From positions 8,917 to 72,916 of the IMG/VR virus record IMGVR_UViG_3300033067_000181: a stretch of 64,000 nucleotides of DNA; one strand, 5' to 3'. Below the pieces are notes generated by a model. That model was not told where the DNA came from. It was given only the letters and a program-made list of their open reading frames with translations, and made no database searches. This document shows, piece after piece, positions 1 to 64,000 of the stretch (position 1 is its first letter; every line of letters begins with the position of its first letter). The position numbers were made by a program, and so were the translations under genes. The stretch is from a virus (taxonomy: Duplodnaviria; Caudoviricetes).

Positions 1-8
1 TTGGCGGC

Positions 9-371
9 GTGCTCGGCGGAGCACTTGGTGCAGCCGGGGTAGGATGGGCCGGTAAAAAAAGTGGAGAAGCAGTAGCAGGCCAATTTGCAGAAGGCGGAAT
101 TGCGACTGGCCCTGCAAGTGGGTACACAGCGATGCTACACAACAGAGAATTAGTATTGCCCCTAACTGATAGCGGCGCACCAAAAGCAGGCACACAAGGG
201 ATAGAAGACTTAATGAAAATGTTCGGAATGGGCAACAAGTCAGCTGCACCAGCTGGCGGTGGAGAAATGGCAGAGCTTATTAAAGAACAAAACTCTAAGC
301 TAGACGACTTAATTAGAATTATGGGCGATAATAGAGACTATACTGAAAGACTTATGCACAACATGAGTTAA
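9..371 (+). CDS. 3' end of a truncated virion protein (tape-measure/baseplate-like C-terminus); gene begins upstream of the window
   Basis: ORF runs off the left edge; GGIATGPASGYTAMLHNRELVLPL resembles motifs recalled from large-phage tape-measure-like proteins. Confidence 0.45.
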   Translation: MLGGALGAAGVGWAGKKSGEAVAGQFAEGGIATGPASGYTAMLHNRELVLPLTDSGAPKAGTQGIEDLMKMFGMGNKSAAPAGGGEMAELIKEQNSKLDDLIRIMGDNRDYTERLMHNMS

Positions 372-376
372 TGCGG

Positions 377-382
377 TAAATA
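377..382 (+). promoter_or_regulatory. Late-promoter box TAAATA upstream of portal (representative of about 27 copies, see findings)
   Basis: Core of the T4 late consensus TATAAATA; intergenic, 25 nt before the ATG. Confidence 0.7.
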
Positions 383-407
383 TACAATCGCACGGAATTA
401 TTAAACA

Positions 408-2114
408 ATGTCTTGGAAAAAATATTTTAAATCAGCAAACTTACCGTCAAACGTAAGTCCTTTGGGCAATGGCAGAGCTATTGACCCTGGCTACCGCAAT
501 TACCAAAGCACATTGCCTGAAATTTACATCGGGCACCCAAACCGTATTGAGCGTTACAACCAGTACGAACAGATGGATATGGACAGTGAAGTTAATGCAG
601 CACTGGACATCTTAGCTGAGTTCTCTACACAAAAGAACTTGGAAAACAACACAGCATTTGACATTCACTTCAAAGACAAACCAACTGATAACGAAGTAAA
701 GATTATTAAAGAGCAACTACAACAATGGGTTGCCTTAAACGAATTTAACAAGCGTATCTTTAAGATTTTCCGTAACGTTATCAAATACGGCGATCAAGTA
801 TTCATCCGCGATCCAGAAACATTCAAACTGTTCTGGACTGAGATGAGTAAAGTTACTAAGGTTATCGTTAACGAAGCAGAAGGCAAGAAGCCTGAGCAAT
901 ACATTGTTAAAGACTTAAACCCTAACTTCCAGAACTTAACAGTTACAGCGGTTAGCACGAGCGATACATTCAGCAATCACCCACAAGTTGGTGGTCCTAG
1001 CGGCAGTTATGTACAGCCTAATGCACCATTTAGCGGTGGATCACGTTTCCAACACCAACAAAACGAAGCTGTAATTAATGCAGAACACGTTGTACACATC
1101 AGTTTAACAGAGGGCTTAGACGTATTTTGGCCTTTCGGTAACAGTGTATTAGAGAACGTTTTTAAGGTGTTTAAGCAAAAAGAATTGCTTGAAGATGCGA
1201 TTATTATCTACCGTGTACAACGTGCGCCAGAGCGCCGTGTATTTAAAATTGACGTAGGTAACATGCCAACACACATGGCGATGGCATTCGTTGACCGTAT
1301 TAAGAATGAAATTGCACAACGCCGTATTCCTACACAAACAGGTGGCGGCGGCAACATGATGGATGCTACATACAATCCATTAAGCACAAACGAAGATTAC
1401 TTCTTCCCAGTTACAGCAGACGGTCGTGGTTCTAGCGTTGAGCCATTGCCAGGCGGTCAGAACTTGGGCGAGATTACAGACTTACGATTCTTTACTAACA
1501 AGCTATTCCGTGGTTTGCGTATTCCATCTAGCTATTTGCCAACAGGCTTAGAAGACGGATCGCAAAGCATGAACGACGGTAAAGTTGGTACAGCTTTGAT
1601 CCAAGAATGGCGTTTTAACCAGTACTGTAAACGTTTACAATCTATGGTTGTAGACAAGCTAGACCAAGAATTTAAGATGTTTATGCGTTGGAGAGGTATT
1701 AATATTGACTCCAGCCTGTTTGATTTAATATTTGAAGAACCGCAGAACTTTGCAAGCTACAGCCAGGCAGAAGCTGACCAGGCCCGTATTGCAACATTTA
1801 CTCAATTAGAAGCATACCCTTACTTCTCTAAGCGTTGGTTGATGGAACGCTTCTTGGGCTTAAGTGAACAAGAAATGAACGACAACGAACGTCTATGGAA
1901 CGAAGAACAAGGTGACGTAGAAAGTGCCCCTGCAGAAGGTGCCGATCTACGTAGTGTGGGCGTAACTCCAGGTGGCATTAGCCAAGACTTAGAAGCGGTT
2001 GCACCACCACCGGGTGCTGAAGGCGATATGGGTGCAGCAGCCCCAGGAGAAATGGGTGCTGCACCGGGCGGCGCCCCTGCTCCAGCAGCGCCAGCAGCAG
2101 CCGCAGGTATCTAA
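408..2114 (+). CDS. gp20: Portal vertex protein (T4 gp20-like) with Pro/Ala/Gly-rich C-tail
   Basis: IYRVQRAPERRVFKIDVGNMP and EDYFFP motifs typical of T4 gp20; position before protease, scaffold and capsid. Confidence 0.93.
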   Translation: MSWKKYFKSANLPSNVSPLGNGRAIDPGYRNYQSTLPEIYIGHPNRIERYNQYEQMDMDSEVNAALDILAEFSTQKNLENNTAFDIHFKDKPTDNEVKIIKEQLQQWVALNEFNKRIFKIFRNVIKYGDQVFIRDPETFKLFWTEMSKVTKVIVNEAEGKKPEQYIVKDLNPNFQNLTVTAVSTSDTFSNHPQVGGPSGSYVQPNAPFSGGSRFQHQQNEAVINAEHVVHISLTEGLDVFWPFGNSVLENVFKVFKQKELLEDAIIIYRVQRAPERRVFKIDVGNMPTHMAMAFVDRIKNEIAQRRIPTQTGGGGNMMDATYNPLSTNEDYFFPVTADGRGSSVEPLPGGQNLGEITDLRFFTNKLFRGLRIPSSYLPTGLEDGSQSMNDGKVGTALIQEWRFNQYCKRLQSMVVDKLDQEFKMFMRWRGINIDSSLFDLIFEEPQNFASYSQAEADQARIATFTQLEAYPYFSKRWLMERFLGLSEQEMNDNERLWNEEQGDVESAPAEGADLRSVGVTPGGISQDLEAVAPPPGAEGDMGAAAPGEMGAAPGGAPAPAAPAAAAGI

Positions 2115-2128
2115 AGGTAAATAACTGT

Positions 2129-2371
2129 ATGTATGTAATGGAAATTTTTGATGGCAACAATGACTTACCGGGTCATCGCTCTGAAAAGGACGATAACTCC
2201 GTAGTTAAACTTGGCGACATGCGTAAGACTAAGCTAACTCTAGCTCACATCAACAAGTTACGCATGGCAAATGACATTCGAAAATTTGAACATGAAGACA
2301 AACTCAAGAAGGTATCTAAGCAGTACAAGGCTGCTCCAGAAGGCGGCGGCATGGGCGCTCCTGGTATCTAA
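2129..2371 (+). CDS. Small hypothetical head-module protein
   Basis: 80-aa ORF between portal and core gene, preceded by TAAATA at 2118-2123. Confidence 0.7.
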   Translation: MYVMEIFDGNNDLPGHRSEKDDNSVVKLGDMRKTKLTLAHINKLRMANDIRKFEHEDKLKKVSKQYKAAPEGGGMGAPGI

Positions 2372-2467
2372 TTCTTAAAATCCTTCAAAAAACACCGATA
2401 TTAAGTAGAAATCTGCGTAGATTAGTAAATAATTTACAAGCCATATTATTGAAAGGACATTTTTAAT

Positions 2468-3532
2468 ATGAACAAATACGAACAGTTGATTGAACACATT
2501 ATCAACGAAAACGAACAAGCAGCTCGTGAGCTTTTTCACTCTATTGTAGTTGAAAAGTCTCGTGAGATTTATGAAAGCCTGATGGACGAAGATCAAGTTG
2601 ACGAAAACATTGATCAGTACGACCAACAAGGCGACCTAGCACAAGACGTAGCTAGCGACGAAACCCACGGTTTAGGTGAAGACGACCTAGAAGGTGGCGA
2701 TATTGAATTAGACGGCGGCGACGAGTTTGGTGGCGACGATCTAGGTGGTGACGACATGGGCGGTATGGACGACATGGGCGGTGATGACTTAGGTGGCGAC
2801 ATTGGCGGCGGCGATGCTGAAGGTGAATTCCAAAACATCCGTGATGCAATCGACAGCTTAGAAGCTGAGTTTGCTAAACTAACTGGCGGCGAAGGTGACA
2901 ACCAAAGCGGTACAGGTTCTGCAGAATTTGGTGGCGACGAAGACGGTCAAAGCGGTACTGGCTCTGATGAGTTCGGTGGTGCAGACGGTGCTGAAGACGA
3001 AGCCGGCGCAGAAGACGAAATGTTTGCCGAAGGTGAAAATCCATTTGCTAAGAAAGGTTCTGGCGCAAGCGGATCTGGTAAGAGCGGAAGCGGCAAGTCT
3101 GGTTCTGGCAAAAGCGGTTCTGGTAAGATGACTGAAGCAGAAATGATGCGTGAATACGTTGAAAAAGTTGCTGCTCCAGCTAACACAGAAGGTACAGCAG
3201 TTGGTACAGGCAACAAGACTCCTAAAGTTTCTGTTAACACAAAGAACCCACTAGCAGGTAAGAACGACATGGGCGGTTCTGCAAAGAACATCGCTAATGG
3301 CAAGTCTGACGCAGGTGATGTTGATGGTAACAGCACAAAAGCTAAAGCAGGTGGTTTTGTTAAACCAGCACAAGAAATTGATGTTGCAAAGCGTAACGTA
3401 AACAAAGTTGGCGGCAACAAAGGCGCTCAAGACTTCTATAACACTAAAGCTAAAGGTAAAGACGCTGAAGGTAGCACTACCGACGGTAACTTGAGTGTTA
3501 ACAAGAAGAGCCTTGAAGGCGGCCGTAAGTAA
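2468..3532 (+). CDS. Acidic, low-complexity prohead core protein (gp67/68-like position)
   Basis: Asp/Gly/Glu-rich N-half, Lys/Gly/Ser-rich C-half; synteny between portal and protease; AAGGA SD. Confidence 0.65.
   Translation: MNKYEQLIEHIINENEQAARELFHSIVVEKSREIYESLMDEDQVDENIDQYDQQGDLAQDVASDETHGLGEDDLEGGDIELDGGDEFGGDDLGGDDMGGMDDMGGDDLGGDIGGGDAEGEFQNIRDAIDSLEAEFAKLTGGEGDNQSGTGSAEFGGDEDGQSGTGSDEFGGADGAEDEAGAEDEMFAEGENPFAKKGSGASGSGKSGSGKSGSGKSGSGKMTEAEMMREYVEKVAAPANTEGTAVGTGNKTPKVSVNTKNPLAGKNDMGGSAKNIANGKSDAGDVDGNSTKAKAGGFVKPAQEIDVAKRNVNKVGGNKGAQDFYNTKAKGKDAEGSTTDGNLSVNKKSLEGGRK
3068..3127 (+). repeat. Tandem SGSGK peptide repeats in core protein
   Basis: Translation GSGKSGSGKSGSGKSGSGK, with synonymous divergence at DNA level. 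Confidence 0.85.
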
Positions 3533-3545
3533 TTAGGACAATAAT

Positions 3546-4172
3546 ATGGCTTTGTACCTAAGAGAAAACCTTACATTCGATCGTGCCAACATTATCGTTG
3601 AGTCCGAAGGTGATGGTAAGAATCTCAAAATGAAAGGGATATTCATCCAGGGAGGCGTGAAGAACGCTAACCAACGTGTATATCCAGTTCATGAAATTGA
3701 AAAGGCCGTATCCACCATTAACGAACAGATTAGTGGTGGATACAGTGTCTTGGGCGAAGTCGACCATCCTGATGATTTAAAGATTAATTTAGATCGTGTC
3801 TCCCACATGATTGAAAAAATGTGGATGGACGGTCCTTGCGGATACGGTACTCTAAAAATCCTACCAACACCAATGGGTGAACTTGTTAAGTCAATGTTAA
3901 CTAGTGGTGTTAAGTTGGGTGTTAGCAGCCGTGGATCCGGTAACGTTAATGAAAGTAGCGGTCACGTAAGTGATTTTGAAATCATTACAGTAGACATTGT
4001 GGCACAACCCTCTGCTCCTAATGCTTATCCTAAAGCAATTTATGAAAGCCTTATGAATATGAAGGGCGGTTCGCAAATATTTGAGATGGCTCGTGATGCC
4101 TCTCAAGATCAAAAAGTACAAAAGTACATGAAAGAAGCAATTACCCGCTTCATCAAAGACCTTAAAGTATAA
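3546..4172 (+). CDS. gp21: Prohead maturation protease (T4 gp21-like)
   Basis: GIFIQGGVKNANQRVYP, LGEVDHP and GVSSRGSG motifs of the gp21 family. Confidence 0.92.
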   Translation: MALYLRENLTFDRANIIVESEGDGKNLKMKGIFIQGGVKNANQRVYPVHEIEKAVSTINEQISGGYSVLGEVDHPDDLKINLDRVSHMIEKMWMDGPCGYGTLKILPTPMGELVKSMLTSGVKLGVSSRGSGNVNESSGHVSDFEIITVDIVAQPSAPNAYPKAIYESLMNMKGGSQIFEMARDASQDQKVQKYMKEAITRFIKDLKV

Positions 4173-4186
4173 CAGGAGAAAACCTA

Positions 4187-5296
4187 ATGTTAGATGCTAT
4201 CAAACCATTGCTAGATAGTGGCATTATTAACGAAAGCACTCAACAGGCTATCAATGAGGCTTGGGAAGCTCGTCTTTCCGAAGCTAAAGAGAGTGCCCGT
4301 GCAGAACTTCGTGAAGAATTTGCACAACGCTATCAGCATGACAAACAAGTCATGGTTGAGGCTCTAGACAAAATGGTAACAGAAGGTCTAACTGCTGAAC
4401 TAGCTGAATTCCAAACGGAAAAGCAAGCTCTTGCAGAAGACCGTGTTAAGTTCAAAGTTCACATGAACGAGTCTGCTAAGAAGTTTAACAGCTTCATGGT
4501 AAGCAAGTTAAGTGAAGAAATCCAAGAACTTCGTAAGGATCGTCAAGTTTATGAAAACTCTATCGGTAAGCTAGAGTCATTTGTAATCAAGGCCCTTGCA
4601 GAAGAAATCCAAGAGTTTGAACAAGACAAGAAAGCTGTAGTTGAAACTAAAGTCCGCTTAATTGCTGGTGCTAAAGAGAAGCTATCTGAACTACAACAGC
4701 AATTCATTGCTCGTAGTGCAGGCCTTGTAAAGGAAGCTGTTGCCAAGAATTTAGAGTCAGAGTTGACTCAACTAAAAGAAGACATCCAAGTTGCTCGCGA
4801 GAACATGTTTGGTCGTCGCCTATTTGAAGCTTTTGCTAGCGAATTCAGCGTTACTCACTTAAATGAGAACAAAGAAATTGCTAAGTTACAAGCCGCATTG
4901 ACACAGACTAAGCAACAAGTTGCTGAAGCTCGTCGTGTAGCTGCTGAGAAGGCAACCTTAGTTGAATCAAAAGAAAGAGAGATTCGTGTAATCAAGGAAT
5001 CTGCAGATCGTAAGTCTTTAATGGCTGATCTAATGAAACCGTTGAGCAAAGAGAAAGCCGCTGTAATGAGCGAGCTACTTGAAAGTGTCCAAACAAGTAA
5101 ATTGCAAGGCGCTTACGAAAAATATCTACCAGCTGTATTGAACAATAAAGCCAGCGTAGCCGCACCTGCTCCACAAAAGCAGATGGTTAACGAGAGCCGT
5201 GTTGAAGTCACTGGAGATAAGGCTGCTAAGAACGCCGCGGAAACAAGAGTTGACACTAATGTCATCGACTTGAAGCGTTTAGCAGGGCTAAAATAA
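4187..5296 (+). CDS. gp22: Prohead scaffold protein (gp22-like), coiled coil
   Basis: Helical Glu/Lys/Ala-rich protein between protease and capsid; GGAG SD. Confidence 0.8.
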   Translation: MLDAIKPLLDSGIINESTQQAINEAWEARLSEAKESARAELREEFAQRYQHDKQVMVEALDKMVTEGLTAELAEFQTEKQALAEDRVKFKVHMNESAKKFNSFMVSKLSEEIQELRKDRQVYENSIGKLESFVIKALAEEIQEFEQDKKAVVETKVRLIAGAKEKLSELQQQFIARSAGLVKEAVAKNLESELTQLKEDIQVARENMFGRRLFEAFASEFSVTHLNENKEIAKLQAALTQTKQQVAEARRVAAEKATLVESKEREIRVIKESADRKSLMADLMKPLSKEKAAVMSELLESVQTSKLQGAYEKYLPAVLNNKASVAAPAPQKQMVNESRVEVTGDKAAKNAAETRVDTNVIDLKRLAGLK

Positions 5297-5323
5297 TAAA
5301 CCCTAATTAGGAGAAATGAAATT

Positions 5324-6514
5324 ATGACAACCGCATTACTAGAAAGCCGTTGGGGCGAAACCAAAGAAGCCCTGTTAGAAGGCTTGAATGGTTCTAAGAG
5401 AACTACAATGGGTGTGATCCTTGAGAACACTCGCAAGATGTTGAGCGAATCTGCTACAGCAGGTGGTACAGCAGCAGGTAGCGTAGCTACACTTAACCGT
5501 GTTATTCTACCAGTTATCCGCCGTGTTATGCCTACTGTTATTGCTAACGAGCTAGTTGGTGTTCAACCAATGACTGGCCCAGTTGCACAGATCCATACTC
5601 TACGTGTACGTTACGCTGATGGCGTTACACACAGTGGCGACAGCAGCCAAACTACTGCTGCTGGTGATGAGGCATTGAGCCCATTCAAGATCGCTACTCA
5701 GTATTCTGGAAGCACATTCCAAGGTACTGGCGCTGGCAAAGCTAACAGCACTGCTACAATGGAAGGCGTACCTGGTAACCGTATCAACGTACAAATCTTG
5801 AAACAAGTTGTTGAAGCTAAGACACGTAAATTGTCTGCACGTTGGACATTTGAAGCTGCTCAAGACGCACAAGCTATGCACGGTTTGGACGTTGAAGCAG
5901 AAGTTATGGCTGCTTTGGCACAAGAAATTACAGTTGAAATCGACCAAGAGATCTTAGGTTCTCTACGTTCGTTGGCAGCTACTGAGTACACATACAACCA
6001 AGCTACCGTTTCTGGTACTGCTACATTCGTTGGTGACGAACACGCTGCTCTAGCTGTTTTGATCAACCGTGCTAGCAACTTGATCGCACAACGCACACGT
6101 CGTGGTGCTGGTAACTGGGCTGTTGTTTCTAGCGCCGCATTGACAGTATTGCAATCTGCAACTACTTCTGCCTTCGCTCGTACAACAGAAGGTACATTCG
6201 AAGCTCCTACAAACACTAAGTTTGTTGGTACTTTGAACGGTGCTATGCGTGTATACGTAGACGGCTACGCACAAGACAGCCAAGCTGTTCTAGTTGGTTA
6301 CAAGGGTTCTAGCGAAGCAGACGCTGCTGCGTTCTATTGCCCATACGTACCATTGATGAGCTCCGGTGTTGTACTAGATCCATCTACATTCGAACCAGTA
6401 GTTGGCTTCATGACTCGTTATGGTTATGTTGAGTTGACAAACACAGCTAGCTCTTTGGGCAACGCTGCTGACTACTTGGCAGAAATCGCTGTAAGCAACT
6501 TGAGCTTCCAGTAA
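5324..6514 (+). CDS. gp23: Major capsid protein (T4 gp23-like)
   Basis: VGVQPMTGP, KTRKLSARWT, ALAQEITVEID, FYCPYVPL and GFMTRYG motifs; AGGAG SD. Confidence 0.96.
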   Translation: MTTALLESRWGETKEALLEGLNGSKRTTMGVILENTRKMLSESATAGGTAAGSVATLNRVILPVIRRVMPTVIANELVGVQPMTGPVAQIHTLRVRYADGVTHSGDSSQTTAAGDEALSPFKIATQYSGSTFQGTGAGKANSTATMEGVPGNRINVQILKQVVEAKTRKLSARWTFEAAQDAQAMHGLDVEAEVMAALAQEITVEIDQEILGSLRSLAATEYTYNQATVSGTATFVGDEHAALAVLINRASNLIAQRTRRGAGNWAVVSSAALTVLQSATTSAFARTTEGTFEAPTNTKFVGTLNGAMRVYVDGYAQDSQAVLVGYKGSSEADAAAFYCPYVPLMSSGVVLDPSTFEPVVGFMTRYGYVELTNTASSLGNAADYLAEIAVSNLSFQ

Positions 6515-6565
6515 TCTTCTACCCAGGGATGGGAAGACCTGATAGCACCGAAAGGTGCTATTAAT

Positions 6566-6593
6566 AAAAAGCCCCTTAATTTGGGGCTTTTTT
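6566..6593 (+). terminator. Rho-independent terminator after major capsid gene
   Basis: aaaaagcccc-ttaattt-ggggcttttt-t. Confidence 0.85.
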
Positions 6594-6624
6594 GTTGGCG
6601 TAAGTTTTTGCTATTAAATACAAA

Positions 6625-7506
6625 ATGAAATCAATATTCCGTTACTCACCAAAAGACATATATCTTATCTTGTATGCTTTCTTTTTGTTCTGCGTTCCTT
6701 ACACACTAGCAGTATGGACTCCGTCATTTGCGTGGATACTTGTTATAAGTTTTTTCCAGGTCTGGTTTATTGTTAATTGTCAAAACAGTTCTTTGCATCA
6801 TCATACACACTGGACAACATTTAAAAGTTCTACACTAAACAGAATCTACGAATTGTTTTTAAGTGCAGTTACTGGCATTCCGCAGAATGCATGGAAAAAT
6901 ACGCACATGCTGCACCACAGGCATGTAAACGATAAACCTAATCATACAGGTGCTACACAAGATCCAGTTAGTGTTTATCGCGGAAGACGCGATGGTGAGC
7001 TAGTAAACTTTTGGGTTTACTGTTATAGGATGACAGTATTTTTCCAAATTAAAAACTTCTTTATTGCATCGCCAAGAAGAATACAAATTGATGAGTTCAA
7101 TAAAAGATACAACAGAGAGCTATGGGCATTTAGGCTTTACATATTGTCAGTGATTGCAATTAATCCATTGTTTGGATTGTGGACAGCTCTAGTATATGCT
7201 TTGGCCTTTTTTGTAAACAATGCTAACAGCTACGGCGAGCATTGGGGTGCGTTAAATAGACGTGGTGATACAACACAAGATAGTATCGGCATCTACAGTA
7301 AGTGGTACAATATTTTTGGTTTTAATGCAGGGCTGCATCAAGAACATCACCACAAGCCGGGTGTACACTGGACTAAGTTACCTGAAGTCACTCCTTTACT
7401 AAACCCCGATAGAGTTATTGTTAAGCACGGCGTTCATATCACAAACAATCCTTTTTGGAGTCACTTTGTTGCACTTATTAAAGGTGAAAAGGTATATCCT
7501 AAATAA
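6625..7506 (+). CDS. Membrane-bound fatty-acid desaturase family protein
   Basis: Three His boxes (HHHTH, HMLHHRH, HQEHHH) separated by hydrophobic segments. Confidence 0.85.
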   Translation: MKSIFRYSPKDIYLILYAFFLFCVPYTLAVWTPSFAWILVISFFQVWFIVNCQNSSLHHHTHWTTFKSSTLNRIYELFLSAVTGIPQNAWKNTHMLHHRHVNDKPNHTGATQDPVSVYRGRRDGELVNFWVYCYRMTVFFQIKNFFIASPRRIQIDEFNKRYNRELWAFRLYILSVIAINPLFGLWTALVYALAFFVNNANSYGEHWGALNRRGDTTQDSIGIYSKWYNIFGFNAGLHQEHHHKPGVHWTKLPEVTPLLNPDRVIVKHGVHITNNPFWSHFVALIKGEKVYPK

Positions 7507-7589
7507 ATATATTGTTCACTCTTAACTGAGAGTTTATGCAGTTACCCAACTGCGTAGGCCTAGAACGCCAAACATTAAGGAGAAACAAC

Positions 7590-8261
7590 ATGGGACGTCC
7601 ATTAAAAAAGACATTTTTCGGTTCATTTAACACTGACGGAGTTGGTGGTGAAGGCGTAGCAACAGCTACCGTTGGTACACAAGGTGAAGGTTACTCTGCA
7701 TCCACAGCAGTAGTTACATTCGGTGCACCACAAATTGCAGGTGGTTCCGCAGCAACTGGTACCGTAGTTATTGGTAACGTTACACTAGGTAACATTGCAG
7801 GTGTAACCGTGACTAGTGCTGGATCTGGTTATACATCAGCTCCAACTTTTACTATCACAGGTGCAAACACTACACCAGCTAATACTTTTGCAACAACTTT
7901 AACAAGTAATGCAGTATTGAATGCTATCAACGCAAACGCTTGGGTAACTGGCGCAACCGTTGGTAAAGCAGCAGACATTGTTAAACAAGCAGGATCTCGT
8001 TCATTCCGTGTTACAAACGCTGACGGAACAAGCAATTGCAAATTGGTAACAACCGCTGCACCAGCAGCAGCAGGCGAAATGACTATTACTGCTACTTTTG
8101 CAGACAACAGCACTTTCTCTATTGCTAAAATCACTGAAAACTTGGTATATGATGCAGAAGGTAACGCATACCGCTGGGCCGATTACTCTGGTAGTAAGCC
8201 TACTTTTGCTACAGCAAGCAATGCCACAGTTCCAGTAACTGTGTCGATTAGCAACAACTAA
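7590..8261 (+). CDS. Thr/Ala/Gly-rich virion structural protein (start reassigned to MGRPLKK)
   Basis: AAGGAG SD at about 7577-7582; own TAAATA box and terminator; beta-rich composition. Confidence 0.7.
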   Translation: MGRPLKKTFFGSFNTDGVGGEGVATATVGTQGEGYSASTAVVTFGAPQIAGGSAATGTVVIGNVTLGNIAGVTVTSAGSGYTSAPTFTITGANTTPANTFATTLTSNAVLNAINANAWVTGATVGKAADIVKQAGSRSFRVTNADGTSNCKLVTTAAPAAAGEMTITATFADNSTFSIAKITENLVYDAEGNAYRWADYSGSKPTFATASNATVPVTVSISNN

Positions 8262-8277
8262 GATTATCTTAGACCAT

Positions 8278-8304
8278 AATAGCGCCTTCGGGCGCTATTT
8301 TTTT
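8278..8304 (+). terminator. Rho-independent terminator
   Basis: aatagcgcc-ttcg-ggcgctatt followed by T-run. Confidence 0.9.
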
Positions 8305-8355
8305 GGACGTTGCAGTTTTACATCTAAGATAAATATCTAATAACGGAATTTATAA

Positions 8356-8973
8356 ATGTCATTAAATACACGGTTTAACGGAACTTGGAACATTATTGGT
8401 CACGAGACCACAAGTAATGTGCAAGTGGCCGCACACTCATTTATTGTTACAGGTAATTTGAAAGTACTTGGTACAGTGTCGAACATTTCATCGACTAATA
8501 CTCAAATCACCGATAACATTGTAACCTTGAATCAAGGAGAAACAGGTTTCGGGGTTACTCCAGTGTATTCCGGACTTGAAGTTGACCGTGGTCAGCTTGC
8601 TAAAACAGCATTACGATGGAACGAATCGTTGACTCGTTGGGAATTAACATCTGACGGTTCGGTATACATGCCAATTGTTACTGGTGTAAAAGGTATCGAG
8701 GGTGTATTCCAAGATCCTGCTCCGCAGTTAGGTGGTAACCTAGACGTATTAGCTAGAACTATTTTTAGTTCAAATACTCAGGTTGTTAAATTTGACACTA
8801 ACCTTGCAGTTAAAAACACAACAGTTGCTCCAAGTACGTTAAGTGGGTACAACACTGTTTATTCACAAACCCCCAATGGTGGCGGCAGCGGCTTATTTGT
8901 TACAAACACAACCAAACAACAACAAGAACTAATCACAAAGAGTAAAGCAGTATTTTACTCATTGATGATGTAA
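8356..8973 (+). CDS. Virion structural protein (fibre-associated)
   Basis: Shares DNIVTLN..E...G..VDRG-type fibre motifs and DPAPQLGGNLD; late box at 8330-8335. Confidence 0.65.
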   Translation: MSLNTRFNGTWNIIGHETTSNVQVAAHSFIVTGNLKVLGTVSNISSTNTQITDNIVTLNQGETGFGVTPVYSGLEVDRGQLAKTALRWNESLTRWELTSDGSVYMPIVTGVKGIEGVFQDPAPQLGGNLDVLARTIFSSNTQVVKFDTNLAVKNTTVAPSTLSGYNTVYSQTPNGGGSGLFVTNTTKQQQELITKSKAVFYSLMM

Positions 8974-8981
8974 GGATTATT

Positions 8982-9290
8982 ATGATTACTAGTACACCAC
9001 TAACAACAACAAACGCAAACATCCTAGCAGGTACTACCACAGTCACTAGAGGCGTTACAGCAATGTATTTGTGTAACACAACTGGATCGGCTGTAACCGC
9101 AAACGTATTTTTAGTACCATCGGGCGGTACACCTGATGCATGTCCGATTTACAATACTTTGTCAATTGCAGCCAATGACACCCATGTGTCCGACACTGAA
9201 CGTATTGTATTAGACGATGGTGATGCTTTGTGGGCCAATTGCAGTGTTAACGGTGCGGTTGTGTTTACTATCAGCTCTACAGGAGCTTAA
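8982..9290 (+). CDS. Small beta-rich structural protein
   Basis: ORF in structural operon with AAGGA SD. Confidence 0.65.
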   Translation: MITSTPLTTTNANILAGTTTVTRGVTAMYLCNTTGSAVTANVFLVPSGGTPDACPIYNTLSIAANDTHVSDTERIVLDDGDALWANCSVNGAVVFTISSTGA

Positions 9291-9293
9291 TAT

Positions 9294-9722
9294 ATGGCCC
9301 GCTTTCTTAAAAACGCACAAATTCGTACAGGTAGCTACGCTGTGCAATTGCCATTGGGTACCAACAGTTTAGGTCCTGATGCTCCAGTTAACGGCCAAAT
9401 TCGCTACAACCAATCTAACAATAAGATTGAATTCTTTTATAACAGTCTTTGGAACCAAGTTGCTAAGATTGGTTCTGTTGCTTTAACAATTGATGAATTC
9501 ACTGGCGACAATTCAACAGTAAACTTCACAATGAGTCAAAGTGAAAGTGATGCAAAAAATGTATTGGTAACTATTAGCGGTGTTTACCAAGCACCGGTTA
9601 ACAACTACACAGTATCCGGCACACAACTATCATTTACAAGTGCGCCACCAGCAGTTGATGCAAGCGGTAACCCAAACAAGATTATCGTAGTCCACAATAT
9701 TAACTCAACTGATGCAGCTTAA
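9294..9722 (+). CDS. Structural protein with GQIRYN and FTGD...SGVYQAP...YTVSG..LSF..AP modules
   Basis: Modules recur in the next two fibre genes. Confidence 0.7.
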   Translation: MARFLKNAQIRTGSYAVQLPLGTNSLGPDAPVNGQIRYNQSNNKIEFFYNSLWNQVAKIGSVALTIDEFTGDNSTVNFTMSQSESDAKNVLVTISGVYQAPVNNYTVSGTQLSFTSAPPAVDASGNPNKIIVVHNINSTDAA

Positions 9723-9753
9723 AAAGCTGCTAAATATAGAAACGGAGAGTTAA

Positions 9754-11982
9754 ATGGCTATTGGTAGAATTTCGGGCTCAATGCTTGTGTCCAACTTGGA
9801 CAGACAAGGTACTGATCTTCAGTTTACGACCAGCGGCCAGCCTTTGTATTACATGAACTTTAGTCAGTTCCATGTAGGCATTAACACAAACGTAACACCA
9901 CAGACTTTAACTATTGCTGGTAATTTAAGTACCAGCAACATTGTTATTGACGGTAACAGCATTTCGACTAAGAACGGTGAAGCTATTAGTATCGCCGGCA
10001 ATGTCAATTACGACATTGGCAATCTAAATATCGGTGGCGGTTCGGATGGATATGTAATTAGCACAAACGGAGCAGGTGCATTATCTTGGCAGAACTTTGC
10101 TACCTTAAGCAACTCACAAGGATTCTATGGTAATGCATTTGTTATGGGCACTGCGGCAGCAGGGTCGACTAGCAATGCATTAACTTTCTCTGAGACCACA
10201 TCGGTAACAGATGGTATTGCCAGTCTAAACAGATTGTTAGGTAATATCACCGATGTAGATGGCACACTAATACATGTTGCTGGCAACATAACAGCGGGCA
10301 ATGTAAATAGTCGCTTCTACGGTGACATTAATGGCAACATTATAGGCACTACAGGCACCTTTACTAGTGTTAGCGGCACCTTAACTACCGCTGCACAGCC
10401 GAACGTTACTAGTGTAGGCACATTAACAAGTTTAGCAGTTACAGGTAACGTAACAGCCGGAAACGTAATTAGTACATTCTACGGTGACCAATTTGGTAAC
10501 AGTACCGGCACTAGCGGATCATTTACAAACGTAACTGGCACCTTACAAACAGCAGCACAACCAAACGTAACCAGCTTAGGAACACTAACTGGGTTAGTGG
10601 TAACTGGTAACGTAACAGCAGGTAACGTAGCAGGTACTCAATTCAATGGCAACATTGTTGGTACAACTGGACTTTTCTCGGGCAACGTTAATACAGACAA
10701 CGTCATTGGTACCATTGGCGATTTTACTTCTGTTAACGGTACATTACAAACTGCTGCTCAACCGAATATCACAAGTGTTGGAACACTAACTGGATTGGTT
10801 GTTAACGGAAACGTTTCGGCAACACACTTAAATGGACTGTTCCACGGCAATATCATTGGTGGTACAGGCCTATTCTCGTCAAACATAACTACATCCAGCT
10901 ACGTTGCATTTGGTCCAAATGCAGACTTATTGCAAGCAGGTGTAGCAGCGTTTGTTAATGACAGTTTCGGATTTACTACTCAATACAATTCTGGTGTAGT
11001 GTTTACTAACCAGCAAGGTGCAACTACACAGGCTTTGTTCCTTGGTGATACATCGTATGGTAACAACAGCTCGTTGTTGGGCGTATCAATTAACAACACT
11101 CCGGTACTAAACTTAACTGGTACAGGTAACTTAGCAGTCACAGGTAATGTGTATGCTGACAACTTTATTGGTACACAATTTAACGGTAACGTAGTTGGTA
11201 CACTCATTGGTAACATTAGTGGAACTACTGCAACGTTTACTACCATTGATGGAACATTAACAACAGCAGCTCAACCAAATATCACAAGTGTCGGAACACT
11301 AACAAGCCTTGCAGTTACAGGTAATGTGACTGCTGGTAATGTAAACAGTACGTTCTACGGTGATGTTCACACCAACAACATCACAGGCATTAACGGCAAC
11401 TTAACTATTACTGTTCCGAGTAACAGTGTTGCAGTGTTCTCGTCTGACCAAGCAGTTAAACTACCAATTGGTGACAGCTATAACAGACCAGTTGGTGTAG
11501 CAGGTTACATTCGTTACAACACAGATACACTATCTGTTGAATACTTTGACGGCACAAGCTGGGTTCCAGTAACAAACAAAGTTACAAGTCAGTCATTTAG
11601 CGGCGACGGGGTAAACGATACATACGTGCTAACACACGATGCAAGTATTGAATCCTTGCTAGTAACCATTAACGGTACGGTGCAGCAAAGCGGAGCCTAC
11701 ACAGTCTCTGCAGGGTACATTACTTTTGCTGAAATTCCACTAGTAACTGATGCAATCAACATTCGTTACTTAGGCGGCGTAACATCGTTCAGTGGTGTTG
11801 TATCAAATGACTTAACAATACAAGGCAACTTAACGTTAAGTGGTATCTTACAAGCACCACAAACAACCAAAGCATCTAACGCTGTTGGTACTCCGGGCCA
11901 AATTTGTTGGGACGCAAACTATCTATATGTTTGCACTGCACCAAATACTTGGAAACGCAGTCCTCTAACAGGCGGCTATTAA
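9754..11982 (+). CDS. Tail fibre-like protein with repeated AAQPNITSVGTL motifs
   Basis: Four copies of TAAQPN(V/I)TS(V/L)GTLT; Gly/Thr/Asn-rich. Confidence 0.75.
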   Translation: MAIGRISGSMLVSNLDRQGTDLQFTTSGQPLYYMNFSQFHVGINTNVTPQTLTIAGNLSTSNIVIDGNSISTKNGEAISIAGNVNYDIGNLNIGGGSDGYVISTNGAGALSWQNFATLSNSQGFYGNAFVMGTAAAGSTSNALTFSETTSVTDGIASLNRLLGNITDVDGTLIHVAGNITAGNVNSRFYGDINGNIIGTTGTFTSVSGTLTTAAQPNVTSVGTLTSLAVTGNVTAGNVISTFYGDQFGNSTGTSGSFTNVTGTLQTAAQPNVTSLGTLTGLVVTGNVTAGNVAGTQFNGNIVGTTGLFSGNVNTDNVIGTIGDFTSVNGTLQTAAQPNITSVGTLTGLVVNGNVSATHLNGLFHGNIIGGTGLFSSNITTSSYVAFGPNADLLQAGVAAFVNDSFGFTTQYNSGVVFTNQQGATTQALFLGDTSYGNNSSLLGVSINNTPVLNLTGTGNLAVTGNVYADNFIGTQFNGNVVGTLIGNISGTTATFTTIDGTLTTAAQPNITSVGTLTSLAVTGNVTAGNVNSTFYGDVHTNNITGINGNLTITVPSNSVAVFSSDQAVKLPIGDSYNRPVGVAGYIRYNTDTLSVEYFDGTSWVPVTNKVTSQSFSGDGVNDTYVLTHDASIESLLVTINGTVQQSGAYTVSAGYITFAEIPLVTDAINIRYLGGVTSFSGVVSNDLTIQGNLTLSGILQAPQTTKASNAVGTPGQICWDANYLYVCTAPNTWKRSPLTGGY

Positions 11983-12060
11983 TCCCACTATTACTGAACC
12001 TTTGCCCATTTAGGCAAGGGTATCATTTTGGCTAAATATGTTAGTATTGGAGCTTTGGCG

Positions 12061-15000
12061 ATGGCCGTAACCAGAATTAAGAATAATCAGATCACAGATT
12101 CAACAATCACATACACAAAGATTGCACCTGGAACGCTGGTCGGAAGTAACTTTAACGAGAATTTAACATTAAATTCTAACTTAAGTATCGTTGGTAACTT
12201 AACAATTACAGGGGTGTCAACAACTGTAAGTTCTACTAACACATACGTTAATGATCCGTTGATTGTGTATAACAACGGATACGCAGGCAACTTGTCAAAC
12301 TATGACATTGGTATGCTAGTGAACCGCAATCTGTCGGCATTAACTGGATATGGTAACGTAAACACTGCGTGGGTATGGAGTGAAGCGGAATCGGCATTTA
12401 TTGCCATTACAACCACAGACACTGGTGCAGGCATTACCAACCTAAATAACAGTGGCTTTGCAAACGTTAAGTTAGGTAATTTAACTGCGGTAGCGGCAAC
12501 GCTCTCTGGAAAAATTACAGCAGCAGAGTTAGCTGGTTTCCATACAGGTACTGCTGATTTAAGCACAGCAGTAGTAACAAATTTTTCTTCTGGTAATGCA
12601 CAAATTACCGGGGGCAACGTACAAGGTATTCAATACCTACAAACAACAAACTTTAGTACAGCCAACGCAAGAATTAATGGCGGCGCAATTAATGCAACTC
12701 CGATTGGATCTGATACTCCGTCGGTTGGTATCTTTACTTCGGTAACAGCAAACGAGTCTGACACAATCGGTAATGCTAGTATTGGCGGCAACCTAAGTAT
12801 CAATGGTAACTTGTTTGTGGTTACTGGTAATATCACAACTGCTAATGCTGCATTTATGGTTGGTAATACCATTACCGGCTTTGGTGCAATGTATGCAGGT
12901 ATTCCGGTAGGGTATAGCATTTTGCCTCAAGTTGTTGGTCAGTTCTCTGAGAACTACAACGGCTATGCTCAGATTAATACACAGAACATTAACGCAGGCG
13001 GTGATGCAACCACTGACTATGTAGCAACAGCCGACAACGGTACTGACTCGACGTTCTATGTTAACTTGGGTATTAACAGTTCTAATTATGATCCACTAAG
13101 TCCAAACAACAGTCTAGGTACAGCAACTGGTCCAAACGATGCATACCTATACACTCAAGCAAATACATCTGCGTCAAACGGTGGTAACTTAGTTGTTGGT
13201 ACAACAACTGACCAACGCTTTATTAGATTTGTAAGTGGTGGCGGAAACATTGAGCATGTGGTAGCCACATTAGCCCAACCTGGTGTAACATCTACCTCAA
13301 CCGCATCTGGTGCCTTAGTAGTAGCAGGTGGCGTCGGTGTTGCTGGTAATGTATCGGCAACTGATTTCTACGGTAACTTGGTTGCCCCGTATGCATTAGT
13401 TACTAACTTAGCAAGTGGTAATGCTCAAATCACTGGCGGTAGCATTACTGGTATTACACTTGCTGCCACAACTTTAGTGGCAACAAACTTCAGTACAGCT
13501 AACGCTCAGATAAGTGGCGGCAATGTGCAAGACATTGGTTATTTGCAAGCCACAAACTTTAGCACAGGAAACGCAGTTATTACTGGTGGCAGTGTAACGG
13601 GCATTACTGGGCAAGCAAGCACATTCACAGCAACTAATTTCTCAACTGGTAATGCACAGATTACTGGCGGTAGTATTACTGGTATCACTGGTGCAGCATC
13701 GTACTTCACAGCAACTAATTTCTCAACTGGTAATGCACAGATTACTGGCGGTAGTATTACTGGTATCACTGGTGCAGCAACAACATTTGAAGTTGATAAC
13801 TTCAGTACAGGTAACGCACAAGTAACTGGCGGTAGTATTACTGGTATCACTGGTGCAGCAACAACATTTGAAGTTGATAACTTTAGCTCTGCCAATGCAC
13901 AAATTACCGGCGGCAATGTTCAGGGCATTAGTTACCTACAAACAACAAACTTCTCAACTGGTAATGCACAAATTACTGGTGGTAGCATCACAGGTATTAC
14001 TGGACAGGCAAGCACATTTACTGCAACCAATTTTAGTTCAGGCAACATTGTTGGTATCTTAACTGGTACTGCGTCAACTGGTAACGTTGCTTTATATGAG
14101 AACTATACTTCAACATCTACTAACGCAACTTTCTATCCAAGTTTCACAGACAACGGAACAAGTAGCAACAGTGCAGCGTATACAAACACTTCGTTAACCT
14201 TTAACCCATCGACTGGTACACTATCAACTACTTTAGTTCGTGTAACTGGTAGTGACGATTCTACTAGTTCAGCATCCGGTGCTTTAGTAGTAACAGGTGG
14301 CGCAGGCGTAGGTGGCAACTTATATGTTGGACAAAACGTTGTTGTCACTGGTAACTTAACAGTACAAGGCACAACAACTGCAATTAATTCTGCAACACTT
14401 GATGTTACTGATTTAAACATCACAGTAGCTAAAGGAGCAGTAAACAGTTCAGCCGCTAACGGCGCAGGACTAACAGTCGATGGCGCTAATGCAACCTTGT
14501 TGTATGCTGACGCCACTGATAGTTGGAATTTTAACAAACAAGTTATTGGTCAATTTACAACCAGTAACTTACAAGCAACTGGCGGAAGCATCACTAACTT
14601 TACAGGTGCAGCAAGTACACTGGTTGCTACGAACTTTAGCACAGGAAACGCACAGATCACAGGCGGTAGCATCACTAACTTTACTGGTGATGCAACCTAT
14701 CTAACTGCAACTAATTTCTCAACTGGTAATGCACAAATTACTGGCGGTAGTGTTACTGGCATTACCGGTTCTGCTAGCACCTTCACTGCAACCAACTTTA
14801 GCTCTGGTAATATTGTTGGTGTGCTGTCTGGTACTGCATCTACTGGTAACGTTGCATTGTATGAAAACTACACTGCAACCACAACCAACGGTATCTACTA
14901 TCCAAGTTTCACTGATCGTTCTACATCAGGTAATAGTGCAGCATATATCACTCCTGGTATCAACTTTAACCCAAGTACAAATACCATTAACGCTACAACG

Positions 15001-17286
15001 TTTAGCGGAACATTTAGTGGCACTGCAAGTATTACTAGCGGTTCCGTAAATGGTATTACTGGTTCTGCATCTGCGTTTAACGTTACTGATTTAACTTCAA
15101 GCAACGTTGACATTACTGGCGGCACGATTAATAACATAACCGGCACAGCTCAAATTTTTGGTGTTGCTAATTTAATTGCAACAGTGGCAAACATTCACGG
15201 TGGTAACATTTCTAATGTTGTGATTAATTCGTTCACCACTAATGCTGCTAATTTAATTTCTCCGAATGTTTTCTTAACAGGTGGCTTTGTAACCAATATA
15301 GGTTACATCTCAACCGCAACATTAAGTGCATCTAACGCACAAATAACTAGCGGTAGCATTACTGGGGTAACAAACTTAGAGTCCTTTAACTTCTCAACCG
15401 GTAATGCAGTTATCACAGGCGGAAGCGTAACTGGCATCACTGGTCAGGCTGACACGTTTACAGCAACCAACTTTAGTTCTGGTAATGCAGTTATCACAGG
15501 CGGCAGCTTAAACAGTGTTACTATCGGGCAAACAACCCCGTCACATGCACACTTTACAGAAGTGTTTGCAGAGACAGCAATTACGACAGGCAATGTAGTA
15601 ATCGATTCTAGCACACCGCTAATTAGCCCAACTAACGCAGCATTAACAGTACCAAATGGTGGTGCAGCTTTTGGTGGCAATGCATACATTGGTGGAACAC
15701 TAAACGTTGGTGCTGACTCTCTACTAACACCTTTGCAAAATACATCCATTGCTGCGGTTAACTCTGCTAGTGACTTTGCACAGGTTTACATTCTAAACAC
15801 TATATCAACTGGTTCGGGTGACTTCTCTGCGTACGGAGATAATGGATCTGACACAGGTGGTTGGGTTGACATGGGTATGACTGGTAGTGCGTTTAACGAC
15901 CCTGCTTATGAAATTACCAAGTCAAATGACGGATATGTAATTGTAAGACCACAGGCTGGGTTTGGCGGCAACTTAGTATTGGCAACCAGTGAAGCAGGAA
16001 CATATAACGATATTGTTATTGCAACTGGCGGGTTCTTGGATTCACAAGAAGTTGCACGTTTCCATGGTGACGCTAGCAATGGCGGTTACTTTGCATTAAA
16101 ACAAGGTACAGCAGCATCAAGCACAACCACTGGCGCATTACGTGTAGATGGCGGCGCTGGCATTACTGGCGATTTATACACTGGTTCAACTGTTCATGCT
16201 GCTGGTACAGTATTTGCCGAAGCAAGCACTGAAAGTTCAAGCACAACCACTGGCGCATTAGTAGTAACAGGTGGTGTGGGTGTAGGCGGAAATATTTTTG
16301 CTGCTAAGGCATTAACTGTTAACAACACCAACACCGCTGGTATGGACTTTAAAGTTAAAGGTACAAATACCGATAACTTGCTTTGGGCTAGATCCAATGG
16401 TTTGTTTGATCAAGTAATTATTGGTAACACAATATCCACTGGGTCTATTGTTAATGGCGCAAAGTTGCAGATTAACAGTAAAGACAGTATCTTACTACCA
16501 ATTGGAACGATTTCTGAACGTCCAAGTTCGAGCGGAGCAACTGATGTACCGGGTATGATCCGTTTCAACACTACCAATGACGGTGTTGAATGGTATACAG
16601 ATGGTCGCGGGTGGGTAACACCAACTAGTGAATTTACTATCATTAGTGATAACCAATTTACAGGCACAGGCTCTCAGACTAACTTCTTATTAAGTAGCCC
16701 GCAAACAACCAATAGCTGTATTGTTAGTGTTAACGGGTTGCTACAAAGCCCGGTGCTTGATTACTATGTAACTGATGCAGTTTTAACATTTACTTCTGCT
16801 CCGCCAAACGCAGCAAAGATTGACGTTCGTAGATTAACTACAACTCAAACAGTTATTGCAATCACTGACTCATCTGGTTATAACGAAGTTGCAACTGACA
16901 CAGATGGCGTAACGATTTACAGTGGAACTTCTAGTAAGGTTCCAACACTTAAAGTTGCTGCCAACGGTGCATTGGTAAGTGGGTTAGGAAACGTTGCTGT
17001 TGCTACAGCAAACGTTGAAACAGCAATTGACTCGTTTAGTAAAACAACATATCGCAGTGCGAAGTATTTGGTTCAAGCAACATCCGGTAGCTCATATCAA
17101 ACAATGGAAGCATTGGTAATACACGATGGCACTACACCAACAGTAACAACATTTGGCGTAGTATCAACAAATGGTAATTTAGGAGTTCTAACAACTGGCA
17201 TTAGTGGCAGCACATTAAGCGTAAACTTTGTGGCTGCAAATAACAATACCAATGTAAGGATAAGTAAACAATACATGTTAATTTAA
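12061..17286 (+). CDS. Giant (about 1740 aa) tail fibre-like protein (start reassigned to MAVTRIKNNQ)
   Basis: GGAG SD before ATG 12061; the track's upstream TTG start overlaps the TAAATA box; internal 27-aa repeats; STTTGALxVxGGxG fibre motifs. Confidence 0.8.
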   Translation: MAVTRIKNNQITDSTITYTKIAPGTLVGSNFNENLTLNSNLSIVGNLTITGVSTTVSSTNTYVNDPLIVYNNGYAGNLSNYDIGMLVNRNLSALTGYGNVNTAWVWSEAESAFIAITTTDTGAGITNLNNSGFANVKLGNLTAVAATLSGKITAAELAGFHTGTADLSTAVVTNFSSGNAQITGGNVQGIQYLQTTNFSTANARINGGAINATPIGSDTPSVGIFTSVTANESDTIGNASIGGNLSINGNLFVVTGNITTANAAFMVGNTITGFGAMYAGIPVGYSILPQVVGQFSENYNGYAQINTQNINAGGDATTDYVATADNGTDSTFYVNLGINSSNYDPLSPNNSLGTATGPNDAYLYTQANTSASNGGNLVVGTTTDQRFIRFVSGGGNIEHVVATLAQPGVTSTSTASGALVVAGGVGVAGNVSATDFYGNLVAPYALVTNLASGNAQITGGSITGITLAATTLVATNFSTANAQISGGNVQDIGYLQATNFSTGNAVITGGSVTGITGQASTFTATNFSTGNAQITGGSITGITGAASYFTATNFSTGNAQITGGSITGITGAATTFEVDNFSTGNAQVTGGSITGITGAATTFEVDNFSSANAQITGGNVQGISYLQTTNFSTGNAQITGGSITGITGQASTFTATNFSSGNIVGILTGTASTGNVALYENYTSTSTNATFYPSFTDNGTSSNSAAYTNTSLTFNPSTGTLSTTLVRVTGSDDSTSSASGALVVTGGAGVGGNLYVGQNVVVTGNLTVQGTTTAINSATLDVTDLNITVAKGAVNSSAANGAGLTVDGANATLLYADATDSWNFNKQVIGQFTTSNLQATGGSITNFTGAASTLVATNFSTGNAQITGGSITNFTGDATYLTATNFSTGNAQITGGSVTGITGSASTFTATNFSSGNIVGVLSGTASTGNVALYENYTATTTNGIYYPSFTDRSTSGNSAAYITPGINFNPSTNTINATTFSGTFSGTASITSGSVNGITGSASAFNVTDLTSSNVDITGGTINNITGTAQIFGVANLIATVANIHGGNISNVVINSFTTNAANLISPNVFLTGGFVTNIGYISTATLSASNAQITSGSITGVTNLESFNFSTGNAVITGGSVTGITGQADTFTATNFSSGNAVITGGSLNSVTIGQTTPSHAHFTEVFAETAITTGNVVIDSSTPLISPTNAALTVPNGGAAFGGNAYIGGTLNVGADSLLTPLQNTSIAAVNSASDFAQVYILNTISTGSGDFSAYGDNGSDTGGWVDMGMTGSAFNDPAYEITKSNDGYVIVRPQAGFGGNLVLATSEAGTYNDIVIATGGFLDSQEVARFHGDASNGGYFALKQGTAASSTTTGALRVDGGAGITGDLYTGSTVHAAGTVFAEASTESSSTTTGALVVTGGVGVGGNIFAAKALTVNNTNTAGMDFKVKGTNTDNLLWARSNGLFDQVIIGNTISTGSIVNGAKLQINSKDSILLPIGTISERPSSSGATDVPGMIRFNTTNDGVEWYTDGRGWVTPTSEFTIISDNQFTGTGSQTNFLLSSPQTTNSCIVSVNGLLQSPVLDYYVTDAVLTFTSAPPNAAKIDVRRLTTTQTVIAITDSSGYNEVATDTDGVTIYSGTSSKVPTLKVAANGALVSGLGNVAVATANVETAIDSFSKTTYRSAKYLVQATSGSSYQTMEALVIHDGTTPTVTTFGVVSTNGNLGVLTTGISGSTLSVNFVAANNNTNVRISKQYMLI
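13381..14040 (+). repeat. Intragenic array of about 81-bp (27-aa) repeats ATNFSTGNAQITGGSITGITG; further copies near 14560-14830 and 15380-15510
   Basis: gcaactaatttctcaactggtaatgcacagattactggcggtagtattactggtatcactggtgcagca starts at 13630 and 13711 (81-bp spacing). Confidence 0.9.
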
Positions 17287-17315
17287 TTTAACAGCCAACA
17301 GGGATATATGGAACT

Positions 17316-19481
17316 ATGGCTAATGGTTATTTTGTAGTCCACAATGGACTAACAGTCGGCAATGCAAACATTGCATCTTCGGGTGCAATTACCACAACAG
17401 GCAACATCAATGGATGTGTATTTGTTGCGGGTTCAACTTTAGGTGCAACTAGTACCTCAACTGGTGCTCTGCGTGTAGCAGGCGGCGCAGGGGTAGCAGG
17501 TAACGTATACACTGATGCACTATACACAACAACAGGTCTTTATTGGGCAGGCAACGCACAGTTAATTCGTGGCGGCCCAACTTCTACCACAAGTTCGACA
17601 GCACCCGGCGGTGCAACAGTAAACGACATTTGGTACGACACTTCAACTGATACCATTTACCGATATACCTTTGACGGAACTAACACTTACTGGATCGACA
17701 TCAACGGCCCAACTTTTGGATACCTAGGCGCAAATACTGCAACAGCATATGCATCTAACCTAGCAGTGCCTGGAACAGCGACTCTTGGTTCGGTTATCTC
17801 TGGAAATATTATTCCAGCAGCAAACGTTACATACGATTTAGGAACTCCGTCTCTAAGATGGAGAGAACTATACTTAAGCGGTAACACTATTCACTTAGGT
17901 GGCGCACGTATTACAACAGACACTGGAACTGGTGCGATTGCAATGGTTCCGATTCCTACACTATCAAACCCTAACCCTAAAGGGTTAGTCATTGACTCCA
18001 CTGGTGGCATTTCTCAAATTGCAACTACGGCTGGTCAGTTTACTGCAAGTGCGTTGTCATCGGTTATTACTGCTGCACAAAGCGCCGGCTCTAACTTTGC
18101 TAACATTACAGTGGCTACATCGGCAAGCGTTGGCAGATTGGTCACAACAAACGGTGTGTTCTGGGCCAACGGTACTGCATACAGTAGTGGCGCAGGTGGT
18201 GGAACAACACTGCCGTCTCAATCCGGAAACAATGGAAAATATCTAACCACTAACGGCAGCACACTAAGTTGGGCAACAGTAGCAGGTGGTGGAACAACAT
18301 TGCCCGCAAATACTAATGCTCCAGGGGTGTTGATAAACAACGGGTCTGGTACACTAAACTGGAATCTAAATCCGTATGTTAACTTATCCAACTATTCAGT
18401 AGTATTAGGGTGGCAAGCAGGCGGTGCTGGAGACGCTGGTACAAGTGTTGCAATTGGTCAATACGCCGGGTCAATGGGCCAAGGCATATCGGCGGTTGCA
18501 GTTGGCGCAGGCGCTGGCTACATGTCTCAGAGTATGAATGCTGTAGCATTGGGCCCATCTGCTGGTTTTATGAATCAAGGCACTAATGCTATTGCTATTG
18601 GTGCAAACGCTGGCGCCCAAAACCAGCCAACAAACACTATTATCCTAAACGCAACTTCAAATAACTTAAACGGTGTTAGTGGCCAGACTGATAGTTTTTA
18701 TGTTGATCCCATTCGTCAAGATAGTAGCCCTGGGACTATACTGTATTACAACCCCACTACCAAAGAAGTAAGCTATGGAGCTGCACCAAGCGGCAGCAGC
18801 AGCAGCGGTGGCGGAAGTGTGTCTTCGGCAGATCAATTCAAGTTATTAATGGGCCCAACTGGGGTGCCATTTAATAGTCAGAATGTTTCCTTTACCGGCC
18901 CTGTGGGCACCGGCAAAGTACTAGGAAGAATTTCTGCATACCCATTCAACACACTAAACGTGAGTTCCATGGTGTCTCCATTTAGTCAATTGCAGGGCCC
19001 CTACGCTGGCGCACCGGGCCCGACTGGCACATCTTATCCGTGGGCTTCGATGAACAGTGGATCGAGTATGCCAATTGATGCTATGTTTGACAACTGGAAC
19101 AATGACTCAAGCATCATGGGAGCCCAGTTATATGTATTAAACTCATCAACTGATACAAGCTCTATGACTTGTTGGTATTGCAACGTTGCAGGAAATAGCT
19201 CTGATGGAGCTATTTGGATATACAACGGCCCACAACAAGCATATGGATCTTATGTTAGTCAACCGAATTATGTATATGGCATGATTTCCGGAATGGGTGG
19301 ACCACCTGTAGACTTTACTAATTTTCAGCCAGCCCCCGGGGTCGCATTATACTATGACGCAACGTTGGGTTTGGCTGCATTTAATGCCCCAGGAAGTATA
19401 TGGGGCAATGGCGGAAGTCTTGGCACGTTACCTGGATACAGCGGAAGCTATATGATCAGCGGATTCTTTTTTGGAATGTAA
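17316..19481 (+). CDS. Tail fibre/adhesin with trimeric-autotransporter-head-like AVAIG repeats
   Basis: SVAIGQYAG, AVAVGAGAG, AVALGPSAG and AIAIGANAG repeats; MANGYFVVHNGL N-terminus. Confidence 0.7.
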   Translation: MANGYFVVHNGLTVGNANIASSGAITTTGNINGCVFVAGSTLGATSTSTGALRVAGGAGVAGNVYTDALYTTTGLYWAGNAQLIRGGPTSTTSSTAPGGATVNDIWYDTSTDTIYRYTFDGTNTYWIDINGPTFGYLGANTATAYASNLAVPGTATLGSVISGNIIPAANVTYDLGTPSLRWRELYLSGNTIHLGGARITTDTGTGAIAMVPIPTLSNPNPKGLVIDSTGGISQIATTAGQFTASALSSVITAAQSAGSNFANITVATSASVGRLVTTNGVFWANGTAYSSGAGGGTTLPSQSGNNGKYLTTNGSTLSWATVAGGGTTLPANTNAPGVLINNGSGTLNWNLNPYVNLSNYSVVLGWQAGGAGDAGTSVAIGQYAGSMGQGISAVAVGAGAGYMSQSMNAVALGPSAGFMNQGTNAIAIGANAGAQNQPTNTIILNATSNNLNGVSGQTDSFYVDPIRQDSSPGTILYYNPTTKEVSYGAAPSGSSSSGGGSVSSADQFKLLMGPTGVPFNSQNVSFTGPVGTGKVLGRISAYPFNTLNVSSMVSPFSQLQGPYAGAPGPTGTSYPWASMNSGSSMPIDAMFDNWNNDSSIMGAQLYVLNSSTDTSSMTCWYCNVAGNSSDGAIWIYNGPQQAYGSYVSQPNYVYGMISGMGGPPVDFTNFQPAPGVALYYDATLGLAAFNAPGSIWGNGGSLGTLPGYSGSYMISGFFFGM

Positions 19482-19493
19482 GGACAGCATACT

Positions 19494-19943
19494 ATGAACA
19501 AATATATTAACCCCAATGTTGTCCTTCCAACAACTGATATCTTTACAGAAGATACATTGAAACAATCTATATGGGCTGGATTTTCAGAATCAACTACATC
19601 ACAGGAATTTGTAACTGCTGGGTACGTATTAGTACAAGACACAACAGAAACACAAAATGAAGGTGATGTGCTTGTTGCAGATAAAGATCAGTCTGGAAAT
19701 GTTGTTGCATCATGGATGAGTCAAGCAGACTATACAGTAATTGTAAACAACAGACTTGCAGGAGCAGTTGCCAGAGCAAAGCGAAACAAATTGTTGGCAG
19801 AATGTGATTGGACACAGGCCAAAGATGTGCCTGATTTAACATCAAGCAAGTGGACAGAGTATAGACAAGCGTTACGTGATATTACTTCGCAAGAAGGATT
19901 TCCAACTAACATAAATTGGCCGCAGAGCCCATCTGGTAAGTAA
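19494..19943 (+). CDS. Tail fibre assembly chaperone (Phage_tail_APC-like)
   Basis: RAKRNKLLAECDWTQ..D...WTEYRQALRDIT..GFP..INWP signature; follows a fibre gene. Confidence 0.85.
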   Translation: MNKYINPNVVLPTTDIFTEDTLKQSIWAGFSESTTSQEFVTAGYVLVQDTTETQNEGDVLVADKDQSGNVVASWMSQADYTVIVNNRLAGAVARAKRNKLLAECDWTQAKDVPDLTSSKWTEYRQALRDITSQEGFPTNINWPQSPSGK

Positions 19944-19958
19944 GAATAGGATATTTAA

Positions 19959-22667
19959 ATGGCTTTTCCAAGTACTCCAACTAATAATCAAATTGCTGTA
20001 GTCGACGGTATTACTTATCAGTATAACAGTGTTAAGAATGCATGGATGCGTGTAATGGTTACACCAACACAGCAAGCATTCTCGGACATATCGGTAACTA
20101 ACACAGCAGTTTCTACAAGTACAACAACTGGTGCCTTAAAAGTATCCGGTGGCGCAGGCATTGCTGGCAACGTGCATGCTGGTGCAGTATACGACAACGA
20201 AACTCGTGTAGTTAGCACAAGTTCGGGCACAGGTAATTTATCAATTAGCGGTGCAAGTATTAGCTTGCCCACACACGGCCCTGGTACAAATACATACGGT
20301 AGCAGCACTGCAATTCCGGTTATTACTACAGATACACATGGACGTATTACAGCGGCAACTACAACTGGCATTAGTACCACAATTAACCTAGCAGGTACAA
20401 CTGGAACTGGGTCAATAAGTGGTGGCGAAACTTTAACCTTTACTTCCACAAACGGATTCGTGGTAGCAGTGGCCGGCAACGTTGTTAGCACATCAAGTCC
20501 ACAAAACCTACAAACAACAGCAAGTCCTACATTCGCAGGCATTACTACCACCGGTGCAAGTCAAGTTAACAGCACCTTGGGAGTTACAGGCATTACATCT
20601 ATTACTAACTCTACCCAGAGTACTGGCGCAGGCAACGGTGCTTTAGTAGTAACAGGTGGCGCCGGAGTTGGTGGAGTATCTTATTTTGGTAACGATGTTC
20701 ACATTGTGGGTAACTTGTATGTTCCTAACCTTGTTGCAACATCAACCTCAGTGCTTAACGTTACAAGTCCGTTAGTTTACTTAACAGGAGCACCGTATCC
20801 ATACAACTTTGAAATTGGTATGTATGGACATTTCATTGGTGGCGGCGCCAACGTATATGGCCACAGTGGAGTAGTTAGAAATCATAATAATAACCGTTGG
20901 GTGTTCTTTAGTAACATTGCAACAGAACCTAGCTCCACTACCATTGACTTTACTGATCCTGGTGCAATTTACGATACTGTACAGGCTGGTGGATTGATAC
21001 TATCAAACTCCACGGCCAGCACAAGTACAACCACTGGGGCACTAGTAGTAACAGGCGGCGCAGGCATAAGTGGTAACCTGAACGTTAACAGTGCGGGATA
21101 CTTTGGTTATAATGCCGCAGCAACTACGTTGGTTAACCCAAGTATTGTTGGAACAAGTTCGAGTCAAGCAGTTAACGCCGGGCAGTTCTACGTTCAAAGT
21201 GCGTTGATTAACACCAACGCAACTGGCTCGTCTGATATTGTTGCATATCCAAACAACACCACAGATGGCTTCACTGGCTTTATGGACATGGGCTTCACTG
21301 GCAACTTGTTTGCTGACCCGGCCTATACAATTACAAAAGCCAACGATGGTTACTTATTTGCAAGTGCAAGAAGCGGTTCTGCACTTGGCGGTAACTTGGT
21401 ATTAGCAACTGATAGCACAGGCACATACAACGATATTGTTATTGCTACTGGAAGTTTCTATGCAGAGTCAGAAGTTGCACGTTTCCGCGGTAACGCGAGC
21501 ACAAGCGGTTACTTCCAAGTAACAACAGGTACAGCCGCAACTAGCACTTCAACAGGTGCAGTACGAGTAGACGGTGGTGTTGGCGTAACAGGTAACTTAT
21601 TTGCTGGTTCATTGTATTCGGACAACTACAAGTATGCAAACGGCAATCCTTTTGTGTCTACTACAATTGGTAACACTGCTGATATTACAGCAAACGTACC
21701 AAGTGGTAACAACGTAGGACTAAGTTTAACATCTACTGGCGTAACAGCAAACACTTATGGTAGTGGTACTGCTATTCCGGTCATTACAGTTGACGCCAAA
21801 GGCCGTATTACAAACGTAACCACAGCATCAGCAAGTTCCACTATTAACTTAGCAGGTACAAGTGGCACAGGTTCTGTGTCCGGTGGCGGCACATTAACCT
21901 TTGCAAGTACAAACGGCATAACAGCAACAGCAAGTGGTAGTACTATTACTATTAGTGACCCACAAGATATTAGAACAAGTGCAAGTCCAACATTCGCTGG
22001 TGGTACATTTAACGGCAACGTAACTCGTTCAAGTCGTCCGTTAATAACTAACTTCTCTGGCAATACTGCTCCTGCTAACCCAATCCAAGGTGATGAATGG
22101 TTCCGTGGTAACACTGGCGCCATCTACAAATACATTTACGATAACGTAAGCAATACCTATAACTGGGTTAACTACAGCAGTGCGTTATATAACGCATCTA
22201 CTAGTGCAACGGCTAACACACTGGCATTACGTGACAGTGCAGGTAACTTAACAGCAACTAACTTCATTGGTGTTGCAAGTTCTGCAAAATATGCTGACTT
22301 GGCAGAGATTTACGAAAGCGATACAGCGTATGAACCTGGCACAGTAGTAGTGTTTGGTGGCGCAAAAGAAATTACAGCAACAACCAAAACACACGATACT
22401 AGAGTAGCTGGTGTTATTTCTACAGACCCAGCGTACTTGATGAATAGCGAAGCAACTGGTTTACCTGTAGCGTTTACAGGGCGTGTGCCTTGTAAAGTTC
22501 ACGGACCAGTTAGCAAAGGTGATGTATTAGTTGCAAGTGCTCACAAAGGGTACGCAGAACGTATGCATGATACACTATATCGTCCAGGTTGCATTTTAGG
22601 CAAGGCACTTGGCGAAGCAGCAGAAAATGAATTTACAACTATTGAAGTTGTGGTAGGGAGATTTTAA
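19959..22667 (+). CDS. Tail fibre with C-terminal peptidase-G2-like autocleaving chaperone domain
   Basis: AKYADLAE...VAGVISTDP...GRVPCKV..GDVLV C-terminus resembles the phi29 gp12-type chaperone. Confidence 0.7.
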   Translation: MAFPSTPTNNQIAVVDGITYQYNSVKNAWMRVMVTPTQQAFSDISVTNTAVSTSTTTGALKVSGGAGIAGNVHAGAVYDNETRVVSTSSGTGNLSISGASISLPTHGPGTNTYGSSTAIPVITTDTHGRITAATTTGISTTINLAGTTGTGSISGGETLTFTSTNGFVVAVAGNVVSTSSPQNLQTTASPTFAGITTTGASQVNSTLGVTGITSITNSTQSTGAGNGALVVTGGAGVGGVSYFGNDVHIVGNLYVPNLVATSTSVLNVTSPLVYLTGAPYPYNFEIGMYGHFIGGGANVYGHSGVVRNHNNNRWVFFSNIATEPSSTTIDFTDPGAIYDTVQAGGLILSNSTASTSTTTGALVVTGGAGISGNLNVNSAGYFGYNAAATTLVNPSIVGTSSSQAVNAGQFYVQSALINTNATGSSDIVAYPNNTTDGFTGFMDMGFTGNLFADPAYTITKANDGYLFASARSGSALGGNLVLATDSTGTYNDIVIATGSFYAESEVARFRGNASTSGYFQVTTGTAATSTSTGAVRVDGGVGVTGNLFAGSLYSDNYKYANGNPFVSTTIGNTADITANVPSGNNVGLSLTSTGVTANTYGSGTAIPVITVDAKGRITNVTTASASSTINLAGTSGTGSVSGGGTLTFASTNGITATASGSTITISDPQDIRTSASPTFAGGTFNGNVTRSSRPLITNFSGNTAPANPIQGDEWFRGNTGAIYKYIYDNVSNTYNWVNYSSALYNASTSATANTLALRDSAGNLTATNFIGVASSAKYADLAEIYESDTAYEPGTVVVFGGAKEITATTKTHDTRVAGVISTDPAYLMNSEATGLPVAFTGRVPCKVHGPVSKGDVLVASAHKGYAERMHDTLYRPGCILGKALGEAAENEFTTIEVVVGRF

Positions 22668-23632
22668 TGGCTTTTCCAGTAGGTCCAACAAACGGACAAC
22701 AATACACAGTTAACGGTGTTACATATGTATATGACTCTAGCTTAGGCGTATGGGACCCACAAGGTTCGGTATCTAGTGCTAGTCCTGTGTCTAGCGTAGC
22801 AGGACGCACAGGTGCAGTTACTTTATCTGCGGCTGACATTGCTACGGGTACTTTCCCTGGTGCAATATCAATGGCTAGTACATTAACAGTTAGTGGGGCA
22901 AGTACATTACAAGCAATATCAGGAACAACTGGTGCATTTAGTGGTGCAGTTACTATGTCGAGCACACTTGGCGTAACAGGTGCGTTGACAGCTGGCAGCT
23001 TTTCGGGTGCAGGTACAGGGCTATCTGGTACAGCATCTTCATTGAGCATTGGTGGTAGTGCAGCGTCTGCAACGTCTGCGGTGTATGTTTATAGAAGTAC
23101 GGTTGATACAGTACCAGCGGTTGTAATTAACAGTGATGGTACATATTACGGGCACATTTCTCGTTCAGGGACACAAACATGGTGTTTAGGGTACGGCGGC
23201 GGTGTTGGTGCAGGAACAACCGCAGTCTTAAACTGGACAACTGGTGGTGTTAACGTTACTGGGTCATTAACTGCAACAACATCTGTAACAGCGTATTACT
23301 CAGATGAACGTTTAAAGAAAAAGATTGGCAAGATTGAAAATGCTCTTGACAAGATTGACGAGCTAAGTGGTTTCTTATACGTAGCAAATGATACAGCTAA
23401 ACAGTACGGATACTCAGACGAAGAAGTACAAGTGGGTTTATCTGCACAAGCTGCTAAACGTGTTCAACCCGAAGTGGTTAAACCTGCACCGTTTGATACT
23501 AATGCCGATGGTACAAGCAAAAGCGGCGAGCATTACTTAACTATTCAGTATGAGCGTTTGGTCCCGTTATTAGTAGAAGGCATCAAAGAATTGCGACAAG
23601 AATTAAATAGTATTAAGCAACAACTCAAATAA
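22667..23632 (+). CDS. Short tail fibre with C-terminal peptidase S74 intramolecular chaperone
   Basis: YYSDERLKKKIGKIENALDKI..LSG and YERLVPLLVEGIKEL coiled coil. Confidence 0.85.
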   Translation: MAFPVGPTNGQQYTVNGVTYVYDSSLGVWDPQGSVSSASPVSSVAGRTGAVTLSAADIATGTFPGAISMASTLTVSGASTLQAISGTTGAFSGAVTMSSTLGVTGALTAGSFSGAGTGLSGTASSLSIGGSAASATSAVYVYRSTVDTVPAVVINSDGTYYGHISRSGTQTWCLGYGGGVGAGTTAVLNWTTGGVNVTGSLTATTSVTAYYSDERLKKKIGKIENALDKIDELSGFLYVANDTAKQYGYSDEEVQVGLSAQAAKRVQPEVVKPAPFDTNADGTSKSGEHYLTIQYERLVPLLVEGIKELRQELNSIKQQLK

Positions 23633-23634
23633 CC

Positions 23635-24294
23635 ATGGCAGTTATATTAGACAACAGCGGTATTACATATAGTGATGGTACTAAGCAACCGGCATCCACA
23701 AACACGTCTGCTGATTATGGGCAATTGATTTCTATTACTGTGTTTACCAGTAACGGTACTTTTACTGCTCCTGCTAACTGTAGAGCTTTGCTAGTAAAAG
23801 TTCAAGGCGGTGGCGGCGGTTCTGCGGGACACTGTGAAGGTGGCGGCGCCGGGGGCTATACTGAGCGTTTTATCCCTGCTATTGGGCCTGGTACTACTGT
23901 AGCGGTAACAATTGGTGGTGGTGGCGGTGGTGTTGGCTACTATGCAGCCGCAGGCGATGGCGGAACAAGTAGCTTTGGTGGATACTGTTCTGCATCTGGC
24001 GGGTATGGTGCTAATAGAAACTATAGTCACACAGGCGGCCATGGCGGCACCGGCGCAGGTGGTCAAATTACAGTAGGCGGTGGTGGCGGTATTGGTCACA
24101 CAAACGGATTCGGCTCATGGGGGCCGCGTGGCGTCCCTACATATTGGGGCGGGAGCTTTGGTACACGTCACAGCGGGGGTGAACAAATTGGTTCTGGTGC
24201 ACCTGGCGGCGGAGCAAGCCCAGGAACAACCGGTAACGGCGGAAGTGGCAAAGCAGGTAGGTCCGGCATGGTTGTTGTTTATGCATACAGTTAA
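23635..24294 (+). CDS. Glycine-rich tail-tip/adhesin protein, paralog 1
   Basis: FTSNGTF...GGGGGS...GGAGGY..GGTSSFG..SASGG pattern. Confidence 0.75.
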   Translation: MAVILDNSGITYSDGTKQPASTNTSADYGQLISITVFTSNGTFTAPANCRALLVKVQGGGGGSAGHCEGGGAGGYTERFIPAIGPGTTVAVTIGGGGGGVGYYAAAGDGGTSSFGGYCSASGGYGANRNYSHTGGHGGTGAGGQITVGGGGGIGHTNGFGSWGPRGVPTYWGGSFGTRHSGGEQIGSGAPGGGASPGTTGNGGSGKAGRSGMVVVYAYS

Positions 24295-24303
24295 GAGGAT
24301 TTT

Positions 24304-24957
24304 ATGGCAGTAACATTAGGATCAAGCGGAGTCACATTCAATGATGGCAGTTCCCAAACTACTACAGCAGGATATGACAGAGGTAGACCCATTAGTATCG
24401 TCTCATTCACTAGTAACGGAACTTATTATGTTCCGGCAAAGTGCAGCACCATTCTTGTACAAATTGTAGGTGGTGGTGGCGGAAGTGCTGGCTACTGTGA
24501 AGCCGGCGGCGCTGGCGGATTTGCTGAAGGGGTGTTTAGTGTTAGCCCCGGTGCATCATATGCTGTTACTATTGGGGGTGGCGGCGGTGGCGTTGGTTAC
24601 TACGCTGGCGCAGGGCGCGGCGGCACAAGTAGTTTCGGGTCATTGATATCTGCTACAGGCGGATATGGGGCAAACAATAATTATAGTCATGGTGGTGGTG
24701 TCGGTGGCACAGGTTCGGGCGGCCAAATTCAGCTCGAAGGCGGCGCAGGATCTGGACACGGTAACAGTGCTAGTCACGGACAACCTGCTGGCGGCGGCCC
24801 TAGCTTCTTTGGTGGCCCTGGTGGACAATATAGATCGACTACTCCGAGTAACTATGGGCCAGCATGGGGCACAGGTGCAACCGGCGGTAGAACAAATGAT
24901 GGCGGGTCGGGTACAACAGGCTGCGGCGGAGTATGCGTAGTATATGCATATACATAA
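24304..24957 (+). CDS. Glycine-rich tail-tip/adhesin protein, paralog 2
   Basis: Colinear with paralog 1 throughout. Confidence 0.75.
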   Translation: MAVTLGSSGVTFNDGSSQTTTAGYDRGRPISIVSFTSNGTYYVPAKCSTILVQIVGGGGGSAGYCEAGGAGGFAEGVFSVSPGASYAVTIGGGGGGVGYYAGAGRGGTSSFGSLISATGGYGANNNYSHGGGVGGTGSGGQIQLEGGAGSGHGNSASHGQPAGGGPSFFGGPGGQYRSTTPSNYGPAWGTGATGGRTNDGGSGTTGCGGVCVVYAYT

Positions 24958-24966
24958 AGGTTAAAA

Positions 24967-26358
24967 ATGGCAGTAACATTAGGTAGAGTAGATAACAATT
25001 TATTATCTCCGGGCACTTGGGCAGCAGGTAACGGTGGTACTGGCATCTTTAGCGCCAATGGCGACACAGGTGAACAAAACAGATACACAGGAACTAACCC
25101 ATGGGGACAATCTGCATTAGTGTGGCAAACAGTACCGTCTGGCAACGGCGGTGCCGACGGTGGATGGAACACAAGTAACTTTTCAGTGGATCAAAACTCG
25201 TTGTATCGTTTTAGTGTATGGGTGAGACGTACAAGTACAACAAGTGGCGGAACCTTCTACTTTGGGCTATACGGCGGCCCGAGTGCTGTAATTAGTTTAG
25301 CAAGTGGTGCCGCCGAAGGTAATCCGTATTGGTATTATCCGGGAACAGGAGCACTTTCCCAAAACCAATGGTACTTATATGTTGGACATTGTTTCCCTCA
25401 ATACCATAACGGTAACCAAGCTCACATTGATAGTGGCGTGTACACAACTGGTAGTGGTACATCAAAAGTGGGCACACTAAACGGCAACATTCCAAACGAT
25501 TGTAAATGGGCCGGCGGAACTACAACTGGTGTTCATAGAACATACCATTACTATTGCGGGGATTCAACAACACGTTTAGAATTTTATTGGCCAAGGGTCG
25601 ACAAGGTAGATGGTAGCGAGCCGTCATTACAGCAGCTTTTAACCACATATACCCCGGGCGATGGTGTACAATTTAGTGATGGCACAATACAAGCAACTAA
25701 GCCGCCTGGGTTGACTACAACTGATTTTCCCGACCGTGGAGACTTAATTAGTGTACAATCATTTACAGATAGCGGCACTTGGTATAATCCCGGGGCCACA
25801 ATGGTACACGTTAAGCTAATTGGTGGCGGCGGCGGCGGCGCAGGGTACTGCGAAGGTGGCGGCGCCGGCGGGTACGCAGAAGGTTTCTACAACGTGACAG
25901 GCGTAGGATCGGTTGCTGTTACTGTAGGTGGTGGTGGCAGTTATGCTGCATATTATACTGCCGCAGGCAACGGTGGCACTAGCAGCTTCGGGGGCTACTT
26001 GAGTGCCAGCGGGGGATACGGCGCAAATCAAAACTACAGTCATAGTGGGGGACATGGTGGTAACAGTTTTGGTGGCGCACAATTCTCAGTGCAAGGTGGC
26101 GCAGGTTGCGGGCACATTAACAGCGTTGGACACTCAACCGCTTCTACAGTAGGCGGTAGCGGATATTATGGAGGTATCGCTGCCCATGTTAGAAATCACG
26201 GCAACCTCGGATGGAACGTACAACACAGTTTTGGCGCAGGCGCACCTGGGTCTGGCGGTGCAGCAAACGTAACAGATTGGGGTTACAGCCACCCGAGAGG
26301 GCACTCAACAGGCGAGTACGGCACCAAAGGAATGGTAACAATTTTTTCATATAGATAA
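24967..26358 (+). CDS. Glycine-rich adhesin paralog 3 with inserted aromatic-rich (CBM/lectin-like) domain
   Basis: C-terminal half colinear with paralogs 1-2; about 225-aa Trp/Tyr-rich insert after MAVTLG. Confidence 0.7.
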   Translation: MAVTLGRVDNNLLSPGTWAAGNGGTGIFSANGDTGEQNRYTGTNPWGQSALVWQTVPSGNGGADGGWNTSNFSVDQNSLYRFSVWVRRTSTTSGGTFYFGLYGGPSAVISLASGAAEGNPYWYYPGTGALSQNQWYLYVGHCFPQYHNGNQAHIDSGVYTTGSGTSKVGTLNGNIPNDCKWAGGTTTGVHRTYHYYCGDSTTRLEFYWPRVDKVDGSEPSLQQLLTTYTPGDGVQFSDGTIQATKPPGLTTTDFPDRGDLISVQSFTDSGTWYNPGATMVHVKLIGGGGGGAGYCEGGGAGGYAEGFYNVTGVGSVAVTVGGGGSYAAYYTAAGNGGTSSFGGYLSASGGYGANQNYSHSGGHGGNSFGGAQFSVQGGAGCGHINSVGHSTASTVGGSGYYGGIAAHVRNHGNLGWNVQHSFGAGAPGSGGAANVTDWGYSHPRGHSTGEYGTKGMVTIFSYR

Positions 26359-26369
26359 CGGAGATAAAA

Positions 26370-26789
26370 ATGGCTATTAAAGGATTAATTCATATTTCAG
26401 AACCTGGCAGAATTTGTGAAATTGTGGAAGCGGGTAACGAGTTTGAAGTACATGAGTCTTTCCAATGGGTAGATCTCCCAGACGGAACAACAGTACACGA
26501 CACATATAACGAAGATGGTACAATAACCAAATTTGATATCGTTCAACAACCAGGTTTTGCAGAAAATGCATATAAAGTTGCACGTGGTATTGCATATACA
26601 GATATTGGTAATCAGTTGGATATGCTTTTTAAAGAGCTTCAGGCCACGGGCACGATAAGTAATACTGGGCCATGGGCAACTCATGTCGCTAGTGTTAAAG
26701 CTGCGATACCAAAAGATGATCCTTACGCAGTTCATGAATGGAACATGCAATACTGGGAATCAATGCAAGGAAATGTTGCCCCACAATAA
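26370..26789 (+). CDS. Hypothetical protein, possible fibre/adhesin chaperone
   Basis: FEVHESFQWVDLPD and R..AY.DIGNQLDML motifs resemble fibre-associated chaperones; GGAG SD. Confidence 0.55.
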   Translation: MAIKGLIHISEPGRICEIVEAGNEFEVHESFQWVDLPDGTTVHDTYNEDGTITKFDIVQQPGFAENAYKVARGIAYTDIGNQLDMLFKELQATGTISNTGPWATHVASVKAAIPKDDPYAVHEWNMQYWESMQGNVAPQ

Positions 26790-26800
26790 AAGGGTAAACT

Positions 26801-28030
26801 ATGATTTTCAAAAAGCGGTTTTCGATCGCACACTACGATCAATTTCACGGCGAGTTTTCAAACACATATTACGAGATAATGAAAAATGCAGATCCAGTTT
26901 ATCTGGAAAGTCTGCATGACATTTATTTCGGCAAGTACTTTTACTACGAATGGCAAGGCCAACAAAAGCGTGCCGGTAACCCAATGGGTGTTGAAGCCAG
27001 CGACGAACAAATTGACTATTTGTTTAAGATACAAGAAGAGCTCGGTGTAGAAATTAGCCTAACATTCAACACTGTTGAAGTCCCTCACGAAATGGTGTGG
27101 GACGAAGAAATTAGAAATCAGTTTGTTGAATGGATTGGCAGTTACTACGACAGAGGTCTGCGTAGTTGTACAATGAGCAGCGAGCATATCTTGCGTATGG
27201 GTGTACTTCAGCAGAGATGCCCGGACATGCGTTGGAAAAGTACAGTTAACCAAATTGTTGCAGACGCACAGCAGTTTATTGATTATGCGTATTTAGGTTA
27301 CAACACTATTCTATTAGATCGCAGCTTGAACAGAAATATTCGAGAGCTAAAGCGTATTAAACGTGCTCAAGATTATTTAAATAGTCTTAACCCACAAAAG
27401 AAGTTAATGACTAGTTTACTAGTAGCAGAAGCATGCATTTACCATTGCCCATTTAAGAAAGAACACGACAGTGTTGGCGAAGTAATTGGAACTAACTATT
27501 TCCGCGGACCAGCAGATCTAAGTTGCAATGGGTGGCGTGGCCACAATGAGTTTGCAGAATTGCCACGCTCTGGTATTAACCTTGTTGCAGGTCAAGCAGA
27601 CACCTTTAAAGAGTTTGCTGACCTAGTTGATATTTTTAAATATTCAGGTCGTTTAACGACTCCTATGTTTAAAGCAGAAGATGCAAAACATATGAAAGCA
27701 GTGTGGTATTACGACAACATTAACAAGTTTAAACAGTCAGTATCCTTTGTTGGGCAAACAGTATATGCTGATAACTTTGATGATGTCATTGAAAACAATT
27801 TAGGACCAGTGCATAACTGGATTCCTGGTTGGATTGACACACGATATACAAAAGATGATTGGCGCAAAACATATAAACCATACACTGGCATCTGGGCAAC
27901 AGATCCGGGTAAGCGTCTTGAAAAAATTCTACGCACATGTCGTAACCAGTGTTGGGACTGTCACGAGTGCGAACGCACATTTGGCATGCAAGATGTTGAT
28001 AGTGCATTACAGTTAAGAAAGGTTGGATAA
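26801..28030 (+). CDS. U32-peptidase-family-like Fe-S protein
   Basis: ILLDRSLNRN, LLVAEACIYHCPF..EH and FKYSGR motifs; C-terminal CRNQCWDCHEC. Confidence 0.6.
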   Translation: MIFKKRFSIAHYDQFHGEFSNTYYEIMKNADPVYLESLHDIYFGKYFYYEWQGQQKRAGNPMGVEASDEQIDYLFKIQEELGVEISLTFNTVEVPHEMVWDEEIRNQFVEWIGSYYDRGLRSCTMSSEHILRMGVLQQRCPDMRWKSTVNQIVADAQQFIDYAYLGYNTILLDRSLNRNIRELKRIKRAQDYLNSLNPQKKLMTSLLVAEACIYHCPFKKEHDSVGEVIGTNYFRGPADLSCNGWRGHNEFAELPRSGINLVAGQADTFKEFADLVDIFKYSGRLTTPMFKAEDAKHMKAVWYYDNINKFKQSVSFVGQTVYADNFDDVIENNLGPVHNWIPGWIDTRYTKDDWRKTYKPYTGIWATDPGKRLEKILRTCRNQCWDCHECERTFGMQDVDSALQLRKVG

Positions 28031-29661
28031 TGCATCACAATGTAAAAAGTATTTGTATCGTTGGCGGGGGTAGTAGCGGGTGGATGACGGCCGCAGCAAT
28101 ATCTAAGATGTTGCCTAATATTAAACTAACTCTAGTGGAGAGCCCCGGGATTCCAACAATCGGCGTAGGCGAAAGCACAATCGGGCACATTAATCAATTC
28201 CTAACAATGTTAGGCCTCAAAGATGAAGATTGGATGCCTCATTGTAATGCAACTTACAAAACCAGCATCAAGTTCATTGACTTTAGAGAAAATCCAACAG
28301 AACAGCCGCACAAGTTTCATTACCCGTTTGGTATCTTGGACTTCACAGACAAACCACGTGGCCCAATGGAATGGTTTTTAGCTAAGGCAGACGACCCATC
28401 TATACCCAATGAAAACTTTGCAGAGTTTTATCACGATGCTATCTTAATGACAGATGCAAACAAAATGACTCGTAATGAAGATTTTAAAGTCCGTGGATTT
28501 AATTTTACCAGCGACACAGCATACCATATGGATGCTGCGTTGTTTGGCGAATGGCTGCGTGACAATATGTGTTTACCTAAGGGCATGACACATGTGTTAG
28601 AAACTGTTGATAAAGTTGTACAGCGTGAAGATGACAGCATCGAAAAGATTACAACCAAAGAAGGTACAAACATTTACGCCGACTTGTTCATTGATTGCAG
28701 TGGATTCCGTAGCATTTTATTAGACCAAACCCTAAACACACCGTTTATTAGCTTCCACGACACGCTGTTAAACGATAGGGCCGTTGCCACAGTTATTCCG
28801 TACATTGATAAAGAAAAAGAAATGGAAAACTACACATCATGCACAGCAATCGAAGCAGGATGGGTATGGAACATTCCGTTATGGCATCGTATTGGTACGG
28901 GATATGTATACAGTAGTAAGCATGCAACGGAAGAGGAAGCAGAAGCACAACTCCGAAAGCATTTAAAAAGCAATCGCATGATCTTCCCGGACGCAGAACG
29001 TGCAGACAATTGCGAAGTTCGCCATATTAAGATTAAACACGGAGTGCATGAACGTGCATGGGTTAAAAACGTAGTTGGTATTGGACTTGCCAATGGGTTC
29101 ATTGAGCCCCTGGAATCAACTGGCTTAATGTTAACTCACGAAGGCATTATAAAGTTGGTTAGTACCTTGCTAATGCGTAATGGCGTTGTTAGTAACTACG
29201 ATGTTGATTTGTTTAACGTTGGATTCCAGGAACAGATTATTGGCTTTAAGGATTTTATTAGCCAACATTATGCGTTGAGCATGCGTAATGACACTCCGTA
29301 CTGGAAAGAAGTGTCCGGGGACATATCATATTCAAGAACAATGTCCTCTATGTCGAGCTTGTCTGGTGTTTCAATACTTGATCACGATGTTAGATCATCC
29401 TCGGACCTAAGTATGCGTATGCACCGGATTCGCAAGTTTGACAATAACATGGGCGGCATTATCTACATTGCAGCAGGCATGGGATATAATCCAGTGGAGC
29501 CAAACTTCTTGCGTTATGAGGATAATAGAGTAGGCGAAAATCCCGAACTCAGACGCCAGGTATACGATAATTGGCTAAAGCATAGAGAAGAAGTTCTCAA
29601 GCACATAGACACGTTACCTACTCATTACGAGTTCCTTAGAGATAATATCCATAATAAATAG
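28030..29661 (+). CDS. Flavin-dependent halogenase (tryptophan halogenase family)
   Basis: IVGGGSSGW, IGVGEST, ATYK (catalytic Lys position), FIDCSGF, WVWNIP and FIEPLESTG. Confidence 0.9.
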   Translation: MHHNVKSICIVGGGSSGWMTAAAISKMLPNIKLTLVESPGIPTIGVGESTIGHINQFLTMLGLKDEDWMPHCNATYKTSIKFIDFRENPTEQPHKFHYPFGILDFTDKPRGPMEWFLAKADDPSIPNENFAEFYHDAILMTDANKMTRNEDFKVRGFNFTSDTAYHMDAALFGEWLRDNMCLPKGMTHVLETVDKVVQREDDSIEKITTKEGTNIYADLFIDCSGFRSILLDQTLNTPFISFHDTLLNDRAVATVIPYIDKEKEMENYTSCTAIEAGWVWNIPLWHRIGTGYVYSSKHATEEEAEAQLRKHLKSNRMIFPDAERADNCEVRHIKIKHGVHERAWVKNVVGIGLANGFIEPLESTGLMLTHEGIIKLVSTLLMRNGVVSNYDVDLFNVGFQEQIIGFKDFISQHYALSMRNDTPYWKEVSGDISYSRTMSSMSSLSGVSILDHDVRSSSDLSMRMHRIRKFDNNMGGIIYIAAGMGYNPVEPNFLRYEDNRVGENPELRRQVYDNWLKHREEVLKHIDTLPTHYEFLRDNIHNK

Positions 29662-29666
29662 TAGAT

Positions 29667-30398
29667 ATGGCTATTAACACATTTTACAGATCCACCTACA
29701 CTAGTGAAGAAGCAATATCCGGGCTAGTGTATCAACACAGTGAGTGGATTGAACATAGAACACGACTAAATCTAACAGATAATAGTTGGCCTTCTTACGG
29801 TAAGTGTGCAGTAGTTTTCGGAAACGGAATCAGCAGAAAAAAGTTTAATCCTTCTTTGTTAGTTAATAGACCTCTCAATGCTATACCACAAAAGGTTTTA
29901 AGAACTTACGGATGCAACTCAATTTATAAAGATTTCATTCCAGATTTTTTAGTAGCAACTAACAAAGATGTACTCTCAGACATCGAAGAGAATGGGATAT
30001 TTTATAGAACACGTTTGTTTGTATCTAGATTCTTAAACCATTGGAATCATAATAGATACTACAACGTTCCGCAGGATCCGCCATTTAATGCTGGCGCTAT
30101 TGCTGCATACCTAGCAGCATTTGATGAACACAAAAAAGTATTCTTGTTAGGGTTTGACGGCATTGACGACCCTAACGCCAGCTACAATCTGTATGACGGT
30201 GTACCGGGTTACCCTGATGCTCCCTACTCTGAAGAGTATTGGGTACGATCAATGATGGAAGTATTTACAGCATATCCTGATGTTGACTTTGTGAGAGTTA
30301 TGCCAGAAGCAGGGGCTCGCATTCCTGAAACATGGAAGTATGCAGCAAACTTTAGACAGATTAACTATAACCAATTTGTTATAGAAGCTGATTTATAA
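29667..30398 (+). CDS. Hypothetical protein, MAF/MptE-like (GNG.S motif)
   Basis: AVVFGNGISR, YGCN..Y.DF.PDFLV and VFLLGFD motifs; own TAAATA at 29655-29660. Confidence 0.45.
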   Translation: MAINTFYRSTYTSEEAISGLVYQHSEWIEHRTRLNLTDNSWPSYGKCAVVFGNGISRKKFNPSLLVNRPLNAIPQKVLRTYGCNSIYKDFIPDFLVATNKDVLSDIEENGIFYRTRLFVSRFLNHWNHNRYYNVPQDPPFNAGAIAAYLAAFDEHKKVFLLGFDGIDDPNASYNLYDGVPGYPDAPYSEEYWVRSMMEVFTAYPDVDFVRVMPEAGARIPETWKYAANFRQINYNQFVIEADL

Positions 30399-30815
30399 AA
30401 TACCTTCTAACGTTTTAATCTTCTCTAGTACACTAGCAAAGTTAAAAGTTCTCCATACACCCGGATGCAATGGCTTCGGGTGATCTTCTATGTGCGTCCA
30501 AGCATAGCCGCGATGCTCGTGATTTAGAGTTGGCACAAACTCATTGGGCACAGGTATAATGTAAGTGTGATATTCAAAGTGTGAGTTGTCACTAGTAAAG
30601 TGCTCTAGCGGAATTACTTTACTGTAAGTAACAGCGCCAATCTCCTCACGTATCTCTCTAGTCAGCCCTTGCATAGCTGTTTCGTTTGCTTCAACTTTAC
30701 CGCCAACAAGCCCCCAATGGCCATTGTGCTTATTGCCATTACGCAGCAAGAACAAGTATCTTTTGGTTTGTTGACTATAAAATAGTACGCCTACGCCTAC
30801 AGTATGATTGACCAT
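30393..30815 (-). CDS. Nudix hydrolase
   Basis: Nudix box GGKVEANETAMQGLTREIREEIG. Confidence 0.9.
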   Translation of the reverse strand: MVNHTVGVGVLFYSQQTKRYLFLLRNGNKHNGHWGLVGGKVEANETAMQGLTREIREEIGAVTYSKVIPLEHFTSDNSHFEYHTYIIPVPNEFVPTLNHEHRGYAWTHIEDHPKPLHPGVWRTFNFASVLEKIKTLEGIL

Positions 30816-32164
30816 TCGCCTTCTCGATATACACCCTCAACTGACTTGGTCCACGCACCATTGGCCCATTTGTATTGGATGGTGGTGTTTAAGTTAGTTA
30901 CGTATTCTAACTGAGAATGGCTAGCACTGTCAAGTACAACAGACCATGAAGATCCATTATATTCAATGATGTCATTTGCGTTAGCTGACAACCCGCCCCA
31001 CACTCCAACATCTGCACCAACGTCATCTAAGATAAGGTAACGTGTGCCGCTAGCGGGAGTAGTAATGCCGCTATCAACTGCCACAGACTGGGGGTTGATG
31101 ATAGCATTAATTGGGGACAATGTATTTGCTGGTAATGTGTCTGAGTCCACAGTAAACAACATTACAGTAGGATCCGATGGATGGAATGCCACGGTACCAA
31201 CTATCTCAGTACGTGTAGTATTGCCGGTGGTTTCGTCGTACTCGGCGCCAAGCTCAAGTCTAATTTGGCTAGTACCGTCACGTAAATGACCGTACACATC
31301 AATTAGACTGTGCCAGTCGTCGGCAGTGCCAATCTTCTCACCATCGGCATAAATCTCAGATGCTTTAATAAGTTTTAAGGTGTTGCCAACATAGATTACA
31401 CCGTAGCCCATTGGCGTTAGCATCTTACGTGCAAGTAGATTGCTTTCCAATAATGAGTCTTCATTGATGTTACCATTTGCATCAAAAATACTTGTAACAA
31501 CTTTCTGAATAACTCCGAGCTGTTTAACTTTAGCAGGGGCACTAATCCAAATTGGAATCTCAAAAGTCATTGTACAAATATCAATTGGTTCCTCGCCACC
31601 TTGTGGTACGCTTCGGCTAGTCCAGTTAATGTCAGTTCTAGTTACAATAGTTAAACTAGTCCAGTCGATGTAGTTGTCAGTGCTTTGAATTTCCATGCTA
31701 GGATTAAACAACACACCTAGTTGCTCAATGAGCTGTAGCTTTTGTTCAGTGTTGCTGGTCCAAATGTCTAACTTAAGAGTTAGCTTGTATGGCACCGGCA
31801 TCAAACGCTCAACGGTATATGCAGTGTCCTGAGTAGTACCGTATTCTCCGGTGTCCGGATCGTAACTGCGTTGACGTAGATTTAGTTTGCTTACGTGATA
31901 GGGTTCTTGCATACGACTTTGGTCGTACGACAAACCACTAATGTAAACAGCCATAGCAGGTACAGCATTTAAAGTACTCTCACTATTACCACGCAAGATA
32001 GTTGCAGCTTGTCTGCTTGCATCACCGTAGTACACAGGAACACGTTGCAATGTTACGTTGCCATTGCGGTCCTTGCCGAACTCCACTTGGAAGTTGCTCA
32101 TCATTCTGATGAACTGTGTTAGAAATCGACGGATTTGACCATCGTAAAAGAAGGCTTGTGCCAT
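30797..32164 (-). CDS. gp15: Tail sheath stabiliser/terminator (T4 gp15-like)
   Basis: FFYDGQIRRFL.QF...VPVYYGD...EQKLQLIEQLGVLFNP resembles gp15; extended C-terminus. Confidence 0.7.
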   Translation of the reverse strand: MAQAFFYDGQIRRFLTQFIRMMSNFQVEFGKDRNGNVTLQRVPVYYGDASRQAATILRGNSESTLNAVPAMAVYISGLSYDQSRMQEPYHVSKLNLRQRSYDPDTGEYGTTQDTAYTVERLMPVPYKLTLKLDIWTSNTEQKLQLIEQLGVLFNPSMEIQSTDNYIDWTSLTIVTRTDINWTSRSVPQGGEEPIDICTMTFEIPIWISAPAKVKQLGVIQKVVTSIFDANGNINEDSLLESNLLARKMLTPMGYGVIYVGNTLKLIKASEIYADGEKIGTADDWHSLIDVYGHLRDGTSQIRLELGAEYDETTGNTTRTEIVGTVAFHPSDPTVMLFTVDSDTLPANTLSPINAIINPQSVAVDSGITTPASGTRYLILDDVGADVGVWGGLSANANDIIEYNGSSWSVVLDSASHSQLEYVTNLNTTIQYKWANGAWTKSVEGVYREGEWSIIL

Positions 32165-32688
32165 TAAATGGTCCCTTTTAATTTTTTACGATCGGCAATT
32201 TCTTGCATTCGTATTTTGTGTGCAGCTTTTGCGTCCTCAGACCATTTAGTTGATGGCTTTCCTTTTTTAGGATGTGGGGCGCTAAATTTGTATCCGCTCT
32301 TTTTATTAATAGTTTCAGTCCCGCCATTCTCTTCTCGACGTTTGGCATGCCTCTCTAGTTGAGCAACACGCATACGCTCAATGCTTTCTGGGCTATGTCT
32401 TTTATTTCCGCCAGCTTTGCGTATGTTGTACCCATTGTTAATTGAATCAAACTCATTAACATATTGTTCTTCTAATAGATTTAATTCATCTAATGTTGTT
32501 GCAGTAGCAATAACATCAAATGTAAAACTATCAATTCCGTATTTGCGTAGGGCATTATGGAAATGATATTCCTTAGTGGAATATTTTGAATGACTTAAAT
32601 GCTCAGCTCTGCGTTGCAGAGGATCTTGGATAGTCTGCCCAATGTATGATTTACCATTTTCGGTATGAGTAAATTTGTAGATGTACAT
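32164..32688 (-). mobile_element. Free-standing GIY-YIG (Seg-like) homing endonuclease
   Basis: YIYKF...GKSYIGQT, LRKYG..SF.F.VI, E..Y...NGYN and NUMOD3-like HSPESIERM; 1-nt overlaps with both neighbours. Confidence 0.85.
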
Positions 32689-33788
32689 TAGTTATCCGCC
32701 GTTGGTCTTAGGATCTTGCTTAGACCTTGTAATGTAGTATGTGTGCCGCCACTGTTGTCAGTGTAAGTGCTAGTATCGTTAACAAAGCTGCTACGCAATG
32801 TTTGGTTATCTGTTGCACCATTTGTTAAGTTAGTGCGTACAGCATCTTCAATCTTAATCCAACGCTTGCCATCAAAACGGAACAAGCGATTTGGTACATA
32901 GTCAACCCGTAAGAAGTACTCGCCGTTGTCTGGGTGCGAAGGAAAGTTAATGCCTGTTGCAACCGGAATACTGTTTGGTCCTTTACCATCACCAGTTAAG
33001 TAACCGTGTACTTTGTCCTCTGGGGTAGTTTCAGTACCGTCTGGAAGTGTGCTGCTCTTAATGTATAGGCCGCTAGTATCGTAACCACTTTGTGGTACTG
33101 CCACTTCGGCTTGTGCAATGATAGCGTCATTGATGTTTTGGTACTTGCTGATAGTGCTTAACACATCTGCAATGCTTGAATTGGTATTGTTACCTGCTTT
33201 GATAGTATTCAAAATGTCTTTGTACTCTTGGCTATCAGTTAGAGGGTTTAACTTAACACGCCACAAGTGTGGGAACCATGTTGGGGTAAAGCCTTCGCTG
33301 GCAAACTGTGCATCACTACAAACAAAGAAGCGTTTTAATGCAACAGGAAGTTCAACGTCTAATGGGTTATAGTCGATCAAGTGTTGTAGCTCAAGTACAT
33401 CACCGTTAATAATCTTACGGCCAATAGTGTCAATCATGTCGTTAATGTGAAACGTCATGAACAGTGTGCCGGTTTGTAGGAACAATCCAAATTGACTTAG
33501 GTCAAAAGTGTTGTCGCTTACTTGGTAAATGCCACGCATTGTGTAAACATCACTATCGTACTTGCGATCACGGTTTTCCAAGAACAATAAGTCCTGGATA
33601 TTCATTTCACTTTGGTTTGTGTAAACAGGTTTTGTAGCGTCATTGCTTTCTGTTTGCTCAACTGGGCCCAAGTATTTGTGCAGCAGAATCCCGGTCCCGC
33701 CAATGGTATACATTTCGGATATACGTCTATCCAAAAATTTGTAATCGTTGCTGTGTCTGCCGTCTTTCCAAAGACTTAATCTAGCCAT
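32688..33788 (-). CDS. gp14: Neck protein (gp14-like)
   Basis: LFLENRDRKYD..VY.MRGIY and DLSQFGL motifs; upstream of gp15-like gene. Confidence 0.6.
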   Translation of the reverse strand: MARLSLWKDGRHSNDYKFLDRRISEMYTIGGTGILLHKYLGPVEQTESNDATKPVYTNQSEMNIQDLLFLENRDRKYDSDVYTMRGIYQVSDNTFDLSQFGLFLQTGTLFMTFHINDMIDTIGRKIINGDVLELQHLIDYNPLDVELPVALKRFFVCSDAQFASEGFTPTWFPHLWRVKLNPLTDSQEYKDILNTIKAGNNTNSSIADVLSTISKYQNINDAIIAQAEVAVPQSGYDTSGLYIKSSTLPDGTETTPEDKVHGYLTGDGKGPNSIPVATGINFPSHPDNGEYFLRVDYVPNRLFRFDGKRWIKIEDAVRTNLTNGATDNQTLRSSFVNDTSTYTDNSGGTHTTLQGLSKILRPTADN

Positions 33789-33806
33789 GTGTAGTCCCTA
33801 ATGCAG

Positions 33807-33812
33807 TATTTA
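33807..33812 (-). promoter_or_regulatory. Late box TAAATA driving gp14-gp15 operon
   Basis: tattta on + strand, 18 nt from ATG, with AGGGA SD. Confidence 0.65.
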
Positions 33813-33816
33813 TGGT

Positions 33817-33845
33817 TTGACGTTTAATCCGTTTTTATGTACAAT
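33817..33845 (+). promoter_or_regulatory. Sigma70-like early promoter
   Basis: TTGACG-N17-TACAAT. Confidence 0.75.
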
Positions 33846-33851
33846 GCAGGA

Positions 33852-34118
33852 ATGCCACTTACACACTTTCAAAACAAAGTAAAATATGAGCGTTGCTTTG
33901 CAGAATTGCAGCAGCTAACGGACATACGTACTAAAAGCACCATGTGGAAGTTCTACAATTCAATGCGTAAGTATTGGACTGAGATGGACAATGAGATGAT
34001 TGAGTGTAGAAAACGTAGCAGAAAAACAACAAAATACCTTGAACTTGAGCAAAAGTTTAACGAAAGTATTACAGTTTTTGATCAACACATGATTATTGCA
34101 TGTTTGATGTACGTGTAG
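33852..34118 (+). CDS. Hypothetical protein (start reassigned to MPLTHF)
   Basis: ATG lies 6 nt after the -10 box; the track's upstream ATG overlaps the promoter. Confidence 0.6.
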   Translation: MPLTHFQNKVKYERCFAELQQLTDIRTKSTMWKFYNSMRKYWTEMDNEMIECRKRSRKTTKYLELEQKFNESITVFDQHMIIACLMYV

Positions 34119-34143
34119 CCCAAAAAGGTGCTACAATAAACAC

Positions 34144-34596
34144 ATGAACACACAAGTACACTTCCGCAGCAAGACTAAACGTGAATTTATTGAGCAAGCT
34201 GTTGCAATTCTTGCACACGAGCTAAAGCTGGATAAACGAGACTTTGATCTTGATATTTGCGTTCGCAAAGGCTTGTCTAAAAAGGGCGGGTACGATGGCG
34301 CTGTGCAAAAACACGAAGCCGGCGGTTATGTGATGTTCATTGATTCTGCTCTTAAAGCAGACAAAATGATTCAGGTACTTGCACACGAAATGGTGCATTT
34401 AAAACAGTTTGTGTTGGGCCAACTACGTATTGATGTTGATGAATACGGGTTTGCTACTTACTACTGGATGGGCAAGCAAAACACTGACAAGTATTTTGAT
34501 CGCCCTTGGGAAATTGACGCTTGGGCAAAAGAACGCTTGCTGTCAATTGCAGTTGAGCGTAAACTCTGGGGCAACCCAGCTTTTGAACAGGCATAA
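34144..34596 (+). CDS. Putative zinc metallopeptidase (HExxH)
   Basis: LAHEMVHLKQ and downstream PWEIDA; extended -10 TGcTACAAT at 34129-34137. Confidence 0.6.
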   Translation: MNTQVHFRSKTKREFIEQAVAILAHELKLDKRDFDLDICVRKGLSKKGGYDGAVQKHEAGGYVMFIDSALKADKMIQVLAHEMVHLKQFVLGQLRIDVDEYGFATYYWMGKQNTDKYFDRPWEIDAWAKERLLSIAVERKLWGNPAFEQA

Positions 34597-34598
34597 AG

Positions 34599-34826
34599 AT
34601 GCATAAGATATATTGGACAGATAAAACAGGACGTGAGCACAGCTTATTTCGCACAGAGTTAGGAGAAGCATTAAACGTGGCTAAAGATGCCCGTGATGCA
34701 GGTGGATCCTTTGTTGTTATTGCAACAGAGAACCCTAACCAAGTTGGCAAAATGGGTGTAGACGACATTAAGGAAGGCGTACTGCCAGACGGTACTACTT
34801 ACGATTGGAAGAAGCGCCGCATCTAA
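34599..34826 (+). CDS. Hypothetical protein
   Basis: 75-aa ORF tightly packed in the early island. Confidence 0.6.
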   Translation: MHKIYWTDKTGREHSLFRTELGEALNVAKDARDAGGSFVVIATENPNQVGKMGVDDIKEGVLPDGTTYDWKKRRI

Positions 34827-35209
34827 TGGAGCACAAACAAGTCATTGTAATGCGTAAGGATCTAAATATGCGTAAGGGCAAACTAGTTGCCCAAGGCGCA
34901 CATGCATCTATGGGTGCAATTTTAGGACAAATGAGCAGAAACGGTGATACCCTAGTGCTTGATCTAAATGACAAGCGTTTAGAGCCGTGGGTAACTGGAA
35001 GATTTAAGAAGATTTGTGTTTATGTAAATAGTGAACAAGAATTAATAGATGTGTATAATGCAGCAAAAGCAGCAGGACTCATCTGTTCACTCATTGAGGA
35101 TGCAGGACTCACAGAGTTTAATGGTGTAAAGACCTTAACCGCTGTAGGAGTTGGTCCAGACCGTGAAGATAAAATTAACGCGGTGACTGGACATCTACCA
35201 CTTTACTAA
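34826..35209 (+). CDS. pth2: Peptidyl-tRNA hydrolase, Pth2 family (start reassigned to MEHKQ)
   Basis: KQVIVMRKDLNMRKGKLVAQGAHA, KKIC, IEDAGLTEF and TAVGVGP; TAATG coupling. Confidence 0.9.
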   Translation: MEHKQVIVMRKDLNMRKGKLVAQGAHASMGAILGQMSRNGDTLVLDLNDKRLEPWVTGRFKKICVYVNSEQELIDVYNAAKAAGLICSLIEDAGLTEFNGVKTLTAVGVGPDREDKINAVTGHLPLY

Positions 35210-35217
35210 GGAATAGT

Positions 35218-36390
35218 ATGGCTACCGTAGCCGGTATTAAGATTAAAACTAAAGCACCCCGTGAAAAGCGGGTTGCCTTCGCTGACGAAAAGTATACAGG
35301 CGGCGAACCAGAATGGAATACAGAAGAAGCTCTAAAGTTTGATGACGCAACCTTTGATCATCACCTACGCCGCAGCTTCTACTACTACAATTACCATTAC
35401 AGTCAAAAGGATTGTAAGAAGCATGTGGTAGCTTGGGTGCAAAAGCCTGAGAACGAGTTTACTAAAGACGAGCTAAAAGCGTTTATTCGCAGTAGCGACC
35501 GTTCGTTGAGCATGACTGCATGCAGTCTAGTAATGGCACACAAGCAGGGCATGCCACTTAAAGAGCGTCACATTGGCTTTTTGAAGGAAGCTATCCGCGA
35601 AGCTATTAGCACAGCAGAGCCAGAAGTAGAAGTGGTAGCAGAATCTGATGCTCCTAAAGCATACGTGCCCACTATTCAGGACCGTCTAAACGAAAAAACA
35701 AGCGAACTTCTAGGCGAACTAGAAGGCATGTTTGATGACGTAGTTGCAAACAAAGCAGAAAAGTTCAAGCCATACGATTGGCTAACTGCAAACAACGTGG
35801 TACAAAGCCAGCTGGGGAAATATGAAGGACTATTCAGCAAGCGTAAAGACGAACTACTACTCGCACAGTCTAAGAAAGACGAGCAGGTACGAGAAGGCTA
35901 CAGCTATCTTAAAACTGCTGACTTCAAACGAATTGTTTCCTGGATCGACGAGCTACTATCAGCGGTTGACCAATACCGAGGAGTTAAAAAGGCTACGAAA
36001 AAAGCTAGAGTCAAGAAGGCTCCTAGCAAAGAAAAGTTGGTTGCAAAGCTCAAGTACGCAAAAACTGACCCAGGACTTAAAATCGTCTCAATCAATCCTG
36101 CAGACATTATTGGCTCAAGTGAACTCTGGGTGTATAACACTAAGACGCGAAAACTTGGAAAGTATGTGGCAGCAAGCTACCAGACACTTTCAATCAAAGG
36201 GACGAGCATTGCGGGGTTCGACACAGACAAGTCCATTAGTAAAACTCTACGAAAGCCGGACGAAAAGCTCAAGGAGTTTGCAAAAGCCGGAAAGATACAG
36301 CTTCGCAAATTTATTGAAGACATTAAAGCAACGGAAACTAAACTAAATGGTCGGATCAGTGAAGACGTTGTCCTACTTAGAACCGCCTAA
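35218..36390 (+). CDS. Conserved-looking hypothetical protein of large T4-like phages
   Basis: 390 aa, basic C-terminal domain, AAGGA SD; function not recognised. Confidence 0.7.
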   Translation: MATVAGIKIKTKAPREKRVAFADEKYTGGEPEWNTEEALKFDDATFDHHLRRSFYYYNYHYSQKDCKKHVVAWVQKPENEFTKDELKAFIRSSDRSLSMTACSLVMAHKQGMPLKERHIGFLKEAIREAISTAEPEVEVVAESDAPKAYVPTIQDRLNEKTSELLGELEGMFDDVVANKAEKFKPYDWLTANNVVQSQLGKYEGLFSKRKDELLLAQSKKDEQVREGYSYLKTADFKRIVSWIDELLSAVDQYRGVKKATKKARVKKAPSKEKLVAKLKYAKTDPGLKIVSINPADIIGSSELWVYNTKTRKLGKYVAASYQTLSIKGTSIAGFDTDKSISKTLRKPDEKLKEFAKAGKIQLRKFIEDIKATETKLNGRISEDVVLLRTA

Positions 36391-36613
36391 TACTAAGCCC
36401 GAGTTCACGTCACGCTTGGAACGCGAGTGCGAGTGGATAGCCAACAAGATTAACCAAATCACGTTGACTAAACTGCCCAAACGTCCCGGCGCTGTAGCAG
36501 AGATTCGGGACTTAGAACGGCAGCTACGGCATCGTGAGCTTGAGCTAGCATACAAAGGCCCCGAGTGGGCCAAGTATGAGAAGTACGGTATTTGGGAAAG
36601 CCTAAGTAGATAA
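36347..36613 (+). CDS. Small hypothetical protein (true start uncertain)
   Basis: Fills gap before gp13; 44-nt overlap with upstream gene. Confidence 0.45.
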   Translation: MVGSVKTLSYLEPPNTKPEFTSRLERECEWIANKINQITLTKLPKRPGAVAEIRDLERQLRHRELELAYKGPEWAKYEKYGIWESLSR

Positions 36614-36650
36614 GTCCTGACAGTAATAAATACTGTAACAGGACTTTTCT

Positions 36651-37547
36651 ATGGCCACACAAGATACCAGCATCTATGATGACAAAGGCAATTTAATTAC
36701 AGACACGCTGTTCCAAGCAAATACAGGAACAGGATCTGGGCATATTGCATATAACTCCAACGAATACGATAGCGCCAACGCTAAACGTGCGGAAATTACA
36801 GACTACATTCGTATGCGTTTAGCAGACGGCATTGTAGACGTTGAACTAGACAAAGAGCACTACGAAATGGCGATTAACCAAGCGTTAATCAAGTACCGCC
36901 AACGTAGCAGCAACGCAGTAGAAGAATCGTATGCGTTCTTAAAGCTATTGCCCGAAACACAAGAGTACATTCTTCCCAAGGAAATCATTGAAGTACGCCA
37001 AGTTAACCGTCGTGGTATTGGTAGCGTAAGCGGTACAACTGCCAGCCAGTTTGAACCATTTGCTTCTGGTTACCTAAACACATACATGCTGGTAGCAGGC
37101 CGTGTCGGTGGACTTGTAAACTACGAGTTATTTACACAGTACCAAGAGCTAGCAATGAAGATGTTTGGTGGCTTTATGAACTTCTCGTGGAACCGCACAA
37201 CTCGCAAGCTAACAATTATGCGTAAAATGCCATTCCAGGGCGAAGGTGACACTAACTTTGATGCAGCAGAATCATGCTTGCTATGGTGCTACAACTATAA
37301 GCCAGATTGGATGCTGTTTAACGACCATATGGTATTTCCTTGGTTACAAGAGTACGCATACAGCTTTGCTAAACGTATCCTAGGTGAAGGCCGTAGCAAG
37401 TTTGCAAGTATTGCTGGCCCACAAGGTGGCACAACTCTAAACGGTGCTGCATTGCTTGCAGACGCTAAAGAGGAACTAGCAGCTTTAGAAGAGGAATTAA
37501 AACGATTCCAGGACGGCGGCATGCCAATGACATGGATTACTGGCTAA
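36651..37547 (+). CDS. gp13: Neck protein (T4 gp13-like)
   Basis: YIRMRLADGIVDVELD..HYEMAINQAL and C-terminal PQGG.TLNG..L...AKEE. Confidence 0.85.
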   Translation: MATQDTSIYDDKGNLITDTLFQANTGTGSGHIAYNSNEYDSANAKRAEITDYIRMRLADGIVDVELDKEHYEMAINQALIKYRQRSSNAVEESYAFLKLLPETQEYILPKEIIEVRQVNRRGIGSVSGTTASQFEPFASGYLNTYMLVAGRVGGLVNYELFTQYQELAMKMFGGFMNFSWNRTTRKLTIMRKMPFQGEGDTNFDAAESCLLWCYNYKPDWMLFNDHMVFPWLQEYAYSFAKRILGEGRSKFASIAGPQGGTTLNGAALLADAKEELAALEEELKRFQDGGMPMTWITG

Positions 37548-38377
37548 TGAGAGCAACTGAGTTTATCACAGAAGCACCGTTAACTGATTACGTGCCGCTC
37601 GGGGACTTTAACAAGCCCGGTCCGTTTAGAAGCAAAGTTGATAAAAAGCTAGTTACACATCCAACGGCTCAGTTAAAGACTGCAAAGTTCTTTGAACAAA
37701 CACCTTACGACTTCCGCTTGTTCTTCTCTAACATTCCTGGCACTGCAAAAAGCACAGAACTCGGCGCAGTAGATGAGGCAACGGTGCGTAGTATATTTGG
37801 TGCTGCTGCGGATCAAATCCTAGAAGGGCACGAGGATGCTATTACTGTGGTATTCTTGGGCAACTATGGCGATCAAAGAGTTATGATGACTCCGTGGATC
37901 ATGGCACACAGAATTGGGCATGCTATCCAGGCTACTGGAAGACGCAAGGGCATGGATCAATGGCGCACAGTTGAGCAACACTTCTTTAAAGCTATTAACC
38001 AAAAGCTAGCAGAAGTATACGGTAAACCAATCGCACGTGATATGCACAGTTATTATCTTGACTATCGTAGATCCAGTGAATACAATGCATTGTTTAATGC
38101 CATTGGTACACAGCGTAGCAGTCGTGAAGGTCAGATTAACCGTCCATACGAGTTTATGTACGAGATGTTTGCACAGTACATTCAAACAGGCACAGTTACA
38201 CTAAACCCATTCCCGGCACAACTAGGATATGGCAGATACGTATTTGGCAATCAGTCACAAATGAAAGCTCGCGGTGATGACGACTTGAAGCAAGCTGCCG
38301 AAACATTGGGCTACGATATGCAACTGTTATTCGGTGATGTTCTGAGTATGTGCAACGGACAAATCTTCCTAATGTAA
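37547..38377 (+). CDS. Hypothetical protein with capsid-targeting-like N-terminus (MRATEFITE)
   Basis: TAATG coupling to gp13; internal MAHRIGHA motif. Confidence 0.6.
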   Translation: MRATEFITEAPLTDYVPLGDFNKPGPFRSKVDKKLVTHPTAQLKTAKFFEQTPYDFRLFFSNIPGTAKSTELGAVDEATVRSIFGAAADQILEGHEDAITVVFLGNYGDQRVMMTPWIMAHRIGHAIQATGRRKGMDQWRTVEQHFFKAINQKLAEVYGKPIARDMHSYYLDYRRSSEYNALFNAIGTQRSSREGQINRPYEFMYEMFAQYIQTGTVTLNPFPAQLGYGRYVFGNQSQMKARGDDDLKQAAETLGYDMQLLFGDVLSMCNGQIFLM

Positions 38378-38405
38378 TTGACTTTGTTACAGCAATATGT
38401 AAAAA
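38378..38405 (+). promoter_or_regulatory. Sigma70-like promoter for dNMP kinase
   Basis: TTGACT-N16-TAAAAT. Confidence 0.55.
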
Positions 38406-38428
38406 TGCTCCTTATTGGGGCATTTTTT
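38401..38428 (+). terminator. Terminator-like hairpin
   Basis: aaaatgctcc-ttatt-ggggcatttt-tt. Confidence 0.65.
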
Positions 38429-39040
38429 ATGATTATAGGGATTACAGGTTTAATAGGATCGGGCAAAGATACAGCAGCAGACTACTTGGTTAACTTTCAT
38501 GGGTTCAAGCGTGAGTCATTTGCAGCAACGCTAAAGGATGCTGTTGCCCAAGTGTTTGGGTGGGATCGAGACATGCTAGAAGGCCGCACAGATCAAAGTA
38601 GACTGTGGCGCGAAGAAACGGACTTGTGGTGGTCACAGCGTTTAGGCATGCACATTACACCACGTTGGGTACTGCAAAACTGGGGCACAAACGTTCTAAG
38701 GGCACACTTCCATGACGACATTTGGATTGCTAGCTTAGAAAACAAACTGCGTAATAGCAAAGACAACATCGTTATCACAGATTGCCGTTTCCCTAACGAG
38801 ATTACTGGACTTAAAGCACAAGGTGCCAGGATGCTTTGGGTTCAGCGTGGTATTATTCCACATTGGTATGCTATTGCAGAGCAAGCTAACAGAGGCGACA
38901 CTAAAGCACAAGAATGGTTATCTAACGAAGGTATCCATGCTAGTGAGTACAGTTGGGCAGGAACACAGTTCGATTCGGTGATTGATAACAATGGTACCAT
39001 TGATCACTTGTATAAGCAACTTAAAGATCAGGTTGCTTAA
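38429..39040 (+). CDS. gp1: Deoxynucleoside monophosphate kinase (T4 gp1-like; start reassigned)
   Basis: MIIGITGLIGSGKDT P-loop, TPRWVLQNWGT and VITDCRFPNE. Confidence 0.9.
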   Translation: MIIGITGLIGSGKDTAADYLVNFHGFKRESFAATLKDAVAQVFGWDRDMLEGRTDQSRLWREETDLWWSQRLGMHITPRWVLQNWGTNVLRAHFHDDIWIASLENKLRNSKDNIVITDCRFPNEITGLKAQGARMLWVQRGIIPHWYAIAEQANRGDTKAQEWLSNEGIHASEYSWAGTQFDSVIDNNGTIDHLYKQLKDQVA

Positions 39041-39675
39041 AAGTCTGGGACAATTGGGGCTTCCTTCCACGAAGTTGGACTATTCATAATTTCTGCTCTG
39101 CAATTTAAGCAAACAGATCGGAGATTGACCCAATTATTATTTTTTAAGTTTCCGTCGATATGAAATACTGTAATTTGTTTTGATGGTAACTTAGATTTAA
39201 ACCCGCATTTTTCACAAGAATGTTTTTTCTTATACCCAGATAGAGCCCAGCCTGGTGTGTGCTTTACTGATTTTCCGAGACGTGTGCAGATATCGCATAG
39301 CTTTCGGTAGTATGTTGTTCCATTTTTAATGCAATTGATAGCAACTGGGCGCTCCTTGCATACAGGACAATCTGTCCTGATTGATTCCTTTTTAGAAACG
39401 CCGCTAGCACTGTTTGTACGGTTGTAATAAAGCGTATTGTTTTTTGCATCAACCTCTGTTAGAAATTTTTCTTCAGATTCTCTAAGGCTTTCAATGTCAC
39501 TAGCGAACGCAAGAATTTTTCGTGTAAAGTGCTCTGCCCCTAACTGATTAAAATCCTTTTTAAAATCAACCCCACTACCCCAATATATGTCTTTAGAGTC
39601 GCCAATGTGGCTACCGATATATTTTTTTCCGTTTAGATTGTTGGTTGTTTCGTACACAAAGCCTAGTTTAGACAT
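39037..39675 (-). CDS. GIY-YIG domain fused to Zn-ribbon/HNH-like domain
   Basis: FVYETTN..NGKKYIGSH...YWGSG...ESEE...YYN followed by CxxC x3 and FHIDGNLKNN..VNLRSVCLNC. Confidence 0.8.
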   Translation of the reverse strand: MSKLGFVYETTNNLNGKKYIGSHIGDSKDIYWGSGVDFKKDFNQLGAEHFTRKILAFASDIESLRESEEKFLTEVDAKNNTLYYNRTNSASGVSKKESIRTDCPVCKERPVAINCIKNGTTYYRKLCDICTRLGKSVKHTPGWALSGYKKKHSCEKCGFKSKLPSKQITVFHIDGNLKNNNWVNLRSVCLNCRAEIMNSPTSWKEAPIVPDF

Positions 39676-39782
39676 ATTAATCTCCTTTTGGTGCTAAGGT
39701 ATTTATTAAGGGCAGCATAACAGCCCGTTTTATCCAAAACCTGGTAAATATTGATATCGTGTAACATAAAGGAAAAAAGATT

Positions 39783-42700
39783 ATGGCACTAGTATCTCCA
39801 GGTTTACAGTTAAGTGTAACCGACGAAAGTCAATACGTACCAGGCGCAGTTGGTTCTGTACCATTGGTTGTATTGGCAACAGCTCAAGACAAAACAAATC
39901 CTGCAGGCGCAGTAGCCGCAGGTACTACAAAGGCAAATGCCGGTAAATTGCAAGCATATGCTAGCCAACGTGAGTTGGTAAGTGCTTTTGGTTATCCTGT
40001 ATTCCAACAAAGTAGTGCTGGTACAGCTCTACACGGAGACGAACGTAACGAATTTGGTTTAATGGCAGCTTACTCTGCTTTAGGCATTAGCAACCGCGTT
40101 TATGCTATCCGTGCTGATATTGACTTAGCACAACTAAATGCAACAGCTAACCGCCCAACTGGTATTGTTGCTGATGGTACATACTGGTTTGACTTACTAG
40201 ACACCAATTGGGGTCTAAACGAATGGGATGCTACAGCAAGTGCATTCGTTAAAAAGTCTCTATTAGTTATTACTGACTCTACAAACCTAACCAACGTTAG
40301 CGGAGTTAACTACCCAACATCTAGCGTAGGTGACATTGGTTCTTATGCAGCGGCCCTAAGTCCTGCAAACAGCGGCGCATACACTGGTCACGTTTGGAAC
40401 GTATTCAAGAAGTTGTCTGACAACTCTTGGGCCAAAGTTGGTGACCGCACATGGATGGTAGACCAACCGACTATTGTTGGCGCTAACGGTTCTGTAGCTA
40501 GCCCAGTTGAAATCCCAATGTCCACACCAGCCGCTGTATTGCGTATTAACGGTGTTGATGTTACTGTTGGTGCTACTGGTGTTGACAAGAGCTTAAGCGA
40601 CATTGTTAATGCTATTAACACAGCAGCAATCGCTGGTGTTACAGCCCGCGGAGTTAATGGCAAGTTGCAACTATTAGCAACTGACTTAGCACAAAGCGGC
40701 GGCCCATCTGCATCTGCAGACGGCAAGATTATCATTGCAAACACAACACAAACTCCGTTAAGCAACTTAGGTATTGCTGCTGGTACTTACTATCGTCCAA
40801 CAGTTAGCTACGGTTCTTATGTTGCAATTCCAGCATGGAGAAGTACCGACTCTGCACCACGTCCAACAGGTAGCGTATACTTGAAAACTAGTGCAATCGG
40901 CGGCGGCGCTGATGTTGTAATTAAGAAGTACAGTGCAGGTACAGACACATGGACTAGCCAAGCTGCTCCATTGTACAACACACCATCTGATGCTATCTAT
41001 GGAATGGATCCAAGTGCAGGCGGCTTTAACATTGGCGCAGGTACAGTGTTTGTGCGTTTCGACACAAGTGCAGACGGTACAGTAACATTTAAGCCATACG
41101 TTCGCCGTGTAGCTGGTGCAACTAAGATCGTTGCAGAAGTAACAGATACTGCAAACCCATTTACTTTAAACAATACATTTACTTTGTACACTACATCTAT
41201 TGGTGAGTCTACATACACAGCTTACAACATTCAATTGGGTGGTACAAGCCGTGCAGCGTTTGTTTCTGCTGTTTTGGCAGCAAACATTCCTGAAGTAACA
41301 GCAGCAGTTGAAACTACTGGCGCTATCAGCTTGACACACAAGTATGGTGGTGTTATCCGTTTAGTTAACACTGTTGGTACCCCAGTTACTGATGCAGGTT
41401 TCACATTAAGTGTAACAGGCGTACAAGGCAACGCAGCAGAAGAATTAGAGTTGAGCACCTGGGAGCCTCTAACATACACATTCAGCGTAGTTGAGCCAAC
41501 ACAAGATCCAGTCGATGGAACATTGTGGTACTATGGTTCTGCAACCGATGTTGACATTATGATCAACACCACCACAGGATGGAAAGGTTACCAGCAAGAA
41601 CTAAGTGATGCTCGTGGTTACGACTTGAGCGTAACAGACCCATTGGGCGTTATTGTTAGTGCAAGCAAGCCAACAACACAAACTGACAGTTCTGCTCTAG
41701 TAGCAGGTGACTTGTGGTTAGACACAAGCGACTTAGAAAACTGGCCAGCATTGAGCCGCTACACTGGCACAACTTGGGCAAAGATTGATAACACAGACCA
41801 AATTGGTCAAAACGGTATCGTATTTGCTGATGCACGTTGGGGCACAGACGGAAACGTTGACCCTATTAGCAACAGCATGCCATCTATTGTTGATTTGCTA
41901 ACAAGCGACAACTTAGATTTGGACGCACCAGATTATCGTTTATACCCACGTGGTACACTATTGTTTAACACACGCCGTAGCGGGTATAACGTTAAGCGTT
42001 TTGTTAATGAGTACTTCACTGAAGCTAACTTTGCAAATGGCCCATTGCCAACTGTTGCAAGTGCTTGGGTAAGTGCAAGTGGCTTAAAGGATGATGGTAG
42101 CATGTACGCAGGCCGCCAAGCACAACGCCATATGGTTGTTAGTGCATTGAAGGCAGCTATTGACGGAAACTCAGCAGTACGTGAAGACCAATATGGCTTT
42201 AACTTAATTGCAACCCCTGGTTATCCAGAATTGATCAGCAACATGGTTGCATTGAACAATGACCGTGCTAACACAGCATTCATTATCGGTGACACACCAT
42301 TCCGTTTAGCACCAAACACTATTGACTTAGTGAACTGGAGCAACAACACTGACAATGCAACTGGCTTGTCTACAAATGACCCATACTTGGGCGTTTACTA
42401 TCCAGGTGCTGCACAAACTAACGATGTACAAGGTAACACTATTGTAGTTCCACCAAGCCACATTGCATTGCGTACATTCCTACACAGTGACAATTTAAGC
42501 TATCCATGGTTTGCCCCAGCAGGTACACGCCGTGGTATGGTAGACAATGCAACTAGCGTCGGATACATTGATTCTACAACTGGTGAGTACAACCCAATTG
42601 GTGTTAACCAAGGTCTACGTGACAGCTTGTATGAAAACAAGATCAACCCAATCACTAACTTGCCAGGCGTAGGTTTAGTTGTATGGGGTCAGAAGACTCG

Positions 42701-43046
42701 TAACCCATTTGCAAGTGCAATGGATCGTGTAAACGTAGCTCGTTTAGTGAACTACATTCGTACAATCCTTGCTAGCGTTGGTAACGGCTTCTTGTTTGAA
42801 CCAAACGACAAGATCACTCGTGATCAATTGAAGACTATCATTAGCGGTGCTGTTAACGACTTAGTAAGCAAGCGTGGCGTGTACGATTACTTGGTAGTTT
42901 GCGACGAAAGCAACAACACACCAGAGCGTATCGCTCGCAATGAGTTGTATGTGGATATTGCTATCGAGCCAATGAAGGATGTTGAGTTTATCTACATTCC
43001 AATTCGCTTGTACAACCCAGGTGAAGTCGCTAAATTAGGCGCATAA
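39783..43046 (+). CDS. gp18: Tail sheath protein (gp18-like), enlarged
   Basis: MALVSPG N-terminus; PWFAPAG.RRG, LYENKINPI, WGQKT, DRVNVARL and VCDESNNTP. Confidence 0.95.
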   Translation: MALVSPGLQLSVTDESQYVPGAVGSVPLVVLATAQDKTNPAGAVAAGTTKANAGKLQAYASQRELVSAFGYPVFQQSSAGTALHGDERNEFGLMAAYSALGISNRVYAIRADIDLAQLNATANRPTGIVADGTYWFDLLDTNWGLNEWDATASAFVKKSLLVITDSTNLTNVSGVNYPTSSVGDIGSYAAALSPANSGAYTGHVWNVFKKLSDNSWAKVGDRTWMVDQPTIVGANGSVASPVEIPMSTPAAVLRINGVDVTVGATGVDKSLSDIVNAINTAAIAGVTARGVNGKLQLLATDLAQSGGPSASADGKIIIANTTQTPLSNLGIAAGTYYRPTVSYGSYVAIPAWRSTDSAPRPTGSVYLKTSAIGGGADVVIKKYSAGTDTWTSQAAPLYNTPSDAIYGMDPSAGGFNIGAGTVFVRFDTSADGTVTFKPYVRRVAGATKIVAEVTDTANPFTLNNTFTLYTTSIGESTYTAYNIQLGGTSRAAFVSAVLAANIPEVTAAVETTGAISLTHKYGGVIRLVNTVGTPVTDAGFTLSVTGVQGNAAEELELSTWEPLTYTFSVVEPTQDPVDGTLWYYGSATDVDIMINTTTGWKGYQQELSDARGYDLSVTDPLGVIVSASKPTTQTDSSALVAGDLWLDTSDLENWPALSRYTGTTWAKIDNTDQIGQNGIVFADARWGTDGNVDPISNSMPSIVDLLTSDNLDLDAPDYRLYPRGTLLFNTRRSGYNVKRFVNEYFTEANFANGPLPTVASAWVSASGLKDDGSMYAGRQAQRHMVVSALKAAIDGNSAVREDQYGFNLIATPGYPELISNMVALNNDRANTAFIIGDTPFRLAPNTIDLVNWSNNTDNATGLSTNDPYLGVYYPGAAQTNDVQGNTIVVPPSHIALRTFLHSDNLSYPWFAPAGTRRGMVDNATSVGYIDSTTGEYNPIGVNQGLRDSLYENKINPITNLPGVGLVVWGQKTRNPFASAMDRVNVARLVNYIRTILASVGNGFLFEPNDKITRDQLKTIISGAVNDLVSKRGVYDYLVVCDESNNTPERIARNELYVDIAIEPMKDVEFIYIPIRLYNPGEVAKLGA

Positions 43047-43122
43047 AGTAGGTATATAACGGGGCTGTAATGGTCCCGTTAACTTACCCAAAATTAGGTA
43101 AATACCTTAACAGGAGAATAAG

Positions 43123-43743
43123 ATGGCAGTATCGTCACTAACAAGATTAACAGTACCATTAGCAACTAACCAAAGTGCATCAGCACAAGGTTTGCTAATG
43201 CCAAAACTAAAATATCGCTTCCGTGCGACATTCGAAGGTTTTGGTGTAAGTGCTGACAAACGAGTAGAATTAACAAAACAAGTCGTGGATATTAAGCGTC
43301 CAAGCGTAAACTTTAACCCAATCACATTGGATGTTTATAACAGTAAAGTTTATTTGCAAGGCAAGCCTGAATGGCAAGAAACTACAGTCAACTTACGTGA
43401 CGATGCTGCTGGCAACGTTAGCCGTATGGTTGGTGAACAGATTCAAAAGCAATTCGACTTTGCGGAACAAAGTTCAGCAGCTTCTGGTATCGACTATAAG
43501 TTCTTGTTACGTTATGAAGTATTAGACGGCGGCAACGGCGCAAATGAACCTAACGTATTAGAAACATGGGAATTGTATGGTTGCATGATTAGTCAAGTTG
43601 ACTACGGCGACATGGCATACAGTTCTAATGACCCTGTGCAAATTGCACTAACATTGCGTTTCGACAATGCAGTACAAACTCCGACAGGTGCTGGTGTTGG
43701 TACACTAGTTGGACGTACATTAGGTACAATGGTAACTGGTTAA
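43123..43743 (+). CDS. gp19: Tail tube protein (gp19-like)
   Basis: Follows sheath; GKPEWQETTV.LRD, ETWELYGC..S.VDYGD and LTLRFDNA. Confidence 0.85.
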   Translation: MAVSSLTRLTVPLATNQSASAQGLLMPKLKYRFRATFEGFGVSADKRVELTKQVVDIKRPSVNFNPITLDVYNSKVYLQGKPEWQETTVNLRDDAAGNVSRMVGEQIQKQFDFAEQSSAASGIDYKFLLRYEVLDGGNGANEPNVLETWELYGCMISQVDYGDMAYSSNDPVQIALTLRFDNAVQTPTGAGVGTLVGRTLGTMVTG

Positions 43744-43761
43744 TCCCAGATGACAAAACTC

Positions 43762-43787
43762 AAGCCCGGTTTCGACCGGGCTTTTTT
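43762..43787 (+). terminator. Rho-independent terminator
   Basis: aagcccggt-ttcg-accgggctt-tttt. Confidence 0.9.
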
Positions 43788-43815
43788 GTGGCTAAATAGT
43801 TTATAAGAGGATACT

Positions 43816-45465
43816 ATGAGCATTAATCAGTTTTTACAACAAGTTGGAAAAGGCGACCAAATTAAGGATTTCCAACATGCTAGTAAGTTGTTTGTTGGAG
43901 ACAACTTCAAGCTGGCTCCTCGTCAAGGATTTTTGTATCATGTGTTCTTTGATTTAGCACCTGAGTTTTCGGCTAAGTTTGGTCGCAATCAACAAGTAGA
44001 AGCAGGCATGCTAGTAAAGATGATAGACTTACCGAAGTTTACAATCGATGCCAAGACACTAAACAGCTACAACAAACCAAACATTGTACAGACTAAAATC
44101 AAGTACGATCCAATCAACATTCAATTCCACGACGATCATGCAGACGTTGTGCGTGGATTGTGGTTCCAGTACTTTAGTCACTTCTACCGTGATACAGACT
44201 TAGGTTATCAAGGCCCGGATGGTGTTATTAATCCTGGCTACAGACAAAACACAAAGTATTCTCCTAGAGAGAATAACAATTGGGGTTACTCACCAAAGAC
44301 GCCAAACACGCATCCAATTAATGCTGTTCGGATATACAGCATGAGTCAGAAACGCTTTGCTGAATACACACTAATTAACCCGATCATTACAAGTTTTAAA
44401 CACGGTCAACATACAGCAGCATCTAGCGATCCTTTGCAGCACGAAATGACACTGTCCTTTGAAACCGTGCTTTACGGTGCAGGATGGGTAAGCAAGAATA
44501 CAGTGCAAGGCTTTGCTGATATCCACTACGATAACAGTCCAAGTCCATTAACGCCTGCAGGTGGCGGAACAAAGAGTATTATTGGCCCAGGTGGCTTACT
44601 TGATACAGCTAGCGATGTTGTTAGCGATCTTGGTAAAGAAGGTGGCAGTGCAAGTGCATTCTTTAAAGCATTCCGTGGATACCAAAACCTTAAGAATACA
44701 AACTTAGCGGCTGTTGCTAAAGCAGAGCTAACACAAATGGGCACAGACATGCTACGTGGTAACAACCCGTTGAACAGATTGTTTGTGCCAAACGGTGGCA
44801 ACTTAGCAGACGGTAGCCCAATTTATCAGTACAACAAAAGTAGTGGTAAAGGAAATGGGTCCGCAGGCAATGGCGCAGGCGGCGCAACCAGCAACGGAGA
44901 GAAAGTTGGATCCACATTTAACATGGGCGTTGCAGGAACAGTACTTGGCGGATTAGGAGCAAGCGTACTACTTGGTAAAGGTGGTGGCTTAGGCAGCATT
45001 GCAGCAGTCGGGGGTCTTGTTGCTGGTGCTGGCGCTCTTAACAAGCTATTAAAAGTTAATCCAACAACTGGCGCAGTTGAATCAGTATCAACATTGCCAA
45101 GCAAAACAGCAGCAGAAACACAATTGGGCAACATGCCTAACAGTGCAGCCAACACATACATGGACAGCTATTTAGATAGCCCAGATGCAGTAGCAGGAGC
45201 GTCTAACGTTGCACTAAACGACGAACAAGCTCAGTATGATTATGCAGATGCAGACATGCCAACTAACCCGGCACTTGAACCTGAACTTTTATCAGATGAA
45301 GGAAATCCAATTGACGAAACTCAATTATATCCGTCGCCAGAAAGTGAAGCAGAACAATTAATGGCTGATGCTGAATCTAGAGCACAAGAGGATAATCTAA
45401 CAATGGGCGAGGACAATAGTGACAGCGCCACAAATCAAAATGACTTAGACGGTTGGGACTTTTAA
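43816..45465 (+). CDS. Tube-fold baseplate protein (gp54/gp48-like) with acidic C-tail
   Basis: LVKMIDLPKF...QTKIKYDPINIQFHDD tube-like motif. Confidence 0.6.
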   Translation: MSINQFLQQVGKGDQIKDFQHASKLFVGDNFKLAPRQGFLYHVFFDLAPEFSAKFGRNQQVEAGMLVKMIDLPKFTIDAKTLNSYNKPNIVQTKIKYDPINIQFHDDHADVVRGLWFQYFSHFYRDTDLGYQGPDGVINPGYRQNTKYSPRENNNWGYSPKTPNTHPINAVRIYSMSQKRFAEYTLINPIITSFKHGQHTAASSDPLQHEMTLSFETVLYGAGWVSKNTVQGFADIHYDNSPSPLTPAGGGTKSIIGPGGLLDTASDVVSDLGKEGGSASAFFKAFRGYQNLKNTNLAAVAKAELTQMGTDMLRGNNPLNRLFVPNGGNLADGSPIYQYNKSSGKGNGSAGNGAGGATSNGEKVGSTFNMGVAGTVLGGLGASVLLGKGGGLGSIAAVGGLVAGAGALNKLLKVNPTTGAVESVSTLPSKTAAETQLGNMPNSAANTYMDSYLDSPDAVAGASNVALNDEQAQYDYADADMPTNPALEPELLSDEGNPIDETQLYPSPESEAEQLMADAESRAQEDNLTMGEDNSDSATNQNDLDGWDF

Positions 45466-45848
45466 TGACAACAGGAACAGCAACTAACTTAGGGGCAGTA
45501 GATCAATCAGTAAATGACAATACTGACCCTAATAGATATTTTAACAACTACTTTGAACCTACATTTACTGTAAGTCCAAACGTAGATGCAGCTATACTAT
45601 CTTACTTTGAAGAAGTATCTTACAACACAGAAGCGGCTAAAGCGTTGGCAAGTGCAGTTATCTACACAAGCAAAAGCCAAGGGGTTAACCCAATGCAAAC
45701 TCTGCAAGAGTTTACTAAGCTACCAAAGGGCGAGCTAAACTCATACTTGGTTATGTTCTTAAATATGCAACGTAAAGGTACTAGTTACTTAGGTATTACT
45801 AATCAACCTATTACAAACAAGTACGTTAACCGTGCAATTCTACCATGA
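45465..45848 (+). CDS. Hypothetical protein (start reassigned to MTTG)
   Basis: TAATG coupling. Confidence 0.65.
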   Translation: MTTGTATNLGAVDQSVNDNTDPNRYFNNYFEPTFTVSPNVDAAILSYFEEVSYNTEAAKALASAVIYTSKSQGVNPMQTLQEFTKLPKGELNSYLVMFLNMQRKGTSYLGITNQPITNKYVNRAILP

Positions 45849-46276
45849 GTAAGTACGCAAATGGCAAGTTCCAAATGAAGAACCCAGAGAAGTATGTGGG
45901 GAACAAAACACCCACATACCGTTCTGGGTGGGAATTTGTATTCATGCAGTTTTGTGATAACAATCCTGCAATTCTTCAATGGGCAAGCGAAGCAATACAC
46001 ATTAACTATCGTAACCCACTAACAAATAAAAATACAATCTACGTGCCGGACTTTCTAATTATCTATACTGATAAGACTGGGCAAAAGCATGCAGAAGTAA
46101 TTGAAGTAAAGCCCACTAAAGAAACAACCCTTGAAGCAGCAGGTCGTAGCACAAAAGCTCAAGCGGCAGCAATTGTTAATATGGCTAAATGGGAAGCAGC
46201 CAGAGCATGGTGTAAGAATCAGGGCCTTGCTTTTAGAGTCGTTACAGAAAACGAAATATTCCATCAAGGAAAATAA
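45845..46276 (+). CDS. gp4: Head completion nuclease (T4 gp4-like, TnsA-type)
   Basis: KYVG...YRSGWE..FM.FCD, WASE, YVPDF, IEVKP and N.AKWEAA. Confidence 0.88.
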   Translation: MSKYANGKFQMKNPEKYVGNKTPTYRSGWEFVFMQFCDNNPAILQWASEAIHINYRNPLTNKNTIYVPDFLIIYTDKTGQKHAEVIEVKPTKETTLEAAGRSTKAQAAAIVNMAKWEAARAWCKNQGLAFRVVTENEIFHQGK

Positions 46277-46339
46277 AACAGTAAATACTTTACTGTGCGC
46301 CGCAGTGGCGCTATCTCTGCTGCACTCCCCTACTAATAA

Positions 46340-47581
46340 ATGATAAAAATTGATTATACAACTCTAGCTAAAAATCCAACGCTTGGTTATTACGAAATTG
46401 GTAACAAAGTGTATTGGGATAAAGCAAGTGCCCTAATGGAAGGGACTAAGCAAGGACTTCAGCACGATGATATCCACTGGAATTTCAATGATGCTGAATT
46501 TGGAAATTTCAATTGGGAAGAAGAGCCACCGGGAGATATTAGGGATTACTACAATGCCCGAGCTCGGGAAATTCGTGAAAAGTACGATTACCTGATTTTA
46601 AACTGTAGTGGTGGCGCAGACTCAACAACAATGCTTTATGCCTTTATAAATCAAGGACTACATGTTGACGAAGTATTTGTTCGACATGCAACATCGGGCA
46701 CCAACAACTATGGAGCGTCTGACCTAAATTTTAGTGCTAGCAATGAATTTAGTGAATTTGAGTTTGCAGCCTTGCCTTTGCTAAAGTGGCTCAAAAATGC
46801 TAGCCCGAACACAAAGATAACAGTACACGATTTCAGTGCAGATATTATTAACGATGACCTAACGTGGGACGAGAATTTTATTCATTGGTGCGGCGACTAT
46901 GTTACTCCTGGGTGCGTAGTAAGGTACACTCATGCAAGTCAGAAAGAAAGTTTAGATCTATTTGACAAAGGCAAAAAAATTGGTATTATATTTGGCATTG
47001 ATAAGCCCAGAGTGTTTATTGATGAAGAAAACAAATTCCAGCTAATGTTTGTTGACCGTGCAACACATTCAGCGACACCAGCAGCAGTACAAAACGGATA
47101 CAATAATACAGAAGTGGAATTGTTTTATTGGCACCCAAATGCCATGCAACTGTTGGCCAAGCAGTGCCATTTAATTAAGCGTTGGCTAGAGTACCCACAG
47201 AACAACCGTTTCCGTTATATGTTTAACCGATTCTGGTTAAGACGAACTAGTAACAGAACAGCGTATGAATCGTTGATTAAAGGGATTATCTACCCTGACT
47301 ATGATTTATCAACGTTTCAGTGCGATAAACCTATTAGATCAGTATTTCAAGAATGGGATTACTGGATTAACAACTTTAAAGACAGTGCAGGCTACAAGAC
47401 CTTTATGCGAGGAATGATGCACTTGTACAAGAACATTGACCATCAGTTTCTAGCCATAAATGCAACTGGGCTGTCTGGTATGCAAAGCAATATATCCGGG
47501 ACTTCATGGGAATATAAAATCTGCACCAGTAATTTTTATTGCTTGGGCAGCATGAAGGAAGAAATTGTATTAGCGGTGTAA
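46340..47581 (+). CDS. PP-loop (adenine nucleotide alpha-hydrolase / Asn-synthase-like) protein
   Basis: LNCSGGADS PP-loop; IIFGIDKP. Confidence 0.6.
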   Translation: MIKIDYTTLAKNPTLGYYEIGNKVYWDKASALMEGTKQGLQHDDIHWNFNDAEFGNFNWEEEPPGDIRDYYNARAREIREKYDYLILNCSGGADSTTMLYAFINQGLHVDEVFVRHATSGTNNYGASDLNFSASNEFSEFEFAALPLLKWLKNASPNTKITVHDFSADIINDDLTWDENFIHWCGDYVTPGCVVRYTHASQKESLDLFDKGKKIGIIFGIDKPRVFIDEENKFQLMFVDRATHSATPAAVQNGYNNTEVELFYWHPNAMQLLAKQCHLIKRWLEYPQNNRFRYMFNRFWLRRTSNRTAYESLIKGIIYPDYDLSTFQCDKPIRSVFQEWDYWINNFKDSAGYKTFMRGMMHLYKNIDHQFLAINATGLSGMQSNISGTSWEYKICTSNFYCLGSMKEEIVLAV

Positions 47582-47695
47582 TGTATAAAGAAATTGATAA
47601 ATAAATTAGCAATGTTAGCATGGCTAACAACCACATTCAACCGCCTTCTGTAACGGGCACCCCCTGCTAGCAACAACTTTCTAAAGGAAAAATAA

Positions 47696-48643
47696 ATGAC
47701 ACAAGCAATTAAAGTACGTTGGGTATTAGCACACGAACCTATCGAGTTGTTCATTCGTGCAGCAAAAGTATTCGCAGCCGAAGTAGAAGCAAAAGCACCC
47801 GGCAAATTAGATATCGAAGTTATGACAATGAGTGAATACTCTACCAAATATAACGACGGTGTATTAGTCACTAAGCATGAGCTAGTAGACTTACTAGACA
47901 GTGGCAAAATTGAAATGAGCCAAACTTACACAATCACATTGGGTAAAGTTAACAAGGACTTTTTCGCACTAGACTTGCCATTCTTGTTTAAAGATCACGA
48001 CCATGCAGGCCGTGTTTTTGAAGGCGCAGTTGGTAAGCAATTACTAGACAGCTTACAAGAAAGTAAGAAGATCAAAGGTCTAGCTTTCACATACAGCGGC
48101 GGCTTCCGTATTATTCCTGGTAACGAGCCAGTGAGCAAGATCGAAGACTTACGTGGTATGAAAGTACGTACCAGCTTTAGCCCTGTTGCTATTGACACAT
48201 TCAAAGCAGTTGGTGCAGATGTAGTCCCAATGGAACTTGAAGAACTAACTACCGGGCTAGAACAAGCCGATGTCGCAATCGGTGAAAGCACTTACCCACG
48301 TGTATATGCACTAGGTCAAGACAAGGTATCCAAAGTTATTAACCACACTGAACACAGCTTGTTCTTGACAAGCATTTTAGTTGGCAGCGACTTCTGGTCT
48401 ACACTAGATGCAGACTTGCAACAAGTAGTAGCAGATGCAGCTCTAGTAGCAGCACGTCACGAACGTGAGTTGAGCATTGCTGACATTGCATTGGTTCAAG
48501 ACCGTGCAACAGCAGACGGCATTGAAGTTGTTAAAATGGATGCAATTGAACAAGCTCGTTTTGCAGAAGCAACACAAGGTGTTTATGCCAAGTACCAAGA
48601 CTACTTTACCGCTGGTCTAGTAGACAGCATCAAAAAGCAGTAA
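47696..48643 (+). CDS. dctP: TRAP transporter solute-binding protein (DctP family), no signal peptide
   Basis: LDLPFLFKD.DHA, GFRII, V..IEDLRGMKVRT and VPM..EEL..GL motifs. Confidence 0.85.
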   Translation: MTQAIKVRWVLAHEPIELFIRAAKVFAAEVEAKAPGKLDIEVMTMSEYSTKYNDGVLVTKHELVDLLDSGKIEMSQTYTITLGKVNKDFFALDLPFLFKDHDHAGRVFEGAVGKQLLDSLQESKKIKGLAFTYSGGFRIIPGNEPVSKIEDLRGMKVRTSFSPVAIDTFKAVGADVVPMELEELTTGLEQADVAIGESTYPRVYALGQDKVSKVINHTEHSLFLTSILVGSDFWSTLDADLQQVVADAALVAARHERELSIADIALVQDRATADGIEVVKMDAIEQARFAEATQGVYAKYQDYFTAGLVDSIKKQ

Positions 48644-48658
48644 TATACCCTGCTCAAT

Positions 48659-48680
48659 AAAAGGACCTTCGGGTCCTTTT
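48659..48680 (+). terminator. Rho-independent terminator
   Basis: aaaaggacc-ttcg-ggtcctttt. Confidence 0.85.
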
Positions 48681-48694
48681 CTTTTAAATACACT

Positions 48695-49387
48695 ATGAAC
48701 GTAAAATTACAGTCTGGGAAATTTACCAATAAACTAATAATAAACAGCAAAACCGATGAGCCGGAATATGTATTATTGTTTATTCCGGGTGGTACAAAAG
48801 TCAATCACGTGCCGTTCCATCTAGTAACGTGGTGGGTTGAACAAAAAGTAGACGTAGCAGTATTTGACCATACAGAAAATTTTGTCGAAATGCCAGCAAG
48901 GTTCCGGTCTAGTAGAGATCGTCGATCAATGCTGTTAGATGCTATTGAATTTTTAGCAGACAAGTACAAATCGAAAAATATAGTATGCTTGGGTCATAGT
49001 TTTGGCGGCATCGAAGCTGCTCATTTAGCAATGACAGGAAACGATAAAATCAAGAAAGTAGTGATCAGCAATGGCACATGGGTAAACGATCCATCGGCGA
49101 GTTTTTTCTGTAAAGACGGCGATATACGAAACTTCAATGGCGCCGAAGTATCAATCCCAACACTCATAGTTCATCACGCAAACGATTTAACTAAAATGTG
49201 TCCTTACTCAATTGCCGAGCAGCACATGGAGCACTTGCCAGGGATTACAGTTCTAAATGGATTCCCTCATTTGGGAATTTGGGAAACTGATGCAGGCCCC
49301 CACTTTTATACAGGGCAAGAAGCAGCGGTGTTTGATAACATACATAGATGGTTTAAAGACGAATCGCACTCAAAATATATTGGGTAA
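48695..49387 (+). CDS. Alpha/beta hydrolase
   Basis: GHSFGG nucleophile elbow; downstream candidate Asp and His. Confidence 0.75.
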   Translation: MNVKLQSGKFTNKLIINSKTDEPEYVLLFIPGGTKVNHVPFHLVTWWVEQKVDVAVFDHTENFVEMPARFRSSRDRRSMLLDAIEFLADKYKSKNIVCLGHSFGGIEAAHLAMTGNDKIKKVVISNGTWVNDPSASFFCKDGDIRNFNGAEVSIPTLIVHHANDLTKMCPYSIAEQHMEHLPGITVLNGFPHLGIWETDAGPHFYTGQEAAVFDNIHRWFKDESHSKYIG

Positions 49388-49394
49388 ATACATT

Positions 49395-49889
49395 ATGACT
49401 AAAAAATTAGAATCCCTATTCAATTTACCGGAAGTTGGCGAAGGCGCAACTAGCGAAGAAGTTAAACAGGTAATTGAAGAAAACCGCGACATCATCACTC
49501 AAGTGGACGAAGCTATTGACAAAATTGATGCAGCACTACCGGGAATCACAGACTTAGATTCAATTGACGCAGATTTAGACGAGTTAGCAAAGTTAGCAAA
49601 GGACAAAGCAGAAGACCTATTAGATTTAGGGATGAATGTTGATCCACGTTTTGGGGGTGTTATTTTCCAAACTGCAAGCCAATTATTAGGGCACAGCATT
49701 GCAGCTAAAACAGCTAAAATGGATAAAAAGCTAAAGCAGATCCAATTGCAATTACAAAAAGCCAAGTTTGACCATCAGGTTAAAAAGGATTCCGGTAAAG
49801 CTGAGGAAGAACCGGAAGATGGCAAAGGAATGCTACTAGATCGTAACGCTTTACTAGCGTCTATCCTAGAAAAGTCTAAGAAACAATAA
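49395..49889 (+). CDS. Hypothetical coiled-coil protein, possibly terminase small subunit (start reassigned to MTKKLES)
   Basis: DPRFGGVIFQTASQLLG loosely recalls gp16 SPR..EVF..L; own late box at 49385-49390. Confidence 0.45.
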   Translation: MTKKLESLFNLPEVGEGATSEEVKQVIEENRDIITQVDEAIDKIDAALPGITDLDSIDADLDELAKLAKDKAEDLLDLGMNVDPRFGGVIFQTASQLLGHSIAAKTAKMDKKLKQIQLQLQKAKFDHQVKKDSGKAEEEPEDGKGMLLDRNALLASILEKSKKQ

Positions 49890-49911
49890 ATATACAATAG
49901 AGGAATTCGCG

Positions 49912-50505
49912 ATGAAACCATACCAACAATATGTGTTTGAGCTTAACAAATCATACGATTACACTGTTAAGATTGCAGGCACTAACCCGCAAGGTGACGT
50001 TATGGAGCGTATTAAAAACGCTTTAAACGCTCACGACTTAGAAAGCGTATCCAGCCCTAAGAGCATGCCTATTCAGGAACACCGTGAGTTTCCTAAAATG
50101 GGTTCATGCGAATGCTGGATCTTTGAAGTAACAATTAAGTACCCAACCACCCCAGAACAATTACGTCAACTTATTAAAGAACGTGCTGGCATTAACGCTG
50201 ATTGCGTTTGTGTATGGCCTAAGAACCAACGTGACTTTAATGAAGAATTTGAAGCACATGGCAAGGATCACGAAGGTGCGTTGCTAGATCAACCAGAGTT
50301 AAAAGCAGATGAAGGCGGACAAGAGCTTGTTGGACAAGCACGCCGCGACAGTATGCTAAAAGAGCTATCTAGCCGCACATACGAATTCGCTGCAAAAAGC
50401 GAAGCAGACGGCAAAACAATGGACGCATCTCCTGCAGGCACTGACAGTCCTGTTGGCAGTAAACAAGTTAAATTACCGACACCACCAAAAGGATCAGTAC
50501 GATGA
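49912..50505 (+). CDS. Hypothetical late protein
   Basis: TAAATA at 49887-49892; GAGG SD. Confidence 0.65.
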   Translation: MKPYQQYVFELNKSYDYTVKIAGTNPQGDVMERIKNALNAHDLESVSSPKSMPIQEHREFPKMGSCECWIFEVTIKYPTTPEQLRQLIKERAGINADCVCVWPKNQRDFNEEFEAHGKDHEGALLDQPELKADEGGQELVGQARRDSMLKELSSRTYEFAAKSEADGKTMDASPAGTDSPVGSKQVKLPTPPKGSVR

Positions 50506-52151
50506 GCAACAGTAACGGAATGTACAACGTTCTAAACATCTTTAAGAAATTAGAACCTACACAAGAACAACAGGTTAAAGCAGAAGCACAATCAATTTAC
50601 GAAAGTGTTGAAGCTAAAGGGTCTATCCTTGAAGGCGTAAAAGGCGTTGAGGAAAAACTAAACGAAAAGTACATGGGCTTTAAGAAAGTTGCAGCAGCAG
50701 CTAAAGCCGGTGGTGCAGAAAACCCAGAAGCCGTTGCAGCCAGCATTGGTCGTAAAAAGTATGGCAAGAAAGTATTCCAGAAAGCAGCAGCGTCTGGTAA
50801 GAAAATGCGTGAAGGCCAAGTTGATCAAAACAACGACGGAAAGCATGATTTTGAAGACGTTAAAGTTGCTAGAATGAAAGCAGCTCTTAAGGGCAAGAAC
50901 AAAGGCGAAGAACAAGTTGACGAAATGTTTGCTTTTGATACCAAGCCAGGTAAAAATACAGGCAAGCCAGATGAGTTAGCTCGTCGTGCTAAGTTGGGCA
51001 AAAACCCATTGGCTAAAGGTAGCCCTCATGCTAGTGAGTACAAGACAAAAGGCAAGTACGGAAATGCTTATGACGTTGCTGGCCCTAAAGGTGTATTGCC
51101 AGAAGGTGAACGTGAAGATAATCCACGTATTCCTGGAACAGATAAGACAGCTAAGTCTCGTTACAATCCAACAAACAAGCCTGCTCCAGTTAAGAAACTA
51201 GACAAGCCAACTGACAAGTTTGACAAGATCAAGAACGAAAGCCGTACACGCCAAATCGCGGAAGGCATTAACTTTGCTGAAATGATGCGTGAAACTGATA
51301 ATGGTATAGCTGAAATGTTGGGCGAAATTCAGTCTGATATTGATTCTTTCAAGAAGACTGGACATTGCAGTGACAAGTTAGAAGCATTCTTGAAGATCCA
51401 CAATCACGGTAAGCGTTTGATGGGCGAAGCAGTTCCAAAAGGCGATAGCTTTGCTCCACAAGATGCAATGGCTTTAGCTAAACCAACTAAGCCATTTGTA
51501 CCAAGCCGCACACAAGGTACACCATCTATTTTAGATCGTGCTAAGGACGCTGTTGGTTCTGTTGCTAGCGGCATTAACAAAGTTATCGGCCACGGCAGCG
51601 ATGAAGAATTGTTAGCAGACTTGCGTAACAAGAGTACCTTTGAAGATGCTGAACTAAATGAATTAGCACGTTTAGCTGGTCTAACTGAAAACTGCGAAAT
51701 GACAATCGGCCAAGGCGCTATGGATATGGAAGAGCAGCAAGGTCGCATCAACGTTAGCACAAACGCTAGCACAGATGGTAACAAGAACGTTACTATCACA
51801 GCAGACGGCGATGCAGCAGATCAACTAATGTCTATGCTAAAAATGGCAGGTATGGGTGACAGCGAAGCACATGCTCGTTTAGCAGCTGAGCCAGAAGCAA
51901 TCGAAGTTGAAATGGACGAAGCAGAAGAGCAATATGCTAACGCTCCGGAAGAGTGCTATCAAGGTCAAGATGTAATTACACATCAAGGTCAAGATATGAA
52001 CCGTGAGAAGAAGCAGTTTGCTGGTATGCCAAAAGCTGGCGATAACCCAATGGCTACACCACAGTTGCAAGCATTAGAAAGCATGGACCCAATGGATGAC
52101 ATGGGCCGTCGTTTAATGCGTGAATACCAATCTCTAAAGCTAAAAAGCTAA
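50502..52151 (+). CDS. Hypothetical, probably head-associated protein (LAGL motif, EF-hand-like DQNNDGKHDFED)
   Basis: Low-complexity charged protein with many hydrophobic-X-E sites. Confidence 0.55.
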   Translation: MSNSNGMYNVLNIFKKLEPTQEQQVKAEAQSIYESVEAKGSILEGVKGVEEKLNEKYMGFKKVAAAAKAGGAENPEAVAASIGRKKYGKKVFQKAAASGKKMREGQVDQNNDGKHDFEDVKVARMKAALKGKNKGEEQVDEMFAFDTKPGKNTGKPDELARRAKLGKNPLAKGSPHASEYKTKGKYGNAYDVAGPKGVLPEGEREDNPRIPGTDKTAKSRYNPTNKPAPVKKLDKPTDKFDKIKNESRTRQIAEGINFAEMMRETDNGIAEMLGEIQSDIDSFKKTGHCSDKLEAFLKIHNHGKRLMGEAVPKGDSFAPQDAMALAKPTKPFVPSRTQGTPSILDRAKDAVGSVASGINKVIGHGSDEELLADLRNKSTFEDAELNELARLAGLTENCEMTIGQGAMDMEEQQGRINVSTNASTDGNKNVTITADGDAADQLMSMLKMAGMGDSEAHARLAAEPEAIEVEMDEAEEQYANAPEECYQGQDVITHQGQDMNREKKQFAGMPKAGDNPMATPQLQALESMDPMDDMGRRLMREYQSLKLKS

Positions 52152-52188
52152 AATCTTTTGGGACGGGAGTTAATGCTTAAATATTTCT

Positions 52189-53001
52189 ATGGATAAAACA
52201 GACTTTTCGTCAGTCGATCACATTGAATATTATTTAGGCAAAGAAACACTCCCGAACTTGCATTGGAAGACTGAGATTCCAGCACAGTGGAATATTCCTG
52301 CTAGAACAGACACTGGAATATTCCACACTGATAAGGTTAAAAATGCAACCATTTCTACACCATTCAATGAAGTCGCGTACACTTTTAATAACTTAGGTTA
52401 CAGAAGCAACTTCGATTTTACAGACGATCTTAAAAACCAAAATGTTATCTTGTTACTTGGATGTAGCGATGCTTTTGGTTTTTTGCTTGAGTATCAATAT
52501 ACTTACGCCAACATCTTAGAAAAAACACTAGGTAAAAATTTTACTATAGTAAACCTATCAGTTGCTGGTGCAAGTCCTGATATGGCTGTTAGGATTGGTA
52601 CGCAAGCAATTCAGCATCTAGGATCTGCGGTAAAGCATGTTTGCATGTTATGGCCGATGTTTTCACTGCGTGAATTTGTAAGTAAAACATTTTCGTCGGG
52701 TGTACATGTATTAGGCGAAGCATCATTGCCGTACAAAGATTGGTGGGATCATGTCGATTGGGTAAGTAACAATTACAATTTCCAAAAGAATCGAGCGTTA
52801 ATTACGTCAGTTACAGCAGCAAACAGCGCCCAGTATCATGAGCTAATTTTAAATCGCAAAGACGGAAAAATTCCATTTGATGTTATAAACAATCCGCCAT
52901 ATACTGCCCTTGGAAAAAATTCCCACACAGCGATAGCTAGATTTTTTATTAAAAAAATAAAACAGGCCCCGAGTTTCTTTGAAACATGTACGCAATCGTA
53001 G
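52189..53001 (+). CDS. Hypothetical protein, SGNH-hydrolase-like
   Basis: NNLGYRS, LLGCSDAFG and VNLSVAGAS resemble SGNH blocks I-II. Confidence 0.45.
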   Translation: MDKTDFSSVDHIEYYLGKETLPNLHWKTEIPAQWNIPARTDTGIFHTDKVKNATISTPFNEVAYTFNNLGYRSNFDFTDDLKNQNVILLLGCSDAFGFLLEYQYTYANILEKTLGKNFTIVNLSVAGASPDMAVRIGTQAIQHLGSAVKHVCMLWPMFSLREFVSKTFSSGVHVLGEASLPYKDWWDHVDWVSNNYNFQKNRALITSVTAANSAQYHELILNRKDGKIPFDVINNPPYTALGKNSHTAIARFFIKKIKQAPSFFETCTQS

Positions 53002-53067
53002 TTTAAATTGGTAAAACACTAATATGCCCTATTAGTACGAAGGTTCGACTCCTGCCCGATTGCTCCA
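52992..53067 (+). tRNA. Degenerate tRNA-Gly(GCC)-like element
   Basis: GCAATCG/CGATTGC acceptor + T + CCA; GTTT/AAAC D-stem; CTAAT/ATTAG stem with ATGCCCT loop; GGTTCGACTCC T-loop; flawed T-stem. Confidence 0.65.
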
Positions 53068-53073
53068 AAGTTG

Positions 53074-53081
53074 TATAAATA
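53074..53081 (+). promoter_or_regulatory. Perfect T4 late promoter TATAAATA
   Basis: Exact consensus, 6 nt before ATG 53088. Confidence 0.75.
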
Positions 53082-53087
53082 TTAAGT

Positions 53088-53468
53088 ATGAAAATAAACG
53101 AAGTTATTGTAGAAACTAGAGCTGGTAAAGTACCCAATGGGTATAAAGAGGCCAGTACCGGTATCCAAACATTTAGCGATAAAGAAGGATCCAATACGGA
53201 TTACACTCACTATCGCTTAGGATTGGCTCTTGCTAGCTGCGATGGCAAGACTCCATTAGTAGACATGGATCCAAAATCGTTTTATGGTAAAAAGCACACT
53301 GCTCATCCTTACACCCAAGAAGAAGCAGCGATGCTAAAGCAAGCATACAAAATAGCCGGCGCAGACTCTAGTGATTTAAACAACGGCAATTTGAATAGTA
53401 TGGAGCTTTCGGACACAAACAAGTCCAGCACTACTGCTAAACCAAAGAAAAACCGTTACGGAGTATAA
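53088..53468 (+). CDS. Hypothetical protein with capsid-targeting-like N-terminus (MKINEVIVE)
   Basis: Late box directly upstream. Confidence 0.65.
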   Translation: MKINEVIVETRAGKVPNGYKEASTGIQTFSDKEGSNTDYTHYRLGLALASCDGKTPLVDMDPKSFYGKKHTAHPYTQEEAAMLKQAYKIAGADSSDLNNGNLNSMELSDTNKSSTTAKPKKNRYGV

Positions 53469-53848
53469 TGAAGCAGTATCGAATTACTTCGTCGGACTAT
53501 GTGCAACCTGCAGAAACTGCACTAATCCCTGATGCTGTACTACATGATCCAGCAGCACTTGAGCTGCATGACTTAGCACGTATACAAGAATTGGCAGGCA
53601 TTGTTGAAGGCCGTGACAAAGCGGCTACAGCAACGTTTAATAACCCCAGCGGCTTACGCAGTCCTGTAGCGGTTGCCAATGAAAAGAAGCAAATAGAAAA
53701 AGAACAAAACATTAAGCCCGGAAGCCCAGAGTGGTTCCGTTTGTGGTTTGCTAAACCAGAGCTCACAGGCGAAAAGCCGGTCGGTGATGAAACCGCCGGC
53801 TATACTAACAGCTTAATGTCAGTTAATGTTCCGAATCCTAACCGTTAA
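53468..53848 (+). CDS. Hypothetical protein (ELAGI motif; IKPGSPEWFRLWF)
   Basis: TAATG coupling. Confidence 0.65.
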   Translation: MKQYRITSSDYVQPAETALIPDAVLHDPAALELHDLARIQELAGIVEGRDKAATATFNNPSGLRSPVAVANEKKQIEKEQNIKPGSPEWFRLWFAKPELTGEKPVGDETAGYTNSLMSVNVPNPNR

Positions 53849-54371
53849 CTACTTTACGGTCAACACCCAAATAACGCAACCAGCTTTCGTGGCCTACGTG
53901 GAAAGGGCGATCCTTCCAAGTTTTAATTAGGCTGTGGTAGGTTGGGATAAAAGGCATACGCAGAGGTTTCTGCAACTTGTGGCCTTTTTTGCTGTTACAT
54001 GCCTTGCAGCTTGTTACACAGTTTTCCCAGCTTGTTCCGCCGCCCATTGCACGTGGAATTACGTGGTCAATAGTTAGTTCGCTAGTGTGAAAAGTGTCGC
54101 TACAGTATTGGCACTGATATAGGTCACGCAAATACAAGTTATGGCGACTGAACTTTACACCCTTCTTAAAATTGTAGTATTCCTTTGTAACCGCAACCGC
54201 TGGAACATTGATACTCATATGTTCGCTGCGAATAACGCGATCTTCGTAGGATTCCAAAACCGTAATACGATCCAAGAAGTACAATTTTAAAGCATGCTGC
54301 CAGCCGATAACACTTAGCGGTAGGATGCTAATTGGTTGGTGGTCTGCATTTAGTAGTAATGTATCTGCCAT
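53838..54371 (-). CDS. HNH endonuclease (start reassigned to MADTLLLNAD)
   Basis: RDLYQCQYC, TIDHVIPRAMGG..SWENCVTSCKACNSKKG. Confidence 0.9.
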   Translation of the reverse strand: MADTLLLNADHQPISILPLSVIGWQHALKLYFLDRITVLESYEDRVIRSEHMSINVPAVAVTKEYYNFKKGVKFSRHNLYLRDLYQCQYCSDTFHTSELTIDHVIPRAMGGGTSWENCVTSCKACNSKKGHKLQKPLRMPFIPTYHSLIKTWKDRPFHVGHESWLRYLGVDRKVVNG

Positions 54372-54420
54372 TTTGTTCTCATTTCGAAAAGTTAAAGACC
54401 CACATGTATTTAACCCGCTC

Positions 54421-54449
54421 AGTTTAGCAGAAATGCCCTTTTTTGTCAA
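54421..54449 (-). promoter_or_regulatory. Sigma70-like promoter for the HNH gene
   Basis: Minus strand TTGACA-N17-TAAACT with TGn extension. Confidence 0.8.
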
Positions 54450-54488
54450 TCAAATTAACATAAACGGCACATATTATGTAAATACAGT

Positions 54489-56060
54489 ATGAGCAAACCA
54501 CTTGAAACGACGATCGTAAAGACGCCGCATTTAAAAGCCAACTACACAGAAAAGCAAATCGTTGAATTTGCTAAATGTGCGGACCCAGTTACTGGTCCTG
54601 AATATTTTATGAGTAACTACTTCTTTATTCAGCACCCTACAAAGGGTAAGCTGTTGTACCATCCATTTGAGTACCAAAAGAAGTTAATTGAAAACTATCA
54701 CAGTTTCCGATTTTCTATCTCGTTAATGCCACGTCAAACCGGTAAGTCAACATCAGCAGCAGGATACCTACTTTGGTATGCTATGTTTGTACCGGACAGC
54801 ACTATTCTTATTGCTGCTCACAAGTACACAGGTGCCCAGGAAATTATGCAGCGTATCCGTTACGCTTACGAACTATGCCCTGATCACATTAGAGCAGGAT
54901 GTACTAGCTACAACAAGGGCTCCTTAGAATTTGAAAACGGATCACGTATTGTTTCACAGACAACTACTGAAACAACTGGTCGTGGTATGTCTATTTCGCT
55001 ACTATACTGTGACGAATTTGCATTCGTTCGACCTACTATTGCTACAGAGTTCTGGACTTCTATTTCGCCTACACTATCCACTGGTGGTAAAGCGATTATT
55101 ACAAGCACTCCTAACTCAGACGAAGACCAATTTGCGTTGATCTGGAAAGGTAGCCAAAAGCGTATTGATGAGTTTGGTAACGAAACAGAACTTGGACAAA
55201 ACGGTTTCCGTGGATATCAAGCTAACTGGTGGGAACACCCAGATCGCGACGAACAATGGAAAGCAGAAGAAATTGGACGTATTGGCGAAGAACGTTTCCG
55301 TCGTGAACACGGTTGCGAGTTCTTGATCTACGATGAAACCCTAATTAACGCTACTACTCTAATTGAGTTAGCAGGCATTGATCCAATTGAGCGACAAGGA
55401 CAAGTACGCTGGTACAAACGTCCATCCAAAGGTAACACTTATGTAGTTGCCCTAGACCCTAGTTTAGGTACAGGCGGAGACCCTGCTGCTATCCAAATTA
55501 TTGAAGTTCCTAGCTTAATGCAAGTCGGCGAATGGCAGCATAACAAAACACCTGTGCAACGGCAGATTGTTATTCTCAAAGAAATTACACAGCATATCTA
55601 CGACCAAATTGGAACCGAAACGGATATCTACTACAGCGTAGAAAACAATACGTTAGGTGAAGCTGCTTTAATTAGTATTAGCGAAATGGGCGAAGAAAAC
55701 ATCAGGGGCGTGTTTATTAGCGAACCCAAAACGATGGGCAAAGGTCGTTCATACCGTAAAGGGTTCACAACAACCAATAAAACTAAGCTATCGGTATGTG
55801 CAAAGGTTAAAGCTCTAATTGAACAGAAGAAGCTGACTATCGCAAGTAAGAACTTGATATCTGAGCTTAAGACGTTTGTTGCAATGGGCAGCAGCTTTGA
55901 GGCCAAAATGGGCGAAACAGACGATTTGGTTATGAGCTTGATGCTAGCTGTGCGAGTTATTCAAGCACTACAGAGCTATGATAGCAATTTGGACGAAACC
56001 ATGAAGGACAAAGCAGAGGACTATGTACAACCTATGCCGTTCCTGGCTAGCTTCGGCTAA
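54489..56060 (+). CDS. gp17: Terminase large subunit (T4 gp17-like)
   Basis: PRQTGKST Walker A, LLYCDEFAF Walker B, ITSTPN, ALDPS.G and DDLVMS. Confidence 0.96.
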   Translation: MSKPLETTIVKTPHLKANYTEKQIVEFAKCADPVTGPEYFMSNYFFIQHPTKGKLLYHPFEYQKKLIENYHSFRFSISLMPRQTGKSTSAAGYLLWYAMFVPDSTILIAAHKYTGAQEIMQRIRYAYELCPDHIRAGCTSYNKGSLEFENGSRIVSQTTTETTGRGMSISLLYCDEFAFVRPTIATEFWTSISPTLSTGGKAIITSTPNSDEDQFALIWKGSQKRIDEFGNETELGQNGFRGYQANWWEHPDRDEQWKAEEIGRIGEERFRREHGCEFLIYDETLINATTLIELAGIDPIERQGQVRWYKRPSKGNTYVVALDPSLGTGGDPAAIQIIEVPSLMQVGEWQHNKTPVQRQIVILKEITQHIYDQIGTETDIYYSVENNTLGEAALISISEMGEENIRGVFISEPKTMGKGRSYRKGFTTTNKTKLSVCAKVKALIEQKKLTIASKNLISELKTFVAMGSSFEAKMGETDDLVMSLMLAVRVIQALQSYDSNLDETMKDKAEDYVQPMPFLASFG

Positions 56061-56084
56061 ATATACAAATAGACAGGTTAACCC

Positions 56085-57551
56085 ATGCGTGAATTAGACA
56101 AAATTGCAGAGAACTTATTTGACAAGATCCGTACTCGCTTTGAGAACGTGAACTTAGGCGACGAAAACGCCAAGCGTACAAACGATCCATCAAAGGCTCG
56201 TTTTTTCAACTTTGATTACATTGACTCAGACGGCAAGAACTACGGCAACGTTACTATGAGTATTGTTGACGACGACGGTCTTAAGGTGTACTTTAGTAAG
56301 AACATCACTGACCAACTAGATGACGGTCAGCAAGAACAATGGTTTGAGTTCCTAAAGAACATTCGTAAGTTTGCCCGTGGCAACCTAATGAAGTTTGATG
56401 TACGTGACATTAACAAAAGCAATTTGGACATTCGCGACATCAAGCAACAAAGTAAAGCAGACGGTACATTTGTTGATACAGACGTAACAGCAGCAGTTAC
56501 CGAAAGCCGTATGTGGGGCACAAGCCGCAGCAGCTACCAAGATATGGGTCCTGCTAAGATTATTGTACGTCACAGTGATAACGTTAGTGACGAGAAGCGT
56601 GGCGACCGTAGCCGTAAAATTGATTCGGTATTTGTGGAAAACCATTTGGGAGAGCGCCGCTTACTTAACACCAAAAACCTACACGTTGCCCGTGCAATGG
56701 CACGCCACGTTAGCGAAGGTGGCAATGTTGATGATGAATTGGGTTGCGGCATTATGGAAATGGGCAAAGAAATGGGAGCCATGGCTCACTTTGTTCGTGA
56801 AGCAAAACGCCGTCAATTTGAAGATGCTGAAACAGATGAAATGGCCAAGAGTGCCGTGGAACGTTACGGCGAACTAAAGAATAAACTAAAGCATTTAGGT
56901 GGACGTAGAGGCTATAGCAGCTACAAACAAGACTACGTACCTGCACATGATGTTGAAGAAGAAGTAGACGTAGATGCATTGCGTGAACGCTTTGTTAAGA
57001 AGATTTACGACGATCGTTTTACTGATGCGTTACCATACGTGTACAAAGCATACAAGAACAGACAAGAACGTATCCATACTCCAATGGGCGAAGACTTTGA
57101 AAACTGGGCAAACGAAATCTCTGAAGATGCGTTTGAAACACAAGATCAAGAGTACGCAGAATTGGAAAAGATTATGGGTACTGCATTACGTGTAGGCCAA
57201 GACGGTGTAGATGCAAGACACGCTCTAATCCGTTTGTTTAACGACGACGGTCTAGACCAAGAGTTAACTAAGTTTTCGCAAGAGCAAGGACCGGATGCAG
57301 ATGCTCGTCAACTAGTTTTGAGCTGGATGAAACAAAATGGTATGAAGATTGTTGCTAGCCGCATTGAAGCAAAATTGGCTCAGTCACAAGCTCCTGCCCA
57401 ACCCACACCAGCAACACAAAGCCCGGTTCCACAACAGCAACCACAGCAACAAGTGGCAGCACCAGGGACAGATCAACAAGTACAGGCACCTGTAGCTGAG
57501 TCTCAGGATCCGTTAGACTTTATGAAACGATTGGCTGGGTTGGTTCGATGA
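56085..57551 (+). CDS. Hypothetical late protein ending in KRLAGL motif
   Basis: Late box at 56058-56063; Gln/Pro-rich linker before the C-terminal motif. Confidence 0.65.
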   Translation: MRELDKIAENLFDKIRTRFENVNLGDENAKRTNDPSKARFFNFDYIDSDGKNYGNVTMSIVDDDGLKVYFSKNITDQLDDGQQEQWFEFLKNIRKFARGNLMKFDVRDINKSNLDIRDIKQQSKADGTFVDTDVTAAVTESRMWGTSRSSYQDMGPAKIIVRHSDNVSDEKRGDRSRKIDSVFVENHLGERRLLNTKNLHVARAMARHVSEGGNVDDELGCGIMEMGKEMGAMAHFVREAKRRQFEDAETDEMAKSAVERYGELKNKLKHLGGRRGYSSYKQDYVPAHDVEEEVDVDALRERFVKKIYDDRFTDALPYVYKAYKNRQERIHTPMGEDFENWANEISEDAFETQDQEYAELEKIMGTALRVGQDGVDARHALIRLFNDDGLDQELTKFSQEQGPDADARQLVLSWMKQNGMKIVASRIEAKLAQSQAPAQPTPATQSPVPQQQPQQQVAAPGTDQQVQAPVAESQDPLDFMKRLAGLVR

Positions 57552-57973
57552 AAACCTTTTTGCAATACCTTAAAGAAACCGAAGACATGTTTGCACAAAG
57601 CAACCGTGTTGGTGATCAAATTGAAGAATTTAATCATCCTCTACGTGCATTGGGGTGTGACAAAGGCGATTACGAATCACTTGTTAACGAGATACAATGG
57701 TGCGCCAGTAAAACCACCGACGACGAACGCCTTGAAGCAGCATGCGACGAGTTAGAAAATCAAATCGATCCTCCGTTGTATAACTTCATTGAGAACATCT
57801 TATCGGGTGGCATGAAACCAGAAGGTTACAGATTCAACAGTGGACTAGTTACTGCGTTAGAAGAAGGCGAACGCCGCTTTGGAACTGAACCTAGAGCTGC
57901 GGTACATGGGGCAACAATGGCACTAAGTCGTGCAGCCAAAGCAGCATGGGAACTGGACGAGCTAGACAATTAA
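57548..57973 (+). CDS. Hypothetical protein with T4 internal-protein-like N-terminus (MKTFLQYLKE)
   Basis: ATGA overlap with upstream gene. Confidence 0.6.
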   Translation: MKTFLQYLKETEDMFAQSNRVGDQIEEFNHPLRALGCDKGDYESLVNEIQWCASKTTDDERLEAACDELENQIDPPLYNFIENILSGGMKPEGYRFNSGLVTALEEGERRFGTEPRAAVHGATMALSRAAKAAWELDELDN

Positions 57974-57997
57974 ATTTTGGCAAAACTAGTTCTACCG

Positions 57998-58024
57998 AAG
58001 GCACAAATTTTGTGCCTTTTCTTT
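57998..58024 (+). terminator. Terminator-like hairpin
   Basis: aaggcaca-aattt-tgtgcctt followed by T-rich run. Confidence 0.75.
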
Positions 58025-58053
58025 TGACTTGGCTAAATACTTTATCATATACT
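58024..58053 (+). promoter_or_regulatory. Composite promoter for gp32: TTGACT-N18-TATACT with embedded TAAATA (58034-58039)
   Basis: Sequence elements visible directly. Confidence 0.6.
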
Positions 58054-58123
58054 AGCGACTGTGCTGTTATATGATTAGGCACATTTAAAGACCATCTTAA
58101 ATTATTAATAAAGGAAATACATC

Positions 58124-59128
58124 ATGGCAATGACACTAGCAGAAATTCGTGCAAAACTACAAGCTCAAGAGAACCGCGGTGGCGGTCAACGACAACAAGG
58201 CGATAGCGCCGTTTACGCTCACTGGAACATTCCAGAAAACACTACAGCTCGCGTAAGATTCCTTCCTGATGCAAACACAAAAAATGACTTCTTCTGGGTT
58301 GAAAGACTCATGATCAAGTTGCCTTTTGCTGGCATCAAGGGTCAAAGCGATAGCAAACCTGTTGTGGTACAAGTACCATGCGTTGAAATGTATGGCGATG
58401 CTTGCCCTATCCTTGCAGAAGTTCGTACCTGGTTTAAGGACCCTAACTTGGAAGAAATGGGTCGCAAGTACTGGAAAAAGAAAAGCTACTTGTTCCAAGG
58501 TTTTGTTCGCGACAATCCTTTGAGCGATGACAAGAATCCGGAGAACCCAATCCGTCGTTTCATCATCAGCCCACAGATTTTCAACTTGGTACGCAATGCC
58601 TTGTTGGATCCTGAAATGGATAGTATGCCAACTGACTACCAAGCTGGTCTTGACTTCTCTGTTAAGAAAACTAGCAAAGGTGGTTATGCTGACTACAGCA
58701 CATCTAGCTGGAGCCGCAAAGAATCTGCACTTACAGCAGACGAAGCGGAAGCAATCGAGAAGCATGGTTTGTACAACCTAAGCGACTTCTTGCCTAAGAA
58801 GCCTGATGACACTGCACTGAAAGTTATCAAAGAGATGTTCGAAGCATCTGTTGATGGCCAACCTTACGATCCAGATCGTTGGGCCAACTACTTCAAGCCA
58901 GCTGGCTTGCAAGTTGGTTCTGGTAGCACTGGCGACGAAGCAGCAGCTAAACCTGTTGCACAGGCCCGCCCAGCAGTACCAGCTACTCCTGCCCCGGCAG
59001 CAGCAGAAACTCAACCATGGGAAGAAGATGCTCCAGCAGCAGACGAACCTGTTGCAGCACCAGCAGCTAAACCAAGCAGCCAACGTGCGGAAGACATCCT
59101 AGCGATGATTCGCAACCGTAAGCAGTAA
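58124..59128 (+). CDS. gp32: Single-stranded DNA-binding protein (gp32-like)
   Basis: VRFLPD, CPI...WFK...KYWKK and YADYSTSSW; acidic/Pro-Ala C-tail. Confidence 0.88.
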   Translation: MAMTLAEIRAKLQAQENRGGGQRQQGDSAVYAHWNIPENTTARVRFLPDANTKNDFFWVERLMIKLPFAGIKGQSDSKPVVVQVPCVEMYGDACPILAEVRTWFKDPNLEEMGRKYWKKKSYLFQGFVRDNPLSDDKNPENPIRRFIISPQIFNLVRNALLDPEMDSMPTDYQAGLDFSVKKTSKGGYADYSTSSWSRKESALTADEAEAIEKHGLYNLSDFLPKKPDDTALKVIKEMFEASVDGQPYDPDRWANYFKPAGLQVGSGSTGDEAAAKPVAQARPAVPATPAPAAAETQPWEEDAPAADEPVAAPAAKPSSQRAEDILAMIRNRKQ

Positions 59129-59219
59129 TCTGCACTAAGCCAAGTACGAAGATAGAAGCCGGCAGAAAGATAAACTGCGACGGGCCCCGTACTTGGCTTT
59201 CTATTTCAAGGAACAAAAT

Positions 59220-60308
59220 ATGGCAACAAAACCATTCGACGTAAGTAAATTTCGTAAAAGCATTACTAAAAGCATTGACGGGATCAGCATTGGATTCAAC
59301 GATCCTACGGACTGGATCTCGACCAACAACTTCGCTCTTAACTACCTTATTAGCGGGGATTTTAACCGTGGTATACCGATGGGAAAGGTTACAGTGTTTG
59401 CTGGAGAGTCAGGCGCTGGTAAGTCCTACATATGTTCGGGTAACCTGGTCAAGAATGCACAAGAACAGGGCATTTATCCTATTCTCATTGATACTGAGAA
59501 CGCACTCGACGAAGCGTGGCTCCACGCACTAGGTGTAGACACAAGTGATGACAAGCTACTAAAGCTAAACATGGCAATGATCGATGACGTTGCTAAAATG
59601 ATTAGCGAGTTTGTTAAAGAATACAAGACACTACCAGAGGATCAACGTCCTAAAGTATTGTTTGTGTTGGATAGCTTGGGTATGTTACTAACACCAACAG
59701 ACGTTAACCAATTTACAGCAGGTGACCTTAAAGGTGACTTGGGCCGCAAGCCTAAAGCACTTACAGCTCTTGTTCGTAACTGTGTAAACATGTTTGGTGA
59801 CCTAAACATTGGTCTAGTAGCAACTAACCACACATACGCATCGCAGGACATGTTTGACCCCGATGACAAGATCTCTGGTGGTCAAGGCTTTATCTACGCT
59901 AGCTCTATTGTTGTAGCTATGCGTAAGTTGAAGTTGAAGGAAGATGAAGACGGCAACAAGATTTCAGAAGTTAAAGGTATCCGTGCTGCATGTAAAATCA
60001 TGAAGACACGTTATGCTAAACCTTTTGAAAGTGTGCAAGTTAAGATTCCTTATGAGACAGGTATGAACCCTTACTCAGGTCTAACTGACTTGATTGAGGC
60101 AAAAGAAATGTTGAAGAAGGAAGGTAACAGTCTTGTTTACACTACAGTGGACGGCGAGATTATCAAGAAGTTCCGCAAAGCATGGGAACGCAATGATGAT
60201 GGCTGCTTGGACCACGTAATGCGAGACATTACTAACAACCCACACATCTTTGACAAGAAGTCGTCTGCTGAGGACGCTCCTGAAGAAGAATCTGTAGCCG
60301 CAGAGTAA
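59220..60308 (+). CDS. uvsX: RecA-like recombinase UvsX (start reassigned to MATKPFD)
   Basis: VFAGESGAGKS Walker A, LIDTENA, VLDSLG, TNHTY and SGGQGFIYASS. Confidence 0.93.
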   Translation: MATKPFDVSKFRKSITKSIDGISIGFNDPTDWISTNNFALNYLISGDFNRGIPMGKVTVFAGESGAGKSYICSGNLVKNAQEQGIYPILIDTENALDEAWLHALGVDTSDDKLLKLNMAMIDDVAKMISEFVKEYKTLPEDQRPKVLFVLDSLGMLLTPTDVNQFTAGDLKGDLGRKPKALTALVRNCVNMFGDLNIGLVATNHTYASQDMFDPDDKISGGQGFIYASSIVVAMRKLKLKEDEDGNKISEVKGIRAACKIMKTRYAKPFESVQVKIPYETGMNPYSGLTDLIEAKEMLKKEGNSLVYTTVDGEIIKKFRKAWERNDDGCLDHVMRDITNNPHIFDKKSSAEDAPEEESVAAE

Positions 60309-61246
60309 TGTTATTAAAGGACATCAAGAGCTTACACGTTGAGTTAAGCTCAAAATGTAATGCTTGGTGTCCTAGCTGTGCTCGGAACAAAAACGGTTAC
60401 GGTCTCAAAGATAACCTAGTACCGCAGAATTTAGATGTTGAAAAGTTAAAAGCAGCAGTAGATGCATTGCCTAACTTGCATGACATTCAGTTCTGCGGTC
60501 GCTACGGCGATCCTGCAATACATCCTGAACTAAATGAAATACTAGAGTGGGTTGCACCTAAGGTGCAGTACATTCAGATTCACACCAACGGTAGTTTACG
60601 TAACACTGAGTGGTGGACAGAGATGGGACAGAAGCTAGCCAATGTAAACCACAAGGTGTGGTTTGGTATTGACGGCCTAGCAGGTGTGCATGAGATCTAC
60701 CGCCAAGGCACAGACTTTAACAAAGTAATTGCAAATGCCACAGCGTTTATTAAAGCTGGTGGCCGTGCAGTATGGCAGTTCATTCCCTTTAAACATAACG
60801 AACACCAACTTAACGCTTGCATTAAGATGGCCAAGGAATTAGGGTTTGATGATTTTGAACTAATCGAGGGTGTACGTAACGTAGAAACAGCGTACAATTA
60901 TCAGACAGGCGAACAGTATATGTTGGAGCCCTGGAGTAAAGACAATACCTTTAACTTTAGAGTAACGCCTGATAGAAAACTAACAACAAAGAATTGTGCC
61001 CACCTCGAGGCTCCCGGACTATATATAACAGCAAGTGGAAAGTATACGTTATGCTGTCACTTTGATCCGTTTGATGATAGGTTTGATCCAATAGGGTTTG
61101 ACACTATACAAGAAACTGAACAACTAGACATTGCAAGCGAAATAAATACCCAACCAAGGCCGTTATGTGTATTTGCATGTGCCGGGCTAAAGATGGAACG
61201 AAAAATAGTTCAATTAACAAGGTTAAGGAAATCAAATGAGTATTGA
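60308..61246 (+). CDS. Radical SAM protein with C-terminal Cys cluster
   Basis: CNAWCPSC (CxxxCxxC), FCGRYGDP and HTNG. Confidence 0.88.
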   Translation: MLLKDIKSLHVELSSKCNAWCPSCARNKNGYGLKDNLVPQNLDVEKLKAAVDALPNLHDIQFCGRYGDPAIHPELNEILEWVAPKVQYIQIHTNGSLRNTEWWTEMGQKLANVNHKVWFGIDGLAGVHEIYRQGTDFNKVIANATAFIKAGGRAVWQFIPFKHNEHQLNACIKMAKELGFDDFELIEGVRNVETAYNYQTGEQYMLEPWSKDNTFNFRVTPDRKLTTKNCAHLEAPGLYITASGKYTLCCHFDPFDDRFDPIGFDTIQETEQLDIASEINTQPRPLCVFACAGLKMERKIVQLTRLRKSNEY

Positions 61247-61466
61247 AGTTGAAGTACTAAGTGAAGTGTACACTACTATGAAACAGTACATCTCACAAAA
61301 GGACAGGCAAGAAGTTGCCGACAACTTGATGAGTGTTATGGTCGACGTTTTAAACGATCTAGACCTTAAAGAATTTGCAAGCACAGATGCTGCATTAAGC
61401 AGAGCATACAAAGAGTACTCAAGCGAGTACGACGAAGACGAAGACTACACTGACTACGAAAACTAA
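61236..61466 (+). CDS. Small acidic hypothetical protein
   Basis: 76-aa ORF in operon, AAGGA SD. Confidence 0.65.
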   Translation: MSIEVEVLSEVYTTMKQYISQKDRQEVADNLMSVMVDVLNDLDLKEFASTDAALSRAYKEYSSEYDEDEDYTDYEN

Positions 61467-61468
61467 GC

Positions 61469-61924
61469 ATGTGGTATAACAAAATAGTGGCTAACCTAGG
61501 TGAGATTCCTGGGTTCATTGATTACTACGAAAGAGAGCTTCTAACTGCAAAGGGAGAAACAAACATTCGTGGTAACGTAGAACGGGCTGCTAGTAACCTT
61601 CCGGGTATTACTGAGCATCGTTTCAATCAACTACAAGAGATTGAGGCGGTACTTAACTACCTCAATATACAACTACGTAAGATTCGACGTAAACACTTTC
61701 AAAAGTATCTTGAAGCGTACCAAAGGGCACTAACTTCAAGGGATGCTGAAAAGTATGTAGATGGCGAAGATGAGGTAGTTGACTTTGAAACCATTATTAA
61801 CGAAGTAGCATTACTCCGTAACAAATGGCTAGGTGTTATGAAGGGCCTAGAATCTAAAAACTTCATGATGGGCCATGTTGTGCGATTAAGAACCGCAGGC
61901 ATGGAAGACATTGTCATCAATTAA
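61469..61924 (+). CDS. uvsY: Recombination mediator UvsY-like
   Basis: Helical; DAEKYVDGEDEVV...LLRNKWLGVMKGLESK; position near uvsX. Confidence 0.7.
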   Translation: MWYNKIVANLGEIPGFIDYYERELLTAKGETNIRGNVERAASNLPGITEHRFNQLQEIEAVLNYLNIQLRKIRRKHFQKYLEAYQRALTSRDAEKYVDGEDEVVDFETIINEVALLRNKWLGVMKGLESKNFMMGHVVRLRTAGMEDIVIN

Positions 61925-61926
61925 TA

Positions 61927-62175
61927 ATGGACATTAGAGCACACGCAATAGAGTTACTAAACGAATTTTATTTGTGTATGCGGGCCCGCCCAAAACACAA
62001 TGCAGTAGACTTTAGGCTGGAAAAAGACCAGTGTGAAAAGATAGCAGGCGAACTAAACAATCTAATAGCATGGGGCACAGACGACGAGATTGCAGAATCT
62101 TGCAAGGTGCTTGAGCCCAAACTTATTAGACTAAAAGAAAAACTCACATTTGAATTACTAAAATATGGCGTTTAA
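61927..62175 (+). CDS. Hypothetical protein
   Basis: 82-aa ORF in operon. Confidence 0.55.
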   Translation: MDIRAHAIELLNEFYLCMRARPKHNAVDFRLEKDQCEKIAGELNNLIAWGTDDEIAESCKVLEPKLIRLKEKLTFELLKYGV

Positions 62176-62914
62176 GAATCCTTCTGACAGTCATGCACAT
62201 AGTCAGAATGTTTTAAAACTTCTATATGAGTACGATAGTTTCCTTGACAGTATACGTGTGGTAGCAGACTTTGGGTGTGGCACAGGTCTAGATGCAAAAT
62301 GGTGGGCAACATTAACCACTCGAGAAGAACAGCCTGAACCCCGCAATTATCTAGTTTACGGAGTTGATCATAACATAGGACAAGTTGAGCCCGATGTTGC
62401 TGCACTTCCTAACGTGCATCTGTTTCAAAAAGATTTTGAAGATGACAATGTAATTCCACGTAAATGTGACTTACTATGGAGTCACGATAGTTTTCAATAT
62501 GCTGTGAATCCGATGCAAACGCTCAAGTACTGGAACCAGCAAATGAACGTTAACGGCATGCTGGTATTAAGCATTCCAGTAACCACATTTTACCAGTACA
62601 ACAAGATACAAGTTAACAGTTACAACGGTGGGTATCACAATTACGACATTGTGAATCTTATGTATATGCTTGGAGCAAATGGCTTTGATTGCAGAGATGC
62701 GTACTTCTACAAACCGCAACATGAGTCGTGGATTTATGCAGCAGTTTACAAAGCAAGCGAGCCCTTAGACCCAAAAACAACCAGTTGGCATACACTAGCC
62801 GAGATGAATGTTATTAGTGATCGTGCCAAAGAAAGCCTTAATGTACATAACTATGTAAGGCAAACAGATTTAGTTACATTGTGGCTAGATAAAGATTTTC
62901 ATAGAGTGTTGTAA
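62165..62914 (+). CDS. Class I SAM-dependent methyltransferase
   Basis: VADFGCGTGLD motif I; DLLWSHDSFQY. Confidence 0.8.
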   Translation: MAFKNPSDSHAHSQNVLKLLYEYDSFLDSIRVVADFGCGTGLDAKWWATLTTREEQPEPRNYLVYGVDHNIGQVEPDVAALPNVHLFQKDFEDDNVIPRKCDLLWSHDSFQYAVNPMQTLKYWNQQMNVNGMLVLSIPVTTFYQYNKIQVNSYNGGYHNYDIVNLMYMLGANGFDCRDAYFYKPQHESWIYAAVYKASEPLDPKTTSWHTLAEMNVISDRAKESLNVHNYVRQTDLVTLWLDKDFHRVL

Positions 62915-62955
62915 TTACGCCACAGTAAGAATTTATTCTTGTGTTATAGTAACGC

Positions 62956-63723
62956 ATGACAAAAATTCTGCTTTGGTTATCTATTTTGGTTATACCGGTT
63001 CTGCAAGGCTGCTCGGCAATAGCAGTGAAGTCAGAGGATTCGGGACATACTGCACATCTTAATCTAATGGTTAAAGAGCAGCAAAAATCTGGGACTGTGC
63101 TAGTATTAAACGGCTGCGATGGTCCCACTAAGCCGCACTATTACCATTGGGCCAAACAAATTTCGGACTTTGGGTATAACGTGATCATTGTTGATTCCTT
63201 TAGTTCACGTGGGTACACTAGTTTATGTGGCAAAACGCTAACTGGTGAATACGCATCATCTGCTGCTAAGGATGTAATTGCAGTAGGCAAGTGGGTTAAG
63301 CTACAACCATGGAGTAATGGTAAAGTTGCTATTGTTGGATTTTCCATAGGTGGCATTGAATCATTGCTGGCAGTAACATCAACTGCTCCGGATGCTACAC
63401 AAGTATTCTCAGGTGCTGTTGCATATTACCCTAACTGCAAGTTTGTTAAGCAAACAGCTAAAGTGCTGTCTCCTTTGCAAGTGCATATAGGTTTGTCAGA
63501 CGAGTGGGTCCCAGTTGATAAGTGCCAGGAATTGTCTACAGCAAAAAATTTCAATGCTGCTGAGTTTTATTTCTACAAAGATGCACACCATATGTTTGAT
63601 GGATACAGTAGCGGCACCGCACGTTGTTTCTACGGACCAAGCTGTAGATACGAACGAAATGATCAAGCTGCAACAGCAGCAAAGCAGCGAATGCAAAAAT
63701 TTCTTAAGGATCACTTGACCTAA
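62956..63723 (+). CDS. Dienelactone-hydrolase-family esterase with lipoprotein-type signal peptide
   Basis: GFSIGG, HIGLSDEW and AHHMFD; N-terminus MTKILLWLSILVIPVLQG|C. Confidence 0.75.
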   Translation: MTKILLWLSILVIPVLQGCSAIAVKSEDSGHTAHLNLMVKEQQKSGTVLVLNGCDGPTKPHYYHWAKQISDFGYNVIIVDSFSSRGYTSLCGKTLTGEYASSAAKDVIAVGKWVKLQPWSNGKVAIVGFSIGGIESLLAVTSTAPDATQVFSGAVAYYPNCKFVKQTAKVLSPLQVHIGLSDEWVPVDKCQELSTAKNFNAAEFYFYKDAHHMFDGYSSGTARCFYGPSCRYERNDQAATAAKQRMQKFLKDHLT

Positions 63724-63760
63724 TAGATTTTTATGCTACAATTTGTGTAAATAAGTATTC

Positions 63761-63837
63761 GCGCCTATAGCTCAGTTGGTTAGAGCAGTGGACTCATAAT
63801 CCATTGGCCCTTGGTTCAAGTCCAAGTGGGCGCACCA
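63761..63837 (+). tRNA. tRNA with CAT anticodon, most likely tRNA-Ile2 (lysidine-modified)
   Basis: GCGCCTA/TGGGCGC acceptor, CTCATAA loop, encoded CCA; paired position 1:72 and C4-G69/C5-G68 fit Ile2 rather than fMet. Confidence 0.88.
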
Positions 63838-63844
63838 AAACATG

Positions 63845-63920
63845 TCTGGCGTTCGTTCAACGGATAGGACATCATTCTTCTAAAGTGATTATAGGGGTTC
63901 GATTCCCTTACGCCGGACCA
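63845..63920 (+). tRNA. tRNA-Arg(TCT)
   Basis: TCTGGCG/CGCCGGA acceptor, CTTCTAA loop, GGTTCGATTCC, encoded CCA. Confidence 0.9.
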
Positions 63921-63930
63921 AATTTTTTTG

Positions 63931-63959
63931 TTGACACATAAATAAATTACTCTTACAAT
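63931..63959 (+). promoter_or_regulatory. Sigma70-like promoter with embedded TAAATA, driving downstream tRNA(s)
   Basis: TTGACA-N17-TACAAT. Confidence 0.8.
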
Positions 63960-63980
63960 AGAGACTGTTAAATACAATAT

Positions 63981-64000
63981 GCGACTGTGGCGTAATTGGT
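63981..64000 (+). tRNA. 5' fragment of a further tRNA (Leu-like), truncated by window edge
   Basis: GCGACTG-TGGCGTAATTGGT resembles the 5' end and D-arm of tRNA-Leu. Confidence 0.45.

Follow-up and report, generated by a model that had tools for sequence, protein, structure and literature searches.

We describe here two arrangements of the hexamer TAAATA and gene starts in an uncultured freshwater jumbo phage and its relatives. The hexamer lies either some 20 nt upstream of a gene that has an SD sequence, or about 5 nt from an ATG that has none. The reading we consider probable is that both are layouts of one T4-type late promoter box, giving SD-led messages in the first case and leaderless messages in the second. 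The box-fused ATGs suggest that leaderless late messages form a conserved class here, and the sequence patterns argue strongly for leaderless initiation in this class. The box-to-start analysis was made over a 64,000-nt window, the whole stretch of DNA analysed here, and over a clade set of 240 related IMG/VR loci together with the window's own contig (21% complete), 3.2 Mb in total. The number of nucleotides between TAAATA and the start codon is designated d; the short class has d=4-8 and the long class d=17-36.

Box placement in the window

TAAATA is not in excess in the window as a whole (50 occurrences vs 57.8 expected), and its placement is far from random: 22 of the 39 plus-strand boxes lie 3-45 nt 5' of a plus-strand gene start, a zone that makes up 3.9% of positions (binomial p = 2.6e-21). 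These gene-proximal boxes are split by distance, with eight at d=4-6, 14 at d=17-36, and none at d=7-16. The bare string TAAATA-N(4-6)-ATG is modestly more frequent than chance, with nine occurrences vs 3.26 +/- 1.85 in shuffled sequences, one of 100 shuffles reaching nine. Eight of these had been singled out beforehand as starts without room for an SD, and all eight were confirmed in position; a ninth was found near the window's end.

2118..2131, plus strand: TAAATA-N5-ATG; 80-aa gene 2129-2371 directly after the portal gene (phrog_13986, unknown function)
6567..6627, plus strand: intrinsic terminator (6567-6594, between the major capsid gene and the box), then TAAATA (6615)-N4-ATG; fatty-acid desaturase gene 6625-7506 (PF00487, 84.5 bits)
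29655..29669, plus strand: TAAATA-N6-ATG; gene 29667-30398, the box overlapping the TAG stop of the upstream gene
48659..48697, plus strand: terminator hairpin (48659-48680), then TAAATA (48685)-N4-ATG; alpha/beta-hydrolase gene 48695-49387
49385..49397, plus strand: TAAATA-N4-ATG; gene 49395-49889, the TAA of the box being the upstream gene's stop
52178..52191, plus strand: TAAATA-N5-ATG; gene 52189-53001, unknown function
53076..53090, plus strand: TAAATA-N6-ATG; gene 53088-53468, 9 nt after tRNA-Gly (52992-53067)
54479..54491, plus strand: TAAATA-N4-ATG; large terminase gene 54489-56060, with a minus-strand gene divergent from it
63969..63981, plus strand: TAAATA-N4-ATG, the ninth site; its ORF runs past the window end

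An SD-like motif is missing at seven of the eight short-class starts, and the only one present, at 2129, sits 5' of the box. No earlier start is possible in any of the short-class ORFs except that of 49395, for which an in-frame ATG at 49257 falls within the upstream gene. True starts further downstream, one of two alternatives that would have undone the original prediction, were not found; ortholog alignments extend to residue 1 and the short-class starts are thus secure. The PA5oct protein gp283 (39% identity), for example, aligns with the 49395 product from Met1.

The long class comprises the following sites.

377..410, plus strand: TAAATA-N25-ATG; portal gene, GGA; orthologs long in 55 of 58
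2426..2470, plus strand: TAAATA-N36-ATG; first gene of the protease / 4187 / major capsid operon, AAGGA; orthologs of 2468 long with an SD in 43 of 43
7500..7538, plus strand: two overlapping TAAATA boxes, N30 and N26; gene 7536, no SD-like motif
8330..8358, plus strand: TAAATA-N20-ATG; GGA; orthologs long in 10 of 10
9731..9756, plus strand: TAAATA-N17-ATG; fibre-like gene, GGAG
12033..12063, plus strand: TAAATA-N22-ATG; 1741-aa gene, GGAG
23604..23637, plus strand: TAAATA-N25-ATG; gene 23635
33786..33812, minus strand: TAAATA (33812-33807)-N18-ATG (33788); GGA; orthologs long with an SD in 14 of 15
36627..36653, plus strand: TAAATA-N18-ATG; head-tail adaptor, AGGA
39673..39705, minus strand: TAAATA-N24-ATG (39675); long class
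39745..39785, plus strand: TAAATA-N32-ATG; tail sheath, AAGGA
43099..43125, plus strand: TAAATA-N18-ATG; tail tube, AGGAG; orthologs long with an SD in 20 of 20
43793..43818, plus strand: TAAATA-N17-ATG; tube-like 549-aa gene, GAGG; family mixed in relatives
49887..49914, plus strand: TAAATA-N19-ATG; GAGGA; orthologs long in 35 of 35, 34 with an SD
56058..56087, plus strand: TAAATA-N21-ATG; gene 56085, no clear SD; long in the window

The seven genes cited earlier as having longer leaders (408, 8356, 9754, 12061, 36651, 39783, and 43123) all contain GGA or GGAG 6-11 nt 5' of the ATG. The boxes precede the genes for portal, the protease/capsid operon, adaptor, sheath, tube, fibre, and large terminase, which is a late-gene location. 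Several other window genes have neither an SD nor a box and are evidently coupled through TAATG or ATGA overlaps, as at 28030, 53468, and 60308.

Spacing and conservation across relatives

A histogram of TAAATA-to-ATG distances across relatives was proposed beforehand as a check, and it is sharply bimodal, with modes at 5 nt and 18-21 nt and a trough at 9-15 nt. Unique contexts in the 3.2 Mb number 42, 147, 28, 38, and 19 at d=4, 5, 6, 7, and 8, between one and eight at each distance within 9-15, and 43, 47, 41, and 66 at d=18, 19, 20, and 21. Control AT-rich hexamers have a flat distance profile without a peak, and the near-complete 354-kb relative G001 has the same histogram shape on its own, with 36 sites at d=4-8. 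All 147 start codons at d=5 are ATG, with no GTG or TTG, although this has little discriminating power, since every class is dominated by ATG.

The layout of a given gene is inherited and conserved. Comparison of orthologs shows that the spacer length is kept while its letters vary, and an SD is near-absent in the short class and near-universal in the long class; four sets of short-class ortholog contexts have SD-like motifs in 7/50, 0/30, 2/43, and 2/62. Orthologs of 2129 are short in 50 of 52 unique contexts (41 of these with d=5), and those of 49395 in 30 of 34; the small families of 52189 (3/3) and 6625 (2/2) are uniformly short, and the 48695 ortholog in one related locus (L043) retains the complete terminator-TAAATA-N4-ATG array. 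The 72 large terminase contexts include 43 that are short (with TAAATA or TAAGTA), 17 long, and 12 boxless. Other families are less constant: that of 29667 is mixed (six short, nine long with an SD), orthologs of 53088 mostly have no box and are short in one of 28, and the 56085 family, annotated as a virion structural protein and long in the window, is short in 62 of 73 orthologs in relatives. Families with at least one short instance number 64. By prevailing layout, 14 families are largely short and 29 largely long, and a further 14 are mixed.

In the box profile TAA(A/G)TA is invariant by site selection, and both layouts have the same upstream base preference, G at -2 (42-45% of sites) and A at -1 (50-63%), with nothing conserved further upstream. 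Because this flanking preference is shared, we argue that both layouts contain a single element. The long-class profile also has a broad A/T-rich zone 5-7 nt 3' of the box, without a sharp start signal.

Sigma70-type promoters abutting ATG

Three further genes had been described as having a sigma70 -10 box 5-6 nt 5' of the ATG, and this holds as sequence.

33817..33854, plus strand: TTGACG-17-TACAAT-N6-ATG; gene 33852-34118
34129..34146, plus strand: extended -10 TGcTACAAT-N6-ATG; gene 34144-34596
62942..62958, plus strand: TGtTATAGT-N5-ATG; dienelactone-hydrolase-like gene 62956-63723, the weakest case

Six orthologs of 33852 (40-83% identity) retain TTGACn-N17-TA(T/C)AAT-N6-8-ATG, and two of 34144 retain TGcTATAAT-N6-ATG, in one case together with a -35 TTGACC; the fetched related loci contain no 62956 ortholog. 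In relatives, the histogram of sigma70 -10-to-ATG distances peaks at 6 nt, and in the window sigma70-like sites as such are not more frequent than chance.

Late-promoter machinery and a proposed mechanism

As part of the overall explanation that we favor, (A)TAAATA is probably the core of a T4-type late promoter. The box has no conserved -35 element in this clade, and a late sigma of the gp55 type occurs in three larger relatives (G001, G002, and G004), with matches to phrog_12791 (E = 1.9e-81, a G001 ORF) and phrog_234 (E = 9e-25); none was found on the contig of the window itself (21% complete). Searches of the relatives for gp33 and gp45 with PF02916 and a Syn9 gp33 query gave no match, as did the searches' own controls. 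The T4 late promoter TATAAATA occupies positions -13 to -6 (PMC2988020), and with this geometry, which is borrowed for the clade, a d of 5 would place the A of the ATG at +1. Four of the eight short cases in the window have d=4, and transcription of these would begin at the U of the AUG if T4 geometry applied strictly; the start geometry in the clade could differ from that of T4, since the sigma is approximately 290 aa vs 185 aa in T4.

We propose that host RNA polymerase with the phage gp55-like sigma reads (A)TAAATA and would start RNA approximately 5-6 nt 3' of the box. In the long layout, with the box 17-36 nt (mode 18-21) 5' of the ATG, the leader would be some 12-16 nt, which would just accommodate an SD and its spacer and support ordinary 30S/SD initiation. 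In the short layout, with the box 4-8 nt (mode 5) away, the transcript would begin 0-3 nt from the A of the AUG, and because the RNA would start at the AUG with no SD it would have to be translated leaderless, by a ribosome that recognises the 5'-terminal AUG, classically via 70S/IF2. A few sigma70-type (early) promoters appear to be fused likewise, with the -10 hexamer 6 nt 5' of the ATG. An SD-less AUG would presumably be translated only from RNA that starts there, and the short layout would therefore tie translation strictly to the firing of that one promoter and would silence read-through transcripts.

The SD layout is kept by the most abundant virion genes (portal, the major capsid operon, sheath, and tube), and the presumed leaderless layout serves the large terminase, the small protein encoded after portal, the 49395 family, and several enzymes, as well as various genes of unknown function. 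The two-tier dosage scheme of the original prediction survives only in part: the short form is absent or nearly so for portal, the 2468 operon, major capsid protein, tube, and sheath, but the 56085 virion structural family is mostly short, the tube-like 43816 family is mixed, and 14 families switch form. A near-complete relative encodes the ribosomal protein bS21 behind TAAATA-N7-ATG, and also IF1. In a speculative extension that we regard as doubtful, the clade would have reorganised late expression of the T4 type so that translation is gated by the promoter, with its own bS21 and IF1 retuning late host ribosomes.

Alternative explanations

The short-class genes might be expressed from longer read-through RNAs, by SD-independent initiation or termination-reinitiation, with the box being a promoter for downstream genes only or an A/U-rich translational enhancer in the RNA. 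The form of this proposal that invokes usable SD sites is excluded, as the short-class genes have none. The remainder draws some support from the compact junctions, where the box overlaps or abuts the upstream stop at 49385, 29655, and 2118, from the evident coupling of the boxless, SD-less genes noted above, and from the PA5oct ortholog of 49395, whose box is just 2 nt from the ATG, a misfit with a leaderless start. However, neither coupling nor a loose A/U enhancer would be expected to give a sharp 5-nt mode with a variable spacer, other AT-rich hexamers have no peak, and the same box and flanks 18-21 nt 5' of SD-led genes cannot replace the SD there. Moreover, 6625 and 48695 lie directly behind intrinsic terminators, so that the terminator-box-N4-ATG arrangement would leave these genes no other route of expression, and the large terminase gene faces a divergent gene. 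We therefore think read-through rather unlikely. Processing of RNA at TAAATA, in which an endoribonuclease cut makes the 5' ends and possibly still yields leaderless or short-leader messages, seems to us very improbable. Leaderless mRNAs are generated in E. coli by the nuclease MazF, and we found nothing specific in support of processing here; the motif is instead the T4 late-promoter core in a clade that has a gp55-type sigma, and where the box directly follows a terminator there would be little RNA to process.

A different question is whether the pattern is simply ordinary for a host rich in leaderless mRNAs, such as members of the Actinobacteria or Deinococcus-Thermus, with no special phage strategy. 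The occurrence of the fusion at late as well as sigma70-type promoters suggests that leaderless messages are generally tolerated, the enrichment is missing from cultured relatives on Proteobacteria or cyanobacteria, and Thermus phages mirror their host in leaderless use; our searches did not place the host of this phage. We consider this possible, if not the likelier view, although it concerns the significance of the pattern rather than its mechanism and is compatible with leaderless messages from a T4-type late promoter.

Implications and comparison with known systems

In most Gram-negative bacteria, leaderless mRNAs are considered uncommon and poorly translated, and the literature searched contained no report of leaderless messages from T4-type (gp55) late promoters. 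If the T4-type leaderless reading is correct, essential genes, including that for the large terminase, are expressed leaderlessly in a widespread clade of uncultured phages, by a rule, box-N5-ATG, that can be read from sequence alone. This would improve start-codon and promoter annotation for metagenomic jumbo phages, offer a natural system in which to examine whether leaderless initiation serves yield, timing, or insulation against read-through, and give a concrete motive to study phage-encoded bS21 and IF1.

In the T4 late system the gp55 sigma acts with gp33 and the gp45 clamp. The clade shares with T4 late promoters the core TAAATA, usually after an A, the lack of a -35 element, the location before late virion genes, and a gp55-family sigma, but the T that opens the T4 8-mer is not kept here. 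The T4 genome also has no excess of box-N(3-8)-ATG (five sites vs eight for a reversed-pattern control), whereas approximately 40% of promoter-proximal late genes in the clade, the large terminase among them, use the short layout; enrichment of this layout was likewise not found in PA5oct, 121Q, Syn9, or two other cultured phages.

An ATAAATA late motif has been predicted in the Rak2-like jumbo phages CBB and GAP32 (PMC5259590). These and PA5oct, the nearest cultured relative (large terminase 54% identical), belong to the same supergroup as the phage described here and have the same motif before structural genes, but for the Rak2-like phages just the long layout has been described. Mass spectrometry has detected the virion protein gp262 of PA5oct, whose gene is one clear short case (d=5). 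More distant analogies, and only analogies, are lambda cI, which is leaderless from PRM and the single such gene in lambda, and the TAAATG initiators of poxvirus late genes, which are eukaryotic-type with a different polymerase and poly(A) heads; in both, a promoter element abuts the initiator and RNA starts at or next to the AUG.

The Thermus phages phiYS40, for which shifted host IF2/IF3 levels are reported (PMC3594737), and Lalka27a (bioRxiv 10.64898/2026.04.20.719267) have middle and late transcripts that are mostly leaderless, in a host phylum where leaderless mRNAs are the norm (PMC12340547). They are of another phage lineage with other promoter types (TAGGGT in Lalka27a), and leaderless status was measured there, whereas here it is deduced from sequence for a gene-specific subset. 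What the short layout would have in common with them is a temporal class of phage mRNAs that begin at the initiator codon, a -10-like element lying directly upstream.

Gene content and relatives

The window makes up 64 kb of a 72.9-kb viral contig (CheckV completeness estimate 21%) and carries a T4-like virion and packaging module with portal, prohead protease, major capsid protein, adaptor, sheath, tube and fibre-like genes. It also encodes the large terminase, SSB, UvsX and the auxiliary enzymes fatty-acid desaturase, alpha/beta hydrolase and a dienelactone-hydrolase-like protein. A nucleotide search against cultured phages gave no near relative and kinship is at the protein level only, the large terminase sharing 54% identity with its counterpart in Pseudomonas jumbo phage PA5oct and 43% with those of Rak2-like phages such as 121Q. 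Relatives in IMG/VR number hundreds, and 240 loci were fetched around the terminase, portal and gene 28030, with protein identities of 45-96%. The host was not placed; the best match of the TRAP-binding protein gene is a Bacteriovoracaceae MAG at only 50%, and the protein atlas gave viral clusters.

Placement of the TAAATA box

The TAAATA hexamer is not itself over-represented in the window (50 sites, 57.8 in shuffles), and TAAATA-N(4-6)-ATG is modestly enriched, with 9 occurrences against 3.3 in shuffles and 9 reached in one of 100 shuffles. The strong signal is the placement of the box. Among the 39 plus-strand boxes, 22 lie 3-45 nt upstream of one of the 58 plus-strand gene starts (p = 2.6e-21), eight of them at 4-6 nt from the ATG, 14 at 17-36 nt and none at 7-16 nt. 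All of the sites listed in the original prediction are present. An SD-like motif is missing at seven of the eight short-class starts, the eighth having one only upstream of the box, and at nearly every long-class start a GGA, GGAG or AGGA lies 5-11 nt ahead of the ATG.

The original prediction proposed that the box-to-ATG distance (d, in nt) would be bimodal across related genomes, and this is real and clade-wide, as seen in the pooled counts, the flat distance profile of control AT-rich hexamers and the profile of G001, a near-complete 354-kb relative. An annotation-free count of unique contexts over 3.2 Mb (the 240 loci plus the window's own contig, with the ATG as the earliest start in an ORF of 60 codons or more) gave 42, 147, 28, 38 and 19 sites at d = 4, 5, 6, 7 and 8, only 1-8 per distance at d = 9-15, and 43, 47, 41 and 66 at d = 18, 19, 20 and 21; the loci are kindred and these raw counts are not independent events, which the family-level analysis and the variable spacers partly offset. 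The histogram for G001 alone has the same form and includes 36 ORF starts at d = 4-8, and the variant box TAAGTA likewise peaks at d = 5. The hexamer ATAAAT was disregarded as a poor control because it overlaps the real motif, and exclusive use of ATG is a weak discriminator because GTG and TTG are rare across all classes.

Sigma70-type promoters also abut start codons. Gene 33852 has TTGACG-17-TACAAT-N6-ATG in the window, and TTGACn-N17-TATAAT-N6-8-ATG is kept in six orthologs; orthologs of 34144 retain TGcTATAAT-N6-ATG. The predicted -10 boxes next to the ATG are conserved at these two genes, and that at 62956, a gene with no ortholog in the fetched loci, is present as sequence. Both the pooled set and G001 have a small peak of full sigma70 consensus sites at d = 6.

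Conservation of layout

Layout in ortholog contexts (short, box abutting the ATG; long, box upstream of a leader)
80-aa gene after portal (2129): short in 50/52, 41 of them at d = 5
49395 family: short in 30/34
Large terminase (54489): short in 43/72, long in 17/72
56085 family (orthologs in loci L001-L080): short in 62/73 (TAAATA-N4-7-ATG), long in 11/73, including the window copy at d = 21
Portal (408): long in 55/58
Gene 2468: long in 43/43
Gene 49912: long in 35/35
Tube (43123): long in 20/20
Gene 33788c (minus strand): long in 14/15

In short families the spacer length is kept while its sequence drifts, and in long-layout genes the SD is near-constant. Promoter-proximal ORFs clustered into 182 families, and the short layout occurs at least once in 64 of them; it predominates in 14 families and the long layout in 29, and 14 mix the two. 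Layout switches between relatives for one and the same gene at 56085 (window 56058-56087), and both layouts likewise occur in the large terminase, 29667 and 43816 families. Such families are natural paired constructs for asking what the layout does.

Observations at other loci

In a naive ORF call UvsX begins at 59193 (TTG), but its true start is most likely an ATG about 27 nt further downstream that has an AAGGA SD, as in its orthologs. The minus-strand gene at 53838-54449 (TTG at 54449) probably starts at ATG 54371, and a minus-strand TAAATA (54412-54407) lies 35 nt upstream of that ATG. The large terminase of PA5oct (NC_071039; L245:19965-20001 in the fetched locus) is probably annotated too far upstream, since its similarity to the window protein begins about 36 nt downstream of the annotated start, which lies within a hairpin resembling a terminator (aaaagggtgttATGcaccctttt and then a T-run).

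The gp32-like SSB gene (58124-59128) has a AAAGACCATCTTAA-like motif, often with repeated GGCACA(T), conserved 5' of its SD (window 58079-58123) in about 66 relatives, which may act as part of a middle promoter or as an autoregulatory operator; just upstream, a terminator at 57997-58019 precedes a sigma70-like site (58024-58053). A tRNA-Gly(GCC) at 52992-53067 lies 9 nt ahead of the TAAATA of gene 53088. Near the window end are tRNA-Met (63761-63837) and tRNA-Arg(TCT) (63846-63920), and after them come a strong TTGACA-17-TACAAT site at 63931-63959 and one more TAAATA-N4-ATG. G001 encodes bS21 (PF01165, 52.9 bits; G001:C1:232992-233144, minus strand) and IF1 (PF01176, 78.3 bits; G001:C1:176286-176474, minus strand), at loci L268 and L269; the bS21 gene has TAAATA-N7-ATG and lacks an SD, and the IF1 gene starts with TTG, preceded by TAAGTA and then GAGGAG. 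A search for IF3 gave no match.

Discussion

The T4 late promoter consists of an 8-bp TATAAATA box spanning -13 to -6; it lacks a -35 element, and an A/T-rich stretch follows the box (PMC2988020). An ATAAATA late motif is predicted in the Rak2-like phages CBB and GAP32 (PMC5259590). Short and long layouts share their flanks, with G at -2 and A at -1, and we argue from this identity that one element lies behind both. The larger relatives carry a gene for a late sigma of the gp55 family (phrog_12791, E = 1.9e-81); searches for gp33 and gp45, run without a positive control, gave no match.

If the box lies at -13 to -6, a spacer of 5 nt would put the A of the ATG at +1, and the clade-wide mode is exactly 5. 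The clade sigma is longer than T4 gp55, so the start site may be shifted by one or two bases. A spacer of 4 nt would put that A at -1 and spacers of 6-8 nt at +2 to +4, so that transcription would either begin on the A, through a preference for purines, or yield a leader of 1-3 nt. At the long mode of 18-21 nt only about 12-16 nt of leader would remain, the minimum able to hold an SD and its spacer, and at long-class sites across the window the SD would begin 2-4 nt from where the 5' end is predicted. Late leaders of the clade thus appear minimal, with two designs, zero leader or the shortest leader bearing an SD. Sigma70-type promoters would follow the same logic of promoter-to-ATG fusion.

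Several other accounts of the short layout can be considered. We reject the reading of the TAA in the box as no more than the stop codon of the upstream gene, since it is one at some sites only and the stop-to-start distance of 8 nt is not frame-related. Mis-called start codons, with true starts further downstream, are contradicted by ortholog alignments that extend to residue 1 and by PA5oct gp283, whose alignment to the 49395 product (39% identity) begins at Met1. Read-through from upstream could supply a usable SD, but genes 6625 and 48695 are terminator-box-N4-ATG units and the large terminase gene stands opposite a divergent gene, so that no SD-bearing transcript can be drawn for any of the three. 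This geometry is best explained by late, and in some cases early, leaderless mRNAs, which we consider reasonably probable.

The original prediction assigned leaderless messages to terminase and accessory genes and SD-led ones to abundant structural genes, and in part this holds: the short class takes in the large terminase and several enzymes, and the most abundant virion genes never, or hardly ever, fall into it. However, members of the 56085 family, named 'virion structural protein', mostly have the short layout in relatives, the tube-like family is mixed and 14 families switch layout. The observation is borne out, and the interpretation stands in part, for bimodal placement, conserved layout and SD absence, and only partially for the two tiers. 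Alternatively, an SD-less AUG may be translatable only where the RNA starts at that AUG, in which case the short layout would gate translation on the gene's own promoter and silence read-through. Were the host broadly tolerant of leaderless mRNAs, the finding would be less surprising.

We found no report of leaderless messages from gp55-type promoters in the literature searched, and for leaderless mRNAs in cyanophages, jumbo phages or late promoters it gave only gene-finder citations, AR9 and phiKZ. AR9 leaders are long and phiKZ has no leaderless transcripts. The PA5oct paper describes sigma70-like promoters only, with neither a late motif nor single-base start sites.

Pattern counts and reversed-pattern controls
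T4: pattern 5, control 8
PA5oct: pattern 14, control 17
121Q: pattern 10, control 39
Phosso: pattern 6, control 5
Vibrio phage 2.275.O: pattern 9, control 10
Syn9: pattern 7, control 10
G001 (clade of the window): pattern 41, control 15

PA5oct has a single clean short case, gp262 at d = 5, a virion protein detected by mass spectrometry. In Thermus phage phiYS40 most middle and late transcripts are leaderless, with IF2 up and IF3 down (reviewed in PMC3594737), most transcripts of Lalka27a are leaderless, and in the host phylum of these two phages a -10 box beside the ORF is common (PMC12340547). From these known leaderless phages, and from the counts in other phages against G001, we conclude that the feature is a clade-specific form of two known things and not new in kind.
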